Assembly (NCBI GenBank): GCA_000004985.1
Contig: GG738912.1
DNA from: Naegleria gruberi
Lineage: Eukaryota
Direction: 5' to 3' (one strand)
DNA: 64,000 nt
Shown: positions 1 to 64,000 of the stretch, in pieces
Numbering within the stretch: the stretch's first letter is position 1
Layout of the letters: each line of letters begins with the position of its first letter
The notes under the pieces: model-generated
Database searches by the model: none
The model's input: the letters and a program-made list of their open reading frames with translations, nothing else
Told to the model about the DNA's origin: nothing
Program-made: the position numbers and the translations under genes

Positions 1-3000
1 ATGGCATCAAATAATTCAGGTGTTTGTAATGGAAGAGGTCATTGTATTGATTACAATCATTGTTCCTGCAATTATGGATACTCAGGAATTGGCTGTGAAC
101 TGTATTCTTGTTACGGAATTTCTGCAAATAGCTCACGAGTTTGTTCGGGAAGAGGAACTTGTAGTTTATCGGATAGTTGTATTTGTCAAAATCACTACAC
201 TTTCCAACAAGACTGTTCAGTTACAACTTGTAATGGAGAGTTCAGTAACTCTTCGAATGTTTGTAGCTCACATGGACAATGTATTTCTTACAATCATTGC
301 AATTGTTCTGAAAATTATTATGGAAATAATTGTGAAATGTTCAAATGCTTTAATATTCCAGCCAATGACTCATCAGTTTGTTTTGGAAAAGGAAATTGTT
401 CGGATTACAATACTTGTAATTGTGAATTGAATTATTATGGACTTGATTGTTCAGAAAAAATTTGTAATGGTACATTGAGTAGTAATTCATCTGTTTGTAG
501 TTCAAGAGGTTCCTGTGTTGCATTTGATTTGTGTAATTGCACTGAAAATTACTTTGGTGATTGGTGCGAATTGACTACCTGTTTTAATACATCATCTGAA
601 GATGCAAGTGTTTGTTCTGGTAAGGGAGTTTGTGTTAATTTTGATACATGTACATGTCAATCAGATGCTTATGGATCTAATTGTTCAGAATATGGTTGTT
701 TCGGAGTGATGAATTCAGAGCCAAATGTTTGTAGCTCAAGAGGAGCTTGTTTGAATACTGACAGATGTAATTGTTCAGATAATTACTTTGGAAATTACTG
801 TCAATTAACAACATGCTTTGGAATTACATCCAACGAAAGCATTGTGTGTAGTGGAATGGGAGATTGTATTGATTTTGATATGTGTCAATGCCAAACTGGT
901 TTTTATGGAGACGTATGTGAATCTCACTCTTGTTTTGGAATACTTTATAATAATGAAACAGTTTGCTCTAGTAACGGAAATTGTACTCAACTGAACCATT
1001 GTGAATGTAACTCTAATTTTACTGGAATTCAATGTGAAACTCTCATTGTAATTCCTGATCCTGTTGTAAACATTACAATGAATGAAACAATCGTAACAAA
1101 CACCATGAACGAAACTTCAACTTTAAACATCACCCTTCCATTGAATGAAACAATAGAAAGTAACGTGACCATTATCTTGAACGAAACCTTGAATGCAACC
1201 TTGAACGAAACTGTGGTTGATAATTCTACCTTTTTAAACGAAACCCTTGAATCAAACAATACCTCTTTGATTGAAAATACTACAAGATTGAACGAAACAG
1301 TGAATGCTACATTAACTACCAATGAAACAATTAATGCTAATGTGACTATTTCGAATCAAACATTGATTGCCAACGAAACAATTCTAGATAATGTGACTAT
1401 TACTAATAACATAACAACAGTGATTAGCGAGAACGTAACATTGATTGACAATACTACAGGATTGAACGAAACAGTGAATGCTACATTAACTACCAATGAA
1501 ACAATTATTGATAATGTGACTATTTCAAATGAAACATTGATTGTCAATAAGACAATTATAGATAATGTGACTATTACTGACAATATAACAATCATAACAA
1601 ATGAAACTAATATTGAAAATAGTCAAACAGTTGTAAACGAAACAAGTGTCAGCACTCCTAATATTACTCTGACTAATGATACAATAGTGAATAACGAAAC
1701 TACAATTGCAAACGAGACATATCTTAACGAAACTATGATTGATGTAATTCCAATAATTGAAAACGACACTATTCTTTGTGAAAAGAAGTTGAATTGTTCC
1801 AATCATGGTGATTGCCTTTATACTGGAAAATGTAGATGTTACACTGATGATTCGAATGGTTATTGGTCAGGAGAAAGTTGTGATACTTGCTTATTTGGAT
1901 TTTATGGAGATTCGTGTAGATTCAGACCTCCAGTTGCAATTATTGCGGCTACTGAAGAAGTTTATAGCTCTTGTGATGACATTTTGATTGATGGAAGGTC
2001 AAGTTATTCATTTGATGGAACTGATTTGAATTTCTATTGGAAATTGATTGATTCAGATACTTTACAAGAAGTTTCTTCAAATCATTCAAATGTTGCATTA
2101 TTAAGATTGAAAGGAAATATTCCACATGGTAATTATTTCATATCTCTCCAAGTAGAAAGTACCACTTTGAATCAAAATAGCTCCCTAGTTTATTCCAACA
2201 TCTTTAAAAAGTCAAAAGTTCCAATTCCTGTTGTAAATTTGATCGATAACACCATTGAAAAGTTTACAAATCAATTCCCTCTAACAGCCAAGAAGACACT
2301 TACAGAATCTGCATGTGCTTATGAAAAATCCATCATAGAATGGTCTCAAATAAGTGGCCCACCAATCAATTATCAAGTTGACCAATATTTCAATCTTTAC
2401 ATTCCATCTATGCTCAATTACGGCAAGAACTCATTCACATTCCAAGTAACTGCCTATTATCCATCTTCTCCTAAATTTAACGCTACTCAAACACTTATTA
2501 TCAAGACCAAATCCACAGATTTAAGTCTTGATCTTATACAAACCACAGCCACAGAAACATCTACAAATTTGGTTGTAAAATTTGTTGATCTAGAATTGAA
2601 TGGAGATGAGGAAACTTGGAAATGGAGTTGTTTGGATAATAACAATACGAAATTGATGCTTTTCCTTAGTGATATTTCTCAAAGAAAAGTTGATGATATA
2701 ACTTTTGATTCTTCTATTTTCGGAAGTGAAATACCAAACTCTATTGAATTAACTCTACAAGTCTCCAAATCCTATAACAGAAGTATTGAAAAATCAACAA
2801 TTATCTACTTTAATGCAATTCCTCCAATTGTCTCGATTGTTTATACTGAACCAAGTACAAGCTTTGTTCTTCCAGGTCAACAACTTTTCTTACAAACATT
2901 TATTGCCAACAATCAACAATCAAATTTGACAGTTTTCCTTAATGGACAAGTTATCGGTGTGTACGATAAGACAGGTCTGATAATAGACACTTCCAATTTG

Positions 3001-5253
3001 GAACAAGGTTCACAAAACACAATCACCATTCAATCATACGATCCTGCAACTGGAAAGATCTTTACTACCACCTATACCTTTAATGTAGCTTCAAATCCTA
3101 AACCTTGTAAATGTTCTATCACTCCATCTATTGGTACTGCTTTAGAAACAGACTTTGATTTTTACTGTGCTAATTGTAAAACAGATATTATTGATTATCA
3201 GTATGGATTTGTGGATGACAAGTCAGGTGTTAAGATTTCATTAAGAAAGGAAGAAGTATATTCATCCAAGTTACCTGCACCATATTATGGATCTACAGTC
3301 ACTTGTTATTTCGATATTATTGATACTTCAACCAATGCCTATTCGACAGTCTATGTAAATGTCACTGTGGAGGCTCCAACAGTTTCAACTATTGATCAAT
3401 TACAGAATTTGGTGGAAATTTGGGAATCTAGAAGTAATCAATATATTTTGGATGGCGAATTTAGTAAGGGAATTTATCAATCAGCAACAACTTCAAGAAC
3501 CGACTCGGTTTTAATGAGATCAGCTATTTCATCAGCAATTTCAACTCGTGCCTCTAATATTGTTTGTGGAAATGGTGTTGAAATTTCTGGTATTTGTAAA
3601 TGCTTTGATGGTTATGTTGGACAATACTGTGAAAGATCTATCAAATCCTTCTCAAATATTCAGTCAACCAAGATTCAAGTCTTGCGTCACCTTTCCTTAA
3701 TTGGAAACAACACTTATGAAGAAAGCATGAATAGCGATTATTTGTCATTGTTAACATTTGCAGTTGACTCTATTCTCATCAATTATCCATTCCTCAAATC
3801 TGAAACTATCCACGAATCTCTCACAACTTTCAACAATTTCCTGGTCAAAGGTTTAATTAATTCCAATCTCAGACTTTCCTCAGGTGCTGATCTTTTACTT
3901 TCTTCATGTCTTGATTCTGCTTACAAGTACATTATTGACAAACAATATCTCACTGACCAAACAACCAATTCTAATAAGTTACTCCGCTCTGTCAAACTTT
4001 CTTCCTATTTACAAGTAAGAAGTGTTCCAGCAGGAAGAGGAAGAAAAACAATGACTGGACCTTTCTTCTCAATTGTTTTAGGAAAGAGTTTCTTCCATGA
4101 TTATGAGACCAAAGTTCAAGATCCGCATTCTATGGTTTCTGTTGAAATGGAAAACGGATTCTTTGATAATTCTGCTAAATATTCGTTGAATATTTTATTG
4201 AAACAGTTCATGTATGTCTTAACAGTGACAGACGATATTTATTCATTGAATAAGAAATTGGTAGAAACTGAAACAGTTGATTCGAACACAAAAAAGAGAT
4301 CCAATTTAATATCAAAGATTGTTTCCATCGAATATTTGGATTCTCCATCTGCAATGAATGAAGAAAATTTAATTTATTCAATTCCTGTCGAATATGCAAC
4401 AAATAACGATAGTACACCTTTAGGATTTTTAGAAGAACGCACAATTTCATTCAGTTATTCATGTGGAGATTTTCTAGATGGAAATTCAAATATGCAATCA
4501 AATTGTGAAATCGTTTCAATTCAAGAAAAATCTATCAAATGCCGTTGCAAGAGATTTACTAATGTTTTTGTAATCCAAACAGCCACAATAACTACTCAAT
4601 CATATGGACAATATGTTGCTATTGGTGGTGCTACATTTGTCATTTTACTATTAATTTCCATCATTACCCTTATTACCCTTATTTGTGTAAGAAGAAGGAA
4701 ACGTAAACAACAAGCAAGAAGAATGGTCATGATGGAAGCTTCCAAAATCCAAGATATTATTCTTGAAAATCGTGAAGCATATTCTGGATTGGACAATTAC
4801 GATTATCCAGAAACACATTCATCAGGAAATCGTTCTGACGATGATCCATTCATGATTTACAAACCAATGATGAATGCAAATGGAAGAAATACACATTATG
4901 CACTTCGGACACACTCTTCTGATATCGATCTCTTACAAATTAATAAGATTAAGAGACATCAAGTAGCTCCAGAAGATTACTTCCAAGCAGCTCTGGATAA
5001 AGCACACGAAATGAACGAAACTTCATCAAGTAGAAGCGGATCCAATGATTCACCACGTAGATTATTAGGAGATTCAACATCAGATGTCTATGCTGGTAGA
5101 GTTAGATCTGGAAGTGCTATTAGTGTTGGAATTATTTGGGATTTGAAAGAACCAATTCTTCCAGAAGGTGGACATTCATCTGATAATGAAAGTTCCCAAG
5201 GATCTGCAGAACAATGCAACACACCAAAGAAATTTGATGATCACATGATTTAA
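1..5253 (+). CDS. Giant type-I receptor-like protein, paralog A (5' end cut by window edge): tenascin-type EGF repeats, N-glycan stalk, PKD/REJ-like module, GPS-like motif, single TM, cytoplasmic tail
   Basis: The 1750-aa ORF is open from position 1 with no signal peptide, so its 5' part lies upstream of the window. About 14 EGF-like units of 31-32 aa (C..G.G.C....C.C...Y.G..C) are followed by 240 aa of NxT/NxS sequons. Then comes 'PPVAIIAATEEVYSSCDDILIDGRSSYSFDGTDLNFYWKLI', which matches the PKD/REJ consensus. A further EGF 'GICKCFDGYVGQYCE' follows, then 'CEIVSIQEKSIKCRCKRFTNVFVIQ', the TM helix 'VAIGGATFVILLLISIITLITLICV' and an RRRKRK stop-transfer. The stop codon is at 5251-5253. Confidence 0.8.
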   Translation: MASNNSGVCNGRGHCIDYNHCSCNYGYSGIGCELYSCYGISANSSRVCSGRGTCSLSDSCICQNHYTFQQDCSVTTCNGEFSNSSNVCSSHGQCISYNHCNCSENYYGNNCEMFKCFNIPANDSSVCFGKGNCSDYNTCNCELNYYGLDCSEKICNGTLSSNSSVCSSRGSCVAFDLCNCTENYFGDWCELTTCFNTSSEDASVCSGKGVCVNFDTCTCQSDAYGSNCSEYGCFGVMNSEPNVCSSRGACLNTDRCNCSDNYFGNYCQLTTCFGITSNESIVCSGMGDCIDFDMCQCQTGFYGDVCESHSCFGILYNNETVCSSNGNCTQLNHCECNSNFTGIQCETLIVIPDPVVNITMNETIVTNTMNETSTLNITLPLNETIESNVTIILNETLNATLNETVVDNSTFLNETLESNNTSLIENTTRLNETVNATLTTNETINANVTISNQTLIANETILDNVTITNNITTVISENVTLIDNTTGLNETVNATLTTNETIIDNVTISNETLIVNKTIIDNVTITDNITIITNETNIENSQTVVNETSVSTPNITLTNDTIVNNETTIANETYLNETMIDVIPIIENDTILCEKKLNCSNHGDCLYTGKCRCYTDDSNGYWSGESCDTCLFGFYGDSCRFRPPVAIIAATEEVYSSCDDILIDGRSSYSFDGTDLNFYWKLIDSDTLQEVSSNHSNVALLRLKGNIPHGNYFISLQVESTTLNQNSSLVYSNIFKKSKVPIPVVNLIDNTIEKFTNQFPLTAKKTLTESACAYEKSIIEWSQISGPPINYQVDQYFNLYIPSMLNYGKNSFTFQVTAYYPSSPKFNATQTLIIKTKSTDLSLDLIQTTATETSTNLVVKFVDLELNGDEETWKWSCLDNNNTKLMLFLSDISQRKVDDITFDSSIFGSEIPNSIELTLQVSKSYNRSIEKSTIIYFNAIPPIVSIVYTEPSTSFVLPGQQLFLQTFIANNQQSNLTVFLNGQVIGVYDKTGLIIDTSNLEQGSQNTITIQSYDPATGKIFTTTYTFNVASNPKPCKCSITPSIGTALETDFDFYCANCKTDIIDYQYGFVDDKSGVKISLRKEEVYSSKLPAPYYGSTVTCYFDIIDTSTNAYSTVYVNVTVEAPTVSTIDQLQNLVEIWESRSNQYILDGEFSKGIYQSATTSRTDSVLMRSAISSAISTRASNIVCGNGVEISGICKCFDGYVGQYCERSIKSFSNIQSTKIQVLRHLSLIGNNTYEESMNSDYLSLLTFAVDSILINYPFLKSETIHESLTTFNNFLVKGLINSNLRLSSGADLLLSSCLDSAYKYIIDKQYLTDQTTNSNKLLRSVKLSSYLQVRSVPAGRGRKTMTGPFFSIVLGKSFFHDYETKVQDPHSMVSVEMENGFFDNSAKYSLNILLKQFMYVLTVTDDIYSLNKKLVETETVDSNTKKRSNLISKIVSIEYLDSPSAMNEENLIYSIPVEYATNNDSTPLGFLEERTISFSYSCGDFLDGNSNMQSNCEIVSIQEKSIKCRCKRFTNVFVIQTATITTQSYGQYVAIGGATFVILLLISIITLITLICVRRRKRKQQARRMVMMEASKIQDIILENREAYSGLDNYDYPETHSSGNRSDDDPFMIYKPMMNANGRNTHYALRTHSSDIDLLQINKIKRHQVAPEDYFQAALDKAHEMNETSSSRSGSNDSPRRLLGDSTSDVYAGRVRSGSAISVGIIWDLKEPILPEGGHSSDNESSQGSAEQCNTPKKFDDHMI
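1270..1620 (+). repeat. In-frame tandem duplication (2 x ~174 nt / 58 aa) inside the N-glycosylated stalk of paralog A
   Basis: The string 'gattgaacgaaacagtgaatgctacattaactaccaatgaaacaatta' occurs at ~1287 and again at ~1460. The two units encode 'LNETVNATLTTNETI..NVTISN.TLI.N.TI.DNVTIT.NIT'. The whole 1030-1750 stretch is NET/NVT low-complexity. Confidence 0.8.
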
Positions 5254-5362
5254 ATAAATGTCAACTATTTCCAATTTAGTATTTTTGGACAACCAAAATT
5301 GTTGTATTTTGCTTTTTCGAAACTTTGTCATCTTTCCAACATACACAAAAAAATGCAACAAG

Positions 5363-7348
5363 ATGCGGATCTATGCAATAACAACCTTGGTCATGATTCT
5401 TTTCTACATGTTGATGGTTGTGGTAGCAACAACAAGAAATACAACAGACAATTCCGATAATTTTATTCGAAACTCAACCTTCTTGGTTCATCCCAACCAA
5501 GCTCAATGTTTAATTAAACCATTCAACGCTCCCATCAAAATGGAATGGAAATTAAATTATTCATCATCATTCGAATCTAACTTGCATATTTCAATATCAA
5601 AATCAGGTCCAACTTTTTGTGTTGCCATTCAATTATTTTCAGATCAAGATTCTTCCTATATTCATGTGAACCAAAGTTTGAATTTCATAACAAAGGATGA
5701 TATCCTTACCAATGTCACGTATAGAATGTTTTGCTATTATCAGAATGTGAGGATTTGGGATTACGAAAAGAAACCAGCTAGTTTTTGCTTTACAAAGATT
5801 AGTTCGACACTTTATAGGAGAAATTGTACGGGTGTGGGAAAAGTGAATGAAAAATTGGATGAAATGATTGCTAATGGTGATTGGAATTTTACATTGAGAA
5901 AACCATTTCAACAATTTTACATGAAAATGACAGATTTGAATATTGACATTCCATTGAAATTGGATAATTTAACTGGATTGCAAATGCATGTCATGTTAAT
6001 TGATCATTGGGCGTATCCTGAAGAATTTTATTTATCAGCAATTAAGAAACCCTATTATATTATACCACTTTTGGTCAACTACACTGATAATGAAACCATT
6101 CCTTATTGGGATAGTCAATGTGATGATTATACTTACAGCTCTAGAGCTCAGTATTTTATTTGGAAAATGGCAGCTCTAGTATTTGGACTCGTTGAATATT
6201 CTATAATGTTTATTTTGTTAATTATTAAGAGAAAACACAGAGTGATAGAGAGTAGATTTATAATTCCAATATTTTCAATGGGCGTCTATATATTAAGATG
6301 TTTAATTAATATCGCATTGAATATTGCTTATTATGATCCTGAATTTGATACATTGATTGAACATTTAGTAATTGTACTTGTCATGTCTCTACACATGTTG
6401 CAAGGAATCAGATATTATTTAAGCCGATTCTTCTATTCGAAATATTATTCTAAAAGAGATAGTGTCATTATGAAAATTTTACTATCCAAGATTTCAATTC
6501 TTATAGAAATGGTATTAGTGATTGTGTGTGAGGTTGCTGTAGTTTCTGTATTGGTAATCTATTCCTTTAATGATATCCCACCAATATCTAATGCACTTGC
6601 TGTTTCATGTTGTGTTGGATATTTCATATTGCTTAGTATTGGAGTGATTGCTCACTTTTGTTCGAATATTGAATTTGTAAAGAAAATCAAAAGACCAAAA
6701 CAAATATTCAAATGGTTTTTCATTCATGACGATCCATTTGGTTACAATGGTGAATTTCTCATCTTGACATTTCTTTTGATAGTTGCTGGAATACACTATG
6801 GATTATCAGAAATTAGTGGTGGATATTTGACTTTGGAACCAATGGATGGAACTCGACCAATCAATCGAATGTATTTGAACAACGGATTTGGATATTTCCT
6901 GTATGGATCTAGTAAGATTTTACTGACCTTGTCATATGGATTACAGAGCATCTTTTTAATTTCCTTGACATTTAGAAAGGTTGAAACACCAAAATATGAT
7001 CTCAAGGAACAAAAGGAAGAGATGGATTTATTTCTTTCTAAGGTATTTCAAGATGGTACTTCATGTGTGGAAATTTTCAAACGATTTCTCATTACAGAAT
7101 TTAAAATGGAACTGTTAGAAATTTATACCTTTCTTACCAAATATCCAAAATCAACTGTGGAGGAATATCTGAAAATTAGTCCTCAAACAACTCTTTTTGT
7201 AAATACTCATCTAAGAAAGAGACAAGATGTCGATACTTATCAAGAAGTATCTAGACAATTGCTTGAAATATTCAATAGAATGAAACAAACAATTGTCTAT
7301 GAAGAGGAGTACATGCGGAGAAAGAAGAAATCAATACGTATTCAATAG
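5363..7348 (+). CDS. Seven-TM receptor-like protein with N-terminal glycosylated ectodomain and C-terminal RGS-like region (tentative)
   Basis: The ORF is 5258..7348; the first good ATG lies before the signal-like segment 'MRIYAITTLVMILFYMLMVVVATT' at 5363. An ectodomain of ~250 aa with many NxT sites is followed by seven hydrophobic helices (MAALVFGLVEYSIMFILLII ... KILLTLSYGLQSIFLISLTF). The ~110-aa tail 'LFLSKVFQDGTSCVEIFKRFLITEFKMELLEIYTFL...EVSRQLLEIFNRM' resembles the RGS fold pattern; this is not proven. Confidence 0.55.
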   Translation: MRIYAITTLVMILFYMLMVVVATTRNTTDNSDNFIRNSTFLVHPNQAQCLIKPFNAPIKMEWKLNYSSSFESNLHISISKSGPTFCVAIQLFSDQDSSYIHVNQSLNFITKDDILTNVTYRMFCYYQNVRIWDYEKKPASFCFTKISSTLYRRNCTGVGKVNEKLDEMIANGDWNFTLRKPFQQFYMKMTDLNIDIPLKLDNLTGLQMHVMLIDHWAYPEEFYLSAIKKPYYIIPLLVNYTDNETIPYWDSQCDDYTYSSRAQYFIWKMAALVFGLVEYSIMFILLIIKRKHRVIESRFIIPIFSMGVYILRCLINIALNIAYYDPEFDTLIEHLVIVLVMSLHMLQGIRYYLSRFFYSKYYSKRDSVIMKILLSKISILIEMVLVIVCEVAVVSVLVIYSFNDIPPISNALAVSCCVGYFILLSIGVIAHFCSNIEFVKKIKRPKQIFKWFFIHDDPFGYNGEFLILTFLLIVAGIHYGLSEISGGYLTLEPMDGTRPINRMYLNNGFGYFLYGSSKILLTLSYGLQSIFLISLTFRKVETPKYDLKEQKEEMDLFLSKVFQDGTSCVEIFKRFLITEFKMELLEIYTFLTKYPKSTVEEYLKISPQTTLFVNTHLRKRQDVDTYQEVSRQLLEIFNRMKQTIVYEEEYMRRKKKSIRIQ

Positions 7349-7463
7349 CATCAAGTAGTTTTATCTTGAAAATTATTGAGAGCGGAGCTAATCCTAAATT
7401 GGAAATACTACGAACAACTTTTATAATCCTTAGGAAATATTGGAAAATAATAATTTTAAAAAA

Positions 7464-8612
7464 ATGTTCACACAACAATTGCTTTCTTCCTATCAAGCTC
7501 TTTCCGATGCAGTATTTTCACGATGGAATCAATTAAATACTACGTGCCTTGATATTTGGAAGGAACATGGTGAAATGTTAAGAAAATGCTCCTACGGTTT
7601 ATTGGGAATTTCGTTATTCTTCCTAGGAAAGAGATTTGTTAATGGAAGATCTGTTCCGAGCCAATTATTGAAGGAATCTGATCTTAGAGGACAAGTTGTA
7701 TTGATAACTGGCGCATCCAAAGGTGGAATTGGATACGAAACTGTTAAGGCATTGTATTGCTTGGGAGCTACTGTTTGTGTGAGTGTCAGAAATTTGGAAA
7801 GAGGATTAGAGGAAATGGATGAATTGGAAAGGGAATGTAAATCAATGAATAGGAACCTCAATTTAGGTAAAATCATTGTAATGAAAATGGAATTAGACGA
7901 TTTGGAGTCTGTGAGAGAATTCTGTCATTCATTCCTTCAAAAATTTGACAGATTGGACATTCTCATTAACAATGCAGGAGTTTATTCTTCTCCATCCACT
8001 CTTTCTAAACAGAATCTGGAGATTCACTTTGCTGTCAATCATTTAGGTCACTTTATGCTAGTTCACTTTTTGAAATCTCTCATCCAACAAACAAGTGTTG
8101 CACACAACAAGGAATGCAAAATCATTAGTGTGAGCAGTTTGGGACATATTGCTGTTCGAAACAAGGATCAACTCTTATTCACAAAAGAAAAACTTTCCAC
8201 TCCTCAATCATCTCCAATGTTTGCTTATGGTTTCTCCAAGTTATGCAACTTGCTCTTTATCAAATCATTGGCGAGACAATTCGAAAACGAAACAGCAACC
8301 TCCAATTCACTGAAGCCAGTTGCCAAGATTGGATGTTATTCACTCCATCCAGGAACAGTCTCCACTAATGTATTTCGTTCAGTAGATGGATTGGGAAGTC
8401 TTATGTTACAATTGACCAAGTGGTACTTTTTCAAGAGTCCTCTAGCAGGTGCTCAAACATCAATTTACTTGGCCCTCGAGAAGATGAGTAATTTGGAAAG
8501 TGGAGGATACTACTATGAATGTAAGCAATACAGAGGTGAGAGTTGGATCGCAAAAGAGGAATCAGTTCAAGATGAATTATGGAAGTTGAGTGAGGAATTG
8601 TGTAAAGATTAA
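7464..8612 (+). CDS. Short-chain dehydrogenase/reductase (retinol dehydrogenase/WWOX-like SDR) with N-terminal membrane anchor
   Basis: The Rossmann motif is 'VVLITGASKGGIGYETVKAL', followed by 'NNAGV' and the catalytic 'YGFSKLCNLLF'. The track start at 7440 is a TTG; the first ATG in frame is 7464 (MFTQQLL). An alternative ATG at 7575 precedes the TM helix 'YGLLGISLFFLG'. Confidence 0.8.
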   Translation: MFTQQLLSSYQALSDAVFSRWNQLNTTCLDIWKEHGEMLRKCSYGLLGISLFFLGKRFVNGRSVPSQLLKESDLRGQVVLITGASKGGIGYETVKALYCLGATVCVSVRNLERGLEEMDELERECKSMNRNLNLGKIIVMKMELDDLESVREFCHSFLQKFDRLDILINNAGVYSSPSTLSKQNLEIHFAVNHLGHFMLVHFLKSLIQQTSVAHNKECKIISVSSLGHIAVRNKDQLLFTKEKLSTPQSSPMFAYGFSKLCNLLFIKSLARQFENETATSNSLKPVAKIGCYSLHPGTVSTNVFRSVDGLGSLMLQLTKWYFFKSPLAGAQTSIYLALEKMSNLESGGYYYECKQYRGESWIAKEESVQDELWKLSEELCKD

Positions 8613-8693
8613 CTTGTGTTCAATGACGTCAATTAAGTTTAACAGATTAAACAATTTTATCAAATTCAATCACTTTGCAGCTTTTGTAGAGCA

Positions 8694-9953
8694 TTATTCA
8701 TCAGTCATTCTATACAATGCTTCATCCAGCAAATCAATGCCCAATGTTGAAATAAATTTGAACAACCAACTTTGACCGTCATCATGAATCTTTACAAAAT
8801 CCTTTCCAATCCATTTTTTCTTAAATGTTGAAATAGCTCTATTTGATGACCCTTTTTGTGCATTCCCATCAGTTTCGTCTTGTTCAGATTCTTCATCATT
8901 CTCCTCTTCCTTATCACCTTCATTCCCATCACTTTGTTTCAAGACGAGTTTAGTTTGGTTTGTTGGATTTTTCAAGTCACTAGCTTGATCACTGTGTAAT
9001 CTAGATACAGAAATAGAAATACCTTTTTCATGAGTTTCACCACCATAGGAAACACTATAGTCAATATCAATCCTCATAGAAAAAGGAATGAGTGCAGTGT
9101 AATAATCCAATGTAAAGTGAATACTTGATATTGTATTGTCAGTCTCTCCATCATCAGTTACACTAACATAGGTCAACTTGCGATCTACAGATGTAATGTG
9201 AAATCTTGAATAAAGGGATGGTGCAATAAGAGTAGTATCAGCATAACTACTATCCTGATGGGTAGTTAAAAAGAAAGCTCTCACAGGTCCAATTCTTGAA
9301 TGTTTGTTAAAACTTGAATGTTTTAACAAACAAAATTCCTTCATAAATTGATATGAATGCTTTTTAACCAACTTCTTGCCACTCTTTTTAAATACAGTTG
9401 GTTTTGTTGTAAAACTAGTACTTCTATTAATTTTTACATATGTAACATTGCTGTCGTATTGTGTTGGCCACCTAGTCCAACTTTTCAAACTTTCCAATGT
9501 CATATCCCACAATCTACAAAACAATTCTTGCCACATTCTTTCCTCATCAATCATACCTTCATACCAAGAACGACAAACCAAAAACACTGATCCATTCAAA
9601 ACACTTTCCAAATCCATAAATGGAACAATCGAATAGGCAACAATTTCTGGAGGTAATGACTTGATCAAAGAAGGTACACGTTCCATTTCATATTTTCTCT
9701 TCTTTCTTGCCAATACATCCATCATCAAATCACAAAATTCATCATAATTTCGTGCCTTCTTATCATCATTATCATTCTTTTGATAACTTTCATAGCAAGT
9801 TGATTCAACAAGCTTGAGTATGTGGGCATCTACTTGTTCAATTCTTTTCTGTTCCTCTTGTAAGAATTTTTCATAGAATGCTGATTTTAGGTTCCTCTTG
9901 TAAGAATTTTTCATAGATTGCTTCGTGGTGGTATCTTTTCTCTTCGATGGCAT
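8694..9953 (-). CDS. F-box domain protein
   Basis: 'LPPEIVAYSIVPFMDLESVLNGSVFLVCRSWYEGMIDEERMWQELFCRLW' fits the F-box consensus (LP.EIL..I...L....L.....VCK.W). The N-terminus is basic and the C-terminus carries an acidic E/D-rich tract. It is convergent with the SDR gene, leaving an 81-nt gap. Confidence 0.7.
   Translation of the reverse strand: MPSKRKDTTTKQSMKNSYKRNLKSAFYEKFLQEEQKRIEQVDAHILKLVESTCYESYQKNDNDDKKARNYDEFCDLMMDVLARKKRKYEMERVPSLIKSLPPEIVAYSIVPFMDLESVLNGSVFLVCRSWYEGMIDEERMWQELFCRLWDMTLESLKSWTRWPTQYDSNVTYVKINRSTSFTTKPTVFKKSGKKLVKKHSYQFMKEFCLLKHSSFNKHSRIGPVRAFFLTTHQDSSYADTTLIAPSLYSRFHITSVDRKLTYVSVTDDGETDNTISSIHFTLDYYTALIPFSMRIDIDYSVSYGGETHEKGISISVSRLHSDQASDLKNPTNQTKLVLKQSDGNEGDKEEENDEESEQDETDGNAQKGSSNRAISTFKKKWIGKDFVKIHDDGQSWLFKFISTLGIDLLDEALYRMTDE
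9851..9917 (-). repeat. Imperfect 40-nt tandem duplication inside the 5' end of the F-box CDS
   Basis: 'gttcctcttgtaagaatttttcataga' is exact at 9851-9877 and at 9891-9917 (period 40). It is translated in two different frames (SMKNSYKRN / FYEKFLQEE) of the same ORF. Confidence 0.75.
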
Positions 9954-10343
9954 TTTTTTTGATGAGTTGTTTTCGTACTACGAGTACAAAGTCCTTGTTG
10001 CACTTTTATTGTAATAAAGATGGAAGAAGTTTTTTTCGACTGTTTTTTGGAATAAATTGATAATGTTCCTGATTACAACAAGAATGTTCATGTGATGAGA
10101 CAATTCAATTTGGTGAGATTTGTTCTTCAGAGATCACAGAGACAATTCAACGAGTGATAAACAATTCTATGAATATCAACATGTTGTTGGGAGAGCTGTG
10201 ATGTATAGTGTGCAACATTAGAGTTAATACCCCAGATTGCAATCCTTTGAATATTCCCAAGTTGTCTAAGGGGAGTTTCAACAACTTACTCGAAATCATC
10301 GTCATCACTTACAAGATTTTGTAAAATAGAAAACACAAAAAAA

Positions 10344-12098
10344 ATGAAGAGACTCAAATCGGAACTGTCGGTTGCTGAAATTACTACTATTGATTATCAC
10401 TTATCCAAAAAGCTTAAATCGGAAAATACAACAAGTGTAGAACAAGAAGAAGAGGAACAAGAATTAGTAAAACTAATATTATCCGATAATTTATTGGAAA
10501 TTCCGCAAGGCTTGAAAGATCAACTCGGAAGAAACAAGGTTAAAGTACTTCATATTAATTTCCATAAAATAGATACAATCCCAAAACTTGCTAATATTAC
10601 ATATATTACTACTGTTACAACTAATCAATTAAATAATTTAATAATTGCCGTAACTACCCAAAAACAATGTTATGTATTTGATTCAGAATGTAAATCATGG
10701 AAACTTAAATTTGAATTACCTTCATTTAATTCTGTGCAGATTGATAGTCAATTTGAGAATGTTTATATTGGAAGAAATAATACCATTAAGAAATATAAAA
10801 TATTAGATCATGTAACAGATTATTCAAAAGAATCTCCTATTTGGGAAAAAAAGATTAATGCAAAGTATAAAATGAATTGTGCTAAATTAACGAATGAAAT
10901 GTATCTCATACAATTTAATTCAATATATGTAATGGATTTATTGAATGGATCAAAAAAAAGAGAAATTGATTTAAATCAATCAAATTATAATGTTATTGAT
11001 GTATTATATGTGGATGAAAAGGAGGGACAGCTTTATCTCTTATTTGAAGAAATAGCTGATAGTGATGACGATAGTGACGATGTGGATGAACAATATCTTT
11101 TAATCTTGAAGGATGAAAGATCTGGAATTGAAATTAAAATTGACACATTTTATGAAAAAGTTGTATCAATAATTCCGTATTATGAAAATTATGTCATTTG
11201 CTTGATAAATACGGGGGAAGCTTATTTATATGAAAAGAAAACAACTAATTTGTTACATACTTTTACTGTTTCTGACAATTTACATGCTGCTCATTTTGAT
11301 AATATTTTCAAAAGGTTTTACTTTTCTGCTTCACGTGCTGATAGTCACATTTCTGTTGTACAACCTATTATTGCAACCAGGGTTGAAAATGTGCCACTCA
11401 CAAGGGAAATATGTCTTTCTCTTGCAAAATTGAATGTTGAATTTCCCTCATTAATAATAAGAGAATATGGCGAGAATTTGATGCCAGAATGTTTGCAATT
11501 TTTAAACGATATTGACTTTAGAAATAAGAAGTTGTGGTTTCTTGATAATGAAATTGCTAAATACTTTGAATTTCAATTTGACTTTGAAAATGAAATTCCA
11601 GATGGACATGATGATGTTGTAATCGGAGGAAGTAGTGAAGAATTGGAGAGTGACAAATATCAAGCTTGCCTCCATGTAAGAAAATCAGAAGTTTCAAATA
11701 ATTATGATTTTCCAGTTTATTTACTTTACAAAGAATCACTCAATGACGATTTTCTGAAAACAAAGAGATTATCGTTTTCAGAATTCATTTCAAAATTGAA
11801 ATTATCTGAGTGCATTGTCATTAAGCATTCAACATATCTAATTAACTTTGAAATGATTTATGAAGAATTGACTCAAAAATCAATCATTCATCCGAAAACC
11901 AAACTTATTGATAATAATATCCTTGTGGAGAAGTATAAGAAAATGATGTGTGGAGTTGACCAAGAGGATTACTTTGGATTAGCACGAAAATTTAACAACT
12001 CAACAATCAAATTTGATAATACTCTATTTCTAAAGATGGATTTGGTTGCCTTGGCCATAGATTGTTGTTCTGCAATTTCATTTGTAAAAACCGAATAA
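10344..12098 (+). CDS. Hypothetical protein (584 aa) with an acidic D/E/S tract
   Basis: It is a continuous ORF with an ATG in A-rich context (aaaaaaATG). It contains 'EEIADSDDDSDDVDEQ'. I recognise no domain. Confidence 0.5.
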   Translation: MKRLKSELSVAEITTIDYHLSKKLKSENTTSVEQEEEEQELVKLILSDNLLEIPQGLKDQLGRNKVKVLHINFHKIDTIPKLANITYITTVTTNQLNNLIIAVTTQKQCYVFDSECKSWKLKFELPSFNSVQIDSQFENVYIGRNNTIKKYKILDHVTDYSKESPIWEKKINAKYKMNCAKLTNEMYLIQFNSIYVMDLLNGSKKREIDLNQSNYNVIDVLYVDEKEGQLYLLFEEIADSDDDSDDVDEQYLLILKDERSGIEIKIDTFYEKVVSIIPYYENYVICLINTGEAYLYEKKTTNLLHTFTVSDNLHAAHFDNIFKRFYFSASRADSHISVVQPIIATRVENVPLTREICLSLAKLNVEFPSLIIREYGENLMPECLQFLNDIDFRNKKLWFLDNEIAKYFEFQFDFENEIPDGHDDVVIGGSSEELESDKYQACLHVRKSEVSNNYDFPVYLLYKESLNDDFLKTKRLSFSEFISKLKLSECIVIKHSTYLINFEMIYEELTQKSIIHPKTKLIDNNILVEKYKKMMCGVDQEDYFGLARKFNNSTIKFDNTLFLKMDLVALAIDCCSAISFVKTE

Positions 12099-12142
12099 AA
12101 ATTGTTCAGGAAGCAATTATCATGGATTTAAGAGGTACAATG

Positions 12143-12148
12143 AAAAAA
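12143..12148 (-). terminator. Pol III oligo(T) terminator of the 5S gene
   Basis: TTTTTT lies immediately 3' of the 5S 3' end on the minus strand (plus strand aaaaaa). Confidence 0.7.
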
Positions 12149-12266
12149 GACTACAGCACCACAGGTTCCCAAGTTGTCTCCAACCTCAGTACTGATGTGG
12201 CTCGACGATGCTTAACTTCTCAAATCGGACGGGATGAGGTGCATTCATCGTGATATGGCCGTAGCC
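12149..12266 (-). rRNA. 5S: 5S ribosomal RNA gene (118 nt)
   Basis: The minus strand reads GGCTACGGCCATATCACGATGAATGCACCTCATCCCGTCCGATTTGAGAAGTTAAGCATCGTCGAGCCACATCAGTACTGAGGTTGGAGACAACTTGGGAACCTGTGGTGCTGTAGTC. The 5' GGCUACGGCCAUA pairs with the 3' GCUGUAGUC end (helix I). CCCGUCCGAU..GAAGUUAAGC is the conserved box A/loop B region. The gene is followed by a T6 run. Confidence 0.9.
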
Positions 12267-12464
12267 ATTCATTTTAACAAAATTTCAAATATTAATATTA
12301 AATTTGTAAATGTCTTGCAAGGTTTGCTGGTGGCATGTTATTGGGTGTGAGACTTGTTGAATTTCTTGGTCAACTTTTAAAGTGAAACAACAAGATGAAT
12401 TGTAATGTTAGATAACATCCTATAGATGTATTTATTATTGTCGTGATGAAGATTGATCAAGTAG

Positions 12465-12490
12465 ATGATGAATAATTAATGTTAGGAAGC
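12465..12490. repeat. 26-nt conserved motif, copy 1 (atgatgaataattaatgttaggaagc)
   Basis: It is 24/26 identical to 32302-32327 (atgatgaacaattaatgttaggaaca). Both copies lie in intergenic DNA just 3' of a + strand gene. The motif starts with a C-box-like AUGAUGA. Confidence 0.6.
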
Positions 12491-14287
12491 ATGTAAAAAT
12501 TCAACTTGACCATCGTTGCAAATTATTCGAAAAACATTGTCAAAATACATTTTCTGATGTGATACAATAATAAATCTTGTACCTCCTCTTCAAATTGAAC
12601 AAGTTTTCCAAATGATGTTTTTCACTTTAAAATACTTTCATCTTCCAACTCTTCATCAACACTTGATGGAAAGTTTTGAAACTTTCTGAGGTGATACTAG
12701 TAATGATTTAGAACATGTAAATAATATTCTTCTTGTTGTGAATAATGTTCTTCATGATGAAAATATTAAAATTAATAAATTGATGAAAATATTCTTGCTG
12801 AAAAACAATTGCATCTATTTGATTGTTATATTCATGTTGAATACTAATAGATGATGTGACTTTTAATTTTCCACTTTAACAAAATTTTCCATCAATTTAA
12901 TCATTACCTTTTAAAATTTGTATTTCCTTGTAAAATCCAATAAAATCAATTCATATGCTCTCTATATAATCCAATCATGTTGTGTTGAAAATGGTTTTTC
13001 CATTCATGAAGAATTGCCTTTGCGAATCATCAATGATGTAAATTATTAAAATGTGATGAAATTTTTTCTCAATATTTTTCAACTAATTTTTTCATCAAAT
13101 TTCACTCATCACATTTCTTGCAATCAAAAACTCGTCAATAATTTTTTCATCACAGAAAGCAAAAGAATGAATTCACCAACAAAAACATATGTCCTGATAG
13201 AAATTATTTATTATTTCCATGGATATTCAATATGAAGATGAATAATTGAATGGAAATGTTCTATGCCATCACTCAATGCAATTTATCATGTTTGGATAAT
13301 TATTCTTCATCACCATCATGAGAATTTAATATTAGAAGAAAAGGTAAAAATTCAACATGCTCTCCTCTTGTTTAATTCGCATCAAACTCTGTTCACATTC
13401 ATATAAACAAGATGAGACTTTCCACAATGATACTATCGATGATTAGCAACATTTTGATATCCGGTGATGAATTTAAATTATGTAACATGATGAAGAAAAT
13501 AATGAAATTATTTTGATGGAAATCTTGTTGCAAGAATAACCTCGGATACGCTTGAATATCGTAAAAGATGTTATCATTCCATCAAGTAATAATTACAATT
13601 TTCAAACTTTAAAAATTGCCTTCAATCTCCTCAATTCACTTTCCAATACACTCATCCATCAAGTCCAGCCTCATGCCTATCCTCATCTCCACATCCACAC
13701 AAAATTATTTTCCATAACTCCATCAATTGCTTCCACAATTCATCTCGTCCTATTTTTTAAACAATTTACAATAATAAGTTGACCATAAAAATAATTACAA
13801 TAAAACCTTTCAATCATTTTGCAAGAATAAAGTCTTTGTAATATTGAAGGGGAATAGTAGATTTGGTAGTGTTGAATTTGGAACAAATTTAATAATTTCA
13901 CACCTATTACAATAACAATGTTTAAAAGCTCAAGCGGTACTATTTCTTCCAACGCACTTCCAATTCAAAGAGTCGGCTTCTGCGACAACGCACAACTTTT
14001 GCAAGATTTGTTATTGAGGCGTTGTTTGCGCTCTAAGTAAATTTCATCAAAAATTGTAAACAAATATGAAAATGTATTAAATACTCAATAATTACTATAC
14101 AGCTTGTAAAATAAATTTGATATTCAAAATCTGGACAATATTTACCACATTTTCATGTATTTTTATACAGTATCTTTCTATGAAATATTGCTACTTTATG
14201 GAACAGTTCTCTTCGGAATTTTAAATTCTTCCAAATACATAAACAGCCGCTTACGCTTACAACCAATATCAAAAAAAACAACTCAAA

Positions 14288-16071
14288 ATGTTTACCATCA
14301 TTGCAGCAGCATCTGAGAGTGTTACTGTTGATCAGCCACTTGAGGAATCATCCTCTCTTCTCTCTCAATTATTGCTTGCCCTTTTGGCCATCATTGCAAC
14401 CTTAATCATCATAGCCACACTCAAGGTTCTCCAAATGCGACAAAAGATAAAGCACATTCCAGGTACTTGGCAATATTTCTACTCTCTCTTTCGTATTCCC
14501 TTCATTGCTCCCTATCTGTATTTCGGTCCAACTGACAAGATGCTCGAATTGATGGACAAGATTGGTGACAGTGAAACCAAAACAACTTCCCTCTCCATGA
14601 TAAATGAGAATAGTGTCTGGATTTCTGATAAAGACATGATAAAGGAATTAACCATCACCAAAGCAAGTGATTTTGAAAAACCAAAAGATTTCTTTGATGC
14701 CATTAACATTTTTGGTGAAAATTTGGCATCTGTTCAGAGTGAGAATTGGAAGAGACATTTCAAAGTTTGTAATCCTGGATTTAGTCCAAAGAATTTGGAA
14801 TATGTTTGTAAAGTTGCAGCTCAAAGTTCAGATTTACTTTTCAATGAATGGAAGAAGGTGATTGAAAAGGATGGAAAAGTTGTGTTACAAGTTACGGATT
14901 ATTCAGATTTGACTTTGGATGTGCTTGGAAAGGCAGGATTTGGTAAGTTTTACAATGAATTTTACAAGAATTTTACAAAAATTGTGAAATTTTAGGATTT
15001 GATTTTGGTATTTTCACTTCAGACGAAACTGGTAAGAAATTTAGAGCTGCTTTGGAATATACCATCACTTATGGTATTGCAGTGAGAGGTTTCATATTGC
15101 CAGCATCCAAATTCTTATATAACATTGTTGCCAATTATACTGGATTGACAGATTATTGTGATTTCATGGCCAAGATTTTGAATAATGTAATCGAAACTAG
15201 AAGAAAGGAAATTAAAGAAAGAGAACAAGATCCAAATGCTAATGATAAACGTGGAGATGTTCCTTGTGATATTTTGAGTTTGTTGGTGGAAGCAAACATG
15301 ACTGAGAATGCATTATCAGATGGAGAATTGATGAGTAATTCTTTTATTTTGGCGCTGGCCGGCCATGAGACGACGTCAACTTGTAAGTTTTGCAATTTTT
15401 AACCTTACTGCAATATTGTAAAATTATTGAACTGACATAGTATTACAATGGGTTTCATATGAAATTTCAAAGAGACCTGAAATTTTGAAAAAGTTACAAC
15501 AAGAAGTTGATGAGAAGTTGCAAGGAAGAGATCCAACCTATGACGATTTCCCAAAACTTGACTATGTTAATGGAGTAATTATGGAAATTCTTCGTGTCCA
15601 TCCACCTGTGTCCACAGTTATTAAGGTTGTATCCAAGAAATCTACCAAGATTGGCAAGTTTGACATTCCAAAGGGAACTATTGTTCGTGCCTTTATGGAA
15701 CATACTCATTACAGAGAAGATTATTGGAAAGATCCATACACTTTCAATCCTGACAGATTTGGCGACTTTGAAAGTAGAGAAAAGATTCAACACACCTTCA
15801 TGTGGCTTCCATTCTCAAGTGGTAATCGTAAATGTGTAAGTAGCATCAAATTTCATCATTTTTCAATAGTTTCCAATACTATTTTTTATTGAAATAGATT
15901 GGATATCGTTTCAGTTTAATGGAAGGTTGTATAATCTTGGCCAAATTGGTTCAACATTATGACTTTTCATTATTAAATGATGAAAAGGTTGATCCTGTCA
16001 CTACCAGAACTTTATCTGTCAATAGACCTTCTCCAAATATGAAAGTTGCCATCACTCCTCGTGTTAAATAA
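14288..16071 (+). CDS. Cytochrome P450 monooxygenase, 4 exons
   Basis: Exons are 14288-14942, 14996-15382, ~15441-15835 and 15898-16071. Introns are 53, ~58 and 62 nt, all GTAAGT..AG. The spliced protein joins '...LGKAGFG|FDFGIF...', '...AGHETTST|LLQWVSYEISKRPEILKK...' and '...FSSGNRKC|IGYRFSLMEG...'. The last junction completes the haem-binding motif FxxGxRxCxG. The K-helix 'EILRVHPP' and the 'PDRF' (PERF) motif are present. The N-terminal TM anchor is 'LLALLAIIATLIIIATL'. An alternative intron-1 acceptor at 15022 is also in frame. Confidence 0.85.
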
Positions 16072-16081
16072 AGTTCATAAT

Positions 16082-19000
16082 TTATTGATTTGTTGGATAA
16101 TCCCAATAATTATTATACTTCTTTTTGTTTGGAGATTCCACTTGTTGAGCAAAGAATCTTGCATCTGGAGAAAATTCTTTGTTATCATAATAAACATAAT
16201 TGGTCACTGGAGGTGAACTAAAACCTCTTGGTCTCATGAATTGAATTGGAGTTGAGGATTCGAGTGGAACAGTCTTTCTCTTTCTCTTATTCACACAGTA
16301 CATGATACAGCAGAATCCAATTGTGGCAGCAATGGCCAAACAGAGAATTATATAAATGGCAACTCCCAAAATTAAATAATTGGAAAGGGAAAAGATATTT
16401 TTGGAAACTGTTTCAACAATGAAAACGTTGGTGAATCGAGAGCATTTACAAGTGGCAATATCTTGATTAATGCTCAATATTTTACAATTTGAGGAAAGAT
16501 CACCAGTTTGATCTGTAAAATCAACGCAGGAATATGAATTGTTTGAGGTTACAATTTCCAAATCAAGGAAGGTTCCAGCATAAGAAGACTGGTCTTGTTA
16601 ATTGGGAAGGTATAAATGACTCCACTTTCATCAATTGGGAAATCATTATCAAGTACATTAAACGAAACAATATTCGAAATGACATAGCTCTCTTTAAACT
16701 TAGAAGCATATTGGTCCATAGAAGCCAACTTGGTATTCAATCCATAAACATCCTGCATTGTAATCATAATATACGAGAATGGCTTCTTTACCAATGCAAC
16801 CTTACTGGCCTTGGCCAAGAAATTTCCATCCAATTCTACAATCGTTCCATAAGTAGGATCAACAATTTTAGGTTCATAATCATAGACGGTATGTCGATTA
16901 GTATTGACAGAGTAGAAATCACCCTTTCTGTTTTTAGCTGTTCCACCCAAGGTTAATGATCTACTTGTCAAGAAATTTGATGTTTTGGAAGCTGAAATTA
17001 ATTTGAGAGAGGAAGTTGATTGATTAGTTGAAGCTTTCTTCTTTGAGAGATAGGAATAAATTGATTTGATACAATTTTCAAATAATTGAACAATGGCATT
17101 GTCGACTTTCAATTCACTTGACAGGGCAACTCTAAGAACTGAATTTAAATTATTCAAAACTTGTGAAATTACTTCAGATGTCAAGGAATCAATATTAAGA
17201 AGAATCGAATCAAGTCCAAATCCAACCAATGATATGTAATCATCTGTAACTCCACTAATATTTGCCAACTGGACCATCATATTCAAAACAGAAACAGTTG
17301 TCTTTTGAACTAGGTCAAATTCTACAATGGAAATATCACAATTGTGTCCGATATATCCTTCAGCACATTCGCAATGGTTCGCAACTTCAACACCATTCTT
17401 GCAAGCTAACGATCTCTTAGCTGTTGCACTCTGTGAGTTGATATATTCCTTAACTAGAATGGCATCAGTTCTGGAGGTATAAGCAGATTGTGAAATACTC
17501 TGACTAATGTCACCAGTCTCTGAGAGTTTGACACTTGTATCTGTCCATACTTGAACTACACCTTCAATATCCTGAATAGTTGAATAAACAGGTGTAGTAA
17601 TTGAAATGTCATAATAGGAGATGACAGATGCAGATGTCTTTGTGTCCACAATTTCAATGTAACATTTCACAATAGTTCCAGAAGAAGGTGATGGAATCTT
17701 TGAAGAATAAATTTCTCCAAGGTTGTACAATGGTATCTTGGTTCCAGATCTATCATCCACAAATCCATAATTAAAGTCAATTGTCTTTTCAGAATTTTGG
17801 CAATTTACGCACGAGAATATAAAGTTAGTATCGAGAGCAATGCCTTCAGTTGGAGTAATTTCACACAAGCAAGGTTTTGGAGTGGTTGCAACTTGGAAAG
17901 TATAACTAGCACTTGATGTAGCTCCAGTAGAAGAATCAAAGCTTGAAATTTCAATATTATTCGTAGATCCTTCTGGCAATAATGAAGTATCAATAATCAC
18001 AGTACTTGTTGAACTAGTTTCTGATACTGTGTTAACTAATTGTCCATTAATATACCAAGTATTATTCAGTGTGGATGATTGAGATGAAACTAGAGTCTGC
18101 ATTGAGAAGGTATTACCAGATAAAATGTAACTAGTTGACGGTTCGATGGAAAGAACATTCAAAACAGGTGGAATATTAACAAAGTATGCTCTGATTGATT
18201 TGGAAATTGATCTTCCGTCTGATTTTACAATAGTGAGTGTGAAATCTACATAGTTTGGAATCTTTCCATTGAAATAAGAGGTGGAAATGATGACTAGAGT
18301 GGATTTTGAATTGGAAACAGTAAGTAGATAATCCTTTAAAAAGGTATTTGTAGAGTTCCAATTCCAAGTTTCAGTTGACTGAGTGTTCACTGTAGATTCA
18401 GGATCAGAATACATTACTTCAATAGTGGAAGACTCACTTGATGATTGGAGAATGTGCAGTTCAAGTAAAAGATCTGGAGATTTCGTATTCAATGTCACAA
18501 GGGAAGAAACACGAGCACTTGGATTGGAATTATAAAAAGCAGAAACTTTGAAAATATAAGTATTCATTCCGAATGTTTTCAGAGTTGAAATTAGCAGATT
18601 ATTGGCAGAATCTACTGAATATTCAATTGAAGGACCGCTTGTTTGTACCCATTCAACACTAATTGCTTCGCTTGATTGACAAGATGCTTCGGTTACTATC
18701 TTTTTGATAGTGAGCGGGAATTCATTAGAGTATTTTTCGTATAATGATTTGGAAACAACCAATGAAGGAAGTGGCTTTGAGGATTTGGTAAATACATTAC
18801 TATATGTAACACTACTACTAATTCCCAAATAGGAACTCTTTACAAATAATGTAATAAAGTAAGAACCAGGTGGTAAATTTGGACTAAGAGAAATAATTGC
18901 TTGATTTGGAACTATTTCACTAACTGATAGCGTACCGTTAGAATTATACAGAGCCCAAGTGTAAATTAAGGTCTTACCATCGGCTGAGAAACTTGAAGAA

Positions 19001-22000
19001 CCATCCACAGCAATCTCATCACATGAACTGTAAATGTCTACATTTCTCATTTTGATTATTGCTTGTGGTGGAGCAATAGATACCGGAGGAAGAATTACAA
19101 ATGAAAGATAATTGGTAGGTTGAGTGAAAATTTGATTGAAAGCTAGCGTGTTAAGTCTGATTGAGGTCATGCTCAAGATAATATTGTAATCCATTGATCC
19201 AAATGTAATTCTGAATAAAGAAGTTGACTTGTCAATAAATTGACACTTGACTAAGGAAGAGCTTCCGTAAATTCCATTGGTTAGGTCATTGGCATGGAGC
19301 AATTTACTGCATACGACATCAACTCCACTAATTGGTGGTGAATATAAATAAAATTCAACACCTCTAAAATCAGATGTCATTCTGACAGGACCTACAATTC
19401 GAGTTAAACAAGATTCTCCATAGTAACCACTTTGACATGTACTACATGAAGAACCTGTCCAATATCCTTCATTAGAATTTGAATAACATGTGCAAAAACC
19501 TTTTACATTACATTCTCCATGATTAGAACAAGTTTCAACTTTAGTACATTCTGTTATAGTTATTGAGTTGTTTGAAGGAGCATTTGGTGGAATGGAAGTT
19601 GTATTAGTTTTTACAGTTGAATTGGTAGTTGTTGTATTATTTGTTACAGTTGAATTAGTAATTGCTGTAGTATTTGAACTAGTTGTGGCATTCATAACAA
19701 CAGTCTCATTGTCTGCTACGGTAGTATTTTCTGTAACGTTTGTTGAATTTTCAGTTGGAACGGTCGTGGTTTCATTCATTGCATTACTAGAAGCATTGAA
19801 ACTATCAGTTGAATTAGTAGAAGTGACATCAGAACTGGTAATATTTTCTGAAATGGTCGTGTTGTTATCAATCAAAGTGGTGTTGTTAGAAATAGTTTCG
19901 TTCACTTGATCAGTGTTATTAGAGGAAACAGTTTCATTGGAGCTAGTAACTGTCTCATTAGAAATTGTTTGGTTAGTTTCACTCGCAGTACTATTTTCCA
20001 CAACAGTTTCATTTGAAATTTCAACACTTGTAGAATTATTGTCAAGTACTGTACTGTTAGTAATGTCTGTGGAATTTTCCACATTGGTTTGGTTAGCAAT
20101 TGTGGAGTTGTCAACAAGAGTAATATTTCCATCATTGAGAGTTGAATTATTTAAAATTTCTAATGTAGAATTATTCTCAATTGAAGTGGAATTATCAGTA
20201 ATGTTTGTTTCATTCGACTCACCAATAGATTCATTCAAAGCTGTAGAATTATTGGAAACTATGATGGTACTATTATCATCCGTTGTTGTATTGCTAATCA
20301 AACTGTTATTAGCATCAACTGTGGAATTATCCACAAATGTAGAATTATCAACCAAGGTTTCGTTTGCTTGAGTGATTGTTTCATTGGAGGAGCTAAAAGA
20401 GTCATTTGAAGCAGTTGTGCTATTGGTAACCACAACAGTGCTATTATCAGTTGTGGTACTATTAGACAAAGTACCATTATTAACATCACGATTATCCACA
20501 AATGTAGAATTATCAATAGAAATAGTTGTGTTATCAGTCAAGCTAATGTTAGAAGTTGTGGAATTGTCAACTTGAATACTTTCATTACTGATAACTTGAG
20601 TACGATTTTCACAGAATTGACCAAAATATCCTTCTGTGCAATTACAAATATCAGTAGAGACACAAGATCCATTTCCATTACAAACACTTGGATCAGTATT
20701 GAGTATTCCATTACATTTAAATTCAGAACAATCTGCTCCATAGAATCCATTTTCGCAACTGCAAGTATTATAATCCGTACAATTGCCTTTTCCTGAACAA
20801 ACGGAACTGTTGGACAAAATATTGTAACAAGTTGAAATTTCACAATTAGATCCATAATAATTGGAAGCACAATTACATGAATTAAATGAGATACATTGTC
20901 CATGGCCTGAACAAGTATCTGAAGAATTGTATAATACACCATTACAGGTTGTAACTGAGCAATCAGATCCGAGATAATTGGTGTGGCAATTACATTGGTC
21001 ATGAGATGTACACTCTCCATTTCCAGAGCAGGTCAAAGTATCATTAGATAACACATTGTTACAACTGGTGATTTCACAATTAGATCCAAAATAATTAGAT
21101 ATGCAATTACATGAATTAAATGAGCTACATTGTCCATGACCTGAACAAGAAACGGAGGAGTTGGATAATACACCATTACAGGTAGTAATTGAGCAATCAG
21201 ATCCAAGATAATTGGTGTGGCAATCACATTGGTCATGAGAAGTACACACTCCATTTCCAGTACAAGTCAATGTGTTGTTGGACAACATATTGTAACAAGT
21301 TGTAATTTCACAATTAGATCCATAATAATTAAGGGAACATTGGCAAGTGTCATAACCAATACATTGTCCATGAGAGTTACATACCAATGCATTATTTGAT
21401 TGGATATTGTTACAAGTTGTGAGTTCACAATTGGTTCCAAAATAATTGCTAATACAATTACAACTATTGTAAGAAGAACAAGTTCCCTTTCCATTATTAC
21501 AAACTTGTGCAGAATTTGAAAGAATATTGTTGCAACTGGTGATTTCACAATTAGATCCCAGATAATTAGCTTGGCATTGGCATTGATTAAGACTAACACA
21601 AGATCCCTTTCCTGAACAAACATTTGAAGAATTACTTGATATTCCATTACAAGTTGTAATAGAGCAACTAGATCCAGAATAACCAGAATTACAAGAACAT
21701 GAATCCGAGCTAGTGCAATTTCCGTGTCCAGAACAAACATATGAGGTATTTGTGGAAGCAATTGAAAAGCAAGAGTATGAAACAGGCGTCACAACTGAAC
21801 TACCATCACTATTGCCACTATTTCCACTATTTCCACTATTAGAAACTACAATGGAAGCTGCAGTTGGATCATAGCTTTGGCAATCGGTTCCATAATAACC
21901 AGAACTGCAAGTACAAATTCCTGCACTGCAAGAACCATGACCTGAACAAACCAATGATGATGATGTTGGAATGGCATTACATCCATCCATATCACAATTC

Positions 22001-25000
22001 ATGCCAACCTTGCCTTGTGGACAGGTTGGGAATAACAATCTCAACCTTCCAGTTTTAGATTCAGTATAGTAAATACCAAGATTTGAATACCAAACATTCA
22101 CTGGTTTGGATACATAATCACCGGAACCATCGAAACCATACAGAGGAGGACTAGTTGATGAGAATAAGGTAAATGTACCAGCATAGGTGGACAAGATATT
22201 GGAACTGACTTTTCTGATAGTTTGAGTTCCTTGATCAGCAATATAAATTTCATTTCTTGATTCATCGACTGAAACTCCGGTTGGATAGTAAAGTTTAGCT
22301 GTGCTACCATCAGCTTGTACGTTGGCTCCACATGAAGCACCAGTAGAACAATAACTTGTGGAACCAGCAACAATTGACATGGTTCCCGAGGAAAGCTTTC
22401 TAATCTTGTGATTCTATAAAGAAATGTTAATGAATAAATATTATTTGAATAACTTACTCCTGTATCGGCTACATAAATGGTATTACCATCTGAGCTCACA
22501 TATAAACCAGTTGGCTTTGACAATTTAGTCAAGAGAGGATTAGAATTATCACATGTTGCAGAGCCAGCAGTTGTACATTCAGTTCCTTCACCAATCACTG
22601 TAGTTAAAACATTATTATATATCATTCTAACTCTGTGATTCATTGTGTCGCAAAAGTAAATCTTGGCTCCAACAATGGCAATACTGGTTGGGAAATTAAG
22701 GGTTGCCGAGAGAGGAGCTCCATTATCACCACATGCAACACCAGAAGCTGGAGTACATGCTGTTGAAGTTCCTGCAACTGTGATTACCTTATTATTGGAA
22801 TCTATTTTTCTAATTCTGTGATATTCTGATTCAGAATAGTATATTTCACCTGTGGTTGATGATTTGGCGAGTCCAAAAGGAAATTGAATACCACTAATTT
22901 GATAAGTATCTTGAATTTTTAAGGAAGCTTGGTAGGCATAAGTGTTATCTGCGGTTTGACTTGAAGCAGTTGGTAATAAAAAGTTTCCTAAAATAGTATT
23001 GATTCTTCCTGTAGTAGCATCAAATTTAGCAATTCTGGCATAGTTCATGCTTGGTGTTGAGGCAAACAATTCACTATCGGCAGTACTTCCACCACTTGCA
23101 CCAATATAAATATCTCCATTAGAATCAATGAATAAACCAGCAGGTCTCATCAATTTAGTTCTCAAAGCAATTGTATTCTCTCCATTGTAAAATGAGTAGT
23201 CATTGTAATAGTGTCCAGAAGCTGAGGCTATATTTCCATTAGAATCGAGATATCTGATTGCAGAGAAAGTGAATCCACTGTAAGTACCTGAGTAGGAACT
23301 AGAGACAGCATCATCGAAATAGAGAGTTCCACTTGGTGAGAAGGAAATTCTCTTGGCAGATATCGGTGAGAGTGCACTTGACCATTCTCCCTTATTGGCA
23401 TAGGTAGCTCCATTACCAACCACTGTAGAAATGTAGCCAGTCGAAGAAACCTTTCTAACTCTTTCAGAATCACAGAAATAGAGCTCGTTTGTTGATGGAT
23501 GAATGTCCATATCATTCACTGTTAAAATTGTGGCACTTGTTGCAAGACCACCATCACCACATGGCTGTGTTGAGCAGGAAGTTCTCAATGTACCAACATA
23601 TTTGGTAATTGTGTTTCTATTGGCTGAAATCTTTCTAATATAATACAAACTAGGGTCAGCAACGAAGATTTCATTATTAGCATTGACAGCAACTACCTGA
23701 GGACCTCCAAAGGTTGCTGCCAATGGACTCCCTCCTTCACCACAGGTTCCACTATTACAACCAGTTGCCTGTATACCAGCAATGGTTGTAATAATTCCTG
23801 TTGCCTTACTGACCTGTCTAACAATACGATCTCCAAAAACAGCAATGATCAAATCATTATTAGGTGTGAGGGCTATACCTTTAGGTGTATTTAAGGAAGT
23901 TGCTGTGGCTGCAACGTTATTAGCATAGGAAGCACCACCTCCAGCATAGATGGACATGACACCTGTGGCATAATCAATCTTTTTGATATAATTGTCGTCC
24001 ACAAAGTAAATGTCATTGTTGGATTGATCAATGGCCATGTAAGTTTTTGATTTGTAAACTTGAGAATACTTGGCCAGATTACCAGCGCCAAAACCGACAA
24101 GAGCAGCGCTAGGATCAGAATAACCACCTGCTATTTTCTTTACAATAGTAGTATCTGGAGCAACTTGAAAGATTTCACTATCTGCCATGACGTACATGGT
24201 TCCATTCTTTGTAAAGGCAACTTTTGGATTGATTTTGAATTGAGTATTAATCATCTTATTGCCAAAACCATTAGAAGATTCATGAGTACCGGCTATACAT
24301 GTAACAACACCATCTTTTAACATTCTCAAACGATTACTCCTATGGAAATTAGAATAGAGAAATTATTAAGAAATAAAATAAGGAATAAAAAAACATACAT
24401 TTCAGTATAGTAAATAGTTGTACCATATGAAAAGACAGATTTGACTGCTTTTGCTTCATCGTTCGAAACATAAATCTTAATATTCGTTCCAATTTGGCCA
24501 TCGCCATTAGGTCCAATAGAAAAGTAATAAGCTGATGGCCAAACATTATTACCATTACCAATGACGGTTGAAATTATTCCAGTTACAAAGTCTACTTTTC
24601 TAATTCTATAAACTGTAGAATCTGAAAATATTAAATCTCCATTAGAAAGAACAGTCAAGCCCTGAGGATAACTGAGCAAGGCACTTAATGCGCTACCTCC
24701 ATCACCACATGCAGCCATTGGGGTAGTTGCGCATGAGCTAAGAGGTGTACCAGCGTAACGTTGAATCATGTTGGTTTGAGTATTCCACCTTCTAATCACA
24801 GAGTTGGTCTTGTCTGAAATGTAGACATACAGACCATCAGAAGAAACAGCAATACCACCTGGAGTTTGAAACCTAACTGAAGCATCTGAGATGAAACCTC
24901 CATCACCTTGATAACCTTGGTTGCTAGCATCACCATATTTTGCTATTAAAAGGCCAGTAGCTCTGTCAATCTTTCTAATCTGGTTGTTGGAGGATTTACC

Positions 25001-25675
25001 GTCTTCCATGATGAAAATGTGATTTGGTGAGACAGCAATAGTGTGAGGATTGGTGAGTGTTTGTGAATTTAACCCATTACCATAGAATAAGGTTATAATT
25101 CCACTCGTTTGGTTCACCTTCTTAATATTGGAATTGTAATAATCCAAAATATAAACTGAGCCATCAACTGGATCAACGGCACATGTATGTGGTCTTAAAC
25201 CAGCCTCAGTTGCCTTAATATTATTTCCACAAGGACCGTTTGAGGCAGATGAAGTACAAGATATTGATTGATAACCATTGCCCGCAAAGTGAGTGGCAAC
25301 ATTAGAGCCTGCCGAAATTTTGAAAACCTTATATTGTCCATCATCACAAATGAACAAATCACCAGTTTTAATGTCAGCACAGCCACCACCTCTCACATCC
25401 TTAAAGAATAAATTGGATGCATCAGAGTCTATTTCAGTTAAATGTCGATAGATGCCTGCCATGGTCCTAGAGCTTGTTGCTGCATGTACGGAATGATGAA
25501 TTATACTAATATGAAGAATGAATAATTGGAGAAGGACTAGGAGAAAGTATGTGAAATCCGAAATTCTCTTCTTCTTCTTCCCACTATTAGCAAGAGTTGT
25601 TAACCTAGCAGCATGCTGCTTTGAATATTGTACACTGATACCGAGAAGAGACATGTTATTGTTACTTTTTATCAC
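16082..25675 (-). CDS. Giant type-I receptor-like protein, paralog B (~3200 aa): signal peptide, NHL beta-propeller repeats, tenascin-type EGF array, N-glycan stalk, PKD/REJ-like module, GPS-like motif, TM, tail. Contains a 1-nt frame break near the 3' end
   Basis: Four track ORFs (24326-25675, 22098-24329, 16549-22380, 16082-16561) form one gene. Intron 24340-24398 (59 nt, GTATGT..ATAG) joins '...GTTIYYTE' to 'MSNRLRMLKDGVV...'. Intron 22414-22457 (44 nt, GTAAGT..TATAG) joins '...TIYVADTG' to 'NHKIRKLSSGTMSIVAG...', rebuilding a canonical NHL repeat (YVADTGNHRIRK). The N-terminus 'FTYFLLVLLQLFILHISII' is signal-like. The C-terminal part aligns with paralog A (TSLLML/TPLGFL..SYSCVDF/SYSCGDF, CKCSRFTNVF/CRCKRFTNVF). 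The frame shifts by +1 between ~16565 and 16590; the track's 'M' at 16561 is a TTG. Confidence 0.75.
19560..20590 (-). repeat. Low-complexity N/S/T-rich region encoding ~80 N-glycosylation sequons (stalk of paralog B)
   Basis: The translation is 'NESIQVDNSTTSNISLTDNTTISIDNSTFVDN...NSTVKTNTTSIPPN'. The region spawns long spurious antisense ORFs in the track (19568-19909, 19913-20371 and others). Confidence 0.8.
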
Positions 25676-26896
25676 TACTCTAAAATAACGATATTATGCT
25701 TCCTCACTTCTAAATCTCTCTCTTGTATTTTGAGTAACTGTAAATCGCTTTTTTCTTTGTCTGCTTGATAACACAATCATATATTAATATCATGGCTGTT
25801 TGTTGGCATTGAGAGGGACCAAAGTGGTTCATTAAGAAGAACCGCATCTTCCACAGTAGTATCGATCCTTAATTGTGCTTTTTGTGTACCTATTTGACTG
25901 GTGCAGGTGTGAAGGTTCATTAAAAATTACTGCAATCTTTTTGTGGAATGGTTTTGGACTTTTTGGAATCTTTCCCAGATGCTTTAAGATGAATGGCTCA
26001 CTTTGTACACTCTGAAAATGACCTATAATATCCTCTTTTGAACATGTTGAAAATTTCAATTGTTTCAAGGAGTAACTTGCAAGCAAATTTTAGCAAATTA
26101 GTGGTATGGAATCCTAGTCGGAATAGAGGGTCATATATAGACACAGTAATATTAATATTATCACTGTTATCGCTCACCTTAATCAATAGTTTCAACTTGA
26201 AAACATAGCAATGACCAAAGTCTGCCACGACGATCCGCAAATTTGTTGCTTCTAGTGATCCATACATTATTGTAAACAAAACTTCAAGTCAAAAGAATCA
26301 ACCTGTTAAAACAAGTGTCATTCACAATTGTTTAAATTGTTTGGAATGAACATGAAAGGAATAAAAACCAAATCGTTATCGAGTTTCTACTCTTCTGAAA
26401 GTTATGACAAAGCAATAGAAAGCAACTTGAAGACTAAACCGAATAAAAAACTATTATTCTAATCCATAAGACGTAGCACGTTACAATTCTATACAATGAA
26501 ACCTGCAGATGTTTTGACCAAATAATTACCAATTATTTTCCTATTATTATTATCGGATTCGGTATTTGTATTTTCATGAAGACATCAATAACAAGCATGT
26601 CTTTTTGCTAAAAACAGTTCCGTGATAGCTTTTGATGTCAATGTTTGTCGTTCCTTCCTTCCAACATCAAACTTTGAATTTCCTCATCAGCACATTTAAA
26701 TTCTTTTTAATTTTTTTCTAATTTTAATTTAAATTAAAAATGCACCAAAGCAACGACGATTGAAAAGAAATGATGGTTGTAGTTTGTTTGGGAACCGATT
26801 TTTGGATGATGGTTTTTGATGTAGTGTTCTTCTTGTATTCATCATTAACTCAAAATACTCATCTAAGAAGAACAAGAAAAAAGCAAAAAACATTAT

Positions 26897-29800
26897 ATGA
26901 TGTTGAATCCAGCAACATACAAACAATCATCTTCTTCAACTGTGGATGCTAATACAGCCTTTCCCTTGAGGGGAGGCACAACAACTTCATCTGATTTTTC
27001 TGATACTTCATCAACATTTAGGAGACCTTCTGCTGATGTTGCAGCCTTCAGCTTCAACACTTCGAATCCTGGAAGAAATGATGAAATTTCTGATTCTGTT
27101 CAAAGCTCCACTGAATCAATGACAGCAACATCCTCCTTCATCAATCACACAAAGGAAAATATACTTACCATGTTGGTTTCATTGCAAGAGAGGGCTCCTG
27201 TTACGGGTTGGAAAAACTACATTTTCTACTTGATGTTTTATATCTATGTCTTGTGGTGCCAACTGTTTGTGCCAACTGTAAGAAATTTCAACTGGGGAGA
27301 GGAAGGAAAATACGTATTCAAAGTAATTAATTTTCCAACAACTTTATTGTTTGATTTGGTTCCATATTTTGGAACTGTTGGAATTGCAGCTGTGTTCATG
27401 TTCATTGTTTTATTGACAGCTGTCTTGTTGTGTTCTGCCTACTACTTCACTATCAAGCCAAGCAAACATGCCAAATATGTCACAAATTCTTTGTGGTACT
27501 TGAGTTTTTGTGTCAAAATATTTGCATTGATTGGAACTCACTTACTGGCTGGCTTTTTTGATTGTAACCTTTCAAATCAAATTTCCATAACTGTTTCCTC
27601 CACTTCAGGCACAAGTACAAGTACGTTAATGTCCTCTCTCAACAGATTTTCCAATGTTGGTTGTATAGAATCGAATAATGATATCGTTATAGCATTTAGT
27701 TCCCTCACAATAATAGTACTCGTAATCATTTACCCTTTCGTTGAATATACAACTAGTAATTGCAATCCTCAAAGTAGACTTCCACTGACTTCAGAAAGCT
27801 CATTTTTGTGGAGTGTTTTGGGAGTTTGTAATATTATAGATCTTGTAATTTCTCAGTCAATTCCTATTCAATATTCATACATAGCTGCGAGTATTCATAT
27901 TGTCATTTCCATAGCTTGTTGTTTGGTGATTTTTAAATCCTTATCCTTCTTTACACATTATGAAAATGCCATCATACAGAGTATTTATGTGGGAAGAACT
28001 GCTGTGAGTATCGGTTCTCTAATTTCCTCATTGTCAAACAGTGGCAATAACTCAGAGTTAGGTGGAGGATTTGTAGGTCTTGCTATTGGTCTATTGATTA
28101 TTGGAGCTGTTATAGGATTCCTCATTCAATTCCTAATTCTCTTCTTTAGAATGAAACAAATCAAGAATTTCATAATACAAAATTCTCAAACAGAAAGCAA
28201 AACTCAAACAGATGAAGATAACCTCAAACAATTATATTCATGTATTGAAAGAATGTCCTCGGTACTCTATGCGGATTTGGAAGATTCTAAAAGATTGAAC
28301 TCTTTGAACATGTTTTTAAAGTTATCTCTCAAACAAGGTGATGCAAGAATATCATTCCACTTTGTAAAAGGACTAGCTCAAAGCAAAATGTTCAACAATC
28401 CAAAGGCTTTAATATACTCTGCTTTGTTGGTTCAACTTTATTGGTCTGAAGAACAGAGTGCCTCTACATTGGCAAATAGCTTTTTAAGAAAGGCCTTAAA
28501 AAATGATCCGTCCCCACTTGAAAGGTTAGTTATTCAAGAACGAATCAAAGAGGTTGAAACCATGTCCAACACAAAGAACAGCCTATTTGAAATAGCAGGC
28601 CAAATACAAAAATTAGAAAGATATCAAACTAGTATTCTTACTTTACATAAGGATTTGTGGAAAGAGTTAGCAAACGAACATCTCAACTATGATTCCATAC
28701 AAAAGATTAATAGAAATATATCCAGTTTGACTTCAGAATGTAAATCCACATTGAACAGTCTCTATTTTAACTATAAGAATAACAAGACAGTCATAAGAGT
28801 TTACGCTCACTTTATTGAAAACTTTGAGTTTAACAAACCTTTAGCAGATTCACTTTTTGCTGAAGCTAACTCTTTGGAGGAGGAGGAAATTAAAAGAAGG
28901 AGAAGACCATCTCAAAGCAAATCCACCAAAAAGAGTCTGTATGCAGCAAGTAACAGGGTTGTTCCAAATGACAAGTATGAGATTTCCAGTGCATTTCATG
29001 AGGAATCATCCAACTATGATGTTGTAGAAAATGCAAAGATAGAAGAGATGGATGATGCCTTTGATAATCCTCAAATCAAGAAGGAGACACTATTTTTGAA
29101 TGCCATTTCCATACCAAAATCAAATAGCTTAGTCAGGAGCTTGTCTACTATTTATTTTGTGTTTGTATTTGTGTGTATTGTTGCTTCTATTTCTCTTGGA
29201 GTTATCTATTCTTATAACGTAAAGTCAACTGTTCCATATGTTGAACAAGTTTGCTTTCCAGGAACTGTTCCATATGCTCTTATAAGAAGTATCAGAGCAT
29301 GCCAAAATTGGATGAATACATTTTATTTCCAAGAGGTTGAATGGCCTGTCTTGAACGAAGGCTATCCAACCATTACAAAAACTGTCTATATCAATGATCA
29401 CAAGAATAGAATGAACAATAGTATAATAGCTTTGAAGAAATTAATTGCCGTTGGTCAACTTGGAGTATTTACTGATTCTATTTATAATGATTATTCTTCT
29501 AGTGTTTATACTGTAAATTCTCCTACTGAAGATAGTACTACTCCAAAGTTATATACAGGTACTTATCAAACTAGAAATACATCTATTGTCGATATAACCA
29601 ATTCTCTGATAAAATATGCAGAACTTATGATGAACGACTATCCTCAGTCAACGTTGTTAAAGTTAGAAAACAAGTCACTGTCTTACAATGAAAGGCAATT
29701 ACTCCTCAACCAAACTTCACAAATGGAGTATTTCAATCCTCTAACAAACTTTAATTTTAATTATTTATGGGCTAACAAGGGTACGTTTACAACTGCCTAC

Positions 29801-32273
29801 GAAGCCTTTTGTACCAAATATTTGGATAGTAGTATTTCAATAATTAATGAAAGTGTACAACAGTTCATGATTTACACAGTCTCTATTTTAGGCATATTCA
29901 TGGCGGTGAGCTTTGTTTTCTTAACAATTTTATTGATAGAGCTAGCAAGTATGAAAAAGATCATCAAATTATTTGAGAGGAATATCAAAAAAGACATTGT
30001 TGGAAAGATTTTCCATACCATTTCAGCCAAAATTAAAAGCGAGACCGTGAGCAATTCCAACTCTCTTTCTATGGATAAAATCAAGCCAAACCTGGTCATA
30101 ATTATTAGTACTCTAATTGTACTATTAGCTGCATGTGGATGTATTGCTCTAATATTTTCAGAGACCTATCTTAACAGCCGAGATTCTGTAAACATCATGA
30201 CTCGAGTTCGCCTTTCTATCCAAACAGCTGTCAGTGTGGAGAGAGTAGCATTCTTTGCTCAGGAATATTATACTTACTTTGGTGCTGAACAATTCACTTC
30301 ACCAACAGCATCACTAAGGTATCTTATTAAAAGGCCTACAAGTTTTGGAGATATGAGATTGTGGCAAGTGAGAAGTAGATTTGATGCATTGGTTAGCAGA
30401 GTCAATGACGGTGTTGCAACTGCTTCAGATTACATGAGCAAACTAATCTATGGCTCTACTGATTTGAATCTTGAACCGATAATGGGTATATATCCAAGTG
30501 TCGATAAGATTATTTCCATTGGTACTGATAACTGTACTGAATACATGAAGCAAAACGGTATTGCATACACATATGCTAGTTTTAAATTGTATTGTCAAGG
30601 ATTGGAAACTGTTTTTTCAGATTTTGCTACAACTGCTCCACAGTTGGTAACTGATTCGAGGAGACATTATGCTATGCAGCAAACATCTGCAATGAATGGC
30701 ACACTCTTAGATCCTTTTGCCTTGGCCATGAGAACCAACAATTTACTACGTTTATCCCTTCCATTAATTACAAAGTACACAACTTTTATTAAGGAGTTTG
30801 TAAAAGCTTCATCCAGTCCAGTAGTTGTACTCACTATTTCTTCTGCTTGTTTGGGAATTTCAATAATATTAATTTGCTGGTTCATTTATGGGACTATGAT
30901 TTCCAACTTTTGGACTCATGTTCATTCTTTCAGACTCATGTTAAATTACGTACCAATCGATGTTCTAGATCATAATGAAAAGTTAAGGGCTTTTGCATTA
31001 TATAACAAAATGGATGGAAAGACTGAAACTAGAGCCAAGAGAAATACCAACTCGGAAGAGGATGAATATTACAATTTGAAGGTGGTTTTCAATTCTAGCG
31101 TTGAGGGAACCATGATTTGTTCGGAAAATGGAGAAATTGAACTTTTCAATTCTTCTGGTTTAAGAATGTTTGGAAGTAAGAGCATTGACATTCTAGGAAC
31201 TTCAATGTTTGACTTGTTTGATATTCCTTGTAGGGATGTTGCAAAAAGAACTGTTGCCCATTTAGTGAATCAATGTAAGGAGCAACGTTCTGATGAAGAG
31301 AACGCAAACGTAGAAATATTAGATATAGAATTTTTGAGAAAGAATCAAACCAAGTTTCCTGCCAAAGTTACCATCTATGCTGTTCAATTTGCTGGAAAGA
31401 CAACAAACATTCTCGTTACATTCAAAGATGTTACATCAGAGAAGAAATCAAACATGCTATTGTCTGATGAAAAGAAGAAGAGCGACAACTTGTTGAAGAA
31501 CATTTTACCAAATCAAGTTGCCAATCGTTTAAAGTCAGGCGAGACATTTATCGCTGAAAAGTTTGATGATATAACTTGTTTCTTTAGTGATATGTAAGTA
31601 TTCAAGTTGGCAATAATTATTTAATTACACTTGTAGGGTTGGATTTACAAGAATAAGTAGTAAGATGCAACCAACAGATCTTGTTAAAATGTTAAATAGT
31701 ATTGTGAATGGATTTGATGTATTGACAGAGAAGTATGAATTGGAAAAGATCAAAACTATTGGAGATGCTTACTTTCTAGTTGGTGGTCTTCACAATTCTC
31801 AATCTGATCATCCAGAACGTGTTTTAAAGTTTGCCATCGATGCATTTGGAGTCATTCATCAATATAACAAGAATAAGGTTGTGGAAACGGAAGATATCAA
31901 TATAAGAGTGGGTATTAATACTGGGGCTGTAGTTGCTGGTGTAATTGGCTCAAAGAAATTTGCCTACGACTTGTGGGGTGATGCAATCAATGTGGCATCA
32001 AGAATGGAATCTACTGGAGTACCCGGAACTATTCAAATATCACGATCAACCTATGAAAGAGTCTTTGATTTGGGTTATGAATTTGAGGAACGTGAAATTG
32101 AAGTTAAAGGAAAGGGGTCTGTAAAGACCTACTTGATGAAAAAGACGCATTTGCAAGAGCTCAACGTTTCACACCTTCTCACAACTCAACAATCTCTCAG
32201 AAATGTTGTCACCTCACAACAGAGCTTGTTTGGAATATCTGCTGCTTTGAGAAGAGATGATGATTTAAAGTAA
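26897..32273 (+). CDS. Receptor-type adenylate/guanylate cyclase (class III) with multi-TM N-terminal region and PAS domain; 2 exons
   Basis: Exon 1 is 26897-31593 and exon 2 is 31637-32273. The 43-nt intron (31594-31636, GTAAGT..TTGTAG) splits '...CFFSDM|VGFTRISS...', i.e. inside the conserved F(F/S)D(I/M)VGFT cyclase motif. The catalytic core 'IGDAYFLVGG...RVGINTGAVVAGVIGSKKFAYDLWGDAINVASRMESTG' is in exon 2. The PAS-like segment 'GTMICSENGEIELFNSSGLRMFGSKSIDILGTSMFDLF' lies upstream. Exon 1 has at least two blocks of TM helices. Confidence 0.85.
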
Positions 32274-32301
32274 CCTAAATACATTACAATAAATTTAACA
32301 A

Positions 32302-32327
32302 ATGATGAACAATTAATGTTAGGAACA
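32302..32327. repeat. 26-nt conserved motif, copy 2
   Basis: See copy 1. This copy lies 29 nt downstream of the cyclase stop codon. Confidence 0.6.
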
Positions 32328-32527
32328 AATTTATTGTGATATTATTAAAACCTACTGTTGAGGATGATTAGTGAAAATTTTGACTTTTCCAAGAATTAAA
32401 TTACTAAATATTGATTTCAGCAAATGGCTTTCACACTGCAAAACCATTCTGACCCACCAAAATGGGTAATTCGCAGAATTTTTTTGCGTAAATTAGTTTA
32501 ATTATTTTCTAATAGATTTTGATTTTA

Positions 32528-35500
32528 TTAAACAGTCGATTTCAATTCATAATTTTGCGGAGCAGCATGTTCTTTACCCTTCTTTCTTCTGAGGACACAG
32601 ACAATCAATCCAACAACAGCTACGATAATAAGAAGAACTGGAATAATTAACAAGATTAAGGCGATATAGTCCAAATTTGGAGTAGCTGGTGCAATTGGAG
32701 TTGGGTTTTGAGTAGTGGTACTTGTTTCTGGTTGAACATCAGGAGTAGTAGATGAAGATATTCCAATAACATAGGAACCAGTTGAGTTAATAGAAACTAC
32801 ATAAGAATCTGGGTTTGTACCAAGAATTGAGCAGGATGATGATTCGGTAATGGCTCCATTGACAACCATGTTACACTTTGGTTCTTGAAGAGCTCTGACA
32901 CTTGAATTTGACTTTTCAATGGTCAATTGAGCAATTGATTTGCTGTATTGAATCAAGACATTGCTGTTATCAGTACTTGAAACCACAAAGTCAAAGATCT
33001 TTGAAGTGGACTTGAATGTAGTATTGCTATTTTCATAAACCTTCATTGAGATTTTAACACTGTCCAAGGAAGAAACTTGTGGAATTTCACTAAAAACTGA
33101 TGAGAGATTGAATGAAGTGATACCATTTTCAGCAACGCTTTCGAATAAACCATTCAATGAAGCAATATTTACCAATCTTACATATGAAAGTGATTTAATA
33201 CCAGATCCTCTAACAGCAGGCATATCAGGAACAACATTCTTCAACTTGATATTCATCAAGTTATTCTTAACTTGGTCAATCTTGTTCAAATCTTCAATTG
33301 TAAAGCTAGAAGCCATTAAACTTCTCTTTCCTCCCAAGCTAGTACTGACATAGCTTTGAATGGTTGATGCAGAATCAGTGGATGATTTAATTTCTTCATC
33401 AGACAATGAAATTGAACTTGATGATGAAGCTCCATTTGTTGCAGATTGGAATTTTTCAATAATCATTCTAATAGTTTCATCTGGTAAGTTGTCAACACAG
33501 GAACTAATTGATGAAATGACTGACAAGGTTGAAGATGTTGAAGTAGAGGTTTGACTACTCAACTTTTCTTCAGTTGCCTTTTGTTCAAAGAATGAAAGAA
33601 CAATTTGCTTACCAACTTCAGCCAATAGTTTCTTTTGTTCTGGATCATCTGTTTTAACAGATTGAATAACACTCAAGGCAGAGGAAACTGAAGATGTTGT
33701 CATTGTTCCACTTGAAGAACTTGTTAAAGCTGTAATGGCAGTTGAGGCATCCTTTGGCATACTTACTGAAACAGTTGTGGTTGTTTCAGATGAAGCACCC
33801 TTAGAATCAAAGACAACAACCTTAATTTCCAACTCACCAGCAGGGAGTGAGGTACCAAATGATCTAGTTTCAGATTTTTCTTTCAATAGTCTCCAATTAG
33901 TGTCTGTACTTGTCTTGGAGTAGAATGCAAATGATAGTGGAAGTTGTGGATCAGACCAACCATTACCACATGAAATCTTAAATTCATCAGATAGGGCAAT
34001 ACCACTCTTTGGAGATACTTCAAGAGTACCCACAGTTGGAGGAGAGTTAACAGTGAATGACAATGAAGCTTCACCACTCTTTTGACCATCAACAACCTTA
34101 ATAGTTAGGGTATAGGAAGCACCTGGTGCCAATAATGATTTTGGAATGACAATGTATTGCTTTGAAATGTCAACTGAAGAATCAAAAGTAAAATCACTTG
34201 AAGACCAAGTAAATAATCTGGCACTCGTTAAAGTATCCAAAGAAGTTGTTTGTAAAATTAAATCACTTGATGGATCGACGGCAACAAGATCAGCATCTTT
34301 TGGAGCAGAAATTGAAACTCTCAAAACAGTTGACTTGGATTGATCAGAAACAGTTACCTTAACAGAAGCAGTTGATGTACGAGTTGACTTGGTATAAGTG
34401 GCAGTGAAAGAATAAACACCTGGGGTCATTGTCTTAACCAATTTGAGTGTTGATTGATCAATATTTTGTGCACCATCAACAAAACCTTCACAAGTTGAAG
34501 CAGTATCAATGTTTGAACATGAAATTGAGACTTCTCCACCAGCTTCAGTTGGATTACTTGGATCTTGTTTAGAAATTGTGAAACTAACTGGATCTTCAAA
34601 TGATTGAGTCATATCACGAATATTGAAAGCAACTTTCAATGGTAAAGCAGTTGCTGTAACCTTAAAAGTAACTGATGCTTCTGGTGAATTATCTTCCTTG
34701 GCAGTTAATTTAAAGACATATTCTCCTTCTTGAGTCAATTGAGTATATTCATTACTAAATACTAAAAGTTCATTCTTTTGTTTGAGAATTAAAGGACTTC
34801 CACTTTCCAATGAGTAGGTATAAACCAAGTTACCACTTCCCTTATAACATGATGGGAAAGTTACAATTGGTGAAATAATATATGGACTTCCAATAACCAT
34901 TGAACTTTCCAAACCATTCTTAATTGAAATAGTTGGAGGAGTAGCAGCAATAACACTAAATGTAACAGAGGCAACTGATTCCTTGAGAGAAAATGAACTC
35001 TTAACAGTCACTTGAACGACATAGGTTCCAACATCCAAATCAGATGCTGAAAATTTAACACCAGGAGTTGACAGTTTTGAAATGATTGAATCTAAAACTT
35101 CAGTACTTGAAGGAGCCAAAGTTGTTGTCCATGAATAAATCAAAGATCTACGATCCAAACTTGAAGAACCAGATGCATCCAAATAAATAGAACCACATGC
35201 CTTTGAAATAGTGGACTTGTCAGCAATCAAAACAGCAACTGGATCAACAGCCTTATAGCTCATTTGTGCTACAGTAACATAGGTGGTCAATTCACTATCA
35301 AAATATTTCTTGACATTCAAAGTTCCACCAATGGTAATTGATGAAGAGATACCCAAGGTAATAGTCAATAAACTCTTTTCACCATTCAATGAGCAAACAG
35401 GATTAGTTCCCAAAACTTGTGAATTTGTAATCAATGAAGAACAGTCAATTCTCTTTCTCAAACTACTCATAACAGTAGCAGTGATGGAATCACCATTTTC

Positions 35501-38500
35501 AGAGAAACCAAATGAACTAGTATCAATACTAAAATCACACTTTTCACCAAACCAACCAGATTTACAAGTTTGACAATTGGCACCTTCTGCATTACCTGAA
35601 CATATGCATGATCCATCATTTGAACAAGTTCCCTTTCTATTACAAGTAGTTTCGGCAGAACATTGATATTGACATTGATCACCAACATAGCCATCAATAC
35701 AACGTTCACAGAATGGACCAGTAAACTTATCAGAANNNNNNNNNNNNNNNNNNNNNNNNNNNNNNNNNNNNNNNNNNNNNNNNNNTCTAATATCCTTATC
35801 AATGTAATTTCAAACACTCTTACACAATCTAGTTTCAGGAGTTGATGGAGAGTTACAAGATTGAATGACAGAATAGCAAGCAAGTCTTGCATTTGACTCT
35901 TCACATGTAGAATTACAAACTGTACCTTGTCCTTGAATCTTTACAATATTTGAATCATAGAGAGATTTAGCAGACTTGTCAAGTTGACTCATGGCATTAG
36001 TAATCAATTGTCTAGCATCAGTTGCATTGGCAGCTCCAGATGAGTAATGAGTATTCAATACCTTAAAGTTTTGAAGATGTGTTTTACAGAATGAAAGTCC
36101 AGAAGGTGGAATAGGAACACATGAGGCAGCTGGTGTATAAATAGTACAATCATCTCCAGTAAATTCAGGTGGACATACTTTAACACAGTTTCCTTGAGCA
36201 TTCTTTACATATCCGGAAATACATGAACCACATGGATTTGTAGCGAGTTCAGTAACATACTTTTCTTGACATTTACAATAACCTTGATAACCAGTGGTGT
36301 CCTTGTAGACACATTGTCCATATTGACCACATCCATCAGCACAATCAGCTGGTAAACGAATACAATTACCATTTTCATTATTGAAACCAAATGGACATAC
36401 ACAAACACCTTTTTGTAAAATAAATCCAGTCTTACACGAGCTACACAAGTCTCCAACAAATAAATCGCTTGTACATTGACACTTGGCAATACCAGTTGAG
36501 TTGAGACAAACACCTCCATTCAAACAAGTAAGTTTACAAGCAACTTCTGGTTGACCAGGAGCAGTTTCACACAATGAACCAGAATAACCATTAATGCATG
36601 AACAAAATTCCTTATTGGAAGCATCAAATTTACACAATCCTCCATTCAAACATTGCTTTGAACAAATTTTCTTTTCACACAAATCACCTTCATAACCAGA
36701 ATTACAATTACATTTAGCAATACCAGTAGAGTTGGCACATTGACCACTGACACATTTCAAGGTGCAAGGATTTGGAATCTTCTTTTCACACAAATCACCT
36801 TCAAATCCTGAATTACAAGTACATTTAGATACACCATTGACATTGTCACATCGTCCGTAAACACATAGTAAATTACATGATTGTTTTTCACACAAATCGC
36901 CTTCAAAACCATTGTTACACATACATCTGGCTGTTCCTGTTGTGTTTGAACAAAGACCATTGACACATTTCAAGGTACATGGATTTGGAATCTTCTTTTC
37001 ACATAAATCACCTTCAAATCCTGTATTACAATTACATTTGGCAATACCAGTTGTATTTGAACATTGTCCACTTACACATTTCAATGTACATGGATTGGCT
37101 GATAGTTTTTCACACAAATCACCTTCGAATCCATAATTACAAACACACTTCATCACACCATTGACATTGGTGCATTGACCATTGACACACCTCAAAGTAC
37201 ATGGTGCAGTTGTTTGTTTTTCACATAGATCACCTTCATAACCAGTGTTACAAACACATTTAGCAATTCCAGTTGTGTTAGCACATTGACCATTGACACA
37301 TTTCAGTGTGCAAGGATTGGCTGATTGTTTTTCACATAAATCGCCTTCAAACCCTGGACTACAAATACACTTCATCACACCATTAACATTTGAACATTGT
37401 CCATTGACGCATTGTAAAACACATGGTGTGGTGGATTGTTTTTCACACAAATCACCTTCATAACCAGTATTACAATTACATTTGGCAATTCCAGTTGTGT
37501 TAGTACATTGGCCATTGACACATTTCAAGGTACAAGGATTTGGAATCTTCTTTTCACATAAATCACCTTCAAATCCTGAATTACAATTACATTTCTGAAC
37601 TCCATTAACATTTGAACATTGACCATTAACACATTGTAAAGAACAAGGGGCATTGGATTGCTTTTCACACAAATCACCCTCATAACCAGCATTACAAATA
37701 CACTTTGGTGTTGCACCAGAACCAACACATTGACCATAAACACATGCCTTGCCACATGGTGATCTTTCTGGTACAGAACAAGTCTTTCCAGAATAACCAG
37801 TATTACAATTACAATAAGCTGGATTTTGATAAGAATCAGCAGTTCTCATCATGACAGCTTCATCTCCAATTAAGACACTAGTGCCAGAGGTACAAGTACT
37901 GTTAGTTTGAATTTGACAGAATTGACCTGTTTTACCAGAAGTACAAACACAACTACTTGTTCCATAGCTGCATTAAAGTAACTGAAACCAACATTGGTAC
38001 AATAATTATCATAATTGACGCAAGTTTTAGCATTGTAACGAGCAGTAACAGCAATACAGACTGGATTAGATGCTGGACAATCAAGACTAGTGGAACATTG
38101 TTCTTGGCATAATCCACTTCTACATTCAGAGTTATAATAACCCATTCCCAAACAATCAGCTTTAGTTTCACATAATCTGGCAACACATTTCTTTTGGTTA
38201 TTACAATATGGGGTCTTTGTGGAAGCTATTCCTTGACAATCAGCATCAGTTGCACATTGTTCAACACATTTAGTGTTTGAGCATTTTGGTTTGTTTGGAT
38301 CTTTACAATCATTATTACTTGAGCATTCAGAATGACAAATCATTTGACTTGAATTTGTGGAAATTAAAGAAACAGAAAAACTTCTAGAGGATGCAACAAT
38401 ACAAGATGGATAATTTGGATTTGTACAATCAGAGTTTGAGGAACACTTTTGATATGAACATCCCTTATATCCAAGAAGTAAATCTTGGCAAACTTCATAT

Positions 38501-41500
38501 GCATTTCCACATTGAGAATTGTCAGTACATCCAGCTGAACACTTATTATTGATACAAATCTTTCCTGAAGAACAATGGGCTGAGGTGGTACATTCTGGTG
38601 CACACTTTTTAGCGACAACATCACATCTTGAATTCACTGGATCGTTACAAGTAATGGTTGGGGATACAAGATTGCATTCATAGAAACAAACAGTTTGATC
38701 TGAAGAATAAAAAGTTGAAGCACTCGAGCTCACTTTGCTATAAGGAATACAAGCACTATATGTTCCAAGATTTGCACATTCTGAGCTTGAAGAACACTTC
38801 TTATAGGCACAATCATATTGGTTAGAAGAGTCCTTATAACAAACTTTGTTAGTAGAGGCACACACATCCCTATCAGTAATTTGATCACAACTTGAGCAAG
38901 TTCCTGCATTACAGAACTTCTTATTACCATAACTAAAACAATCTGTATCACTTGCACATTGAGATGCGCAAGTTCCATATTTAGTATTACATACTGGATA
39001 TTTTGGATCTTTACAATTTGTATTGGATGTACATTCTGGAGAACAAACAGTTGCTGAAGTATTCAATGTCAATCCATTAATAATATATCCAAAAGTTGAT
39101 GCTGGTTTACAATATTTGAAGAGTAAACCCTTACAATCAGTATCAGCATTACAAAGTTTGTAATTACAAGATTTGCTTCCATCCAAATGAAGTGCACAAC
39201 CCTTAGTACCATCACAAAAACCATCACTTGTACATGGGGCACACTTGGTATTCACACAAAAGTTCTTTCCACATTGACTATTGGATGTACATTCTGGAGC
39301 ACAAACGTTTTTGGTACATTTGGATTTGAATGGATCTTTACATTGACTGTCAGATGTACATTCAATATCACATGTTCCCTTATTACAAATTGGATAGGAA
39401 GCTCCACAATCAGAGTTAGAGAAACAAGGTTTCAATTCACAATCACCAGTTGCATTACAATATGGTCTAAAAGCATCAGTACAAGAACTATTAGAGGTAC
39501 AGAATGGAACACATTCTTTCCAAGAAGTACATTTGTGTTTGTTATAGGTTGAACTACAATCAGCACTTGTTGAACATTCATTCAATTTGACACGACACTT
39601 GTTAGTGGAAGTATCACAAGCACTTGTACTATTACAATGACTATCAAGTGTACATTCTGGTGAACAAACACCTGATCTACATCTTGGTTTGGCAGCAGTT
39701 GAACAATCGCTATCGATATCACATTCAGGTTTACAATAGCCAGATCTACAATATGAGTTAGGACTAGTAGATCCACAATCCATTGCAGAGGTACATGCCT
39801 TATATGAACAATCACCAGTGGTGGTATTACAAGTTGGGAAAGCATAATTCGTGTTGCAGTCAAAATTGGTAGCACAATTGGCAACACACTTATTTCCTGA
39901 ACATTTGTGTCTATTCGCAGTACCACTAAAAACTCCAAGTTAAAAATGAAATATTTCACAAACTTACCTGCAATCAGAATTTTCATTACATTCAAAGGTA
40001 CAAATCTTTTCACTTTGAGAGAGTATACTTTCATCATAAATATTGAATTTGCTTGCTGGGAAACATCCTCTACCTGAAGGACATTCACTAGTGGATGAAC
40101 ATTTCTGATATGTACACAACGTATATCCAGATGGAGTAATACCACAATAGTCCTTATTTGGTAATCCACCTGTACAGTCTGCTGTTGTTTTACAGTTGGC
40201 ACATGTTCCTCCAATGCATTTAGAATAACGGAAATTAATATTAGTTATGCAATCAGAATCTTGTGAACATGGACTAGATGCAACACATTTAGCTCCAAGA
40301 TTGGTATTATTCTTTACACATAATTGCTTTTCAACTGATTTACAGTCATCACCCATGCATTCCTGTTACAATTTTGTTACAATCAAAAATGTTGAAAAGA
40401 TTCTTAAAACTTACACCATAGCAATGAGTTCCAATGCATGAACTGAACCAAGGATTAGTACAAGTAACATTGGCATCACAATAATTGGTACATCTTCCAT
40501 CAACACAAGCTGTTTTATCGTCATCTCTTCCAGAACATTGACTGTGTGTTTCACATTCTTTTTACAAATTTAGAATAAAAAATCAAAAAGAAAACATACC
40601 TGATTTACACAAACCATCCGAACAACGTGTAAAAGCTCCCCAAGTACAATCAGCTGCAGAAGAACATGTTTTAAGTGCACAATCATTAGAGGTGGCGTTA
40701 CAAATTGGATGACTTCCAATAGGACAATCAGAATCTGATTGACAATTTTGAACACATTTTCTACCTGCACATTTGTGCTTGTTTAAAGTTCCACTATATA
40801 TATGATTTTCAGGAAAATATTCCTATAACACTGAACTTACCTGCAATCAGCATCAGTTTCACAATTATAATCCAAGCAAACTCTTGTTTCTGGATCTTCA
40901 AAATCATTAATACTAAAGTCTGTTGCCTTCCAACATTTCTTCTCTCCTGGACAATCACTAGATGATGAGCATCTTTGATAGGTACAAGCAGTGATACCAT
41001 CATCAGTCAATCCACAATAATACTTGTCATTATTTGGACAATCTGAATTTTGTAAACAGTAAGCACATGTACTATTCATACACTTTGAATAAATCCAGTG
41101 ATAATCATTTGATGAACCGCATTGGGAATCTGATGAACATGCAGAACCTAAAAAAGTAATAAATTATTAGTATTTTAATATAAAAAAACATACCTGGAAC
41201 ACATAAATTACCACCATTAGTACTATTATGATAACATTTTGGCTTTTGAAGTGATTTACAATCATTTCCAGTTGAGCAAGACTATTTTCAGTAATTAATA
41301 TAAATGTAATAGTTATTCAAAACTTACAGGGAAACAATAATTACTCAAACATTTACCGAACCAAGGATCAGTACATGGTTGATCATCACTACAATAGTTA
41401 GTACACTTGTTATCCATACAGACATGTTTACCATCTGTCTTATCTTTACAATCAGCATTGGATGTACATTCTATTACAATGATTAAGTATTACTGAAAAT

Positions 41501-44500
41501 TACAAAATGTTAAACTTACCATAAGAACAAACTGAATTAACACACAATGAATTTCTATTTCCAAGAGGTGAACATTCATCATTGGATGTACATGATTGAG
41601 CAACACAAATACCACCATCAGTTGTCTTTGCATTTGCTGGTCTTTGACATTTACCTTTTCCTGGCATGGAACATTCCAAATCCTTGGTACATTCTAAAAA
41701 GGCATTAAATTATAAACATTCTACAAGTTAAAACTTACCATGACGACACATTCCATTCACACAATGAGGGAAATAACCTTCTCCATAAGATTTACAACTC
41801 TCATCACTTGTACATGTTTGTGTAATACATTTAAATTTAGAAGCATCACACCTTTGAGTACCTGGTCTTCCACTACAATGAAAATCAGTAGAACATTCTC
41901 CATTACATCTATTATTATCACACATTGGACTCCAATTGAATCCCAAACAACCATAATCACCAAGACATACTTTTTCTTTACAAGAATAATTTGATAAATC
42001 ACAAGATGGTCTAGTTGGGGAGGTACAATTGGTGTCAGCAATACATTCCTTACCACAATTCATCAGGCCAGTTAGAGGACTTGTCATACATGCACCGAAT
42101 TTTGAAGGACAATCATCATTGGATTCACAAATATCATTCAAGTTATAAGTTGCACATTCATATCCATTCTTGGCCATGCAAACATTAAATGTTCCATAAC
42201 AATCATTATCAACAAGACAAGCTGTTGCACATTTTCCAGATTTACAATACTTATTGGCTCCATCTTGAGGACAATCACTATCTTGACTACATGTTCTTTC
42301 AACACAGACATTATTTTCACAAATTGGTTTGCCAGGAGTATTAGAACAATGAGAATCAGTTTCACATTCAATGGCACAAACTTTAGAATTTCCATACATG
42401 GTAGAATAGGGAGTTACTCTACAGCCCTTTGTGGAAGCAGGACAATCTTTACCATATTTACACATAGTAGGAACACACATATTCAATGTAGTATTACAAG
42501 TTGGGGTATCCAAATATGAACTACAATCAGATGAGGAAGCACAAGGTGGATACATGGCCTTACATTGAGAATTAATACAATACTTATTGACACCATTTTG
42601 TGGACAATCCTTATCAGCTGAGCATGATTTAGCAACACAAGTATTTGAAGAACAAGTTGGTTTTCCATTAACATTCTTACAATTGGCATCTTCTGTACAT
42701 TCCACCTTTGAACAATAACTTGTTCCATTCAATGGCAAGAATGAACAATATTTGTAAGAAGTAGAGCTGCATTCAGATGAAACGATGCATGGCTTTGGTA
42801 CACATGCTCCATTTTTGTTACAATATGGTTTACCAGGTACTGATTCACATTCAGAATCAACACTACATTCAACATTATCACAAGTTGATCTAACACAATA
42901 TGGATAAACAGGATTTGTACAGTTAGAAGAGGTAGTACATGGTGTCTTTTCACATCTACTTCCCTTAGCTCCGTAATCAACACAAATTGGGAATCTAGCA
43001 GAAGTACAATCAGCATTTGAAGAACATGTCTTTTTACAAGTTCTATAACTTGTTGAGGAACTATCAGTGTCACATTTTCCAAATCTATATTCATTAGTAC
43101 AATCACTATCTGAAGCACATTCAAAGGCACAAACACCACTAGATCCACAGAAATACATACCATTGGTAGTACAAGTAGATACTGCATATGTATTGGCAGT
43201 AGAACAAGATACTGGTGAACAATAAGAAACTCCAGAAACTGATTGACAAAGCTTGTTGGCAGAGAAACCAGAACATGAACCACAAGGTCTCTTACAAGTT
43301 AATGAATTGGTACGAACCATTCCAGGTTTACAGGCACAATTATCTTTAGATTCACACCAACCAGCATCAACAGATCCACAAACTTCAGGATTATCTGATT
43401 TCATTGATCCACAAGTGGTAATATTACAACTGGATCCAGTGAAAGAGTTTGTACATGTACAAGTATCAGGTTTAGAACAAGTACCATGGCCACTACAAAC
43501 AAGTGAATTTGAAGCAGGGATACCAAAACAAGAAATTGCTTGACATTGACTTCCAGAATAACCACTTTGACATTTGCATGTATCCTTAGCGATACATTTA
43601 CCATGTCCACCACAAACAGATGTATCTAAATTGGAAGATCCAAAACAAGTTGTTTGTTCACAATTACTTCCATTGAAACCAGAATTACAGGTACAGTTAT
43701 CAAAACCAGAACAAACACCATTTCCACTACAAACTGTAGAATTGGTATTTGGAATTCCATTACAAGTTGTAAATTGACATTGATTTCCATTATGATTAGG
43801 AGTACATGAACATTTATCTAATGAATCACATGTACCATGTCCACTACAAACACTTGAATCATTTGCTACCTTATCAAAACACTTGAGTTGACAATCAGGA
43901 CAAATAACACCCTCACAATCAGCACCATTCAAACCAGTTCTACATTTACAAATACCACTTCCGACTTTTTTGGACTTGTCATAAATGAATGTACATTGAC
44001 CTCTTCCATTACAAACATCCAAAGCAGAAGAATACTTTCCATTACATTGAATTTCACATTTGTGATCAAAATCAATTCCAGGAATAGTACTAATGCAACT
44101 CTTTGGAGTGAGAATTTTGATCGAATTTGAGGATGAATGGACATACATGATAGATCCATCATCTAACAATACCATATCAGAGGCACCAGCCATCAAAGAT
44201 TTAACAGAACTATCAGTACTAAGATAACCCGTATCTTTAACAATTGTATAGAATGTAGTGAATGTCGGATCTGTAACAAATACTTGTTCTCTATCAGAAA
44301 CATAAACGATTGAACCTGCTGAAGCAAAAGTGAATGCTGGATAAATTTCACCAGCCCAAACGAGATCCAAAGTGTAAATTGAAATAACATTCTTCTTGAA
44401 AACATAGACATAGTCACCAGCAACAGCCACATTCAAAACAAACCTTGCACCAACATTACTCAAATCTCCAAGATAGTTACAACTTTTACCTTGATTGACA

Positions 44501-46053
44501 GCACTATGTTTACAAAGATATTCCTTATAGGAAGCAACTTGTATAGCATACATACTTTGTGTTTTTGAGCTGAAACCACCAAATGTCAATTCTCCCCAAA
44601 AACATGAAGAACCACAAGAGCTAGCGCTAGAACCATCTGAGCCAGCAGAAGAGGCACCACCAAATGAAATGACAACATTACCATTCTGAGCAATTTTCAA
44701 AAGGAAAGTTCTACCACCATCAGTTGCCATACAAAAGATTACATCATTATCATCAATAGAAAGTGTTCTTGGATAATATGGAGCAATATTTGCTACTGTT
44801 GTAATTATATTAGTCAACAAGTCAATCTTTCTAATTCTTTTACCATTTCCTTCAGCAATATACAAGTAATTACCCTTTTTGGCAATCTTTTTAATATTGT
44901 TAAAATAAGCAAATTTGTAAGAATCATAATCTCCAATATTTTCAACATCTCCACCAGCAATTTTAGTGAATGAAAGTAAATCAAGATCAACTAAATAAAC
45001 AGAAGAAGATTCAGCAACAATAAGAGTCTTGGAATTGAGTTGAGTTGCAGAGACAAGCTTTTTTTCAAAACTGAGCCATGTTGAAATAGTTCCACTATTT
45101 GCATCACCACTGAAAAGCTTAATATTGTTATTGGAAAGGAAATACTTTTTAGAGTTTACAGTGAAATAATTACTTAATGGACCACATTTAGAATTTGTAG
45201 CATCACCATCAACATCGTACACCTCACCATATGAACACCAAGCAATTAATTCAGCATCACTTGGGGAAGGTTGAGCAATCTTGTAAACACGTTTTTGTTT
45301 TGTCATACTATAATCACCATCTATCATAAAGTACATGGTCTCATCAGCATCAACAAAGAGTGAAATACCAATATAGTCCAAGCCATAAATCACATCTCCA
45401 GCAGTAGTCTTGATCAAGAGTGATTTCAATCCTTTATAAAGAATACCTCCAGATCCAGAATCCATGTTACTAGTGTCAGCTGTGTATAACTTTATCATTG
45501 AACTACCATCGATAGTAATCTTTTCAAACCAAAGTTGATAAGCAATAGAGTTTGTACCACTGACACGATTAACCATATCCCAGTGAGTAAAATAAATGTA
45601 GCCATTTCTGTAACTAATAGCCCTAATATTCGCATAAGTTCTAGAAATGTAGGTTGGTGTAAAGGAAAAAGTTGCACCAGTGGTCAAATCAATTCTTCCG
45701 ATAGAAGCTTTATCTGATTTAACATAGAAGAGGTACTTTTCACCACATGTCATATCTTTGGTAATTCCAGAAACATCAATAATCTTAACAAACTTGGATG
45801 GATTTACCATTTTATAAACAGAAGAATCAGTGACAACATAAATGGTCTCATTAATGTTACATGTTCCAATAATATTCTTGATAGGAACATCAAGACCATA
45901 TCCATCAGGGAATTTAACAGGACGAGAGTGTGAGCTCAAAAAATCCTTACTCTCAAACTCATAGAACGAGTAAGGTGTTGTTGCATGGACAAGGGCACAT
46001 GCCAGGAGTACTGTTAGAACAAGTACCCATAAAGAGTTTCGTTGTAGCTCCAT
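32528..46053 (-). CDS. Giant type-I receptor-like protein, paralog C (~13.5 kb, >=11 exons, >4000 aa): signal peptide, beta-propeller-like region, tenascin-type EGF repeats, CxxDxDC Cys-rich repeats, EGF array, PKD/REJ-like module, TM. Interrupted by the assembly gap, plus one unresolved frame break
   Basis: The start ATG at 46053 precedes the signal 'MELQRNSLWVLVLTVLLACALVHA'. Exon 1 ends at 41739 (...GMCRHG|). Introns read from sequence are 41694-41738, 41471-41519, 41282-41327, 41148-41193, 40794-40840, 40558-40599, 40363-40414 and 39926-39967 (42-52 nt, GTAAGT/GTATGT..AG). Each joins Cys-rich modules, e.g. '...CETDADCR|SGT..NKHKC'. The 37870-39783 and 35810-37852 blocks are in different frames with no valid splice between them (~37973-37998). 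A GTAAGA donor at ~35819 runs into the N gap. The last exon, 32528 to at least 35735, encodes 'CERCIDGYVGDQC...CSNDGSCICS...' then 'ISKACGSIYLDASGSSSLDRRSLIYSWTT' (PKD/REJ-like). It ends with the TM 'YIALILLIIPVLLIIVAVVGLIVCV' and 'LRRKKGK'. Confidence 0.7.
35736..35785. other. Assembly gap (50 N) inside paralog C
   Basis: A run of 50 'n' characters; coding sequence continues on both sides. Confidence 0.99.
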
Positions 46054-47684
46054 TTTTTTGTTCAAACTTGTTTTTGCTGGGTAGCTTAGCCAACCGCAAC
46101 ATGTGTTGTTGTTAAACATGTCTATTTTAATGCTTAGATTCAAGAGATCGTCTTCATTGCCATATTGTATCACTACAAACATAGTATTTATTGTAAATGC
46201 ATGCCTTTATTTAAAGAGTACTAATAAAGACATGAAGATGGGGCTCCAAACTTGTGTTTAATCTCCTAATTGTAAACATGCACTTTTGGGAGATTCTGGC
46301 TTTTAAGGCGCAAGTGTATTTGAGACATTCACCGACTATTAAGAGGCCTCTGTTGTTTCACATAGGACGATAATTGGTTCTGTGTGTATTACCACAGCGA
46401 GGAAAACCACAAGAAATACAAGACTTCCTTAGTTTTCCTCAAGTTAAAACTTGGCGGAAACACATGCTGTGATATATTAATAAACCTTAATGATTCACCT
46501 TAATTAGGGTGGAAACACAACAAATTAATAGTATGCAGTTCACCCGTTTTACGTTGCCAGCTGAATCATTGGCTTGCAAGAAAAATGAAAGCGATACAAA
46601 GTCTACCCAAGTATGCGATACCAAATCATACCGCTAATTTGCTGTAGTTCCAAAAAAAGTCCATTCTGGGAATCAAAACAAAATTTTCCTACACTATTTG
46701 AGTTTAGCTCCTCAAATCAAACCAAAAGCTAATAAGGAACTGAAGGATGAATAAGGAAGAAAAAATCGACAGCGCTAAATCAAACTTTTAAAGCACGAAT
46801 TAGGTTGGACCAAGGCAGACCCACTCTTAAAATATATTCCCTTCACTCTGATATTCGAGTGCCAAGCAAGCAAATGCTCTTGAGCATTTCCGGCTCCAGA
46901 ATTTTGGTGTGAATGCTCGTGTGCAAGCTCCTCTATTTCCATTTATAACCTTCAGTTCCATTCCTGACCTTCAGTTCCATATTAAAATATCAACAAAATG
47001 TATTTTAAAATGTATTATTAATAATATAATAAGGCTGGCAATTATTTGTTGTTGAATCAGTCCTGTTGGTTGAATTGGCACATTGTGTTTCTTTGATTTT
47101 GTGTTTACCTTAATTAAAATAGTAGCGAGAAATAACGTTGCTTACTACATGTATGTATTCTACCTTATTCCAGATCCATTTCCAAGTGGAAAAAGCAAGG
47201 GTTGTGAAGGATTTATTTATTTTGGAAGCTCTGTTATTAGTTGTAAGGATTTATGGATTAATAGTCAACAGGTGAAATTACCTCTAATGTTTGATATAAA
47301 GCTAGTGAATGTGCAATTAAAGTCAGTGTTCAAATCGTAAAACCCATTAATGATGGGCCAAACAAATTTGGATACTAAGAATTTGCCGCCTGTCAAAATG
47401 AAAACCGTTACGATTATTAAATAATAAATATTCACCATCAGAAAAAAACTTACCAACAAGAAATCACACCAACAACAATCAATAATTTATTTACCATGGG
47501 TGTGATTTCTTGTTGGTAAGTAGTTAGTTCAAAAAAATTGATGTGATAGAGCTGTAACATATTTCCACGTATCAACCAATTTCACACTTATCTCATCAAC
47601 ATTAGGTATCAAGCAAAGATGATCTTGCCATTACAATATCCGTCGAGGCTTTAAACCCCAGATAGTACGCACTCGCAGATGCTC

Positions 47685-47693
47685 GTATAAATA
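47685..47693 (+). promoter_or_regulatory. TATA box (TATAAATAA) ~45 nt upstream of the GST start codon
   Basis: 'gctcgTATAAATAAttcacgg' followed by ATG at 47737. Confidence 0.5.
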
Positions 47694-47736
47694 ATTCACG
47701 GTTCTTCAAAGATGATGTTTTCACACACAAACAAAA

Positions 47737-48551
47737 ATGCAACTCCACTACTTTAACATCCAAGCTGTAAGTAATCCAATAATAATTGGTTATCGTGATG
47801 TGCTAATCTCATCTTTTAACACGTTTGTGGTAAAAATTATATAAATCTTCATCGTCATCCTTGTCATCTTCGTCGTTCCTATATTGTGAAAATAATTATT
47901 ATTAATATTAATATTATTTCACAGAGATCCGAAGCCGCTTACTTGATTGCTCTCCAAGGTCAACTCCCAGTCGAAAGAAAGGGTGTTAGCAGTTTTGCTG
48001 ATAGTGACTTGAAGAAGAGTGCCCCATTCGGCCAACTTCCTCTCCTTGAAACTGATGATAGCACAGTTCTTGCCCAATCACTTGCCATTTGTCAATTTTT
48101 GGCTGAAAAGTCAAACTTGCTTCCATCCCAATCAAGTGCCAATCAAGGACAAGACTCTGCCTTGTTAAATGCTCTTGCATTGTCCTATGTTTTGGGTGTT
48201 GATGAATTCAGAAGTGAAGCTTATCGTGCTCATAGACCAACCACTGCTGAAACTGCTGAAAAAGACAAAACTGAATGGAAGGAAGGAAGACAAGCATTCT
48301 TCTTGTCTAAATTCGAACAAGTTCTTGCTCACTCAAAGAGTGGCTTCCTTGTTGGAAACACCTTGTCATGGGCTGACATTTGTCTCTATGATGCCTTGTA
48401 TGAACAAAAGTTCTTGTTTGCTTCTGATTTTGCTGAAAAGTATCCACATTTGAGCAAGTTGATGAATCAAATGGAAGAATTGCCAAATCTCAAGTCCTAT
48501 ATTAATGATCCAAATAGATTGCCACTCTACTTGCCAAAATGGAGAAATTAA
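47737..48551 (+). CDS. Glutathione S-transferase (sigma/prostaglandin-D-synthase-like class), 2 exons
   Basis: Exon 1 is 47737-47766 (MQLHYFNIQA). The intron is 47767-47924 (158 nt, GTAAGT..TTTCACAG). Exon 2 is 47925-48551. The spliced N-terminus 'MQLHYFNIQARSEAAYLIALQGQLPVERKG' matches the GST N-terminus (..YFN.RGRAE..R..L). The segments 'GQLPLLETDDSTVLAQSLAICQFLAEK' and the C-terminal helical domain are present. Confidence 0.85.
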
Positions 48552-48610
48552 TTAGTAAACTAATAAATTAAATATATTATTAAATTCTTATTGTTGTTGG
48601 AAAGTAAAAA

Positions 48611-49078
48611 TTACTTGTCCTTCGATGATTCAACTTCCTTTGTTTCCTTGGTATTAGATTCCCTTTGTTTTAGTTGAACCTTATCCTCCAAATCAATAAT
48701 CTTCTTTTCCTTCATATTAACTCCTAAAGTGATCAAAGACAAAACTGCTCCGATCATGGACATGTAAAAGTTTCTCTGTGCTCTAAATTCCTTCATTTGT
48801 CTCTGTGCTTCCAACTCAAAGGTCTTTGCAGTAGCCTTCTCAAGATGATACTTATTCATATCCGAATAGCAGAAGAAAGCCAACACTAAAAAGACAACCA
48901 ACAAGCCTAAGAAAATTGCCTTTCCAGAATCCAATTTTCTAACGAGTTTTGTCCTCAAGAAGGATGGAAGAGGAACAAATAATAGAACCAAGTTTAGGGT
49001 GGTGAGGAGAGCAAGGGCAAGAAAAACGAGATACCAACTTGACATTTTTTTTATTAAAATATTTTTAGTTGTTTCCAT
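48611..49078 (-). CDS. BAP31/BAP29-like ER membrane protein (B-cell receptor-associated protein 31 family)
   Basis: There are three TM helices, then 'KEFRAQRNFYMSMIGAVLSL' (cf. BAP31 'KLFRAQRNLYI') and a C-terminal coiled coil ending in a K/E-rich tail. The second in-frame ATG at 49045 (MSSWYLVFLAL...) may be the true start. Confidence 0.7.
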   Translation of the reverse strand: METTKNILIKKMSSWYLVFLALALLTTLNLVLLFVPLPSFLRTKLVRKLDSGKAIFLGLLVVFLVLAFFCYSDMNKYHLEKATAKTFELEAQRQMKEFRAQRNFYMSMIGAVLSLITLGVNMKEKKIIDLEDKVQLKQRESNTKETKEVESSKDK

Positions 49079-49696
49079 TCTATATGAAGAACAAATTTGG
49101 AAATTTTATAAATATTTGAAAATACGTGTAAATTATTGTAAATTATTCTTGTATACCGGGAAACGTACTTGCCAACTAGTACACGAAAAACAGCTCTTGA
49201 AACGTGCACTTGTGTGTTTAAGAATGAGAAGGTCAAAATCCTTAATATTTACTTTATTATTTACAACTTTTCCTACCCTCAAAATTTACTGTAGTTACAG
49301 TATTGTGTGACTTGTGAATTATACCACAGTGGCTTTCCTTTTTGAGTTTTTTTTGAAAATGGAGTTTGAACACTAGGTGGGTTACGTGGTGCGTATTTCA
49401 GTTACTAAAACAATATTGAATATATAGTAGTATGAAGAGTATATGATTGTATGATTTGTGAACTTGAGTAAGGAAATTATTCGAAACTAACTTCTTCTAT
49501 TTGTCACTTTTCATGGAAATTGAGATTCAATGAAATTAATTAGAATTTAAACAATAAGTGTATATATCTCCACACGTTGTAAACAACTCACACATCGCAA
49601 GAAGCCGCCTGAAACTACTGAACTTGGTTTCGAATAAATTCAACAATCATTTTCACATTTCTTCTCAATCCAAAAAAAAAAAACAATCTCAAGAAA

Positions 49697-50245
49697 ATGA
49701 AAACTATCATTCTCTCCCTTGTCCTCCTTGCTCTCCTTGCCATGACATCAGTCAATGGTCAATACCTCAGAACTTCCAGCTACACTGACTCCAAATGTTC
49801 AAGCACTATCCCAATGTTGGATCTCTACACTCCAAGTACTAACTGTACCTCCAACCCAACCTGTACTGCCAGTAACACCACCTCACTCTATTCCACTACT
49901 CAATGTACTTCAACTGTTCCTTCCATTGGTTCCAAGAATACTTTACAATTATCCATTTATTCTGACACTACTTGTGCTAGTGCTAATTTGGCTGTTTCAC
50001 AAATCTTCCCATTGGATACTTGTGTTGCTATTTCAGGTGTTGGTTCCTATAAGAGTACTGCCTGTAGATATTTGACTATTTATTATGATAGTGCCTGTAC
50101 TAGTGTTAAACAAACTGTCGATTATTCTGCATATAATGGCGTTTGTCTTTCTGGAACTAAATATGTTTGTTCTGGAGCTGAAAAGATGATTGGATCAAGC
50201 ATTATGATCGCATTGATGATTATTGTTTCATTCTTTACTTTTTAA
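49697..50245 (+). CDS. Small secreted Cys/Ser/Thr-rich protein with N-terminal signal peptide and C-terminal hydrophobic tail (GPI-anchor-type surface protein candidate)
   Basis: 'MKTIILSLVLLALLAMTSVNG' is a signal peptide. The mature part has ~14 Cys and many S/T. The C-terminus 'GSSIMIALMIIVSFFTF' is typical of a GPI signal. Confidence 0.6.
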   Translation: MKTIILSLVLLALLAMTSVNGQYLRTSSYTDSKCSSTIPMLDLYTPSTNCTSNPTCTASNTTSLYSTTQCTSTVPSIGSKNTLQLSIYSDTTCASANLAVSQIFPLDTCVAISGVGSYKSTACRYLTIYYDSACTSVKQTVDYSAYNGVCLSGTKYVCSGAEKMIGSSIMIALMIIVSFFTF

Positions 50246-50352
50246 AATAAAGTAGTATTTATAACATAAATTATTAGAATGTTGTTTTGTGACAACATAA
50301 CAAGGATTGAAGGATAAGGAACGAAAACTTTCAAGAACATGGTGAATTGAGA

Positions 50353-50889
50353 TTAGAAAGCATTAATCAACTTTTTAGCTTCAGAATCAGCAGATGGACT
50401 TTGTCTTTCATTGGCGACCTTCATAACAAGAGTCAAATTGCATTCCAAAGTGACAACCAAATCAGAACCATTAACCTTGTAAGAATAGCCAAGGAAACCA
50501 GAAGATTCCTTACTATCAGCATTGTGAACAACTCTGAAAATCAACTTTTCCAATCCCATGAATGCTTCCTTACAATCAGGATCTTGGATGAAAACCTTGG
50601 CAATTTCACTCATATTGCTCAATCTTGGACTTTCGGTTAAGAATTTGATACAATTATTCAACAAGGTATCTTCAGCAAATCTGTCACCATACTTGTACTT
50701 GGTTTCAGTTGGCAATGCTGCAAGAGAAGCCCAATCCAACAAGATGATCATCTTTGGATTGACTTGTTGAAGATTCTTGGTAGCAGGAACAAAACGATTG
50801 TTGAATAATTCACGAACTACCTTCTTGAATGCCAAACCACTTCCACATACGTTTTGGTTGAATAATTCTTCGTGAGTAAGTTGAGTCAT
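50353..50889 (-). CDS. Hypothetical protein (178 aa)
   Basis: A clean ATG ORF; no motif recognised. Confidence 0.45.
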   Translation of the reverse strand: MTQLTHEELFNQNVCGSGLAFKKVVRELFNNRFVPATKNLQQVNPKMIILLDWASLAALPTETKYKYGDRFAEDTLLNNCIKFLTESPRLSNMSEIAKVFIQDPDCKEAFMGLEKLIFRVVHNADSKESSGFLGYSYKVNGSDLVVTLECNLTLVMKVANERQSPSADSEAKKLINAF

Positions 50890-52042
50890 TTCTTAAGATT
50901 TTAATAGCTTTTGAGTTATTTCAAATATTGAATTTGTTTTTTGATTTGTTTAATAACTCCTGTGAATGGTAAATTGATTTTATAGCAAATTTTAATGACT
51001 AAGATTACAATAGTTACAATGGAGTTTAATAGAGTTCAAATGTTTTCTGAGAATTGAAGTGATTGAACAATTGTGGAACAACCTTATTGAGAAGTCAGTA
51101 AGAGGAATGGTAACACCTCAGTTTCTTTAGAATGCATCTTACTATCGAATAGGATGGAAACAGCAAAAATTGGATATGGAAAAGGGAGGATATTAGTTTA
51201 CAATATTCTCATTTAACCGTAAGGATAGCATAACTGCTAATAATTGGGAACTCATTGTAACTTGTGTAATCACTAAATTGATAACACTAAAAAATTAGCA
51301 CTTCATGTAGACATGCACACATGTACAATCATCATGCATGATTTTGAAATACGAGTTTACATGAATAGTTATTGAATCAACATCTCAATTTTATTGAAAA
51401 TATCAAGAATTGGAATTTAAAGCAACATGTGGTTTTTCGAATAGATTACTCTTCATGTCGTGTTCTTATTGGTTGAATTCAGGTAAAACTTCACTCATTT
51501 GACAACTTGTTCTGATGATGTAAGGGATTGAGTATGTATGTTATTTTGAAACAGTTTATAATGTCTCTGATTTCGAACAATTAAGAGATTAAACAAGTTT
51601 TAAAGAGTGTGTTTTCTTCTGGTTGCGTTGACCAGAATCATTGTTTCACATGCAAGAGCTTCATATTTATGTGAATTGTAAACAAAATACATCGTGTTAA
51701 TTCATATTAGGATGCCATCTTTTTAACAAATACATCTATTATGATATTTCATTAAATATATGATCAATCAATACATAGTAGAATGCTCTTAGAAGTCATA
51801 GTAGAAGGATCATTGAAATCAAATAGCTGCTCCACAGTTTAAAGAAAAAAAAGCGGCAAAAAATTAAATCCAAAAAAAAATTCAAAAATCTGCTTTTCAC
51901 TCGCGCCGTTTATTGTTTTTTGATTTTCATCATCTACGAGGATAGTGCAGCAATTTAAATAATTCATCATCCATATTTTGTATAGATAGTAATAATAATA
52001 ATAATATTTATTTTTTTGATATAATATATAGCGATCATCATC

Positions 52043-52741
52043 ATGGCTCTTTATTATCAACAATATTATAATGCCTCACAATTAAATAATTCTACCAATC
52101 AGAATAATCATAACAATTTTCAATTACCAGTGTATGAAGGAAGTTATTTACATCCGTATTCAAAGTTGAGCTCTGATGGGTGTTCTAACTTGATCTTGTC
52201 GCAATATGCTGCTCCAAACTCATCACCTATTTCACTGGGAGAAATTACACAAATCACCAATGAAGTTAACACAATAGTTGATCAGGTGTATAACTCTGTG
52301 AAAATGTATGATTATATTTATTGGACTACATTTATTATTAGTATGGTATTGGCCATACCAACAATGGGTTTATCAGTGTTTGGAATTATATTTGTCATGT
52401 TCTTGCCAATGATGAAGGCACAAAAGATTATCACCAAGTTGAACAATGTTGCCAAACCACAAATTCAACAAGTATTGGAAAGGAAGAATCAAGAAAGATT
52501 TGAACCAGCTGGTTTGCAATGGTGTGTTGGTTACAGACAAATTTTGGTTGCTATCGTTGCTAACAGATATAACAATACTCCAAAATTTGAAACATCCATC
52601 GATATTAGTTTGAGACCAGTTCTCAGACAACCTGTTGTCATGGTAGTTCAACAACCACAACCTGTATATAACGTCCCACAACCAATGGTTCAACAACCAT
52701 TCAATCCAAATCAACAACCAATCGCTGCTGAACAAAAATAA
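52043..52741 (+). CDS. Hypothetical membrane protein (2 TM) with Q/P-rich C-terminus
   Basis: The TM hairpin is 'WTTFIISMVLAIPTMGLSVFGIIFVMFLPMM'. The C-terminus is 'QQPQPVYNVPQPMVQQPFNPNQQP'. Confidence 0.45.
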   Translation: MALYYQQYYNASQLNNSTNQNNHNNFQLPVYEGSYLHPYSKLSSDGCSNLILSQYAAPNSSPISLGEITQITNEVNTIVDQVYNSVKMYDYIYWTTFIISMVLAIPTMGLSVFGIIFVMFLPMMKAQKIITKLNNVAKPQIQQVLERKNQERFEPAGLQWCVGYRQILVAIVANRYNNTPKFETSIDISLRPVLRQPVVMVVQQPQPVYNVPQPMVQQPFNPNQQPIAAEQK

Positions 52742-52898
52742 ATTATTCCTTCCTTAATATATTTATTATATTATTATATTAAATAGTACAGTTACAATTC
52801 AATTCCAAAGTTCAATTATACATTATTGAACTTGATTCAAGTAGATCAGCCACTATGCATTCATCAAAACATTCAATTAATATCATCTGCAAAGAAAA

Positions 52899-54560
52899 AT
52901 GTCCACAACCAACAACACTCTCAAGAAAGCCCTCTTGTGGTTCCGAAATGATTTACGTCTTCACGATAATGAAAGTCTCATCAAAACTCTTCGACTTGCA
53001 AACTCATCCAATAATAACACATCAAAGGTTGGAGTATTGCCACTCTATTGCTTTGATCCGAGACATTTTGGATTCTCTAGGATTGGTAAATTCAGAAAGG
53101 CCAATGCAAATAGAACTCGTTTCCTTACTGAATCAGTTGACAATTTGAGAAAGAATTTGATGAATGAATGGGGACTCAAGTTGATGATTCAAATAGGACA
53201 CCCAGAGGAGATTATTCCACATTTGTGTTCTCAATATGAAATTGAACAGGTTTTTGCAGATAAGGAAGTAACAAGTGAGGAAACAAGTATTGAACAAGTG
53301 TTGGAAAAACAAATCAATGTGAATTATTCTTATGGATTTTCAATGGTTCATGTTGAGGATTTACCATTCAAAATAGAAAACCTTCCTCATGTTTTTACTG
53401 ATTTTAGGAGAAAGGTCGAAAATCCAAAGCTCATAGTGAGACCACTTCTTCAATTGAGTCCAAACGAAAAGAAACTAATCTCATCACGAGTAGTTAACCT
53501 CATCCAAGATGAAAATGCACTTGGTAAAACACCAGATTTGAAAGTTTTAGGATATACAGATGAGGAAATCTCAGAAATGATGGAAAATCTCAAAGATCCT
53601 CGTTCAGTTCTCCACTTCAAGGGAGGTGAGGATGAAGCTCTTGCTCGCCTCAATGACTATCTCTGGACACAGGACAGACTGAAAACATATAAGGAAACCA
53701 GAAATGGTCTCGTTGGAGAGGCATACAGTAGTAAGCTGAGCCCATGGCTTTCACTCGGTTGCATTTCACCTCGTAAAATTTATCACGAAGTGAAAAGATA
53801 TGAAAAGGAAAGAGTTGAAAATGACAGCACTTATTGGTTGATTTTTGAATTATTGTGGAGAGATTACTTTAGATTCTTTGCTGAAAAGTTTGGAAATCAT
53901 ATTTTCATGTTGAAAGGTGTCACTCGTGCTTCATCGAAAAGGAAGGGTCTGATTGGAGATAGCTCTTCCAATAAGGTAGAATCGAAATATGACGAAACTC
54001 GATGGAAACAAGATTTAAAATTGTTCAAATTGTGGGCAGATGGTAAAACTGGTCTTCCATTCGTTGATGCCAACATGAGAGAGCTCAAAATTTCAGGTTG
54101 GATGAGTAATAGAGGTCGTCAAAATGTTGCCAGTTTCCTCAGTAAGGATTTGAATTTGGATTGGAGATTGGGAGCTGAATATTTTGAAAGCTTACTATTG
54201 GACCATTCAGTGACGAGTAATTGGGGTAATTGGCTCTATGCTGCTGGTGTTGGTGATGTGGATCCGAGAGGAGAGGCCAGATATTTCAATGTTGTGAAAC
54301 AGGGCTTTGATTATGATTTCAATGGAGAGTTTGTCAAGTTGTGGATTCCTGAGCTTGATCAGGTTCCCCAACGATGCATTCATGCACCTTACTTGATGAG
54401 TGAGTCTGAGCAGACGAATGCTAAATGTACTATTGGAGTGGATTATCCTAAATCATTGGTGAATGTGAAGGCTCATCATCATTTGAATGAGAATGGAGTC
54501 AAGGCAAATTATAAACATAAAACTGGTAAGGCCAATGAAAGGGAGAGAAAAATCAGATAA
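52899..54560 (+). CDS. Cryptochrome/DNA photolyase family protein (CRY-DASH-like)
   Basis: The N-terminal photolyase domain is 'LLWFRNDLRLHDNESL'. The FAD-binding domain is '...WRDYFRFF...GKTGLPFVDANMRELKISGWMSNRGRQNVASFLSKDLNLDWRLGAEYFESLLLDHSVTSNWGNWLYAAGVG'. Confidence 0.85.
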   Translation: MSTTNNTLKKALLWFRNDLRLHDNESLIKTLRLANSSNNNTSKVGVLPLYCFDPRHFGFSRIGKFRKANANRTRFLTESVDNLRKNLMNEWGLKLMIQIGHPEEIIPHLCSQYEIEQVFADKEVTSEETSIEQVLEKQINVNYSYGFSMVHVEDLPFKIENLPHVFTDFRRKVENPKLIVRPLLQLSPNEKKLISSRVVNLIQDENALGKTPDLKVLGYTDEEISEMMENLKDPRSVLHFKGGEDEALARLNDYLWTQDRLKTYKETRNGLVGEAYSSKLSPWLSLGCISPRKIYHEVKRYEKERVENDSTYWLIFELLWRDYFRFFAEKFGNHIFMLKGVTRASSKRKGLIGDSSSNKVESKYDETRWKQDLKLFKLWADGKTGLPFVDANMRELKISGWMSNRGRQNVASFLSKDLNLDWRLGAEYFESLLLDHSVTSNWGNWLYAAGVGDVDPRGEARYFNVVKQGFDYDFNGEFVKLWIPELDQVPQRCIHAPYLMSESEQTNAKCTIGVDYPKSLVNVKAHHHLNENGVKANYKHKTGKANERERKIR

Positions 54561-54657
54561 AATTCCATATAATATTATGATAATTATACCAATATTCTAA
54601 ATTTTCTAAAAGAAGTTATTATATTTTGTACATTTTTGGTTAATTAGTTCATTTGAA

Positions 54658-55296
54658 TTATTTCAAATTCATAACTCGTCTCATTAATTCGTCATCATCC
54701 TCAATTTCATCCAAATCCTTTTCTTTTCGTGAAGCTTTTAGAGCAGAAGATCCAGTCTTGGCACCTGATAATTTTCCACTCACTTCCAATCCAATTTCAT
54801 CATAAATTTGTTCCATTGCTTCATCTACTTCTTCCTCTTCATCTTGGAACATATCATCCAAAGCATCATCCATCATTTCTTCAGTCATACTTGTCTTTTC
54901 TTGTGCCTGTTGGAATTCCATCATTGTCTTTTGCATATCTTGAAGATTCATTTGTTGATTCATCTTTTGCATGACATTTCCAGTTGCCTTGATAGCTCCA
55001 ACCATTTTATCTTGTGCTTGCATGGATGTTGCTTTGAACTGCACTGTATTCATTGTTTGTTTCATCTTTCCCATTCGTTCTTGTTGTTTTCTTAAATTTA
55101 CAATTTGTTTAGCAAGAGTTTTGGCAGTTGTCTGATCTCCTTTCTCAAGAGCCCTCTTTACTTGAATTTGAAGCTTTTGCTCTTCTGTTTTTAATTTATT
55201 AGCCTCTCTGTCCATATCCCGAGTACCAGAACGAAGTTCCTTCTTTTGCTCCTTCAACAATTCTTGATTGGTTTTTGCTTTCTCAAAGAGTGGCAT
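54658..55296 (-). CDS. ESCRT-III subunit CHMP2/Vps2 (Snf7 family)
   Basis: 'MPLFEKAKTNQELLKEQKKELRSGTRDMDRE..KLKTEEQKLQIQVKRALEKGD' and '...MMEFQQAQEKTSMTEEMMDDALDDMFQDEEEE...' follow the CHMP2A pattern (MMEFERQAEIMDMKEEMMNDAIDDAMGDEED). The C-terminus is MIM-like, 'DDDELMRRVMNLK'. Confidence 0.85.
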   Translation of the reverse strand: MPLFEKAKTNQELLKEQKKELRSGTRDMDREANKLKTEEQKLQIQVKRALEKGDQTTAKTLAKQIVNLRKQQERMGKMKQTMNTVQFKATSMQAQDKMVGAIKATGNVMQKMNQQMNLQDMQKTMMEFQQAQEKTSMTEEMMDDALDDMFQDEEEEVDEAMEQIYDEIGLEVSGKLSGAKTGSSALKASRKEKDLDEIEDDDELMRRVMNLK

Positions 55297-55331
55297 AGTG
55301 TATTTACAAATTTATATTAAAAGGATGAATA

Positions 55332-55366
55332 TTATTTGGATTATTTGGATTATTTGGATTGTTTAG
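55332..55366. repeat. Microsatellite (ATTTGGATT)x3-4
   Basis: 'atttggattatttggattatttggattgtttagat' lies ~40 nt upstream of the CHMP2 start (minus strand). Confidence 0.8.
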
Positions 55367-55660
55367 ATATAGTACAATGGTATCCGATAGTTTTTAGCAG
55401 TATCAAATCACTCTCCTATTTTAAAATTAGCAATTTGTTGTTTGGTGTGATGAAAAATCTCCTTGTTGCAATTTTTTTGTTTTTATTTTTAAATTTTTTA
55501 AAGTTGTTTGCTGTTGAGAAATTGGAAATGAAATGGAAGAAGGAAGAGAGGAACAAGTTCAATTTGGTGTGGTTTCAAGTTTTTTAACAATTTCACAAAT
55601 GAAAGTGATTGGAGCAGGTTTAAATATAATATTTGAAATGTTTAATTCAATAGAGGGTGA

Positions 55661-56998
55661 TTAAATGTTAGCAAGAATGCTTCCTTGAGTTTGTTCCTCA
55701 TAGGTCAAATTATTTTCCTTCAAATAGGTCAAAACTGCTGGTTTGATTTTAGGTCCAGAAGCATCAGAGTGATTACCAGCACCATAGATGATGGTTAATT
55801 GATTGATGGATTGACTCTTTAACTTTTCAATTCTTTGTTTCAAGAAATTCATGGCAGCATCAACATATTGTCCATGCAAATCAATTTCAGTTTCTGGTCT
55901 GTCCTTATTGAGATGATCATACATGACATTGGCACTTTCTTCTTGATATTGCTTCATCAATGATTGAGCATGCTTTCCTTCATTACTCAATTGGGATGCA
56001 AGACCTTTATCTCCTTCTTCAAAGGCCTTCTTGGCATTCTCAAATGAAGAAGCCATAATTTGAGCTTGTTCTTGAATCTTCTTTTCCAATTCCTTGAATA
56101 ATTTCATTGATTCAGTCAAGTGTTCAACAAATTGATTTTCATTCTTATCAAATTCCCATCCATAAACCTTCAATTCATCACGCAATTTAATATAAGTCTT
56201 TTCTAAATCGAATCCTTCTCCATTGGCAGTAATTGTAACTAATGTGCTGTCATCATCGATTGGTGACATGTCAATTTTTGATTGTGTTTCATCTTTGATC
56301 TTGTTAATAGTAGCTCCCTTTTGACCAATCAAATACTTGGAAATGTGAGATGGTTTGATAACGAATGAACTCTTTTCGACATCCAAATTCGAAACAAATT
56401 CTCTTTCTTGTTCAGATGATTCTGTAACAACAGCAACCACTGGTTTAGTTTCTTCTTCCTTTTGAACTTCAACTGGAGTTTCGTCAACAGCAGCAACAGG
56501 CTCTTCTGGGACAAATTCATTACTTTCTTGAACTGTATTAGAAACAACAACTGGTGTGGTTTCTTCAACAAATTCATTGGTAGAAATTTCTTCTTCCTTT
56601 TCAATTTCGACTGGGGTTTCGACAAGTGTTGTAGCAACTGGTTCTTCCTTCTTTTCGGCAACAATTGGGGTTACCTTTTCAATGACAACTTCTGTTGGTT
56701 TAGTTTCGGCAGCAACAACAACTGATGGTTTTTCAACTTTTTCAATAACAGGTTTTGTTTTTTGATCATCAACTTTCAAAGGTGCATCTTTTGTGGATGA
56801 TGAAACAGCAGTAGCAGTAGTAGTTGTTGTATTCTTTGGAGTTTCCTTCTTATTGTTAGCTGATGAATTTTCGTCAACTTTCTTAGCAGCACCAGAAGAT
56901 GCAGAAGAACTAGTAGTTGATGGAGAAAAGATGGCTACCAAATACTTGGTCAAGATCGGAAAACCAGCAAGGAATAATATCAAAATGAGTGGCAACAT
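55661..56998 (-). CDS. KH-domain and Smr-domain protein with N-terminal signal/anchor
   Basis: The ORF runs to 57199, but the first ATG before the hydrophobic 'MLPLILILFLAGFPILTKYLVAIF' is at 56998. The KH domain is 'YLIGQKGATINKIKDETQSKIDM'. The Smr domain is 'IDLHGQYVDAAMNFLKQRIEKL...LTIIYGAGNHSDASGPKIKPAVLTYL'. The middle is S/T/E/V-rich and disordered. Confidence 0.75.
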   Translation of the reverse strand: MLPLILILFLAGFPILTKYLVAIFSPSTTSSSASSGAAKKVDENSSANNKKETPKNTTTTTATAVSSSTKDAPLKVDDQKTKPVIEKVEKPSVVVAAETKPTEVVIEKVTPIVAEKKEEPVATTLVETPVEIEKEEEISTNEFVEETTPVVVSNTVQESNEFVPEEPVAAVDETPVEVQKEEETKPVVAVVTESSEQEREFVSNLDVEKSSFVIKPSHISKYLIGQKGATINKIKDETQSKIDMSPIDDDSTLVTITANGEGFDLEKTYIKLRDELKVYGWEFDKNENQFVEHLTESMKLFKELEKKIQEQAQIMASSFENAKKAFEEGDKGLASQLSNEGKHAQSLMKQYQEESANVMYDHLNKDRPETEIDLHGQYVDAAMNFLKQRIEKLKSQSINQLTIIYGAGNHSDASGPKIKPAVLTYLKENNLTYEEQTQGSILANI

Positions 56999-57299
56999 TT
57001 TTTTTTGATGAGTGTTGAAGAGGATGAATTTTTTAAAAAAGTAAAGTGAGCCATAAAACGGCGGGAAAGATGTCCTTAATAGGACTTTTAATTGGTTGTC
57101 AATAATTTGATGGGTTCGAGTGTGAAATACATGTAAGTTATTGTAAATAAATTGAATAGATATCGAGTGTGGAATTAAGAGTGGCTGATGAGTATCCAAC
57201 TTTGGAAGAGTTTAGATTCTTTATGGATGTCGCTTTTATTTGTTTGGAAATGAACAGTTTACAATGAGTGTATTAGAAATCAGGTCATCAGTTGTTTTA

Positions 57300-58940
57300 T
57301 TATTCAATATTTGATGGTTGGTTTCTTGAAGCATTCACTACTTCACTCATGGATCGTAAAAGAGTTTCATTTTGTAATTGAACTATCTTGTATCTATTGT
57401 TTAAAAGTGTCAACGCTTTCAAATCTTTGGAAACTATTTCAAAATAATCAATTTTCTTTGGATTTCCATCTGGTCCAATTCCCAACTGATTGTTTTCTCT
57501 CGTTCCTGATTGAATACTTTTAGCAATTTGAAGGTTGACACGGGCTGCCAAAATGAAATATGGAATTAAGATAGGAGAGGTTGCAGAAAAGAAAATATTT
57601 CCAGTGAGATGTGAAATTTTCAAGCTTGCTTCCTCAATTAATTCCTTTCCAGTGGTAGCTCTTATCAAAATTCCAATTTGAATTCCATTATAGAAAATAT
57701 CTCTGGTAAAGAATAGTCCATCGTAGTAATGTTTCTTATTAGCTGGTTTCTTAATATCAATTACTGTCTTACACAATTCGACCATTTGATTGAATAAGGA
57801 TTCAGAAACTGCGATGATTTCATTACAGTTTTGTGGTGTGATGGATTGTTCGAAAAGAGCCGAAACATATTTTGGAAGAAAAGTTCCACTAGCAAATTCG
57901 TATAATTTTGGAATATTTCGAATGGCAAGATCGAAATCCGAATGGAAAACTACCATATGCTCAAATACTCCAAGTGTCTTGAGTAGTCCCTGTTCCTCAG
58001 GTGTCATTTCCAATCTTTCCTTTTCACTTTTGCTTGTAAAATAAAATTTCACACTATTCATGTAATAATTCGAAAGTTGCAAATTTCCATTTCCAATTTC
58101 TACAATTGCCAAATTGAGATACGCAGAAGAAACTACTAAGGAAGGCGCCTTATTGATTAAAGCAAGTTTCTTTCTGCAATTTAGAGCACTATCATTAGAA
58201 ATCTCGCTTCTCCCAAGGAATTGTTCAACCACTGATTTTGCACTATAAAAGAAAGCTTCCATTTCTAATTTAATTTCTTGATTAGTTTCGTCTTGATCTT
58301 GTAAAATTAATTTACGTAATTCTTCCTTATTAACAGTGGTTAAGATCCAGTTCACTGCGAAATAGAAATCAATTGTGTTAGATTTCGTCAAGCTTGGCGT
58401 TTTATGAAAGAATGAGGGATGTGAGGATTCTTCAGGACTTGGTTTCGTCTTTTTTCGGCTACTTTCTTCAGTTTTTTGTTTTCTTTTGGATTCTCTATAT
58501 TCACATGGAATTCCTCTTGATACACATCTATCACAGGATGGTTTAGTTCTACCTATTTTCGAATAAATTCAAAAAAATTCTAATTTCAAAAACTTACTAC
58601 AATATTTGTGCATCTTTCTACATCTGACACATGCAATAATATTATTACCATCACTACTCGTTTCTGCTTCCACATTTTCATTAGTTTCCTTATTTTGTTC
58701 CTCTGAGGATGAAGGAGACGAATTATCCGAAGGTCTTTCCAATAAACTTTCCAATGGTTGTTGACAATCAAGAATATTTCCATTATTTTCAACAAGTTGT
58801 TGTTCATCCATATTCAATTCGTTACCAGTTCCCAAATTATTTGTTGTCCACAAATTCAATCCCAAAGCAGCCAACAAGTTTGGACTAAACTGAAGCGAAT
58901 CCAATTCGTTTCCTCCCATTAGAAACCATTCCTCACTCAT
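57300..58940 (-). CDS. Zn(II)2Cys6 binuclear-cluster (GAL4-type) DNA-binding protein, 2 exons
   Basis: Exon 1 is 58940-58598; the intron is 58553-58597 (45 nt, GTAAGT..AATAG); exon 2 is 58552-57300. The spliced product '...ACVRCRKMHKYC|SRTKPSCDRCVSRGIPCEY...' fits CxxCRxxKxKCxxxxPxCxxCxxxxxxC exactly. The cluster is split by the intron. The track shows the two halves as separate ORFs (58569-58940 and 57300-58391, the latter starting at TTG). Confidence 0.8.
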
Positions 58941-59145
58941 TTTAGCATCAATGTAGGGTGCAGTTAGTTATTTGATTTTTTTTAATGTTGTAAATATTAC
59001 GTAGCCAACCAAAGGAGGAAAGGAGACGAAACCGCGGACATTGTTATTGGAATGTTTGTCGTTCCTCCTACTTTTTGTTAGAACCATGCAGTTCTTTCTT
59101 CTTGTAAAAATAAGGAAGGTTTATCAAACAATTTAATAAGGAAAA

Positions 59146-60219
59146 TTAGAAAATCTTCTTTTCTAAAACTTGTTTTCCCATCTCTTCATATTCACGTTTG
59201 GAAATTAGAGAAAATTGTGTGAAAGAGGCAAGAATTGAACCTCCGACCCAAGCACTATTTTCAATGCTTGGCAAGACTGATACATTTCCAATGCGATGGA
59301 AGGCACGTGTGACTTCAGCGTCCAATCTCTTATCAAATCCTTCGAGCAGAGTATTTCCTCCATTGAGAATGAGTGTTCCTGACCTTTCGTCTTTGGATCC
59401 ATCACTCAATGGAATTCGATAATAGACGAAAGAACTGAATTCTTCATCTTGGAAAAGACTTTCAGTACAAGCAAGACGAGTAGAGGCAAACACTCGCACA
59501 GTATTCCCATCTGGAAGCTCGAAATTGGTCAATTCAGGTAATTGGAACCTAGTTGTTGACACACTCTTTCCAGACCTTGCAAGATGTGCAAGAGTTTCTT
59601 TTGCCATTCTTGCAAATTTCATTCGTGTATATTCATCATAGTTTGATGAGTCAGAAAATTCCATTCCTTCGAGCATGACTTGTGTTAAATCTCTTCCTGC
59701 TTTCGAATATTTCTCTGTCGTATGAGGAATTAAACGACCTTCATGAATAGACAAAACATAGGTCAGTTCATCTCCACTCGTTAAAACTGTTGCTTTGGTT
59801 TCACCATGAGCAAAAGAAGATGCTACACAGTTTTGTATAAAATTCAATCCAGATAATCCCAAACTTTCCAATATAATTTCTGAACTTTTCATTCTATCTG
59901 AATGTTCTGTAAAAGGATGATCAAATAAAAGAATTGAATAATCACTCCAATCCGATTTCTCTCCCAACTGTTTACTCATTCCGTGATGAAATATGAGCTC
60001 TGCATCTTGCCAATTGTCAATCATTCCTTCCTTGACAGGTTTCGTCAATTCCATTTCTTCTTTTCCATATAATTCGTCTACTTTCTCACCAACAATCTCC
60101 TTCCCATTATTCAATCTCCCAACAAGTGTCTGAAAGATATGTTCTGGTGTTTCATCTCCAGCCATTCCGACTCTTGTATTGAGCGAGCCCATTTCGAATA
60201 CAATTACTGGTCTTTGCAT
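59146..60219 (-). CDS. Actin-related protein (divergent actin fold)
   Basis: Actin-fold signatures 'VIVFEMGSLNTRVGMAGDETP' and '...TLILNGGNTLLEGFDKRL...SAWVGGSILAS' are present. It is too divergent to be conventional actin. Confidence 0.7.
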   Translation of the reverse strand: MQRPVIVFEMGSLNTRVGMAGDETPEHIFQTLVGRLNNGKEIVGEKVDELYGKEEMELTKPVKEGMIDNWQDAELIFHHGMSKQLGEKSDWSDYSILLFDHPFTEHSDRMKSSEIILESLGLSGLNFIQNCVASSFAHGETKATVLTSGDELTYVLSIHEGRLIPHTTEKYSKAGRDLTQVMLEGMEFSDSSNYDEYTRMKFARMAKETLAHLARSGKSVSTTRFQLPELTNFELPDGNTVRVFASTRLACTESLFQDEEFSSFVYYRIPLSDGSKDERSGTLILNGGNTLLEGFDKRLDAEVTRAFHRIGNVSVLPSIENSAWVGGSILASFTQFSLISKREYEEMGKQVLEKKIF

Positions 60220-60372
60220 TTTTTTTAATTAAAAAATTAAACTTTCAAGTTCATTCAATCTAAATAATTCACTAACATGTACAATATTCATATTAAATTC
60301 ATAAAAGTATTTCAAATTACAAAATTTACAATTTTTGATTTTTGTAAAAGTTTGAAAAAGTTCAAAAAAAAA

Positions 60373-62463
60373 ATGATCAACAATAAATTGCTACGATTTG
60401 ACAAACTCTCGAGAAGCAGCAGATTTACCACTTGTTTCTCATCATCATCAACTTTATCAATATTTAAATATTCACCATTTCCGCACTCATCAAATAAATT
60501 AAAAAATAATTCGATTTTTCGTGATGATTCCAATTTGGGAAATTATAGAACGTTTAGCAAGAATTTGATGAATTGCAATAGTAATAATAATAATGGAACA
60601 ACAGTAGAGAAAGTAGAACGTAATTTTCACTTAAAAGAAGGAGGTGGAGTTCTCGGAATTGATTTAGGAACAACCAATAGTTGTGTGGCCATCATGGAAG
60701 GAAATCACTTGGATGCAGTTCATGTTCGAGTGTTGGAGAATGAATTGGGATTTAGAACGACTCCTTCGGTGGTTGCATTTGATTCTCAGGATAAATTGAT
60801 TGTTGGTGAGCCAGCCAAGAGGCAAGCCATCATGAATCCAAAGAATACTTTGCATGCTGTGAAGAGATTGATTGGATTGTCGTATGAGGATGCTAGGAAA
60901 AATGGCCATTCATTACCATTTGAGTTAGTTAGTGGAAAGAGAGGTCAGGTGGCTATTCGAATGGGAAATGGAAAGGAATTTTCTCCAACACAGATCAGTG
61001 CCTTCATTTTGCAACATATGAGGGATGTAGCTCAACAATATTTGGGACAGAGAATTGATAGGGCAGTAATTACAGTACCTGCCTATTTCAATGAGAATCA
61101 GAAACAGGCCACGATGGATGCTGGAATGATTGCTGGAATCACAGTGGAGAGAATTATCAATGAACCAACAGCTGCTGCTTTGGCTTATGGATTGGGAGGA
61201 AAGAGATTCTCCAATTTTGAAATTAATGATCGAGATGGAACTATCGTAGTATTTGATTTGGGAGGAGGAACTTTTGATGTGAGCATTTTGGAAATTAGTG
61301 GAGATGTTTTTCAAGTTGTTGCTACGAATGGAGATGCATTTTTGGGTGGTGAGGATTTTGATAATCGAATTCTTCAGTGGATTGTGAAAAAGTTCAAGGA
61401 AGAGCAAAAGGTAAACTTGGAAGAAGATCCATTGGCTTATCAGAGATTGAAAGAGGCTGCTGAGAAGGCCAAAATTGAACTTTCCTCAGTAATTTCTACA
61501 GAAATTAATTTGCCGTTCATTGGAAGAAATGCATTCGGACCTGTAAATTTGAAAATGACTTTGAAGAGAAGTGAATTCGAAACCATGTGTGCTGATTTAG
61601 TGGAACGAACCCTCAAACCAGTTCAGAAGTGCATGAAAGATGCTGGATTGAGGCCAAGCGACATTTCACAAGTGATTCTCGTAGGAGGAATGACCAGAAT
61701 GCCACTTATTGAGAAAATGGTTTCCTCCTATTTCCAACAAACTCCCAACAAGTCCGTAAACCCTGATGAAGCAGTTGCCATTGGAGCAGCCATTCAAGGA
61801 AGTATTTGTAGTGGCCAATTAGTAGAAACCAAACAGTCAATAATCTTGTTGGATGTTGTACCTCTTTCATTGGGTGTTGCCTTAGTGAACGATGTTTACA
61901 AGGTCATGATACCGAGAAATACTCAAGTTCCAGCTCGATTTGCTGATCATTTCACAACAATTAAGGACAATCAAACCAACATTCTAATTGACATTTACCA
62001 GGGAGAACGTGAACTGGCCTCCAAAAACAAAAACCTCGGTCAAATGGTCCTCAGTGGCATCCCACCAGCTCCTAAAGGTATTCCAAATATCAAGACCACA
62101 TTCTCCATCGATGTCAATGGTCTCCTATTCGTGGAATCCGAAGATATGGCCTCAGGAAGTCAAGTCAACATGTTTATCACCTCCCACAACTCTCTGACCA
62201 ATCAGGAAATTGAGGAAATGAGAAAATTAGCAGAACAATACAAATATCAAGATACTCAACAAGTGGAATGGAACGTTAAAAAGACAGAATCTGAGGAATT
62301 GATTCAAAAATGTGAAAATTCTCAACATGTTGCGAAAGATTCATCAAATGAAAAACAAGCAGAGTTGGGAGAAGCCATTCGTGAATTGAGACATAGTGTT
62401 TCCAATAGAGATTCTGCTAAATATACCTCCATTACAGATCTCTTAAAGAGAATGTCATTCTAA
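60373..62463 (+). CDS. Mitochondrial-type Hsp70 (DnaK family) with N-terminal presequence
   Basis: 'GIDLGTTNSCVAIMEG', 'IINEPTAAALAYGLG', 'DLGGGTFDVSILEI' and 'VILVGGMTRMP' are the DnaK/mtHsp70 signatures. The track ORF starts at ATG 60277; the ATG at 60373 'MINNKLLRFDKLSRSSRF' looks like the presequence start. Either is possible. Confidence 0.85.
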   Translation: MINNKLLRFDKLSRSSRFTTCFSSSSTLSIFKYSPFPHSSNKLKNNSIFRDDSNLGNYRTFSKNLMNCNSNNNNGTTVEKVERNFHLKEGGGVLGIDLGTTNSCVAIMEGNHLDAVHVRVLENELGFRTTPSVVAFDSQDKLIVGEPAKRQAIMNPKNTLHAVKRLIGLSYEDARKNGHSLPFELVSGKRGQVAIRMGNGKEFSPTQISAFILQHMRDVAQQYLGQRIDRAVITVPAYFNENQKQATMDAGMIAGITVERIINEPTAAALAYGLGGKRFSNFEINDRDGTIVVFDLGGGTFDVSILEISGDVFQVVATNGDAFLGGEDFDNRILQWIVKKFKEEQKVNLEEDPLAYQRLKEAAEKAKIELSSVISTEINLPFIGRNAFGPVNLKMTLKRSEFETMCADLVERTLKPVQKCMKDAGLRPSDISQVILVGGMTRMPLIEKMVSSYFQQTPNKSVNPDEAVAIGAAIQGSICSGQLVETKQSIILLDVVPLSLGVALVNDVYKVMIPRNTQVPARFADHFTTIKDNQTNILIDIYQGERELASKNKNLGQMVLSGIPPAPKGIPNIKTTFSIDVNGLLFVESEDMASGSQVNMFITSHNSLTNQEIEEMRKLAEQYKYQDTQQVEWNVKKTESEELIQKCENSQHVAKDSSNEKQAELGEAIRELRHSVSNRDSAKYTSITDLLKRMSF

Positions 62464-62581
62464 ACTCAATAAACTCTGTTGTGGCTTTCCAAAAACTTAC
62501 CAAATATTGTAAACATTTGTCAAAGATAGAGCATGTTGTCCTTTGGAAAGATAACTAAACTTGAATAAAAGATAAACTTTA

Positions 62582-63460
62582 CTATTCAAAAACTTTCTTT
62601 AACAGCAATGAAGAACCATCTGTCGAAGAATACATGATTGAATTCATCAATTCTCTCATTGAAGGAAGTTTCTGTGATGAATTCAATGATTGTTGATGTT
62701 GTAATTGTAGTTGTGTTTGATTAGCAAATGATTTGAATGGAACAATTTGATTAAATTGTGGCAAGTTATAGTGTACAGAATGTGTTGTATCGACAGAGGA
62801 GGTGGAATAATGAGTAAAGGTTTCAAATACATTATTCGAAGGAGGACATGTGCTTGGAGAAAACTTTCGTTTCTTTTGAGTTAAAGTTGGAGATGTAGAG
62901 GAGGCAGAATGAGAAGAAACAGCTGAGTAGGATTCGTTAGAGGAGTATGGTGAGGTAGAAGCACAGAGTCTTCTTTTTAGTGGATTAGTTTCGTGTTGAT
63001 CAATACTGTAATTCGAATAATGAGTATTCGAATAATCTTGAACAAATTTACATGTGGTATTAAGAGTATTTGGCATTGAATTGGAATTGCTATTTGAAAG
63101 TGTTGAAGATTTAGTTTGCTTTCTATCAATTTTGTATTGGTCAACTTGAAGCAATACTTCTGTAATTGTTGACTTTCGTTTCTTACATGTTTCGAATACA
63201 ACTCCTTCACTCTTCATTTCAATGATAGATTCATAGAGAGCAATCATACCGTTAGGAGAAAATTGTGTAAACTTTTCCTTTAGAATAATGTTCATTTGGT
63301 TTCTCTTTGCAGGATTAGTTTCGTATATTTCCTTCAACATGAAAAAGTACTTTTGATCCATGATTTCAATACTATGATACTTCTTTCTAATAGCACAGTG
63401 TTGAGTGTTGCACTTTAATTTCATAGAACGGTTATTCGAAACAATACGAAACCTTTCCAC
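62582..63460 (-). CDS. Hypothetical Ser/Thr-rich nuclear-type protein
   Basis: The track start at 63460 is GTG; the first ATG is ~63424 (MKLKCNTQHC...). It has a low-complexity S-rich middle and a 'KKRKF' NLS-like stretch. No domain recognised. Confidence 0.4.
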   Translation of the reverse strand: MERFRIVSNNRSMKLKCNTQHCAIRKKYHSIEIMDQKYFFMLKEIYETNPAKRNQMNIILKEKFTQFSPNGMIALYESIIEMKSEGVVFETCKKRKSTITEVLLQVDQYKIDRKQTKSSTLSNSNSNSMPNTLNTTCKFVQDYSNTHYSNYSIDQHETNPLKRRLCASTSPYSSNESYSAVSSHSASSTSPTLTQKKRKFSPSTCPPSNNVFETFTHYSTSSVDTTHSVHYNLPQFNQIVPFKSFANQTQLQLQHQQSLNSSQKLPSMRELMNSIMYSSTDGSSLLLKKVFE

Positions 63461-64000
63461 TTACCTTCAAGTGAGTCAAATAATGATATGGACATGTGGT
63501 TGGCATTGTTTAGTATTTGTTTTATGTTGTTTATTTGCCCACAATCTTCAACAGCATCTTTTCAATAATCTCGGCAGACCTTTAACTTCATGATTACTCA
63601 GTTTAGTCTAAGGTTTCGAATTAGGACTGAAAATGTGGTGACAAGAATTCTATTAACATCGTGAACAAGGCGTCAACGATTCAAAGGGCCCCTCTTAACA
63701 CTTCTCTAAAAGTTGAATAAAAATTAAAATGTGTCAATCAGTCACTTGTCGTGAATGAGAAGTATATAAAGAGAGAAAAGAATAAAAGAATGACTTGGCA
63801 ATAATGGATCTGTAATTTCATATTTGTATTTTTGAATTGTGCTCACTGTGCCTTTCGGCAGTATTGAGATGATTTCAGGTTTAGAATAACTAAAAGAAAG
63901 TTCAGTAACCGTGATGAAACTGTTTCAGTTAATATTTAAAAGTACGAAGAGCACAATCATGAAATAAAAAACGAAGGGTGCAACACAACTTGATGGAATA

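What the first reader, a model, noticed from the sequence alone, without database searches (positions are those of the whole stretch)
1..46182. Cluster of three paralogous giant receptor-like genes (NHL propeller + EGF arrays + glyco-stalk + PKD/REJ-like + GPS-like + TM)
Paralog A (1-5253, +, partial), B (16082-25675, -) and C (32528-46053, -) share the same C-terminal module. That module is a Cys-containing PKD/REJ-like segment (C..I.LDGS.S.D.DG..L.Y.W), then ~600 aa, then a GPS-like pre-TM motif, then one TM helix with a basic stop-transfer. Their N-terminal repeat content differs: A and B have 32-aa tenascin-type EGF repeats, B adds NHL repeats, and C has several hundred residues of CxxDxDC repeats. 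Together they occupy ~30 kb of the 64 kb window. The domain combination NHL + EGF + REJ + GPS is otherwise characteristic of metazoan teneurins, polycystin-1 and suREJ. Finding it as a multi-copy type-I family in a protist genome is unusual and not obviously described.
Basis: partly seen in the sequence, partly recalled or inferred. Interest (0 to 1): 0.8.

Follow-up and report, generated by a model that had tools for sequence, protein, structure and literature searches.

The report
Naegleria giant REJ–GAIN surface receptors
Three giant single-pass surface glycoprotein genes of the amoeba Naegleria gruberi carry the membrane-proximal module (PKD-like, REJ, GAIN/GPS) of animal polycystin-1 and sea-urchin egg-jelly receptors, and they belong to a large, undescribed family spread across heterolobosean protists.

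Summary
The window is Naegleria gruberi NEG-M. It contains three very large type-I membrane-protein genes:
- A: 1-5253 (+), 1750 aa, the N-terminus may be cut by the window or scaffold edge.
- B: 25654-16082 (-), about 3155 aa.
- C: 46053-32528 (-), about 4400 aa.

All three end in the same collinear module: PKD-like Ig domain, REJ domain, GAIN domain, one TM helix, short tail.
- REJ (PF02010) passes Pfam's threshold in all three.
- Pfam's GPS model does not pass in any of them.
- A family profile aligns its C-x-C-x-R-F-T-N-V-F motif in register with latrophilin's C-S-C-N-H-L|T-N-F.

A and B are close paralogs (38% identity). C belongs to a distant subfamily (hhalign 98.7%, E 3e-16) with a degenerate GPS. 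The N-terminal parts differ: NHL propellers, EGF arrays, an N-glycan stalk, or Cys-rich repeats.

The family has at least 25 sequence clusters. Twenty were looked up: 15 are N. gruberi, and the others are N. lovaniensis, Willaertia, Percolomonas and unnamed metagenome proteins. The closest known relatives are the single-TM sea-urchin SpREJ1/8/9 and the polycystin-1 ectodomain. These are not teneurins.

The catalytic His-Leu is missing, so autoproteolysis is doubtful. B and C each carry an apparent 1-nt frameshift. I rate this a new variant of a known kind, of moderate interest.

The parts
1..5253 (+). Gene A: 1750-aa ORF. The N-terminus may be cut by the window or scaffold edge.
   Evidence: P0011 (1750 aa) matches the profile at 641-1570.
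1..1047 (+). A: array of about 11 teneurin/tenascin-type EGF repeats
   Evidence: PF25024, PF07974 and PF23106 hits
1048..1776 (+). A: N-x-S/T sequon-rich stalk (about 44 sequons)
1921..3462 (+). A: PKD-like Ig domain followed by the REJ domain
   Evidence: REJ 52 bits at aa 801-1154. KIAA0319L PKD E 0.006 on the first 90 aa.
3565..3630 (+). A: single EGF between REJ and GAIN
   Evidence: The same order is seen in P0045.
3640..4602 (+). A: GAIN domain (helical subdomain plus beta-sandwich)
4459..4578 (+). A: GPS motif with C1488, C1502, C1514 and C1516. The site equivalent to HL|T is R1518-F1519|T1520.
   Evidence: Sequence. In register with the ADGRL3 GPS.
4612..4689 (+). A: transmembrane helix with RRRKRK stop-transfer
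4690..5250 (+). A: 187-aa cytoplasmic tail with no recognised domain
16082..25654 (-). Gene B: about 3155 aa. Introns at 24340-24398 and 22414-22457. Apparent 1-nt frameshift at about 16589-16602.
22024..25480 (-). B: NHL beta-propeller repeat region (about 1100 aa)
   Evidence: TEN_NHL 80 and 113 bits; NHL 50 and 53 bits
20608..22023 (-). B: EGF array
   Evidence: EGF_TEN 147 bits
19552..20607 (-). B: N-glycan sequon-rich stalk (about 64 sequons)
17494..19077 (-). B: PKD-like plus REJ domain
   Evidence: REJ 49.5 bits, E 3.2e-13, when the module is scanned alone
16412..17337 (-). B: GAIN region ending in the GPS motif (16412-16531, C-K-C-S-R-F|T-N-V-F)
   Evidence: 35-44% identical to A's modelled GAIN. 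Motif coordinates.
16292..16378 (-). B: transmembrane helix, followed by a 69-aa tail (16085-16291)
32528..46053 (-). Gene C: about 4400 aa. It has 8 short introns (41738-39926), a frame break near 37950, and an internal N gap at 35736-35785.
44059..45981 (-). C: N-terminal region after the signal peptide. Weakly NHL/propeller-like.
   Evidence: NHLRC2 E 5.5e-4. DUF6923 23 bits, below cut-off.
37873..43284 (-). C: Cys-rich CxxDxDC-type repeats (14% Cys, about 43 units)
   Evidence: Weak Dumpy DPY hit.
35813..37972 (-). C: second EGF array
   Evidence: EGF_TEN 138 bits, EGF_3 68 bits
33680..35194 (-). C: K319L-type PKD domain (34991-35194) and REJ domain (33680-34456)
   Evidence: PKD 38.5 bits, REJ 132.5 bits
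32762..33739 (-). C: GAIN domain with a degenerate GPS (32759-32878; 2 Cys; N-S|T-G-S-Y)
   Evidence: AF2 pLDDT 84, pTM 0.80. Foldseek BAI3/CELSR1/BAI2/CL1/ADGRL3 E 8.5e-10 to 5e-6.
32591..32668 (-). C: transmembrane helix, then a 20-aa tail ending in ...ELKSTV

Best explanation
**Shown.** A, B and C are members of a heterolobosean-expanded family of giant, heavily glycosylated, single-pass (type I) cell-surface proteins.
- Their membrane-proximal 900 residues are homologous to the ectodomain core of the PKD1/REJ family. The order is PKD-like Ig domain, REJ domain, a single EGF (in A/B), a complete GAIN domain whose last strands form a GPS motif, one TM helix, and a short domain-less tail.
- Variable distal modules sit on this constant stalk: NHL beta-propellers, long EGF arrays, an N-glycan mucin-like spacer, or Cys-rich repeats.

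**Inferred.** They act as adhesion or ligand-sensing receptors of the amoeba surface, for substrate, prey or cell-cell contact.
- The distal propeller and EGF modules would bind ligand.
- The REJ-GAIN unit would be the rigid, possibly force-sensitive coupling to the membrane.
- The tails carry no catalytic domain, so signalling would need a partner. SpREJ1, the single-TM sea-urchin receptor that triggers Ca2+ entry, is the precedent.

**Autoproteolysis.**
- In A and B it is uncertain. The Thr nucleophile and all four cysteines are kept. The general-base His is Arg, as in BAI3, and the Leu is Phe.
- In C it is unlikely. The motif is N-S|T and two cysteines are lost.
For: - REJ is above the Pfam cut-off in all three.
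- The family profile hits ADGRL3 GAIN at E 3.3e-5, ADGRD1 at 2.8e-4 and ADGRF1 at 2.2e-3, with the C-x-C-x-x-L-T-N motif aligned.
- Pfam GPS matches 5 of 16 family members at sub-threshold level.
- The family GAIN HMM hits a multi-TM protein with canonical GPS (P0045: CSCNHLTSF; Pfam GPS 40 bits) at E 3e-16 in a local search.
- The A/B and C-type modules are collinear (hhalign 98.7%).
- Signal peptides and a single TM helix are predicted. Sequon-rich stalks are present.
- The same NHL+EGF+PKD+REJ+TM architecture recurs in D2VYF1.
- The family has 21 clusters with E<1e-30. The looked-up members come from N. gruberi, N. lovaniensis, Willaertia and Percolomonas.
- SpREJ1, 8 and 9 have one TM helix, and SpREJ1 binds egg-jelly fucose sulfate polymer and raises Ca2+ (PMC1934368).
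- BAI3 has Arg at position -2 and is uncleaved in HEK cells. H836S, L837A and T838G block CL1 cleavage (PMC3321182).
Against: - There is no expression, localisation or ligand data, so the functional part is inference from architecture.
- Pfam GPS is below threshold in A, B and C themselves.
- No PLAT domain, no channel-like TM bundle and no recognisable signalling domain is present in the tails.
- B and C each contain an apparent 1-nt frameshift, and C contains an assembly gap, so one or both could be pseudogenes.
- The AF2 models rest on shallow alignments of 16 and 6 sequences.
Confidence: 0.72

Rival explanations
1. They are passive surface-coat or adhesin glycoproteins (glycocalyx or matrix anchors). 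The REJ-GAIN unit serves only as a rigid stalk, with no cleavage and no signalling.
For: - The tails are short, variable and domain-less.
- The catalytic His-Leu is not conserved across paralogs: RF, KF, QL, RL, KL, SF.
- The C-type GPS is degenerate.
- Huge repetitive EGF, Cys-rich and mucin-like ectodomains are typical of structural adhesins.
Against: - The beta-13 strand T-N-V-F-[IV]-x-E-T and the four cysteines are strongly conserved in the A/B clade. That is more conservation than a mere spacer needs.
- Relatives with canonical HL|T and multi-TM bundles exist.
- The single-TM protein SpREJ1 does signal (PMC1934368).
Confidence: 0.3
2. They are gamete or mating-type recognition receptors, analogous to sea-urchin REJ proteins. 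On this view they would be rapidly diversifying because of sexual selection.
For: - SpREJ1 is a sperm receptor with the same REJ-GPS-1TM core (PMC1934368).
- A search listed a paper on Ectocarpus candidate male reproductive genes that uses the term 'REJ domain' (PMC4700764; not read).
- The family is large and its distal modules diverge strongly.
Against: - Nothing in this work links these genes to mating.
- The family is much larger than expected for a mating system.
- No expression data are available.
Confidence: 0.08
3. B and/or C are pseudogenes or mis-assembled loci, so the 'cluster' overstates the number of functional genes.
For: - B has a frame break at about 16589-16602 and C has one near 37950. 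Each needs one extra base, and neither has a canonical intron.
- A 50-N gap lies inside C.
Against: - Downstream of each break the frame stays open for 171 aa in B, and for 720 and 1093 aa in C.
- The conserved cysteines, GPS, TM helix and tail remain intact.
- This pattern fits a consensus error or a very recent lesion. The A/B divergence of 38% excludes duplication artefacts.
Confidence: 0.15
4. They are protist teneurins, as the best-scoring Pfam models (Teneurin EGF, Teneurin NHL) might suggest.
For: PF25024, PF23106 and PF25021 are the top EGF and NHL models.
Against: - The topology is type I, whereas teneurins are type II (PMC3278476 abstract).
- No Pfam model other than the NHL and EGF ones matched the teneurin-like part.
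- A REJ-GAIN module is present, and teneurins are not described with one (my own knowledge).
Confidence: 0.02

Closest known systems
Sea-urchin receptor for egg jelly SpREJ1 (also SpREJ8 and SpREJ9), the single-TM members of the PKD1 family
   Same: - Large, heavily glycosylated type-I proteins with EGF, a REJ domain, GPS, one TM helix and a short tail (PMC1934368).
- No 11-TM channel-like region.
   Different: - SpREJ1 has C-type lectin CRDs and only one EGF. The Naegleria proteins instead have NHL propellers, tens of EGFs, N-glycan stalks or Cys-rich repeats.
- The cleavage triad is not HL|T here.
- The organism is a discoban protist, and the family is far larger.
Polycystin-1 (PKD1) and PKD1-like proteins
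   Same: - The order is PKD Ig domain, REJ, then GAIN/GPS immediately before the first TM helix.
- Homology is supported by Pfam REJ and by family-profile links to canonical GPS proteins with multiple TM helices.
   Different: There is no PLAT/LH2 domain, no 11-TM or channel-like bundle and no coiled-coil tail. The His-Leu of the GPS is replaced.
GAIN domains of adhesion GPCRs (BAI3/ADGRB3, BAI2, latrophilins, CELSR1, GPR110)
   Same: - The two-disulfide GPS cysteine pattern is kept in A/B.
- Arg at position -2, as in BAI3 (PMC3321182).
   Different: - GAIN is followed by a single TM helix, not a 7TM bundle.
- Sequence identity is only 9-12%.
- The C-type GPS has lost one disulfide pair.
Teneurins
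   Same: Teneurin-type EGF repeats and an NHL beta-propeller (best Pfam models).
   Different: - The membrane topology is opposite.
- No other teneurin-specific Pfam model matched.
- Teneurins are not described with REJ or GAIN (my own knowledge).

Membership tests
PKD1/REJ family | REJ domain (PF02010) | tested here: met
   A 52 bits, B 49.5 bits, C 132 bits, against a cut-off of 25
PKD1/REJ family | GAIN domain fold immediately before the first TM helix | tested here: met
   AF2 models of A and C match GAIN structures only. B is inferred from 35-44% identity to A.
PKD1/REJ family | GPS motif recognised by Pfam PF01825 above threshold | tested here: not met
   No hit in A, B or C at E<=10. 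It matches 5 of 16 family members only at sub-threshold level, best E 0.0029.
PKD1/REJ family | Four-cysteine GPS pattern and the H-L|T/S cleavage triad | tested here: inconclusive
   A/B keep 4 Cys in the C-x13-C-x11-C-x-C arrangement and the Thr nucleophile, but read R-F|T. C has 2 Cys and N-S|T. Cleavage itself cannot be tested here.
PKD1/REJ family | PLAT/LH2 domain after TM1 | tested here: not met
   No PLAT hit. The tails are 20-187 aa.
PKD1/REJ family | 11 TM helices with a channel-like C-terminal half. This is absent in SpREJ1, 8 and 9. | tested here: not met
   A single hydrophobic helix is found. Multi-TM relatives exist among the fetched proteins (P0045, P0047, P0125).
Adhesion GPCRs | GAIN domain directly followed by a family-B2 7TM bundle | tested here: not met
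   GAIN is present, but only one TM helix follows.
Teneurins | Type II topology with an N-terminal cytoplasmic domain | tested here: not met
   B and C have an N-terminal signal peptide, and all three have a C-terminal TM helix.
Teneurins | YD/RHS shell and C-terminal toxin-like domain | tested here: not met
   No such Pfam hits in any piece.
Teneurins | EGF repeats plus NHL propeller | tested here: met
   PF25024, PF23106 and PF25021 hits in B.

The most novel reading that the evidence does not exclude
The REJ-GAIN unit predates the split between Discoba and the animal lineage, and it originally worked on single-pass receptors. On this reading the Naegleria proteins still self-cleave at the GPS, using a non-canonical triad ([RKQS]-[FL]|T). 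They would shed or expose a conserved T-N-V-F-[IV]-x-E-T strand as a mechanosensory switch that acts on a separate partner. One possible partner is a multi-pass protein such as the orphan 7-segment membrane protein encoded directly downstream of A.
Probability: 0.15. Interest if true: 0.7.

Novelty: new variant of a known kind. Interest (0 to 1): 0.45.

Why it matters
GAIN/GPS and REJ domains are central to adhesion-GPCR biology and to polycystic kidney disease, yet their origin and ancestral context are unclear.

This family is large and diverged, and it lies in Heterolobosea, far from animals. It pairs a well-folded REJ-GAIN core with a single TM helix and interchangeable ligand-binding heads. 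Three consequences follow.
- The module is old and portable.
- The family offers natural variants of the cleavage triad for testing what GAIN autoproteolysis really requires.
- It gives candidate surface adhesion or sensing receptors for Naegleria-group amoebae, whose receptors are poorly known.

All named members carry only generic names: 'predicted protein', 'hypothetical protein' or 'EGF-like domain-containing protein'. No paper in the searchable library describes them.

Tried and rejected
- **Word-indexed protein search.** The search with A's module and with the 16-sequence GAIN alignment returned nothing. The exhaustive HMMER search and exact look-ups show the family is in the same collection. 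I treat the two empty results as a tool limitation, not as absence.
- **Genomic context.** The look-up of encoding contigs found no record for two window proteins, so the context of paralogs could not be examined.
- **Pfam GPS.** Short GPS peptides and whole modules gave no hit.
- **PDB by sequence.** C's module gave only spurious or EGF hits.
- **AFDB.** The AFDB Foldseek library was unavailable.
- **Teneurin membership.** Rejected on topology and domain content.
- **Assembly duplication.** Rejected, because A and B are 38% identical. tblastn finds no fourth copy of the A/B-type module in the window.
- **Non-canonical introns.** I looked for introns that would bridge the frame breaks in B and C. 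The only in-frame candidates (GTCTTC...ACAG of 77 nt in B; GTTACT...ACAG of 56 nt in C) would delete conserved Cys-containing sequence.
- **The ORF downstream of A.** It has no Pfam or PDB relatives.
Full report
**Source and layout**

The window has 33% G+C and long ORFs interrupted by very short introns. Five of its ORFs are exact matches to Naegleria gruberi proteins on one 238,573-bp scaffold: EFC37954, EFC37956, EFC37960, EFC37997 and EFC38005, with locus tags between NAEGRDRAFT_74206 and 74221.

**Gene models**

- A (1-5253, +) is a single 1750-aa ORF. The exhaustive search returned a 1750-aa protein, P0011, that matches the profile at residues 641-1570, exactly where the module lies in A. 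The ORF opens inside an EGF array at window base 1, so the gene may be cut by the window or scaffold edge.
- B has two canonical introns: 24398-24340 (GTATGT...TAG) and 22457-22414 (GTAAGT...TAG).
  - It also has a frame break at about 16589-16602 that no canonical intron explains. One added base restores a sequence that aligns with A (…FPIN·QDQSSYAGTFLDLEIVTSNNSYSCVDF…). The corrected protein is about 3155 aa.
- C starts at the Met of a good signal peptide (46053).
  - It has eight 42-52-nt GTAAGT/GTATGT introns between 41738 and 39926.
  - It has a second single-base frame break near 37950, inside an EGF repeat.
  - It has a 50-N assembly gap at 35736-35785.
  - It ends at 32528, giving about 4400 aa.
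- B and C have N-terminal signal sequences. All three have exactly one strongly hydrophobic helix near the C-terminus, followed by a basic cluster. The topology is therefore type I.

**Domain content**

- REJ (PF02010) is above the curated cut-off in all three: A 52 bits, C 132 bits, and B 49.5 bits when its module is scanned alone.
- A K319L-type PKD Ig domain precedes REJ. It is significant in C (38.5 bits). In A/B it is weak but consistent (18 bits; PDB KIAA0319L PKD E 0.006).
- B has about 1100 aa of NHL repeats (TEN_NHL 80 and 113 bits). C's N-terminal 650 aa give only weak NHL-like signals.
- All three have teneurin/tenascin-type EGF arrays.
- A and B have a spacer packed with N-x-S/T sequons, about 44 and about 64 respectively. 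C instead has about 1600 aa of Cys-rich CxxDxDC-type repeats (14% Cys) and a second EGF array.

**Are the three related?**

- A and B are 38% identical over 855 aa of the module and 39% over the EGF and stalk part. They are real paralogs, not duplicated assembly.
- C is remote by BLASTP (24%, E 2e-10 against B).
- I compared a profile of the A/B module with a profile of C plus its four homologs. They align collinearly over 793 columns, from the PKD-like domain to the TM helix (hhalign 98.7%, E 3e-16). The main difference is the single EGF, which only A/B carry between REJ and the pre-TM domain.

**The 'GPS-like' element**

Pfam's GPS model does not hit A, B or C. Four further lines of evidence bear on the question.

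1. *Motif.* In A/B the motif is C-x13-C-x11-C-x-C-[KS]-R-F-T-N-V-F. It reproduces the C2→C3, C3→C4 and C4→Thr spacings of latrophilin-1 (C820..C832-x-C834-x-H836-L837|T838; PMC3321182); the C1→C2 gap is shorter (14 vs 19 residues). The Thr sits at the +1 position.
2. *Family profile.*
   - A 16-sequence profile of the 420 residues before the TM helix hits GAIN-containing PDB sequences: ADGRL3 E 3.3e-5 over about 208 residues, ADGRD1 2.8e-4 and ADGRF1 2.2e-3. 'CkCskLTNVF' aligns to 'CSCNHLTNFAV'.
   - Five of the 16 members give sub-threshold Pfam GPS hits.
3. *Structure.*
   - An AF2 model of A aa 1125-1545 has pLDDT 84.6 and pTM 0.82. It shows a helical subdomain followed by a beta-sandwich.
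   - The equivalent region of C, modelled with 5 homologs, has pLDDT 84.0 and pTM 0.80. It again matches only GAIN domains (E 8.5e-10 to 5e-6).
4. *Link to canonical proteins.* The family's GAIN HMM hits, in a local search, a metagenomic PKD-REJ-EGF-GPS protein with about 9 TM helices and a canonical CSCNHLTSF. Pfam GPS scores 40 bits on that protein.

I conclude that all three genes encode REJ-GAIN-TM proteins.

The catalytic triad is not canonical.
- A/B have R-F|T.
- Paralogs have KF, QL, RL, KL or SF before the Thr.
- The C-type has N-S|T-G-S-Y and only two cysteines.
- BAI3 also has Arg at position -2 and is uncleaved in HEK cells. H836S, L837A and T838G abolish CL1 cleavage (PMC3321182).

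Cleavage here is therefore an open question.

**Family and distribution**

- The exhaustive HMMER search with the A/B module gives 191 proteins at E<1e-3 and 21 at E<1e-30.
- Thirty of the fetched proteins contain at least 150 positions of the GAIN module.
- Of 20 clusters looked up, 15 are N. gruberi 'predicted proteins' spread over many scaffolds.
  - Three lie on one 348-kb scaffold.
  - D2VYF1 and D2VYF3 lie on one 244-kb scaffold with consecutive accessions. D2VQ48 and D2VQ49 do the same on a 352-kb scaffold.
- The other five clusters are N. lovaniensis, Willaertia magna, a cluster with a Percolomonas cosmopolitus member (a multi-TM form with an RCC1 propeller head), and unnamed metagenome or read-archive proteins.
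- C has three N. gruberi paralogs at 47-49% identity and one N. lovaniensis homolog.
- D2VYF1 (4502 aa) repeats B's NHL+EGF+PKD+REJ+TM plan.
- Cytoplasmic tails are 7-187 aa, unrelated between clades, and carry no domain.

**Interpretation**

What is shown is the architecture and the homology. The proposed function is inference: adhesion or ligand-sensing surface receptors whose REJ-GAIN unit couples variable heads to the membrane, signalling if at all through a partner.

The closest precedents are the single-TM sea-urchin SpREJ1, 8 and 9. SpREJ1 has EGF, REJ, GPS and one TM helix, binds a sulfated fucan and triggers Ca2+ entry (PMC1934368).

They are not teneurins. The topology is wrong, and no other teneurin-specific Pfam model matched. 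They are not adhesion GPCRs or full polycystin-1 homologs either, because there is no 7TM or 11TM bundle and no PLAT domain.

**Novelty**

GAIN domains in Dictyostelium and Tetrahymena were reported in 2012 (PMC3321182). REJ/GPS proteins are also known outside vertebrates. The presence of these domains in a protist is therefore not categorically new.

I found no paper that describes this Naegleria or heterolobosean family or its NHL-EGF-REJ-GAIN single-pass architecture. I rate it a new variant of a known kind, of moderate interest.

**Limits**

- There are no expression or biochemical data.
- The AF2 models rest on shallow alignments.
- B and C each have an unresolved frame break, and C has a gap.
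- A's 5' end lies at the window edge.
- The word-indexed homolog search failed for the A/B clade, although the clade is present in the collection.

Noticed in passing
window 5258-7348 (+): An ORF of 696 aa starts 5 nt after A's stop codon; a more likely start is the Met at 5363. It has a signal-like helix, a sequon-rich N-terminal region of about 240 aa, seven hydrophobic segments (aa 301-572) and a tail of about 120 aa. It has no Pfam or PDB relative and no paralog elsewhere in the window. A 7-segment membrane protein right next to a GAIN-containing single-pass protein is suggestive, but nothing links them.
   Followed up: partly
window 16589-16602 (-) and about 37950-37972 (-): B and C each need one extra base to keep a conserved reading frame (…FPIN·QDQSS… in B; …GFSYF·CSYGTSSCVC… in C). 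No canonical intron is present, and the frames stay open and conserved downstream. These are either consensus errors or very recent frameshifts.
   Followed up: partly
window 35736-35785: A run of 50 N (an assembly gap) lies inside gene C. It sits between the second EGF array and the laminin-type EGF/PKD/REJ part, so the junction, probably an intron, is unresolved.
   Followed up: no
window 39926-41738 (-): Eight introns of 42-52 nt are packed into 1.8 kb of C's Cys-rich repeats. They fall at recurring positions of the repeat unit (…C-x-x | E-C-T…, …D-C | S-G-T…). This suggests the repeats were amplified together with their introns.
   Followed up: no
window 32531-32554 (-); paralogs P0019, P0021, P0023, P0028, P0031, P0034: C and many distant paralogs end in a similar C-terminal motif: …ELKSTV, …IELITV, …VELMTV, …FSTV, …QWSV. 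It looks like a [ST]-x-V PDZ-ligand or C-terminal-valine export signal. A and B lack it.
   Followed up: no
window 26897-31597 (+): A 1566-aa protein with TmcB-type TPR repeats and a C-terminal PAS domain (EFC37956) lies between B and C. It is unrelated to the family.
   Followed up: no
window 52899-54560 (+), 59146-60219 (-), 60277-62463 (+): Three housekeeping-type neighbours: cryptochrome DASH (D2VYR8), an actin-family protein, and an Hsp70 whose ORF has about 124 residues ahead of the Hsp70 domain.
   Followed up: no
N. gruberi scaffolds of 348,446, 243,952 and 351,708 bp (proteins P0013, P0016, P0017; P0025, P0023; P0162, P0163): Paralogs of the family lie together on other scaffolds too. 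Some pairs have consecutive accession numbers, so local tandem expansion seems to be a general feature.
   Followed up: no
tool behaviour: The word-indexed homolog search returned no hit for the A/B clade. Exact look-ups show those proteins are in the same collection. Empty results from that tool should not be read as absence.
   Followed up: yes

What the first reader, a model, noticed from the sequence alone, without database searches (positions are those of the whole stretch)
4504..4578. GPS-like motif C-x(11)-C-x-C-x-R-F-T-N-V-F immediately before the TM helix (paralogs A and B)
Paralog A has 'CEIVSIQEKSIKCRCKRFTNVFVIQ' and paralog B (16406-16486, minus strand) has 'CKILSINQDIATCKCSRFTNVFIVETV'. 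Both end 15-20 residues before the single TM. The spacing and residues mirror the GPCR-proteolysis-site consensus C-x-C-x-H-L-T-x-F-A-V-L found in adhesion GPCRs, polycystin-1 and suREJ, with R-F|T replacing H-L|T. If functional, these proteins would be autoproteolytically cleaved into a shed ectodomain and a membrane stub. That would be a mechanistic parallel to metazoan adhesion receptors.
Basis: partly seen in the sequence, partly recalled or inferred. Interest (0 to 1): 0.7.

Follow-up and report, generated by a model that had tools for sequence, protein, structure and literature searches.

The report
GAIN/GPS domain in Naegleria surface receptors
The flagged motif is the real GPS end of a predicted GAIN self-cleavage domain, next to the membrane in a family of large single-pass Naegleria gruberi surface proteins, but all of them lack the catalytic histidine, so cleavage itself is unproven.

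Summary
Both peptides are at the stated coordinates. They belong to a full four-cysteine GPS layout (C-x13-C-x11-C-x-C-K-R-F|T-N-V-F), with the putative cleavage site about 18 residues before the only TM helix.

The window is Naegleria gruberi. Protein A is XP_002670695 (D2VYQ4), annotated only as 'predicted protein'.

Seven further N. gruberi paralogues were found.
- All four Cys are invariant in all 9 sequences.
- [F/L]-T-N-V-F is kept in 7 of 9.
- One paralogue has Gly at +1 and one is degenerate.

Three lines of evidence identify a GAIN domain.
- A family profile searched against PDB sequences hits only adhesion-GPCR GPS motifs (ADGRL3, E=0.004).
- An AlphaFold2 model has pLDDT 82 and pTM 0.78.

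A Pfam REJ domain lies upstream. The architecture is therefore EGF, REJ, GAIN and one TM, which is polycystin-1/suREJ-like.

The Pfam GPS model misses the motif (best E 0.12). No member has His at −2; the residues there are R, K, Q, S or T. Autoproteolysis is therefore plausible (about 45%) but not shown.

Paralog B is interrupted by a 1-nt frameshift just upstream of its GPS.

GAIN domains in protists were already reported by Araç et al. 2012, so this is a new member of a known kind.

The parts
1..1041 (+). Protein A (XP_002670695 / D2VYQ4), aa 1-347: array of teneurin-type EGF repeats. There is no signal peptide, so the N-terminus of the gene model is probably incomplete.
   Evidence: Pfam EGF_TEN 6.5e-29, EGF_2 and EGF_Teneurin. 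No N-terminal hydrophobic segment.
1042..1776 (+). Protein A aa 348-592: Asn/Thr-rich repeats dense in N-x-T/S sequons, read as a mucin-like N-glycosylated stalk.
   Evidence: Direct reading of the translation.
2401..3462 (+). Protein A aa 801-1154: REJ domain, the polycystin-1 / sperm receptor-for-egg-jelly module.
   Evidence: Pfam PF02010 REJ, E=5.9e-14, 52 bits against a cutoff of 25. REJ is also above cutoff in paralogues P0003, P0004, P0007 and P0008.
3562..3633 (+). Protein A aa 1188-1211: a single EGF-like module between REJ and GAIN.
   Evidence: Cys pattern CGNGVEISGICKCFDGYVGQYC. Weak EGF hits only.
3634..4602 (+). Protein A aa 1212-1534: predicted GAIN domain. Subdomain A has 5 helices (about aa 1214-1340). 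Subdomain B is a β-sandwich (about aa 1349-1534).
4462..4581 (+).
   Evidence: Profile hit to the ADGRL3, ADGRD1 and ADGRB2 GPS motifs with Cys in register. Four Cys invariant in 9/9.
4555..4560 (+). F1519-T1520: the predicted scissile bond, equivalent to L837|T838 of latrophilin-1. It lies in the 4-residue turn between the last two β-strands of the model.
   Evidence: DSSP of the model: strands at model residues 301-306 and 311-324 flank K-R-F-T. HMMER alignment to CsCnHL|TNFAVL. Cleavage itself is inferred and was not tested.
4615..4686 (+). Protein A aa ~1539-1562: the single transmembrane helix, followed by RRRKRK. This gives type I topology with the GAIN domain outside the cell.
   Evidence: Kyte-Doolittle scan: the only segment above threshold in 1750 aa is 1534-1566.
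4687..5253 (+). Protein A aa 1563-1750: cytoplasmic tail and stop codon. No domain was detected.
16588..17337 (-). Paralog B: N-terminal about 250 aa of its GAIN domain, in the frame of ORF 16549..22380.
   Evidence: Aligns with A at 33-34% identity.
16561..16590 (-). Paralog B: a 1-nt frameshift between '...FPINKT' and 'SSYAGTFLDLEIV...'. Homologous coding sequence continues at once in the other frame, so this is not an intron. It is either a sequencing error or a recent pseudogenising mutation.
   Evidence: Three-frame translation and comparison with paralogues.
16409..16528 (-). Paralog B GPS motif C-x13-C-x11-C-x-C-S-R-F|T-N-V-F-I-V-E-T. F|T is at 16430-16435.
16286..16399 (-). Paralog B hydrophobic segment containing its single TM helix, followed by KRKRK.
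   Evidence: Kyte-Doolittle scan.

Best explanation
The motif is the GPS end (the last β-strands) of a genuine GAIN domain. The domain sits directly outside the membrane in a Naegleria gruberi family of large single-pass type I surface proteins. Their architecture is [NHL]–teneurin-type EGF array–N-glycosylated stalk–REJ–EGF–GAIN–TM–tail. This is a polycystin-1/suREJ-type REJ–GAIN module on a one-helix anchor.

Shown here:
- GAIN fold prediction with two subdomains.
- Four invariant Cys in GPS register. By analogy with CL1 these would pair C1488–C1514 and C1502–C1516.
- F1519–T1520 in the tight turn between the last two strands.
- A juxtamembrane position.

Inferred mechanism: T1520 attacks the F1519 carbonyl (N→O acyl shift) in the strained turn, cutting the chain between F and T. 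The last strand (TNVFVIQT…) stays embedded in the β-sandwich, so the large ectodomain remains non-covalently held on a stub of about 231 aa (TM plus tail). It could be released by mechanical force or ligand pull.

The −2 His is replaced by R, K, Q, S or T, so cleavage would need another base or mainly backbone strain. It may be partial or context-dependent.

My estimates are about 0.9 that this is a GAIN/GPS homologue and about 0.45 that protein A self-cleaves in vivo. The paralogue with Gly at +1 (P0007) and the degenerate one (P0008) are predicted to be non-cleaving.
For: - Sequence: the four-Cys layout and the [F/L]-T-N-V-F strand. The four Cys are invariant in 9/9 paralogous sequences that share only 25-47% identity, and [F/L]-T is kept in 7/9.
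- Profile against PDB sequences: all 5 hits at E≤10 are adhesion-GPCR GPS motifs. ADGRL3 scores E=0.0041, aligning CrCskL|TnVf with CsCnHL|TNFa.
- Pfam GPS is the only family hit by more than one member, though below threshold (4/10, best E 0.12).
- Structure: the AF2 model has pLDDT 82.1 and pTM 0.78, with 5 helices followed by a β-sandwich.
- Foldseek against PDB gives 8 hits at E≤1e-3, all GAIN: BAI2 9.7e-13, BAI3 3.8e-12 (TM 0.60), plus CELSR1, CL1, ADGRL3 and CD97.
- A REJ domain lies upstream in A and in 4 of 5 paralogues scanned, as in polycystin-1, where the REJ–GAIN region is needed for cleavage (PMC4810088).
- There is a single TM with positive charge on the inside.
- Literature on non-His sites: GPR125 with S-L|S is cleaved. 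His −2 mutants of EMR2 and Nup98 keep some activity. FIIND and Nup98 use Phe at −1 (PMC9539791).
Against: - No His at −2 in any of the 9 sequences, and that position is not conserved.
- CL1 H836S impairs cleavage. BAI3 (R-L-S, Arg at −2 as in protein A) is uncleaved in HEK293 and insect cells (PMC3321182).
- No conserved His elsewhere in the domain alignment.
- Conservation of Thr at +1 may be structural. CL1 T838A and T838P are unfolded while T838G folds.
- The two canonical GPS Trp residues are missing. A Phe replaces the first.
- The Pfam GPS and GAIN models do not reach threshold.
- There is no 7TM or 11TM bundle in cis, so the tethered-agonist half of the metazoan mechanism has no obvious target.
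Confidence: 0.5

Rival explanations
1. It is a real GAIN fold but cleavage-dead. The domain would serve only as a rigid juxtamembrane stalk or interaction module, as in adhesion GPCRs that are not cleaved. The conserved T-N-V-F strand would be kept for folding, not for catalysis.
For: - His −2 is absent and that position varies across all paralogues.
- BAI3 with R-L-S is uncleaved in heterologous cells, and CL1 H836S impairs cleavage.
- T838A unfolds CL1, so Thr can be under structural selection.
- P0007 carries Gly at +1 and P0008 carries Q at −1, so the family tolerates non-cleavable sites.
- The best structural matches are the uncleaved BAI2 and BAI3 GAIN domains.
Against: - Thr +1 together with a hydrophobic −1 is retained in 7/9 sequences despite 25-47% identity.
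- GPR125 (S-L|S) is cleaved without His. Nup98 and FIIND cleave at (H/S)-F|S.
- BAI proteins are cleaved in brain.
Confidence: 0.42
2. It is a chance Cys-rich motif in an EGF-rich protein and has no relation to GPS/GAIN. On this reading the GAIN-like model is an AlphaFold artefact.
For: - Pfam GPS and GAIN do not reach threshold.
- The protein is full of Cys-rich EGF modules.
- The single-sequence AF2 model was uninformative, with pLDDT 36.
Against: - The profile hit to ADGRL3 GPS has E=0.004, and every PDB sequence hit is a GPS motif.
- The context matches (REJ upstream, TM directly downstream) and the motif is conserved in 9 paralogues.
Confidence: 0.04
3. The motif is cut by a trans-acting protease rather than by autoproteolysis. 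The basic K-R (A), S-R (B) or S-K residues just before F/L-T could be a furin/kexin-like or other sheddase site.
For: Basic residues at −2 and/or −3 occur in 6 of 9 sequences: A, B, P0002, P0003, P0004 and P0006.
Against: - The basic residues are not followed directly by the scissile position, because a hydrophobic F or L intervenes.
- P0005 (V-S-F-T) and P0007 lack basic residues here.
- In the model the site is buried in a tight β-turn of a compact domain, which is not an exposed loop.
Confidence: 0.04

Closest known systems
GAIN domain of adhesion GPCRs (latrophilin/CL1 4DLQ, BAI3 4DLO, BAI2 8OEK)
   Same: - Predicted two-subdomain fold, with helices followed by a β-sandwich.
- Four-Cys GPS with identical C-x11-C-x-C spacing.
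- A hydrophobic −1 and Thr +1 in the turn between the last two strands.
- A T-N-x-F-type last strand.
- A position directly before the membrane.
- Arg at −2, as in BAI3.
   Different: - It is followed by one TM helix rather than a 7TM bundle, so there is no cis target for a tethered agonist.
- There is no HormR domain.
- No family member has His at −2.
- Phe is as frequent as Leu at −1.
- The two conserved Trp residues are absent.
- The Pfam GPS model does not reach threshold.
- Sequence identity in the structural alignments is 9-13%.
Polycystin-1 / PKD1-like / sea-urchin REJ proteins (REJ module + GAIN/GPS)
   Same: - A REJ domain upstream of the GAIN domain.
- A large modular ectodomain.
- The elongated last strand of the model recalls the 'C-terminally elongated TA' reported for PKD1 GAIN models (PMC11697300).
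- suREJ1 also combines an EGF module with a REJ module (PMC2120838). From my own recollection, not checked here, it has a single TM segment.
   Different: - There are no 11 TM helices, no PLAT domain and no channel-like C-terminus.
- An EGF module sits between REJ and GAIN.
- The triad is R/K-F/L-T rather than H-L-T.
- The ectodomain is built from teneurin-type EGF (± NHL) modules rather than LRR, C-type lectin and PKD repeats.
- The organism is a discoban amoeboflagellate, not a metazoan.
Protist GAIN domains reported by Araç et al. 2012 (Dictyostelium gi66815909; Tetrahymena, more than 8 copies)
   Same: These are non-metazoan GAIN domains found by secondary-structure or structure-guided search, not by standard HMMs. 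The GPS Cys and the cleavage-site region are conserved.
   Different: The lineage differs (Heterolobosea/Discoba). I could not retrieve those sequences to compare the triads or check for REJ. Araç et al. describe their putative cleavage sites as well conserved, whereas the Naegleria family lacks the His.
Nup98 and FIIND/ZU5 autoproteolytic domains ((H/S)-F|S)
   Same: Phe at −1 and a hydroxyl nucleophile at +1. These cleave even without His at −2 (CARD8 and NLRP1 use S-F|S).
   Different: They are intracellular and lack the disulphide-stapled GPS. They do not appear among the structural hits here.

Membership tests
GAIN domain (GPS-containing autoproteolysis-inducing domain) | Two-subdomain fold: subdomain A of 2-6 α-helices plus subdomain B, a β-sandwich of 12-14 strands. 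| tested here: met
GAIN domain (GPS-containing autoproteolysis-inducing domain) | GPS motif with four conserved Cys forming two disulphides (1-3 and 2-4) that staple the last strands. | tested here: met
   C1488, C1502, C1514 and C1516 are invariant in 9/9. They align in register with the ADGRL3 GPS cysteines. The bonding itself could not be checked, because no coordinates were available.
GAIN domain (GPS-containing autoproteolysis-inducing domain) | Nucleophile Thr/Ser at +1 and an aliphatic or hydrophobic residue at −1, placed in the kinked turn between the last two strands. | tested here: met
   F1519-T1520 lies in the loop K-R-F-T between model strands 301-306 and 311-324. [F/L]-T is present in 7/9 sequences. 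P0007 has Gly at +1 and P0008 has Gln at −1.
GAIN domain (GPS-containing autoproteolysis-inducing domain) | His at −2, the proposed general base of the H-L|T/S triad. | tested here: not met
   The −2 residues are R (A), R (B), K, Q, K, S, R and T, with N/Q in P0008. No sequence has His. His is not universal among cleaved GAIN domains, since GPR125 uses S-L|S.
GAIN domain (GPS-containing autoproteolysis-inducing domain) | Two conserved Trp residues in the GPS (C-x2-W … W-x4-C). | tested here: not met
   A Phe (F1491, 8/9) occupies the first Trp position. There is no second Trp.
GAIN domain (GPS-containing autoproteolysis-inducing domain) | A match to the Pfam GPS (PF01825) or GAIN models at the gathering threshold. 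| tested here: not met
   Protein A gives no hit even at E≤10. GPS is sub-threshold in 4 of 10 alignment members, best E 0.12.
GAIN domain (GPS-containing autoproteolysis-inducing domain) | Actual cis-autoproteolysis into non-covalently associated N-terminal and C-terminal fragments. | not testable with these tools
   This needs expression with western blot or MS, and T1520G/F1519A mutants.
Adhesion GPCR (class B2) | A seven-transmembrane domain directly after the GAIN domain. | tested here: not met
   There is one hydrophobic segment in 1750 aa (aa 1534-1566) and no 7TM Pfam hit.
Polycystin-1 / PKD1-like family | A REJ module N-terminal to the GAIN/GPS. | tested here: met
   PF02010 REJ scores E=5.9e-14 (52 bits, cutoff 25) at aa 801-1154 of A. 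It is also above cutoff in P0003, P0004, P0007 and P0008.
Polycystin-1 / PKD1-like family | Eleven TM helices with a PLAT domain and a polycystin-channel-like C-terminal half. | tested here: not met
   There is a single TM and no PLAT or PKD_channel hit. The layout instead resembles the single-pass suREJ1 type. The single-pass status of suREJ1 is from my recollection and was not verified here.

The most novel reading that the evidence does not exclude
The PKD1-type REJ–GAIN module would be an ancient eukaryotic invention, present in Discoba as well as in Amorphea and ciliates and so possibly dating to the last eukaryotic common ancestor. In a free-living amoeboflagellate it would work as a self-cleaving, force-releasable latch on single-pass adhesion receptors, using a His-independent R/K-[F/L]|T site. 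Autoproteolytic shedding would then predate, and be separable from, the tethered-agonist/7TM signalling it is coupled to in animals.
Probability: 0.25. Interest if true: 0.6.

Novelty: new member of a known kind. Interest (0 to 1): 0.42.

Why it matters
[quoted passage not shown] A recent survey states that these are the only two families known to contain them (PMC11697300).

A multi-gene Naegleria family with REJ–GAIN on a single-pass anchor has three implications.
- It extends the module to a third eukaryotic supergroup.
- It shows that standard HMM annotation misses such members, which are labelled 'predicted protein'.
- It offers natural variants of the cleavage triad (R/K/Q/S at −2, F or L at −1, and Gly at +1 in one paralogue). 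These could test whether His −2 is needed and what GAIN cleavage does without a 7TM or 11TM partner.

The finding remains an extension of the 2012 report that GAIN is ancient. It does not add a new principle.

Tried and rejected
- The search for homologous proteins was run three times: A aa 1181-1610, A aa 640-1560, and family alignment A3. It returned nothing, not even the query's own database entry, so these negatives carry no weight. The exhaustive HMMER search was what found the paralogues.
- The PDB sequence search with the 2-paralogue profile A2 found nothing relevant. Only the 10-row profile A3 reached the GPS motifs.
- Single-sequence AlphaFold2 of aa 1134-1560 failed, with pLDDT 36. 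The alignment-based run was needed.
- The afdb50 fold library was unavailable. I could not survey predicted structures from other protists or find the AFDB models of the shorter paralogues.
- The look-up of encoding contigs for three window proteins found no record. The annotated gene model of paralog B could not be inspected.
- hhalign of the family profile against the C-terminal 420 aa of the third REJ protein (ORF 32528..35470) gave no match, with probability 0.1%. Whether that protein has a divergent GAIN domain is open.
- An intron was rejected as the explanation for the break in paralog B, because homologous coding sequence continues at once in the +1 frame.
- Literature searches for Naegleria with 'GAIN domain' or 'REJ domain', and for REJ + 'GAIN domain' + protist, found no paper. 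Naegleria + polycystin returned papers, but the one I read held nothing relevant.
Full report
**1. Observation**

Window 4504-4578(+) gives CEIVSIQEKSIKCRCKRFTNVFVIQ. Window 16406-16486(−) gives CKILSINQDIATCKCSRFTNVFIVETV.

Copy A lies in ORF 1..5253, which encodes 1750 aa. In the whole protein the motif is longer than reported: SYSC1488-x13-C1502-x11-C1514-x-C1516-K-R-F1519-T1520-N-V-F. This is a four-cysteine layout whose C-x11-C-x-C spacing is identical to latrophilin's.

The protein has one hydrophobic segment, aa 1534-1566, followed by RRRKRK. The F-T bond therefore lies about 18 residues outside a single type I membrane anchor.

A loose regex over all six frames finds only these two copies, plus one match that crosses stop codons.

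Copy B is not intact as assembled. The long ORF 16549..22380(−) ends at '…FPINKTSLLMLEPSLIWKL*'. The homologous sequence 'SSYAGTFLDLEIVTSNNSYSCVDF…' continues immediately in another frame. This is a 1-nt frameshift at about 16561-16590 and not an intron.

**2. Organism and family**

GC content is about 33% and the ORFs are long and uninterrupted. The window also encodes actin, Hsp70, P450, GST, a photolyase and a PAS-cyclase. These features indicate a eukaryote.

An exhaustive HMMER search of 1.84 billion cluster representatives used a profile of the two paralogues' C-terminal regions. It found 8 proteins with E from 6.5e-181 to 3e-8. All are Naegleria gruberi 'predicted proteins'. Protein A is XP_002670695.1 / EFC37951.1 / D2VYQ4 (NAEGRDRAFT_53311).

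Aligning the eight proteins with the two frames of paralog B (alignment A3) gives these results:
- The four Cys are invariant in 9/9.
- V1522 and T1527 are invariant.
- T1520, N1521 and F1523 are present in 8/9.
- [F/L]-T-N-V-F is present in 7/9.
- P0007 reads S-T-L-G-N-V-F, with Gly at +1.
- P0008 is degenerate (CQCPYQNQTQVGVL).
- The −2 position is R, R, K, Q, K, S, R, T or N/Q, and never His.

**3. Is it GPS/GAIN?**

Pfam does not call it. GPS and GAIN give no hit for A even at E≤10. GPS (PF01825) is sub-threshold in 4 of 10 alignment rows, with best E 0.12, although it is the only family hit by more than one row. This probably explains the 'predicted protein' label.

The A3 profile searched against all PDB chain sequences returns five hits at E≤10. 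All are adhesion GPCRs matched at their GPS motifs:
- ADGRL3: E=0.0041, 0.0098 and 0.022
- ADGRD1: E=0.086
- ADGRB2: E=2

All four Cys are in register, and 'CrCskLTnVfvieT' aligns with 'CsCnHLTNFAVLma'.

AlphaFold2 without an alignment failed, with pLDDT 36. With A3 it gave pLDDT 82.1 and pTM 0.78. The model has five long helices followed by a β-rich half. Strands at model residues 301-306 (SIKCRC) and 311-324 (NVFVIQ…) flank the four-residue turn K-R-F-T.

Foldseek against the PDB gives 8 hits at E≤1e-3, and all are GAIN domains:
- BAI2 (8OEK): 9.7e-13
- BAI3 (4DLO): 3.8e-12, TM 0.60
- CELSR1, CL1 (4DLQ), ADGRL3 and CD97 make up the rest.

The next hit has probability 0.08.

The topology fits the published definition of 2-6 helices plus 12-14 strands, with the scissile bond in a kinked turn between the last two strands (PMC11697300; PMC3321182).

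**4. Architecture**

Pfam finds the following in A:
- Teneurin-type EGF repeats at aa 1-350.
- A REJ domain at aa 801-1154, E=5.9e-14, 52 bits against a cutoff of 25.

Between them lies an Asn/Thr-rich stretch full of N-glycosylation sequons. A single EGF module separates REJ from GAIN.

REJ is also above threshold in P0003, P0004, P0007 and P0008. P0008 additionally has NHL repeats.

The family architecture is therefore [NHL]–EGF array–REJ–EGF–GAIN–1 TM–tail. REJ next to GAIN is the signature of polycystin-1 and the sea-urchin REJ proteins, and in polycystin-1 the REJ–GAIN region is required for efficient GPS cleavage (PMC4810088). The proteins are not adhesion GPCRs, because they have no 7TM domain. 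They are not polycystin-1 orthologues, because they have no 11 TM region, PLAT domain or channel part.

**5. Mechanism, and what is not shown**

In the accepted mechanism His −2 deprotonates Thr/Ser +1. That residue attacks the carbonyl of Leu −1, which sits in a hydrophobic pocket, and two disulphides hold the strained turn.

The experimental record on the −2 position is mixed:
- CL1 H836S, L837A and T838G impair cleavage.
- BAI3, with Arg at −2, is uncleaved in HEK293 and insect cells, although BAI proteins are cleaved in brain (PMC3321182).
- GPR125 (S-L|S) is cleaved, and introducing His does not help.
- His −2 mutants of EMR2 and Nup98 retain some activity.
- FIIND and Nup98 cleave at (H/S)-F|S, with Phe at −1 (PMC9539791).

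The Naegleria site R/K-[F/L]|T has the nucleophile, the hydrophobic anchor, both disulphide pairs and the right position. It lacks the canonical base. The alignment shows no conserved His elsewhere in the domain. Conservation of Thr could also be structural, because CL1 T838A is unfolded while T838G folds. That is consistent with the natural Gly in P0007.

I estimate about 0.9 that this is a GAIN/GPS homologue and about 0.45 that protein A self-cleaves. If it does, the last strand would keep the ectodomain non-covalently attached to a stub of about 231 residues until force or ligand pulls it off. With no 7TM or 11TM bundle in cis, the tethered-agonist step of the animal receptors has no evident target. 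Shedding, or exposure of the stub, would then be the likely output. This last part is inference.

**6. Novelty**

GAIN domains with conserved GPS motifs were already reported in Dictyostelium and Tetrahymena (PMC3321182). Later work accepts that GAIN predates Holozoa (PMC12716839). I found no paper linking Naegleria with GAIN or REJ domains.

A 2025 survey still describes PKD1-like proteins as the only family besides aGPCRs known to contain GAIN.

The finding is therefore a new, unannotated member family of a known kind. It adds three things:
- A new lineage (Heterolobosea/Discoba).
- A REJ–GAIN module on a single-pass anchor.
- A His-less triad.

It is moderately interesting for the evolution of the module and as a natural test set for the cleavage chemistry. 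It is not surprising in principle.

**7. Limits**

- All family members come from one species, and the alignment behind the model has 10 rows.
- The AFDB library was unavailable.
- Three word-index protein searches returned nothing, not even the query's own entry, so distribution outside N. gruberi is untested.
- The exhaustive library holds one representative per 50% identity cluster, so close orthologues in other Naegleria species could be hidden behind the N. gruberi representatives.

Noticed in passing
window 16561-16590 (−): Paralog B has a 1-nt frameshift just upstream of its GPS motif. As assembled, the 1943-aa ectodomain ORF stops 12 codons later. The GPS–TM–tail part (ORF 16082..16561) is in another frame but is still intact. 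This is either a sequencing error or a very recent pseudogene.
   Followed up: partly
window 22098-25675 (−): ORFs 22098..24329 and 24326..25675 carry teneurin-type NHL repeats (E 1.6e-32 and 2e-22). They abut or overlap the start of paralog B's ORF. Gene B probably extends to about 25675 with further frame changes or introns, giving NHL–EGF–REJ–GAIN as in paralogue P0008.
   Followed up: partly
window 32528-39783 (−): A third large single-pass surface protein is present. ORF 32528..35470 has a PKD-like domain, a strong REJ domain (E=2e-38) and a C-terminal TM. Upstream ORFs 35810..37852 and 37870..39783 carry EGF and DPY-like modules. Its juxtamembrane region has C-x14-C but no C-x-C-[FL]-T motif, and it shows no profile similarity to the GAIN family (hhalign probability 0.1%). 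Whether it hides a divergent, Cys-poor GAIN domain is unknown.
   Followed up: partly
window 1-60 (+): The protein A model (and its NCBI entry of the same length) starts at window base 1 with MASNNSGVCNG… and has no signal peptide or N-terminal hydrophobic segment. For a type I surface protein this suggests the gene model is truncated at its 5' end.
   Followed up: no
window 26897-32273 (+): ORF 26897..31597 has TmcB-like TPR, a PAS domain and an HNOBA linker. It is followed after a short gap by ORF 31665..32273, which has an adenylate/guanylate cyclase catalytic domain (E=2.4e-48). This is probably one intron-split PAS-cyclase gene. I recall that such genes form a large family in Naegleria, which I did not check here.
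   Followed up: partly
window 41728-46182 (−): A 1484-aa protein has a signal-anchor-like N-terminus, a β-propeller-like region (weak DUF6923/LVIVD hits), teneurin-type EGFs and a long C-terminal array of about 35-40-residue Cys-rich repeats. It has no TM or GPS. Four large EGF-bearing surface or secreted proteins are clustered within 46 kb.
   Followed up: no
P0001-P0006 cytoplasmic tails (A: window 4687-5250): The tails share short conserved patches, for example 'IQ[DE]IIL' just after the TM and 'G(I)IWDL[KR]E' near the C-terminus of A and P0002. P0005 and P0006 share 'SVYH..RK.SQVIPLR[IV]DL[LM]DE'. These may be sorting or signalling motifs. No Pfam domain was found.
   Followed up: no

What the first reader, a model, noticed from the sequence alone, without database searches (positions are those of the whole stretch)
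12149..12266. Solitary 5S rRNA gene hidden under a spurious + strand ORF
The track shows only a 63-aa ORF (12062-12253) here. The minus strand is an unmistakable 118-nt 5S rRNA with a T6 terminator. The gene is single-copy in this window (not in a tandem array) and sits 50 nt downstream of a protein-coding gene. This indicates dispersed 5S genes that are not linked to other rRNA genes in this window.
Basis: partly seen in the sequence, partly recalled or inferred. Interest (0 to 1): 0.5.

Follow-up and report, generated by a model that had tools for sequence, protein, structure and literature searches.

The report
Dispersed 5S rRNA gene, Naegleria gruberi
This is a real, intact 5S ribosomal RNA gene of the amoeba Naegleria gruberi, one of about 280 copies scattered across its chromosomes; this exact copy was already listed in a 2012 paper, so the finding is correct but ordinary.

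Summary
Rfam RF00001 (5S rRNA) matches window 12148..12266 on the minus strand over its full length, at 105.4 bits against a gathering score of 38. It is the only Rfam match in the 64 kb, and a T6 run follows directly (12143-12148). The fold is the 5S three-way junction, and nine environmental relatives support it with compensatory changes in 18 of 39 pairs. The overlapping 63-aa plus-strand ORF has a TTG start and no Pfam match, so it is spurious. The neighbouring 584-aa ORF is 100% identical to a Naegleria gruberi predicted protein. It converges on the 5S gene and ends 50 nt from the gene's 3' end. In Naegleria, 18S/5.8S/28S lie only on an extrachromosomal plasmid, so chromosomal 5S genes cannot be linked to them. 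A 2012 paper (PMC3369914, Table S1) lists 279 putative N. gruberi 5S genes. One entry is "scaffold_68 12147..12263", which is almost certainly this copy. My analysis of that table gives 117 scaffolds, a median neighbour spacing of about 34 kb and no fixed period. The most likely mechanism is an RNA polymerase III type-1 gene with an internal box A and an AT-rich upstream element. Already known; low interest.

The parts
12148..12266 (-). 5S rRNA gene (119 nt by Rfam; 118 nt if the first T of the T-run is not counted)
   Evidence: RF00001 at 105.4 bits against a gathering score of 38, full length. The MFE fold is a three-way junction, -41.5 kcal/mol, z = -2.6. On 10 sequences, 97.7% of cells pair and 18 of 39 pairs show compensatory changes.
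12143..12148 (-). T6 run, the presumed RNA polymerase III terminator, overlapping the last base of the gene
   Evidence: The plus strand has AAAAAA at 12143-12148. All 12 full-length environmental relatives also have a run of at least 4 T within about 15 nt of the 3' end; in the gene-adjacent runs the count includes the gene's last T.
12203..12217 (-). Box A of the internal control region (+50..+64, AGTTAAGCATCGTCG)
   Evidence: Exact match to the consensus NSYYAANC(N7) quoted in PMC3369914, at the canonical position. The same bases are also constrained by RNA structure, so promoter function is inferred.
12170..12187 (-). Box C-like segment (+80..+97, GAGGTTGGAGACAACTTG)
   Evidence: Two mismatches to the consensus NNGRTGGGNGWCCNYNNG, at the canonical position.
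12287..12302 (-). AT-only upstream element TTTAATATTAATATTT at -36..-21, a candidate TATA-like TFIIIB/TBP site
   Evidence: Read from the sequence and partly palindromic (I10). PMC3369914 reports a TATA box upstream of N. gruberi 5S genes. In a genome of 34% GC this is weak evidence on its own.
10344..12098 (+). Convergent neighbouring protein gene (584 aa, no known domain)
   Evidence: 100% identical over its full length to 'predicted protein [Naegleria gruberi]'. No Pfam family.
12062..12253 (+). Spurious 63-aa ORF antisense to the 5S gene
   Evidence: TTG start. It overlaps the end of the 584-aa ORF in another frame and 106 nt of the 5S gene. No Pfam match.

Best explanation
This is a functional nuclear 5S rRNA gene of Naegleria gruberi, one member of a family of about 280 chromosomal copies that are dispersed rather than tandem. 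RNA polymerase III most likely transcribes it as a single unit. The start would be at or next to G12266. The promoter would be the internal control region (box A at +50..64 and a box C-like segment at +80..97), helped by an AT-rich TATA-like element about 30 nt upstream. Transcription would end at the T6 run at 12148-12143. The 118-119 nt RNA folds into the five-helix three-way junction and joins the large ribosomal subunit. The gene cannot be linked to the other rRNA genes, because in Naegleria these lie only on a multicopy extrachromosomal plasmid. Shown: the identity of the RNA, its structure, its solitary position, the T-run and the organism. Inferred: Pol III transcription, promoter use and expression of this particular copy.
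For: RF00001 scores 105.4 bits against a gathering score of 38 over its full length, and it is the only such hit in 64 kb even at E<=1. The MFE structure is the 5S fold. Covariation on the window plus 9 environmental 5S genes gives 97.7% paired cells and compensatory changes in 18 of 39 pairs. No shuffle of 500 reached that value, and structures slid by 1-3 columns pair in only 33-41% of cells. The T6 run abuts the 3' end, box A is exact at +50..64, box C has 2 mismatches at +80..97, and the stretch from -50 to -1 is 88% A+T. An environmental contig (L005) carries a copy identical at 118 of 119 positions in unrelated flanks, which shows the sequence is held constant independently of its locus. 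The neighbouring gene is 100% identical to an N. gruberi protein. PMC3369914 Table S1 lists 279 N. gruberi 5S genes, including scaffold_68 12147..12263. That copy falls in the modal similarity class of 0.75, which holds about 160 of the 279 by my count. The genome-wide spacing has a median of 33.9 kb and no fixed period. The plasmid location of 18S/5.8S/28S comes from PMC12482156.
Against: I had no expression data for this copy, and with about 280 copies some may be silent. The intermediate element of the classical ICR does not match its loose consensus at +67..72. PMC3369914 found no TFIIIA in N. gruberi by BLAST, so how the promoter is recognised may differ from the Xenopus/yeast model. U24 in loop B differs from the A seen in 8 of the 9 related sequences.
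Confidence: 0.92

Rival explanations
1. This is an intact-looking but transcriptionally silent copy, a young pseudogene or reserve copy within the large dispersed family.
For: The family has about 280 copies, including truncated and divergent ones with similarity of 0.50-0.72 in Table S1. This copy has one loop-B difference (U24) from its nearest relative L005. No expression data were available.
Against: The copy is full length, and all helices pair with no disruptive change. The T6 terminator and AT-rich upstream region are intact. It falls in the modal similarity class of the published list.
Confidence: 0.06
2. This is a 5S-derived retroposed element (a SINE3-like element or retro-pseudogene) rather than a classical gene.
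For: The family is dispersed and high in copy number, with varied flanks, which is what mobilisation could produce.
Against: Similarity to other copies stops about 2 nt upstream and about 12 nt downstream of the gene. There is no 3' tail region, no poly(A), and no flanking direct repeats around the gene. The sequence is a complete 5S with its own terminator.
Confidence: 0.01
3. This is a dicistronic tRNA-5S unit of the Yarrowia lipolytica type, transcribed from an upstream tRNA promoter. That would fit the reported lack of TFIIIA.
For: PMC3369914 found no TFIIIA in N. gruberi. Yarrowia shows that dispersed 5S genes can use this route (PMC2566860).
Against: ARAGORN finds no tRNA gene anywhere in the 64 kb. 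No tRNA family is found by Rfam either.
Confidence: 0.01

Closest known systems
Naegleria gruberi 5S rRNA gene family as catalogued in PMC3369914 (PLoS One 2012, Table S1, 279 copies)
   Same: Same organism. The entry R33713, scaffold_68 12147..12263, coincides with window 12148..12266 to within 1-3 nt. The paper reports the same ICR, TATA and T-run features.
   Different: Nothing about the gene itself differs. The paper's Table 1 scores N. gruberi as 'tandem arrangement: Y', whereas its own coordinates give a median spacing of 33.9 kb and no period. The arrangement is therefore dispersed with loose clusters.
[quoted passage not shown]
   Same: 5S genes are scattered singly through the genome, unlinked to the 18S-28S unit, and each has its own Pol III signals.
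   Different: In Yarrowia, 48 of 108 copies are fused 3' of tRNA genes. This copy has no tRNA within 64 kb.
Tetrahymena thermophila: extrachromosomal rDNA plus chromosomal 5S genes (174 putative copies, PMC1557398)
   Same: The large rRNA genes sit on an amplified extrachromosomal molecule, while the 5S genes stay on the chromosomes in many tandem and dispersed copies.
   Different: A different lineage, and a linear palindromic rDNA rather than a circular plasmid (my own knowledge). Dictyostelium is the contrasting case, with 5S carried on its extrachromosomal rDNA (my own knowledge).
Classical type-1 Pol III 5S genes in tandem arrays (Xenopus, human)
   Same: An internal box A at +50..64, a box C-like segment at +80..97 and a T-run terminator.
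   Different: The gene is not in a tandem array. The intermediate element is not recognisable. The upstream region is AT-rich and TATA-like. TFIIIA is reportedly not detectable in N. gruberi.

Membership tests
5S rRNA (Rfam RF00001) | Covariance-model score at or above the curated gathering score, over the full length | tested here: met
   105.4 bits against 38, model positions 1-120 of 120, E 4.4e-22.
5S rRNA (Rfam RF00001) | Five-helix three-way junction of about 120 nt, maintained by compensatory change | tested here: met
   The MFE fold gives the junction. On 10 sequences, 97.7% of cells pair and 18 of 39 pairs change on both sides. No shuffle of 500 reached this, and slid controls pair in 33-41% of cells.
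Eukaryotic Pol III type-1 gene | T-run terminator directly after the gene | tested here: met
   T6 at 12148..12143 on the minus strand. The related environmental copies have runs of at least 4 T within about 15 nt of the 3' end.
Eukaryotic Pol III type-1 gene | Internal control region: box A, intermediate element and box C at +50..+97 | tested here: inconclusive
   Box A is exact at +50..64. Box C has 2 mismatches at +80..97. The intermediate-element consensus SNNRRN does not match at +67..72. These consensus patterns are loose, and they overlap bases that the RNA structure constrains.
Eukaryotic Pol III type-1 gene | Transcription by Pol III and incorporation of the RNA into the 60S subunit | not testable with these tools
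   No expression or ChIP data were available.
Dispersed (unlinked) 5S organisation | No second 5S copy and no 18S/5.8S/28S gene nearby | tested here: met
   There is one 5S hit and no other rRNA hit in 64 kb, at the gathering score and at E<=1. The probe hits once.
Dispersed (unlinked) 5S organisation | Genome-wide, copies are scattered with irregular spacing rather than in head-to-tail arrays | tested here: met
   Published coordinates give 279 copies on 117 scaffolds and 162 neighbour distances. The median is 33.9 kb, only 1 distance is under 1 kb, and there is no constant period. This rests on another group's BLAST list, not on my own scan of the genome.
Dicistronic tRNA-5S gene (Yarrowia type) | A tRNA gene immediately 5' of the 5S gene on the same strand | tested here: not met
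   ARAGORN finds 0 tRNA genes in the window.
5S-derived SINE or retro-pseudogene | A non-5S 3' module or poly(A) tail, and target-site duplications | tested here: not met
   No flanking direct repeat brackets the gene. The downstream sequence is unique and leads into the neighbouring gene's stop codon. Similarity to L005 ends within about 12 nt of the gene.

The most novel reading that the evidence does not exclude
About 280 N. gruberi 5S genes stay nearly identical although they are scattered singly over more than 100 scaffolds. A copy identical at 118 of 119 positions also sits in unrelated flanks in an environmental Naegleria-like contig. This could mean active homogenisation without tandem arrays (ectopic gene conversion) or a recent burst of copy dispersal. 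It could be combined with a TFIIIA-independent, upstream-TATA-driven mode of 5S transcription. Neither has been described for Heterolobosea.
Probability: 0.12. Interest if true: 0.4.

Novelty: already known. Interest (0 to 1): 0.1.

Why it matters
The main value is for annotation. The only feature shown for this locus was a spurious 63-aa ORF, although the locus holds a real rRNA gene, so RNA genes should be masked before ORFs are called in this genome. The result also corrects a small point in the literature. The published N. gruberi 5S coordinates describe a dispersed family, not the tandem arrangement stated in that paper's summary table. Beyond that, it fits what is already known: Naegleria keeps 18S/5.8S/28S on a plasmid and 5S on the chromosomes.

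Tried and rejected
1. I tried to fetch the N. gruberi contigs that encode the 584-aa neighbour and its 72% paralogue, to look for a syntenic second 5S copy. Three look-ups found nothing on record.

2. An exact 37-nt 5S probe found nothing in the metagenome collection. A 21-nt probe then gave 14 contigs.

3. I tested whether L005, which carries the near-identical 5S, is syntenic with the window. Only the 5S and about 12 nt downstream align.

4. I tested whether the 2-kb ORF-free stretch upstream holds a decayed duplicate of the 584-aa gene. tblastn found nothing.

5. I looked for repeats or target-site duplications around the gene and found only short AT-rich chance pairs.

6. The bacterial-type promoter and terminator scan is not informative for a eukaryotic Pol III gene.

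7. The N. gruberi genome paper (Cell 2010) is not held in the library. A search for 'Naegleria' with '5S ribosomal' and 'dispersed' found no paper.

8. I considered and rejected the tRNA-5S dicistron, the SINE or retro-pseudogene, and organellar or bacterial origin. The hit is flanked by nuclear N. gruberi genes and ends in a Pol III T-run.

Full report
**Observation.** On the minus strand, window 12266..12148 reads GGCTACGGCCATATCACGATGAATGCACC...GGTGCTGTAGTCT, followed by TTTTTC. Rfam 15 cmscan of the whole window gives one match at gathering threshold. It is RF00001 5S_rRNA at 12148..12266 (-), scoring 105.4 bits against a gathering score of 38, with E 4.4e-22 over model positions 1-120 of 120. 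A permissive scan at E<=1 adds only two chance-level hits elsewhere, with no second 5S, no 5S fragment and no other rRNA. A 68-nt probe with up to 3 mismatches hits only once. ARAGORN finds no tRNA gene in the 64 kb. On the plus strand, 12140-12150 is ATGAAAAAAGA, so the minus strand has T6 at 12148..12143.

**Structure.** The minimum-free-energy fold of the 119 nt is the 5S three-way junction, with helix I closing and two arms (-41.5 kcal/mol, z = -2.6). A 21-nt probe taken from the gene recovered 14 metagenome contigs, and each holds exactly one RF00001 match. I aligned the window copy with nine of them and counted pairs on the window's own fold. Of all cells, 97.7% form standard pairs, and 18 of 39 pairs carry changes on both sides. 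No shuffle of 500 reached this, and structures slid by 1-3 columns pair in only 33-41% of cells. Because the structure was derived from one of the aligned sequences, the paired-cell figure is somewhat favoured. The count of compensatory pairs is not affected in the same way. The RNA identity is not in doubt.

**Signals around the gene.**
- The box A consensus quoted in PMC3369914 (NSYYAANC followed by 7 N) matches exactly at +50..+64.
- The box C consensus matches at +80..+97 with two mismatches.
- The loose intermediate-element consensus does not match at +67..72.
- The 50 nt upstream are 88% A+T, with an all-AT block TTTAATATTAATATTT at -36..-21.
- All 12 full-length environmental relatives carry a run of at least 4 T within about 15 nt of the 3' end.

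These features fit a type-1 RNA polymerase III gene with an upstream TATA-like element. Their function here is inferred, not shown.

**Surroundings.**
- The 584-aa ORF at 10344..12098 (+) is 100% identical over its full length to 'predicted protein [Naegleria gruberi]', which identifies the organism. It has no Pfam domain.
- That ORF and the 5S gene converge. The stop codon ends at 12098, the 5S 3' end is at 12148, and only 44 nt separate the stop codon from the end of the T-run.
- The 63-aa ORF at 12062..12253 (+) starts with TTG and overlaps the end of the 584-aa ORF in another frame. It runs antisense through 106 nt of the 5S gene and has no Pfam match. It is spurious.
- Upstream of the 5S gene lies a 2-kb stretch (12267-14287) with 28% GC and no open frame longer than 80 codons.

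**Genome-wide context from the literature.** PMC3369914 (PLoS One 2012) searched the JGI N. gruberi assembly by BLASTn and lists 279 putative 5S genes in its Table S1. One row is R33713, scaffold_68, 12147..12263. This agrees with the window position to within 1-3 nt. The window is therefore very probably the first 64 kb of scaffold_68, which is an inference. The other two copies on that scaffold are at 92,738 and 145,649, outside the window.

I transcribed all 279 rows and computed their spacing:
- The copies lie on 117 scaffolds.
- The 162 same-scaffold neighbour distances have a median of 33.9 kb and quartiles of 8.8 and 77 kb.
- Only one distance is under 1 kb and 22 are under 3 kb.
- The short distances show no common period.

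This is a dispersed family with some loose clusters, not a tandem array, although the paper's Table 1 scores N. gruberi as 'tandem: Y'. This copy has the modal similarity value of 0.75, shared by about 160 of the 279 rows by my manual count. That suggests, but does not prove, that it has the majority sequence. PMC12482156 states that Naegleria rRNA genes are encoded exclusively on a circular extrachromosomal plasmid carrying single 18S, 5.8S and 28S genes. Chromosomal 5S genes therefore cannot be linked to them.

**Relatives.**
- Contig L005 (Ga0247722_10036048, 36% GC) carries a 5S gene identical at 118 of 119 positions. Only the gene plus about 2 nt upstream and about 12 nt downstream aligns to the window, so the same RNA sequence sits in an unrelated locus.
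- The other contigs are 69-78% identical in the gene (82-93 of 119 positions).
- Some of these contigs are partly similar to one another beyond the 5S gene.
- No contig holds more than one copy, including L008 (6.8 kb) and L011 (4.6 kb). This agrees with solitary genes in those organisms too. I did not identify the organisms.

**Rivals.**
- A silent copy cannot be excluded without expression data, but nothing in the sequence points to decay.
- A Yarrowia-type tRNA-5S dicistron (PMC2566860) is excluded because no tRNA is present.
- A 5S-derived SINE or retro-pseudogene is excluded. There is no tail module, no poly(A) and no target-site duplication.

**Comparison and verdict.** The gene is a member of RF00001 and of the already catalogued N. 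gruberi 5S family. Its arrangement resembles the dispersed 5S genes of Yarrowia (PMC2566860). It also resembles the Tetrahymena arrangement, with extrachromosomal rDNA and chromosomal 5S genes (PMC1557398). Neurospora, S. pombe and Acanthamoeba are further examples from my own knowledge. Its practical value is as an annotation fix, and as a small correction to the 'tandem' label in the 2012 paper.

Noticed in passing
window 12267-14287: A 2-kb stretch directly upstream of the 5S gene has 28% GC, the lowest in the window, and no open frame longer than 80 codons in any of the six frames. That is long for a gene-dense genome. It is not a decayed copy of the neighbouring 584-aa gene (tblastn negative). 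The only RNA hint is a sub-threshold SNORD38-like match at 13090-13158 (-), at 24 bits against a gathering score of 44, E 0.25, which is probably chance.
   Followed up: partly
PMC3369914 Table 1 versus Table S1 (N. gruberi scaffolds): The paper's summary table scores N. gruberi 5S genes as tandemly arranged. Its own coordinates give a median neighbour spacing of 33.9 kb on 117 scaffolds with no repeating period. The published label looks wrong.
   Followed up: yes
L005:539-657 (contig Ga0247722_10036048): This environmental contig has a 5S gene identical to the window's at 118 of 119 positions, in otherwise unrelated flanks. About 12 nt just past the T-run are also similar (TTTTTCATTGTAC versus TTTATATTGTAG). 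With two sequences this cannot be told from chance.
   Followed up: partly
window 12243 (position 24 of the RNA, loop B): The window copy has U24, whereas 8 of the 9 related 5S sequences, including the near-identical L005, have A. It could be a copy-specific variant useful as an expression tag.
   Followed up: no
P0002 (N. gruberi protein, 587 aa, on a different 310-kb contig): The 584-aa neighbour gene has a 72% identical full-length paralogue elsewhere in N. gruberi and no other homologue in 5.8 billion proteins. It is a lineage-restricted duplicated gene of unknown function. I could not fetch that locus to see whether a 5S gene follows it as well.
   Followed up: partly
window 14288-15892 (+): Three consecutive ORFs (14288-14995, 15052-15402, 15485-15892) look like exons of one gene split by short introns. 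By eye the last carries a cytochrome-P450-like haem-binding motif (FSSGNRKC). I did not run it against Pfam.
   Followed up: no
window 16549-22380 (-), and L001:428-775: A 1943-aa ORF is rich in cysteine-spaced EGF-like repeats and Asn/Ser/Thr-rich tracts. tblastx shows similar repeats at several other window sites (about 100-1000, 20600-21750, 43400-43900) and on environmental contig L001, next to its 5S gene.
   Followed up: no
whole window: No tRNA gene occurs in the 64 kb, and there is no other Rfam family at gathering score. In this stretch the 5S gene is not clustered with other Pol III genes.
   Followed up: yes

Follow-up and report, generated by a model that had tools for sequence, protein, structure and literature searches.

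Two short introns probably join three minus-strand open reading frames of a Naegleria gruberi scaffold into one gene for a predicted NHL-EGF-REJ protein

Three minus-strand open reading frames (ORFs; 24326..25675, 22098..24329, and 16549..22380) in the window, a 64,000-nucleotide stretch of Naegleria gruberi NEG-M nuclear contig GG738912.1 (assembly GCA_000004985.1), are very probably exons 1–3 of a single protein-coding gene containing two U2-type GT-AG introns. This model is based mainly on splice signals, restoration of the reading frame, reconstitution of NHL blades, and colinearity with annotated relatives. The original prediction had regarded the ORF fragments upstream of paralogue B as one gene joined across introns of 44 and 59 nt, and every computational test available supported this. 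We infer from these features that the 59-nt and 44-nt segments are removed in vivo. The intron and exon coordinates proposed earlier were confirmed to the base from the minus-strand sequence, giving the following model.

25652..25654, minus strand: probable start codon, the ORF's first ATG; a basic stretch and then a hydrophobic segment come after it
24399..25654, minus strand: exon 1 (1256 nt), which starts with the signal segment and continues through five NHL blades to halfway through the sixth
24340..24398, minus strand: intron 1 (59 nt, phase 2, 19% GC), GTATGT...TTCTAATTTCCATAG
22458..24339, minus strand: exon 2 (1882 nt), encoding nine complete blades between the closing half of blade 6 and the opening half of the following blade
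22414..22457, minus strand: intron 2 (44 nt, phase 0, 16% GC), GTAAGT...CATTAACATTTCTTTATAG
16549..22413, minus strand: exon 3 (5865 nt with the TAA at 16549–16551), which completes the split blade and adds two further blades before the teneurin-type EGF repeats, the N/S/T-rich stalk, and the REJ domain

The join of 25675..24399, 24339..22458, and 22413..16549 is divisible by three in length and contains a single stop codon, which is terminal and lies 3008 codons from 25675. The spliced reading frame comprises 3000 codons from ATG at 25654 to TAA at 16549 on the minus strand. At intron 1, TAT ACT GAA AT is followed by GTATGT...TTTCCATAG and then by G AGT AAT CGT TTG AGA ATG; at intron 2, the minus strand reads GCC GAT ACA GGA, then GTAAGTTATTCAAATAATATTTATTCATTAACATTTCTTTATAG, then AAT CAC AAG ATT AGA AAG. 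Intron 1 thus begins with GTATGT and ends with CATAG, and intron 2 begins with GTAAGT and ends with TATAG. The C-terminal tails of the unspliced ORFs had been interpreted as intron read-through, and indeed MYVFLFLILFLNNFSILISIGVIV and VSYSNNIYSLTFLYRITRLESFP... are translations of the two segments.

Over the 9.57 kb of the gene's sense strand, GTAAGT is found only once, as the donor of intron 2, and GTATGT occurs three times, one of which is the donor of intron 1. The introns had a GC content of 19% and 16% and the exons one of 36%, and each intron length (59 and 44 nt) leaves a remainder of 2 when divided by 3. The rarity of the donor hexamers, the low GC content, and the lengths of both segments are more than chance would give. 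Five other ORF-bridging introns within the window were 42–58 nt long with 18–26% GC, and all had the form GTAAGT...TAG; three of the five restore conserved motifs (FSDMVGFT of a cyclase, AGHETT of a P450, and a Zn2Cys6 cysteine pattern). The NHL region of the gene of a Naegleria lovaniensis homologue (L001, P0279) is split by four introns of 49–102 nt, whose donors are GTAAGT or GTATGT. These introns of the window and of L001 served as the reference for the short-intron class, the literature searched having given no usable length or consensus figures for Naegleria. Intron positions differ between this gene and P0279, which was the only homologous gene compared at the DNA level. By eye, candidate YTRAY-like sequences were seen upstream of the acceptor AG (TTCTAAT at ca. 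14 nt and CATTAAC at ca. 17 nt). Both segments would be best explained as ordinary U2-type GT-AG spliceosomal introns, short and AT-rich as is typical of the N. gruberi genome.

To score the junctions, we used an NHL-blade profile built from other proteins only, mostly annotated Naegleria proteins. Junction 2 had been predicted to recreate an NHL repeat, and the spliced sequence ADTG|NHKIRKLSSG scored 57.3 bits, while the unspliced halves scored 20.3 and −1.8 bits. Junction 1 had been predicted to keep the frame, and it does so as YYTE-M-SNRLRM; the profile support here was modest (9.8 bits spliced vs 0.0 and 3.3 bits unspliced), and the blade is degenerate. When frame-preserving GT-AG pairs were ranked by blade score, the proposed pairs came first of 97 at junction 2 and first of 18 at junction 1. 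Over junction 2, ADTG|NHKIRKL pairs without gaps with ADTSNHKVRKI of P0011, an N. gruberi paralogue, and a canonical blade of P0313, EIYIADTNNNRIRRVDQDGFIWTMAGT, aligns over junction 1.

Other splice sites were also evaluated. Intron 1 has a tandem acceptor, in which a second AG three bases downstream (24338–24337) would preserve the frame at the cost of one residue; the intron ending at 24337 scored 15.6 bits, compared with 17.0 bits for the proposed one. Extension of intron 2 to 53 or 62 nt was rejected because it deletes NHK or NHKIRK, which are aligned to NHKVRK in P0011, and lowers the score to 51.4 or 34.2 bits from 69.1 bits for 44 nt. GTATGT at 24830 was rejected as an additional donor since it lies within the blade motif LYVYISD. 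GTATGT at 21384, also considered as a donor, is embedded in EGF-region coding sequence that runs on without a break.

These results bear on whether the AT-rich segments could be insertions or assembly artefacts that resemble introns by chance. In favour of such an origin, the scaffold belongs to a draft assembly and has one gap or more, but the consensus donor hexamers that open both segments are rare in the gene, and each TAG ends at the exact base that restores both the frame and the blade. Moreover, the length, composition, and signals of the segments match those of the five introns in the window and the four in the N. lovaniensis homologue. We therefore consider an artefactual origin extremely unlikely.

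The spliced product contains a long NHL region at its N-terminal side.

22042..25369, minus strand: NHL propeller region (ca. 18 blades, residues ca. 96–1170), split by both introns, from Pfam, the blade profile, and AlphaFold2

Pfam detected TEN_NHL with an E-value of 1.8e-58 (198.7 bits; cutoff, 27.1) and NHL with an E-value of 6.8e-36 (PF01436/PF25021). In exon 1, the blade profile matched residues 96–134, 143–194, 197–255, 259–303, and 316–370. An AlphaFold2 model of the exon 2 translation alone consisted of two strands, nine four-strand blades, and two further strands (mean pLDDT, 74.6), and its best Foldseek matches were the NHL propellers of teneurin, a teneurin-like protein, SOQ1, and NHLRC2 (E-value, about 1e-18). 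The N-terminal propeller had previously been described as six-plus-bladed. The propeller region itself was upheld, whereas the count was understated, the blade profile and the exon 2 model giving ca. 18 blades. In the simplest arrangement, these would be grouped as three six-bladed propellers. Since both introns interrupt a blade, none of exons 1, 2, and 3 can form whole propellers alone.

If no splicing occurred, the three ORFs would be separate genes, and the tail of ORF 1 (MYVFLFLILFLNNFSILISIGVIV) would serve as a membrane anchor or GPI signal. The read-through tail is indeed hydrophobic, and an ATG is found near the start of ORF 2 (MLKDG...) and of ORF 3 (MSIVAG...). However, an AT-rich intron yields a peptide rich in F, L, I, and N by composition alone, and ORFs 2 and 3 would begin in the middle of a blade without a signal sequence, the locus having two hydrophobic segments only. 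In addition, the exon 2 model is bounded by half blades, the blade-profile scores collapse without splicing, and NHL, EGF, and REJ occur in a single chain in annotated relatives. Three separate genes are thus very improbable.

Under the single-gene model, the predicted product would be a secreted or membrane glycoprotein with, from the N- to the C-terminus, a signal-like segment, ca. 18 NHL blades, about a dozen teneurin-type EGF repeats, a stalk, and a REJ domain. Residues 34–52 (FTYFLLVLLQLFILHISII) form the sole N-terminal hydrophobic segment and resemble a signal peptide or signal anchor; in the homologues P0301, P0256, and P0241, a signal-like segment at the start is followed directly by NHL repeats. 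In exon 3, Pfam detected EGF_TEN (E-value, 6.8e-43) and EGF_Teneurin (2.9e-42). The N/S/T-rich stalk between the EGF repeats and REJ could be heavily N-glycosylated, and 55 N-x-S/T sequons were counted within residues 1641–2000. The REJ domain (PF02010; ca. 17494–18690) matched profile positions 6–447 of 452 with an E-value of 9.7e-13 (47.9 bits; cutoff, 25). The second of the two hydrophobic segments (residues 3053–3088) is C-terminal and lies in a shifted frame.

16552..16600, minus strand: zone in which the main frame must pass into the tail frame by a 1-nt shift (−1 or +2)
16082..16561, minus strand: shifted-frame ORF for the C-terminal tail, with GPS-like CKCSRFTNVF, the only transmembrane (TM) segment, and a short cytoplasmic tail

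As assembled, the frame ends at 3000 amino acids, before the only TM segment. The tail ORF is still open over 159 codons, and paralogue A (P0248) aligns continuously over the 16552–16600 zone once the frame is corrected. If the 1-nt frameshift is an assembly error, the protein would also have a GPS-like motif, one TM helix formed by residues 3053–3088 of the frame-corrected sequence, and a short cytoplasmic tail, ca. 3156 amino acids in total. Accordingly, the size of ca. 3200 amino acids and ca. 9.6 kb given in the original prediction holds only for the repaired frame, and the assembled frame falls short of it. The resemblance of CKCSRFTNVF to GPS is by eye only, the Pfam GPS profile giving no match at E ≤ 1. 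A third intron was tried for the 3′ frame change and rejected: all 28 open-frame GT/GC-AG pairs lack consensus donors and delete residues conserved in paralogue A, and the segments of this gene and paralogue A around the frame change are nearly equal in length without any removal.

Searches of public protein databases returned neither an identical nor a nearly identical model for this locus. On the same scaffold, paralogue A and HSP70 are present in the searched protein sets; the ORF 1..5250 is exactly N. gruberi P0248, and the HSP70 ORF is 100% identical to N. gruberi P0121, two identities in favour of N. gruberi as the source of the window. The locus could be a pseudogene or truncated allele with genuine introns and a real frameshift near 16552–16600, in which case either the mRNA would be degraded or the product would end at residue 3000, lacking both the cytoplasmic tail and the TM segment. 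Such a state would account for the missing protein, whose scaffold neighbours are represented, and for the frameshift, which no intron can repair and which puts a tail ORF with clear homology to the C-terminal end of paralogue A out of register with the main frame. On the other hand, ca. 9 kb of upstream frame is intact and free of stops, both introns retain consensus signals, all 159 codons of the tail ORF remain open, and the stop lies just ca. 156 codons short of the expected end. The assembly is also a draft with gaps, including an N run at 35736–35785, making a single-base error plausible. Thus, we regard a pseudogene or truncated allele as possible but rather doubtful, and lean somewhat towards an intact, expressed, and unannotated N. 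gruberi gene of ca. 3150 amino acids, which is predicted to encode a cell-surface receptor and whose frameshift would be an assembly error. The protein may sit at the cell surface and act in adhesion or as a receptor.

The practical value of the analysis is a corrected gene model, in which a 9.6-kb stretch of the reference scaffold is best read as one three-exon gene for an NHL-EGF-REJ surface protein and a base near 16552–16600 is flagged as doubtful. It also illustrates that bacterial-style ORF tracks break Naegleria genes at very short introns (42–59 nt). Knowledge of splicing and of these protein families is unchanged; this is ordinary biology, not a new kind.

The closest known systems are the Naegleria NHL-EGF(-REJ/kinase) giants, namely P0301 (2807 amino acids), C9374_005657 (P0279; 2537 amino acids), C9374_012347 (P0270), and C9374_002875 (P0241; 3292 amino acids). 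The spliced product showed 28–31% identity with them over 1200–1650 columns. P0301 of N. gruberi gave a single alignment of 1603 columns (E-value, 3e-163) over both junctions and the NHL-EGF boundary; P0301, P0279, and P0270 were colinear with the spliced product over both junctions, and P0241 over junction 2. This gene shares with them the order of a signal, a long NHL array, and teneurin-type EGF repeats, followed in some members by REJ and a C-terminal membrane segment, and with the P0279 gene of N. lovaniensis the short GTAAGT/GTATGT introns in the NHL region. In contrast, P0301 ends in a kinase, and the 3′ frameshift belongs to this gene. Because identity with the annotated giants is only ca. 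30%, this gene is considered a paralogue, not an orthologue. Paralogue A (window 1..5253; N. gruberi P0248, 1750 amino acids) showed 37–42% identity over the EGF repeats and 38% from REJ to the C-terminus, including the GPS-like motif and the TM segment after correction of the frame of this gene. Its annotated model starts within the EGF repeats and has neither a signal sequence nor NHL; the N-terminal part would be encoded upstream of the window.

Metazoan teneurins (e.g., PDB 6fb3 and 8fia) and the teneurin-like 9ifo, which were the best Pfam and fold matches, likewise combine a six-bladed NHL propeller with teneurin-type EGF repeats. However, in teneurins, which have type II topology, the EGF repeats come ahead of one NHL propeller, and a YD-repeat shell and a toxin-like C-terminus follow, whereas ca. 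18 NHL blades precede EGF in this gene and the C-terminal half is REJ-like. Pfam gave no match to YD/RHS or Tox-GHH in the predicted protein. The relation to teneurins is one of shared modules, not of membership. Polycystin-1 differs in having 11 TM helices as opposed to the one predicted here, and the PLAT domain and channel-like region of polycystin-1 are absent, with Pfam GPS undetected. The predicted protein resembles polycystin-1 and the sea-urchin REJ family in that a REJ domain above the Pfam cutoff is followed by a GPS-like cysteine motif and a membrane segment. If the gene is intact, a single chain would carry a REJ/GPS-like juxtamembrane module together with teneurin-type EGF repeats and three NHL propellers, and the protein would be a new member of a heterolobosean family combining modules that are known elsewhere from metazoan teneurins and from polycystin-1.

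Direct reading of both strands listed three minus-strand ORFs at the paralogue B locus, which adjoin or overlap one another, and two short segments lie at their junctions.

24326..25675, minus strand, ORF 1, 449 aa
22098..24329, minus strand, ORF 2, 743 aa
16549..22380, minus strand, ORF 3, 1943 aa
24398..24340, minus strand, intron 1 segment at junction 1, 59 nt
22457..22414, minus strand, intron 2 segment at junction 2, 44 nt

The minus strand reads TAT ACT GAA AT/GTATGTTTTTTTATTCC...TTCTAATTTCCATAG/G AGT AAT CGT TTG AGA ATG at junction 1 and GCC GAT ACA GGA/GTAAGTTATTC...CATTAACATTTCTTTATAG/AAT CAC AAG ATT AGA AAG at junction 2 (slashes, segment ends), matching exactly the coordinates of the original prediction for both segments. 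When 25675..24399, 24339..22458, and 22413..16549 were joined, the length was divisible by three and the sole stop was at the very end, giving 3000 codons from the first ATG (25654). The C-terminal tails of the listed ORFs had been ascribed to intron read-through, and they indeed consist of the translated segments plus the out-of-frame start of the following exon. The window belongs to a nuclear scaffold of N. gruberi NEG-M. Genes of this eukaryote carry spliceosomal introns, and they appear broken in a bacterial-style ORF list because such a list splits at introns.

To define the local intron class, we searched for short segments with GT...AG ends that bridge long ORFs and inspected the candidates. 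Five other clear ORF-bridging introns were found within the window.

14943..14995, plus strand, cytochrome P450 intron, 53 nt
15383..15440, plus strand, P450 intron, 58 nt; removal restores the I-helix motif LAGHETTST
31594..31636, plus strand, adenylate/guanylate cyclase intron, 43 nt, GTAAGT...TGTAG; restores FFSDM/VGFTRIS
58597..58553, minus strand, intron joining two ORFs, 45 nt, GTAAGT...AATAG; restores a Zn2Cys6-like cysteine pattern (CVRCRKMHKYCSRTKPSCDRC)
39967..39926, minus strand, further intron, 42 nt

Each of the five begins with GTAAGT and ends with TAG, and their GC content is 18–26%. Introns 1 and 2 have the donors GTATGT and GTAAGT, respectively, TAG acceptors, lengths of 59 and 44 nt, and GC contents of 19% and 16% (exons of the gene, 36%); these two segments match the local intron class. 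Each contains stops in two of the three frames and has a length of 2 mod 3. On the gene's sense strand (9.57 kb), GTAAGT occurs once, at the intron 2 donor, and GTATGT three times, one being the intron 1 donor. The NHL region of L001, a homologous N. lovaniensis gene encoding P0279, has four introns of 49–102 nt with GTAAGT or GTATGT donors; their positions differ from those of introns 1 and 2.

The N-terminal 1143 residues of the spliced product matched Pfam TEN_NHL (1.8e-58) and NHL (6.8e-36), and exon 3 carries teneurin-type EGF domains. We applied a blade profile, built from 90 blades of 19 other homology-search proteins (mostly annotated Naegleria proteins; none from the studied gene), to the spliced and unspliced translations. 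The NHL repeat said to be recreated across the 44-nt intron scored 57.3 bits when spliced, the top of all blades (profile positions 4–60), versus 20.3 and −1.8 bits for its unspliced halves. The proposal that the 59-nt intron keeps the frame into the next NHL ORF was borne out, with the joined exons open and a weaker, degenerate blade scoring 9.8 bits spliced versus 0.0 and 3.3 for the halves. Among all GT-AG pairs of 25–200 nt leaving the frame open, the predicted pair ranked first of 18 candidates at junction 1 (17.0 bits) and first of 97 at junction 2 (69.1 bits). An AG three bases downstream at junction 1 (intron ending at 24337) was nearly equal, with 15.6 bits and the loss of one residue, so that the exact intron 1 acceptor is slightly less certain. 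This intron end (24337–24340, minus) is a tandem acceptor, CATAG/GAG, whose second AG is in frame and changes EMSN to EIN; a one-residue splice variant is possible. In homologues, GIYVTKSGE-VYFADTSNHKVRKISSDG of the N. gruberi paralogue P0011 aligns without a gap at junction 2 to GLYVSSDGNTIYVADTG/NHKIRKLSSG, and the canonical blade EIYIADTNNNRIRRVDQDGFIWTMAGT of P0313 aligns across junction 1 to TIYYTEM/SN-RLRML-KDGVVTCIAGT.

Annotated Naegleria proteins align colinearly with the spliced product. A single 1603-column alignment with N. gruberi P0301 (E 3e-163; residues 98 to 1648) spans both junctions and the NHL-EGF boundary, in agreement with the ORF fragments being one gene. N. lovaniensis P0279 and P0270 match at residues ~95–1650 and then 2002–2745, and P0241 (3292 aa) at 469–1647 and 2002–2950. 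If ORFs 2 and 3 instead encoded separate proteins, both would be without any signal sequence, since the only two strongly hydrophobic segments in the entire locus are residues 34–52 and the far C-terminus. For the single gene, the AlphaFold2 model of the exon-2 translation (mean pLDDT 74.6) comprises nine four-strand blades flanked by two strands at each end, so exon 2 begins and ends mid-blade; its best fold matches were the NHL propellers of teneurins, a teneurin-like protein, SOQ1, and NHLRC2. Rather than a "six-plus-bladed" propeller, the profile gave about 18 blade units, spanning residues 96 to ~1170.

24399..25654, minus strand, exon 1, five blades and a half
22458..24339, minus strand, exon 2, a half, nine blades, and a half
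16549..22413, minus strand, exon 3, a half and two blades

Most simply, we infer a grouping into three six-bladed propellers.

The main frame ends at TAA 16549–16551. Homology to the paralogue A C-terminus carries on in a different frame, in ORF 16082..16561 (minus), which is still open and holds ...NSYSCVDFTDQTGDLSSNCKILSINQDIATCKCSRFTNVFIVE, a GPS-like motif, the locus's only transmembrane helix, and a short cytoplasmic tail. This 1-nt frame change lies between 16552 and about 16600 (minus). An intron was rejected as its cause, since every GT/GC-AG pair bridging it deletes residues conserved with paralogue A. Correcting one base gives a product of about 3156 aa and an uninterrupted alignment with paralogue A; the "~9.6 kb, ~3200 aa" gene thus holds for the repaired frame and fails for the assembled one (3000 codons). 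The change is either an assembly error, the scaffold being of draft quality and containing at least one gap (N run 35736–35785), or a real disabling, recent pseudogenising mutation.

We queried a large protein collection with two sequences, the N-terminal 1143 aa of the spliced product and exon 3 (1954 aa), and neither query returned a protein above about 41–47% identity. Paralogue A and HSP70 of the same scaffold are present there at 100%: ORF 1..5250 is N. gruberi P0248 letter for letter, and the HSP70 ORF 60277..62463 matches an NCBI "predicted protein [Naegleria gruberi]" with 100% identity. Therefore, as far as the searched collection shows, the locus appears to lack a public protein model.

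EGF-repeat surface-protein genes are clustered in the window. For paralogue A (1–5253, plus), the public model starts exactly at window position 1, within EGF repeats (MASNNSGVCNGRGHC...), and has neither signal sequence nor NHL region; it is therefore probably N-terminally truncated, and any NHL exons would sit upstream of the window. A 980-aa ORF (32528..35470, minus) resembles the REJ-like region of the studied gene (24.6% identity) and lies directly downstream of the EGF-rich ORFs 35810..37852 and 37870..39783 across the 50-N gap; 32528–39783 (minus) probably holds a third large member of the family, split by the gap and short introns such as 39967..39926. Teneurin-type EGF repeats also occur in a 1484-aa ORF (41728–46182, minus), where they share about 36% identity with the repeats of the studied gene. 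Elsewhere in the window, a multi-pass membrane adenylate/guanylate cyclase gene (26897–32273, plus) encodes 1777 aa once its intron is removed, restoring the class III motif FFSDMVGFT, and the P450 gene (14288–15900, plus) has at least two short introns, the second restoring AGHETT.

Taken together, the observation behind the original prediction was confirmed, and two introns joining one gene are very probably the correct interpretation. In practical terms, the analysis corrects the gene model to three exons and flags a frameshift. The biology itself is ordinary: the protein family is known and already annotated, and the two short introns in this member are of a standard kind. A REJ domain (E 9.7e-13) lies in the C-terminal half, after a region rich in N/S/T that carries 55 N-x-S/T sequons. 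The most likely product is a large glycoprotein, either secreted or type I membrane, belonging to the Naegleria NHL-EGF-REJ family; judging from domain content, it is presumably a cell-surface adhesion or sensing molecule. It has modules in common with teneurins and with polycystin-1/REJ proteins, but departs from the defining architecture of each.

What the first reader, a model, noticed from the sequence alone, without database searches (positions are those of the whole stretch)
26897..32273. PAS-coupled receptor cyclase whose catalytic FxDIVGFT motif is split by a 43-nt intron
The architecture is multi-TM sensor + PAS + class III cyclase. This type of PAS-cyclase architecture is expanded in Naegleria-type amoeboflagellates, and this gene sits between two of the giant receptor genes. 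The intron (31594-31636) interrupts the codon for M in 'FFSDM|VGFT'. A phase-2 intron inside the most conserved catalytic motif is a useful phylogenetic marker for this cyclase subfamily.
Basis: partly seen in the sequence, partly recalled or inferred. Interest (0 to 1): 0.5.

Follow-up and report, generated by a model that had tools for sequence, protein, structure and literature searches.

The report
Split-annotated Naegleria PAS adenylyl cyclase gene
This is one ordinary Naegleria gruberi gene for a membrane receptor-type adenylyl cyclase, and its real 43-base intron inside the catalytic motif led the public annotation to split it into two incomplete "predicted proteins".

Summary
ORF 26897-31597 ends ...FFSDM*, and its stop codon comes from the GTAAGT donor of a 43-nt GT-AG intron (31594-31636, phase 2). 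Splicing joins it in frame to 31637-32273 and gives a 1777-aa protein.

The architecture is about 11 TM helices, a TmcB-type TPR region, two helical ~220-aa loops, a PAS domain, a transducer helix and a complete class III cyclase domain (Pfam 3-182/183, E 1.6e-55). All six catalytic residues are present in the adenylyl (Lys/Asp) configuration.

The window is Naegleria gruberi. GenBank carries this locus as two adjacent models: NAEGRDRAFT_74210 (1566 aa, no cyclase domain) and NAEGRDRAFT_74211 (194 aa, cyclase lacking its first 33 profile positions).

The paralogue pair 61738/61737 is split the same way. A contig of that paralogue shows an intron at the identical position. It is 50 nt rather than 43 and its sequence has diverged, while the flanking exons are conserved. 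Exon 2 has dN/dS of about 0.09.

Two environmental heterolobosean homologues share the exact position. Others lack it or have introns nearby, so it marks a subset of the family, not the whole family. No RNA evidence was available. This is an ordinary member of a known expanded family, and its main value is an annotation fix.

The parts
26897..31593 (+). Exon 1 (codons 1-1565 plus the first two bases of codon 1566). It encodes the sensor, the PAS domain, the transducer helix and the first strand of the cyclase domain up to FFSD(M).
   Evidence: ORF. It is 100% identical to N. gruberi XP_002670700.1 / NAEGRDRAFT_74210.
31594..31636 (+). 43-nt spliceosomal intron, GTAAGT...TTGTAG, phase 2, splitting the Met1566 codon (AT|G) of FFSDM|VGFT.
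   Evidence: The same position occurs in paralogue contig L087 (50 nt, diverged sequence) and in L083 (37 nt) and L085 (58 nt).
31637..32273 (+). Exon 2 (third base of codon 1566 to the stop at 32271-32273). It encodes the rest of the cyclase catalytic domain and a 43-aa tail.
   Evidence: Residues from Met1581 onward equal the separate public model NAEGRDRAFT_74211 / XP_002670701.1. dN/dS versus the paralogue is 0.09.
27221..28147 (+). N-terminal block of about 7 predicted transmembrane helices (residues 109-417).
   Evidence: Kyte-Doolittle scan. This block is conserved across the heterolobosean family.
28580..28888 (+). TmcB-type TPR region (residues 562-664) inside a long segment inferred to be cytosolic (418-751).
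   Evidence: Pfam PF25474, 47.8 bits against a cutoff of 27.
29150..30877 (+). Four further TM helices (residues 752-770, 996-1014, 1068-1086, 1309-1327). They bracket two ~220-aa all-helical loops (771-995, 1087-1308), presumed to be extracellular sensor loops.
   Evidence: TM helices. AlphaFold2 model is all-helical, pLDDT 62, pTM 0.60. No significant fold match was found.
31076..31435 (+). PAS domain (residues 1394-1513).
   Evidence: Pfam PAS_9 E 5.5e-14 and PAS E 8.6e-6, both above their cutoffs.
31445..31546 (+). Helical linker / cyclase-transducer-like element (residues ~1517-1550, ...LLKNILPNQVANRLK...).
   Evidence: Weak HNOBA C-terminal match at 1517-1545. It aligns to the helix preceding C2 of AC9 and is conserved in the family.
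31553..32141 (+). Class III nucleotidyl cyclase catalytic domain (residues 1553-1734), interrupted by the intron. The catalytic set is Asp1565 (31589-31591), Lys1605 (31752-31754), Asp1609 (31764-31766), Asp1677, Asn1684 and Arg1688.
   Evidence: Pfam PF00211, 188 bits, profile 3-182/183. Alignment to AC9 C1 and C2. Residue positions.

Best explanation
Coordinates 26897-32273 (+) hold one two-exon Naegleria gruberi gene. A canonical 43-nt GT-AG intron (31594-31636, phase 2) sits in the codon after the first metal-binding aspartate of the cyclase motif (FFSD-M|VGFT).

The spliced mRNA encodes a 1777-aa polytopic membrane protein. In order it contains:
- about 7 TM helices;
- a cytosolic TmcB-type TPR region;
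- four more TM helices bracketing two helical ~220-aa loops, inferred to be extracellular;
- a cytosolic PAS domain;
- a helical transducer element;
- a class IIIa cyclase domain.

The single catalytic domain carries both metal aspartates (D1565, D1609), the adenine-specifying Lys/Asp pair (K1605, D1677) and the transition-state Asn/Arg (N1684, R1688). The protein is therefore predicted to act as a homodimer with two symmetric active sites that make cAMP from ATP. Activity would be set by signals passed from the membrane/loop sensor and the PAS domain through the helical linker.

Shown here: the gene structure, the domain content, the catalytic residue set, conservation of the intron position in the paralogue, and purifying selection on exon 2.

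Inferred: splicing in vivo, dimerisation, ATP specificity, membrane topology and ligand. The PAS cofactor and the loop ligand are unknown.

The public annotation cuts the gene at the intron into NAEGRDRAFT_74210 and NAEGRDRAFT_74211. This happens because the donor GTAAGT creates an immediate in-frame TAA.
For: - Sequence and frame.
- Domains: Pfam matches a complete cyclase domain only in the spliced product. The public models separately give no cyclase domain (74210) and profile positions 34-182 only (74211).
- Identity and locus tags.
- Junction peptide: it is identical to the family consensus CFFSDMVGFT in N. gruberi, N. fowleri and Acrasis homologues.
- Paralogue: 61738 ends at the same ...CFFSDM, and its cyclase half is the adjacent model 61737. 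Contig L087 physically links the two halves through a 50-nt GT-AG intron at the identical position. The splice sites are conserved, the intron sequence has diverged, and the 7-nt length difference is not a multiple of 3.
- Other homologues: the same position and phase occur in L083 and L085.
- Selection: exon 2 has dN 0.096 and dS 1.07, ratio 0.09.
- Local intron census: other ORF-joining introns in the window are 42-59 nt with GTAAGT/GTATGT donors, so 43 nt is typical here.
- Solved structures: the closest are AC9, AC8 and AC5 (both C1 and C2 align) and mycobacterial Cya/Rv1625c-type enzymes, E down to 8e-70. The alignment shows the catalytic residues.
- Family distribution.
Against: - No transcript evidence could be consulted. 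The spliced protein could not be looked up, and no Logan or transcriptome-derived protein spanning the junction appeared.
- Two alternative in-frame acceptors exist, at 31660 and 31699.
- ATP specificity, dimerisation and regulation rest on residue homology, not assay.
- The TM count and topology come from a simple hydropathy scan.
- The loop model has only moderate confidence (pLDDT 62) and no significant fold match.
Confidence: 0.88

Rival explanations
1. Two separate genes, as in the public annotation: a 1566-aa sensor/PAS protein (74210) ending at TAA 31595-31597, and an independent 194-aa cyclase-domain protein (74211) starting at Met1581.
For: This is how GenBank/RefSeq and UniProt list the locus. 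The same two-model split is annotated for 61738/61737 and for N. lovaniensis C9374_012435/012436.
Against: - 74211 would lack profile positions 1-33, including the first metal-binding Asp.
- 74210 would carry a 14-residue stub of the cyclase domain.
- The two ORFs are separated only by a canonical intron that restores the frame.
- Family members modelled through to the C-terminus carry sensor, PAS and cyclase in one chain.
- Metagenome gene callers that cannot splice produce the same truncation at introns. This shows the split is a caller artefact.
Confidence: 0.04
2. Decaying gene or pseudogene: the stop after FFSDM is real and the downstream cyclase ORF is a relic.
For: There is an in-frame stop inside the catalytic motif, and no expression data were available here.
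Against: - Exon 2 has dN/dS of 0.09 against the paralogue.
- All six catalytic residues are intact.
- 212 codons stay open, P about 1e-7.
- GT and AG boundaries are conserved in the paralogue while the interior diverges with a non-3n indel.
- The identical arrangement occurs in four independent genes.
Confidence: 0.03
3. The intron is real but is used as a switch. Retention, or use of the alternative acceptors at 31660 or 31699, would yield a cyclase-less PAS receptor or an inactive enzyme lacking VGFTRISS, which could modulate signalling by heterodimerising with the full-length form.
For: Retention terminates translation one codon after the donor. Two in-frame alternative acceptors exist. The position in the catalytic core is kept in several family members.
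Against: An immediate stop is a generic consequence of any phase-2 GTAAGT donor. The alternative acceptors are not conserved in the paralogue, where the exon 2 start is identical. No transcript data were available. Other family members lack the intron entirely.
Confidence: 0.05

Closest known systems
Heterolobosean TmcB-like sensor / PAS / class III cyclase family. Examples: N. gruberi XP_002676156.1 'adenylate/guanylate cyclase', NAEGRDRAFT_69917, N. fowleri FDP41_011611, N. lovaniensis C9374_003576, Willaertia magna ABK040_006139, Acrasis kona KAL0481386.
   Same: The whole architecture and the order of modules are the same. The sensor is 26-60% identical and the PAS-cyclase part is 50-70% identical. 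The juxtamembrane LNY(V/I)P motif and CFFSDMVGFT are conserved.
   Different: Nothing differs in kind. This locus and its paralogue are annotated as split halves. Intron content differs between members.
Homodimeric class IIIa adenylyl cyclases such as Mycobacterium Rv1625c/Cya (PDB 1yk9, 4p2f, 5o5k), and the C1/C2 domains of mammalian membrane adenylyl cyclases (AC9 7pd4, AC8 8buz, AC5 8sl3).
   Same: The catalytic fold and all six catalytic residues are shared. A helical element precedes the catalytic domain. E values range from 8e-70 to 1e-41.
   Different: There is one catalytic domain per chain, as in Rv1625c and unlike the mammalian C1+C2 pseudo-heterodimer. The membrane anchor is unrelated (11 TM with a TPR insert and two large loops, versus 6 or 2x6 TM). 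A PAS domain is inserted before the transducer helix.
Cyanobacterial PAS/GAF/receiver-coupled class III cyclases (e.g. Oscillatoria, Kamptonema, Tychonema proteins).
   Same: These are the nearest cyclase domains outside Heterolobosea, at 50-57% identity. Some have PAS immediately upstream.
   Different: They are soluble or differently anchored bacterial proteins. They have no TmcB-like sensor and no introns.
Dictyostelium TmcB (tiny macrocysts protein B) family, the source of Pfam PF25474.
   Same: A TPR-like cytosolic region lies between transmembrane blocks. PF25474 scores 47.8 bits against a cutoff of 27.
   Different: Only this region was matched. The relation of the rest of the protein to TmcB was not tested. 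I know of no cyclase output in TmcB (own knowledge, not checked).

Membership tests
Class III nucleotidyl cyclase (Pfam PF00211) | Full-length match to the catalytic domain profile above the curated cutoff | tested here: met
   188 bits against a cutoff of 21.9, profile 3-182/183, residues 1553-1734 of the spliced product. The two unspliced halves give no match or a partial one.
Class III nucleotidyl cyclase (Pfam PF00211) | Two metal-binding aspartates (FxDIxGFT and IGDxY motifs) | tested here: met
   D1565 in FFSDMVGFT and D1609 in KTIGDAYF. Both align with the AC9 C1 motifs FADIVGFT and TLGDCYY.
Class III nucleotidyl cyclase (Pfam PF00211) | Transition-state Asn and Arg (xNxASRM motif) | tested here: met
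   N1684 and R1688 in AINVASRME, aligned with TVNIASRMD of AC9 C2.
Adenylyl (rather than guanylyl) cyclase | Lys and Asp at the two purine-specifying positions (guanylyl cyclases have Glu and Cys) | tested here: met
   K1605 (KTIGD) and D1677 (YDLWGD), aligned with the K and D of AC9 C2 (KTIGATY, YDIWGD). The rule itself is established knowledge of class III cyclases.
Adenylyl (rather than guanylyl) cyclase | Measured cAMP synthesis | not testable with these tools
   Needs an enzyme assay.
Class IIIa, homodimeric type | A single catalytic domain carrying all six catalytic residues, preceded by a helical transducer element | tested here: met
   There is one PF00211 domain. All residues are in one chain. 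LLKNILPNQVANRLK aligns to LLRNIIPYHVAEQLK before AC9 C2. Dimerisation itself was not tested.
PAS domain | Profile match above the curated cutoff | tested here: met
   PAS_9 52.7 bits (cutoff 27). PAS 26.2 bits (cutoff 22.6).
LOV-type (flavin, light-sensing) PAS | Conserved GxNCRFLQ motif with the adduct-forming cysteine (own knowledge of LOV domains) | tested here: not met
   No NCRFL-like motif in residues 1394-1513 (sequence, read by eye). The cofactor is otherwise unknown.
Spliceosomal (U2-type) intron | GT...AG boundaries, and removal restores one open frame | tested here: met
Spliceosomal (U2-type) intron | Position conserved in homologous genes while the interior diverges, with length changes that are not multiples of 3 | tested here: met
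   43 nt in the window, 50 nt in L087, 37 nt in L083 and 58 nt in L085, all phase 2 in the same codon.
Spliceosomal (U2-type) intron | Spliced junction observed in RNA | not testable with these tools
   No transcript collection was accessible.
TmcB-like membrane proteins (PF25474) | TPR_TmcB profile match above cutoff within a multi-pass membrane protein | tested here: met
   47.8 bits against 27. About 11 hydrophobic helices. Homology of the remaining regions to Dictyostelium TmcB was not tested.

The most novel reading that the evidence does not exclude
The intron that splits the catalytic motif is an old position in heterolobosean receptor cyclases. It has been kept in several lineages because regulated retention truncates the protein one codon after the donor. 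That would produce cyclase-less PAS receptors that dampen cAMP signalling, for example during amoeba-flagellate-cyst transitions.
Probability: 0.05. Interest if true: 0.5.

Novelty: new member of a known kind. Interest (0 to 1): 0.22.

Why it matters
The value is practical, not conceptual. At least three loci are deposited as a sensor/PAS "predicted protein" plus an orphan, N-terminally truncated cyclase fragment: N. gruberi 74210/74211 and 61738/61737, and probably N. lovaniensis C9374_012435/012436.

Merging the halves changes their predicted function from unknown to receptor adenylyl cyclase. It also slightly alters counts of cyclases and PAS proteins in Naegleria. Short introns with GTAAGT donors that create instant stop codons appear to be a recurrent cause of truncated models in heterolobosean genomes.

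The intron positions in this family are unusually variable. That gives material for studying intron gain and loss, but the motif-splitting intron cannot serve as a clean family-wide marker.

Tried and rejected
- Paralogue DNA by exact protein look-up: N. gruberi proteins P0001, P0002, P0004 and P0005 are not on record.
- JGI metagenome scan with the linker plus cyclase: it returned only bacterial-type, uninterrupted relatives at 45-52% identity and no close eukaryotic relatives. This was a dead end for intron comparison.
- A wrong provisional inference: I concluded that exon 2 was not annotated anywhere. One search overturned this. Exon 2 is the separate model NAEGRDRAFT_74211. One search had also failed to return P0001, so absence from that word-indexed search is weak evidence.
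- AlphaFold2 of residues 734-1340 with a 5-sequence alignment: an all-helical model of moderate confidence. Foldseek against the PDB gave nothing significant; the best hit was a chemoreceptor at E 0.29. No fold is assigned to the loops.
- Literature: the search for TmcB returned only unrelated uses of the acronym. The N. gruberi genome paper is not held.
- Alternative acceptors at 31660 and 31699: rejected because they delete conserved VGFT... residues, and because the paralogue conserves the 31636|31637 acceptor.
- RNA genes: Rfam and tRNA scans of 26000-33000 found nothing. Minus-strand ORFs inside the gene have no credible domain hits.
- NJ tree of the PAS-linker region: it is rough, has no support values, and some segments were mis-extracted. 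I used it only as a hint that intron-bearing genes are not one tight clade.
Full report
**1. What is in the sequence**

The + strand ORF 26897-31597 (1566 codons) ends ...FIAEKFDDITCFFSDM followed by TAA. The G of the last ATG and the TAA belong to GTAAGTATTC, and 43 nt further on lies CACTTGTAG|GGTTGGATTT.

Removing 31594-31636 joins AT|G and continues GTT GGA TTT ACA... This gives ...CFFSDMVGFTRISSKMQPTDLV... and an uninterrupted CDS of 1777 codons ending at 32273. With the intron kept, all three frames are closed.

At this base composition, 212 open codons downstream of the intron would occur by chance with P of about 1e-7.

**2. Domain content**

The spliced protein matches Pfam as follows:
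- Guanylate_cyc (PF00211) over residues 1553-1734, profile positions 3-182 of 183, E 1.6e-55, with the junction at residue 1566 inside the match.
- PAS_9 and PAS over residues 1394-1513.
- A weak match to the C-terminal helix of HNOBA at 1517-1545.
- TPR_TmcB (PF25474) at 562-664.

A hydropathy scan gives about seven helices between residues 109 and 417, and single helices at 752, 996, 1068 and 1309. The last four bracket two loops of about 220 residues each.

An AlphaFold2 model of residues 734-1340 is entirely helical but only moderately confident (pLDDT 62, pTM 0.60). It has no significant structural neighbour in the PDB.

If the cyclase domain is cytosolic, the two loops are extracellular and the TPR region is cytosolic. 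This topology is an inference.

**3. Organism and annotation status**

The unspliced ORF is 100% identical to N. gruberi XP_002670700.1 / EFC37956.1 / D2VYR1 (NAEGRDRAFT_74210), a 1566-aa "predicted protein" ending in FFSDM.

Exon 2 from Met1581 onward is deposited as the next gene, NAEGRDRAFT_74211 (XP_002670701.1, 194 aa).

Scanned separately, 74210 has no cyclase domain. 74211 matches only profile positions 34-182, so it lacks the first metal-binding aspartate. The public annotation therefore cuts one gene at this intron.

I had provisionally concluded that exon 2 was unannotated. One search corrected that.

**4. Evidence that the intron is real**

(a) The junction peptide equals the uninterrupted CFFSDMVGFT of N. 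gruberi, N. fowleri, Acrasis and environmental homologues.

(b) The closest paralogue, NAEGRDRAFT_61738 (60% identity), is also modelled as ending at ...CFFSDM. Its cyclase half is the adjacent model NAEGRDRAFT_61737.

(c) Contig L087 encodes the last 47 residues of 61738 exactly, and its cyclase-half product lies in the same 90%-identity cluster as 61737. It links the two halves through GTAAGTAG...ATTTTAG at the same nucleotide position and phase.
- This intron is 50 nt rather than 43, a difference that is not a multiple of three.
- Its interior has diverged.
- The flanking exon sequence is nearly identical.

(d) Across exon 2, dN is 0.096 and dS is 1.07, a ratio of 0.09. This argues against a pseudogene.

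(e) Two further homologues on metagenome contigs carry an intron in exactly the same codon and phase:
- L083: 37 nt, AT|T, giving the canonical FFSDIVGFT.
- L085: 58 nt, AT|G.

(f) Other ORF-joining introns in this window are 42-59 nt with GTAAGT or GTATGT donors, so 43 nt is typical.

Two in-frame alternative acceptors exist, at 31660 and 31699. They would delete conserved residues, and the acceptor at 31636|31637 is the one conserved in the paralogue.

No RNA data could be consulted. Splicing in vivo therefore remains inferred.

**5. Is the intron a family marker?**

Only for a subset. The positions found are:

| Locus | Intron near the motif |
|---|---|
| Window, L087, L083, L085 | Phase 2 in the Met/Ile codon of FFSD(M/I)VGFT |
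| L001 | None in the motif; 76-nt phase-0 intron after ...SEKK |
| L082 | None in the motif; 44-nt phase-1 intron in ...IMP\|D |
| L086 | Phase-2 intron 6 nt upstream, in the Ser codon |
| L084 | GTAAGT donor 1 nt upstream; canonical splicing would shift the frame |

The L084 arrangement appears in two independent assemblies and remains unexplained.

Truncated models elsewhere in the family end at several other points, such as after FAY, in the L of DLWGD, and after WG. This indicates many different intron positions.

A rough NJ tree of the PAS-linker region does not place the intron-bearing genes in one tight clade. The position is therefore shared by several members, but lineage-specific loss, gain or sliding is common.

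**6. Function and mechanism**

The closest solved structures are mammalian AC9, AC8 and AC5, where both C1 and C2 align, and mycobacterial Cya/Rv1625c-type homodimeric cyclases. E values run from 8e-70 to 1e-41.

The alignment shows D1565 and D1609 at the C1 metal-binding positions. K1605, D1677, N1684 and R1688 sit at the C2 substrate and transition-state positions.

One domain therefore has the complete set, as in homodimeric class IIIa enzymes. The Lys/Asp pair predicts ATP as substrate (established rule for class III cyclases).

The segment LLKNILPNQVANRLK aligns with the helix that precedes the catalytic domain in AC9 and is conserved in the family. It is the likely signal-transmitting element between the PAS domain and the catalytic dimer.

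The PAS domain has no LOV-type cysteine motif. Its ligand and that of the loops are unknown.

**7. Family and context**

An exhaustive HMMER search with residues 90-1289 against 1.84 billion representatives found only 126 relatives. All those with names are heterolobosean. Nearly all full-length ones end in PAS plus cyclase.

The nearest cyclase domains outside the group are cyanobacterial, at 50-57% identity.

The literature reports at least 81 cyclases in Naegleria (PMC9928731) and 50-80 PAS proteins in N. gruberi (PMC10468136).

- NHL/teneurin-EGF on the minus strand at 16549-25675.
- REJ/PKD/EGF on the minus strand at 32528 to about 40214.

There is no second cyclase in the window, and no RNA gene in 26000-33000.

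**8. Verdict**

The object is an ordinary member of a known, lineage-specific expansion of receptor-type adenylyl cyclases.

The one useful new point is that the public gene models for this locus, its paralogue and probably the N. lovaniensis counterpart are split at short introns and should be merged.

Noticed in passing
L087 463-507 versus window ~31905-31915: The 61738/61737-type paralogue has a second short intron (45 nt, GTATGT...TATAG, phase 2 in the Arg codon of NIR|VGIN). The window gene lacks it. Because it is in frame and stop-free, public model 61737 reads through it as a 16-aa insert (YVLIGDGNIINQIHSY).
   Followed up: partly
window 31637-31906 versus L087 193-462: Synonymous divergence between the two paralogues is far lower in the first 90 codons of exon 2 (dS 0.19) than in the 47 codons before the intron or the rest of exon 2, where it is saturated. 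The protein is 100% identical there between 74211 and 61737. This suggests a recent gene-conversion tract starting at the intron's 3' end.
   Followed up: partly
L084 5421-5512 (also P0254 from an independent JGI assembly): A homologue has GAC A|GTAAGT...CTAG|GGTTGG at the same motif. Canonical GT-AG splicing leaves the frame off by one, yet the downstream cyclase exons are well conserved. It could be a non-canonical boundary, a 1-nt slide, or a recently disabled gene.
   Followed up: partly
L083 3029-3125: This environmental homologue is intron-rich in the cyclase domain. It appears to contain a 13-nt micro-exon (ATCAAAACAATTG, encoding IKTI-G) between two GTAAGT introns, inside the KTIGD metal/substrate motif.
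   Followed up: no
window 35736-35785: A run of 50 N (assembly gap) lies inside the downstream minus-strand REJ/PKD/EGF giant gene, between ORFs 32528-35470 and 35810-37852.
   Followed up: no
window 14943-14995, 15383-15440, 24340-24398 (-), 39911/39926-39967 (-), 58553-58597 (-): Other short GT-AG introns (42-59 nt) appear to join long ORFs. Examples are in a cytochrome P450 gene (14288-~15900) and in the upstream NHL/teneurin-like gene. They were found by a mechanical scan and not individually verified.
   Followed up: partly
P0124 / P0258 (N. lovaniensis C9374_012435 and C9374_012436): The best non-gruberi relative is also deposited as two adjacent models. The sensor+PAS model ends at ...EKKQNALL and the 213-aa cyclase fragment starts at MQASELV. 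The segment carrying NILP...FFSDMVGFT is in neither model, which implies at least two unmodelled introns.
   Followed up: partly
P0125 (N. gruberi XP_002676156.1) residues 1-160: This annotated 'adenylate/guanylate cyclase' paralogue begins with an NHL-repeat-like segment. It then joins the family alignment only from about query residue 503. This looks like a gene-model fusion with an upstream NHL gene. The window's cyclase gene also has an NHL gene as its upstream neighbour, though on the opposite strand.
   Followed up: no
window 1-7348 (+), 41728-46182 (-), 52899-54560 (+), 60277-62463 (+): Other genes in the window: a further EGF/REJ giant surface-protein gene running off the window start, another EGF-rich 1484-aa ORF, a DNA photolyase/cryptochrome-family gene, and an Hsp70.
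   Followed up: no
Outside Heterolobosea the most similar cyclase domains are cyanobacterial (50-57% identity, some with PAS directly upstream), not those of other eukaryotes. Whether this reflects ancient transfer of a PAS-cyclase cassette or just slow evolution was not examined.
   Followed up: no
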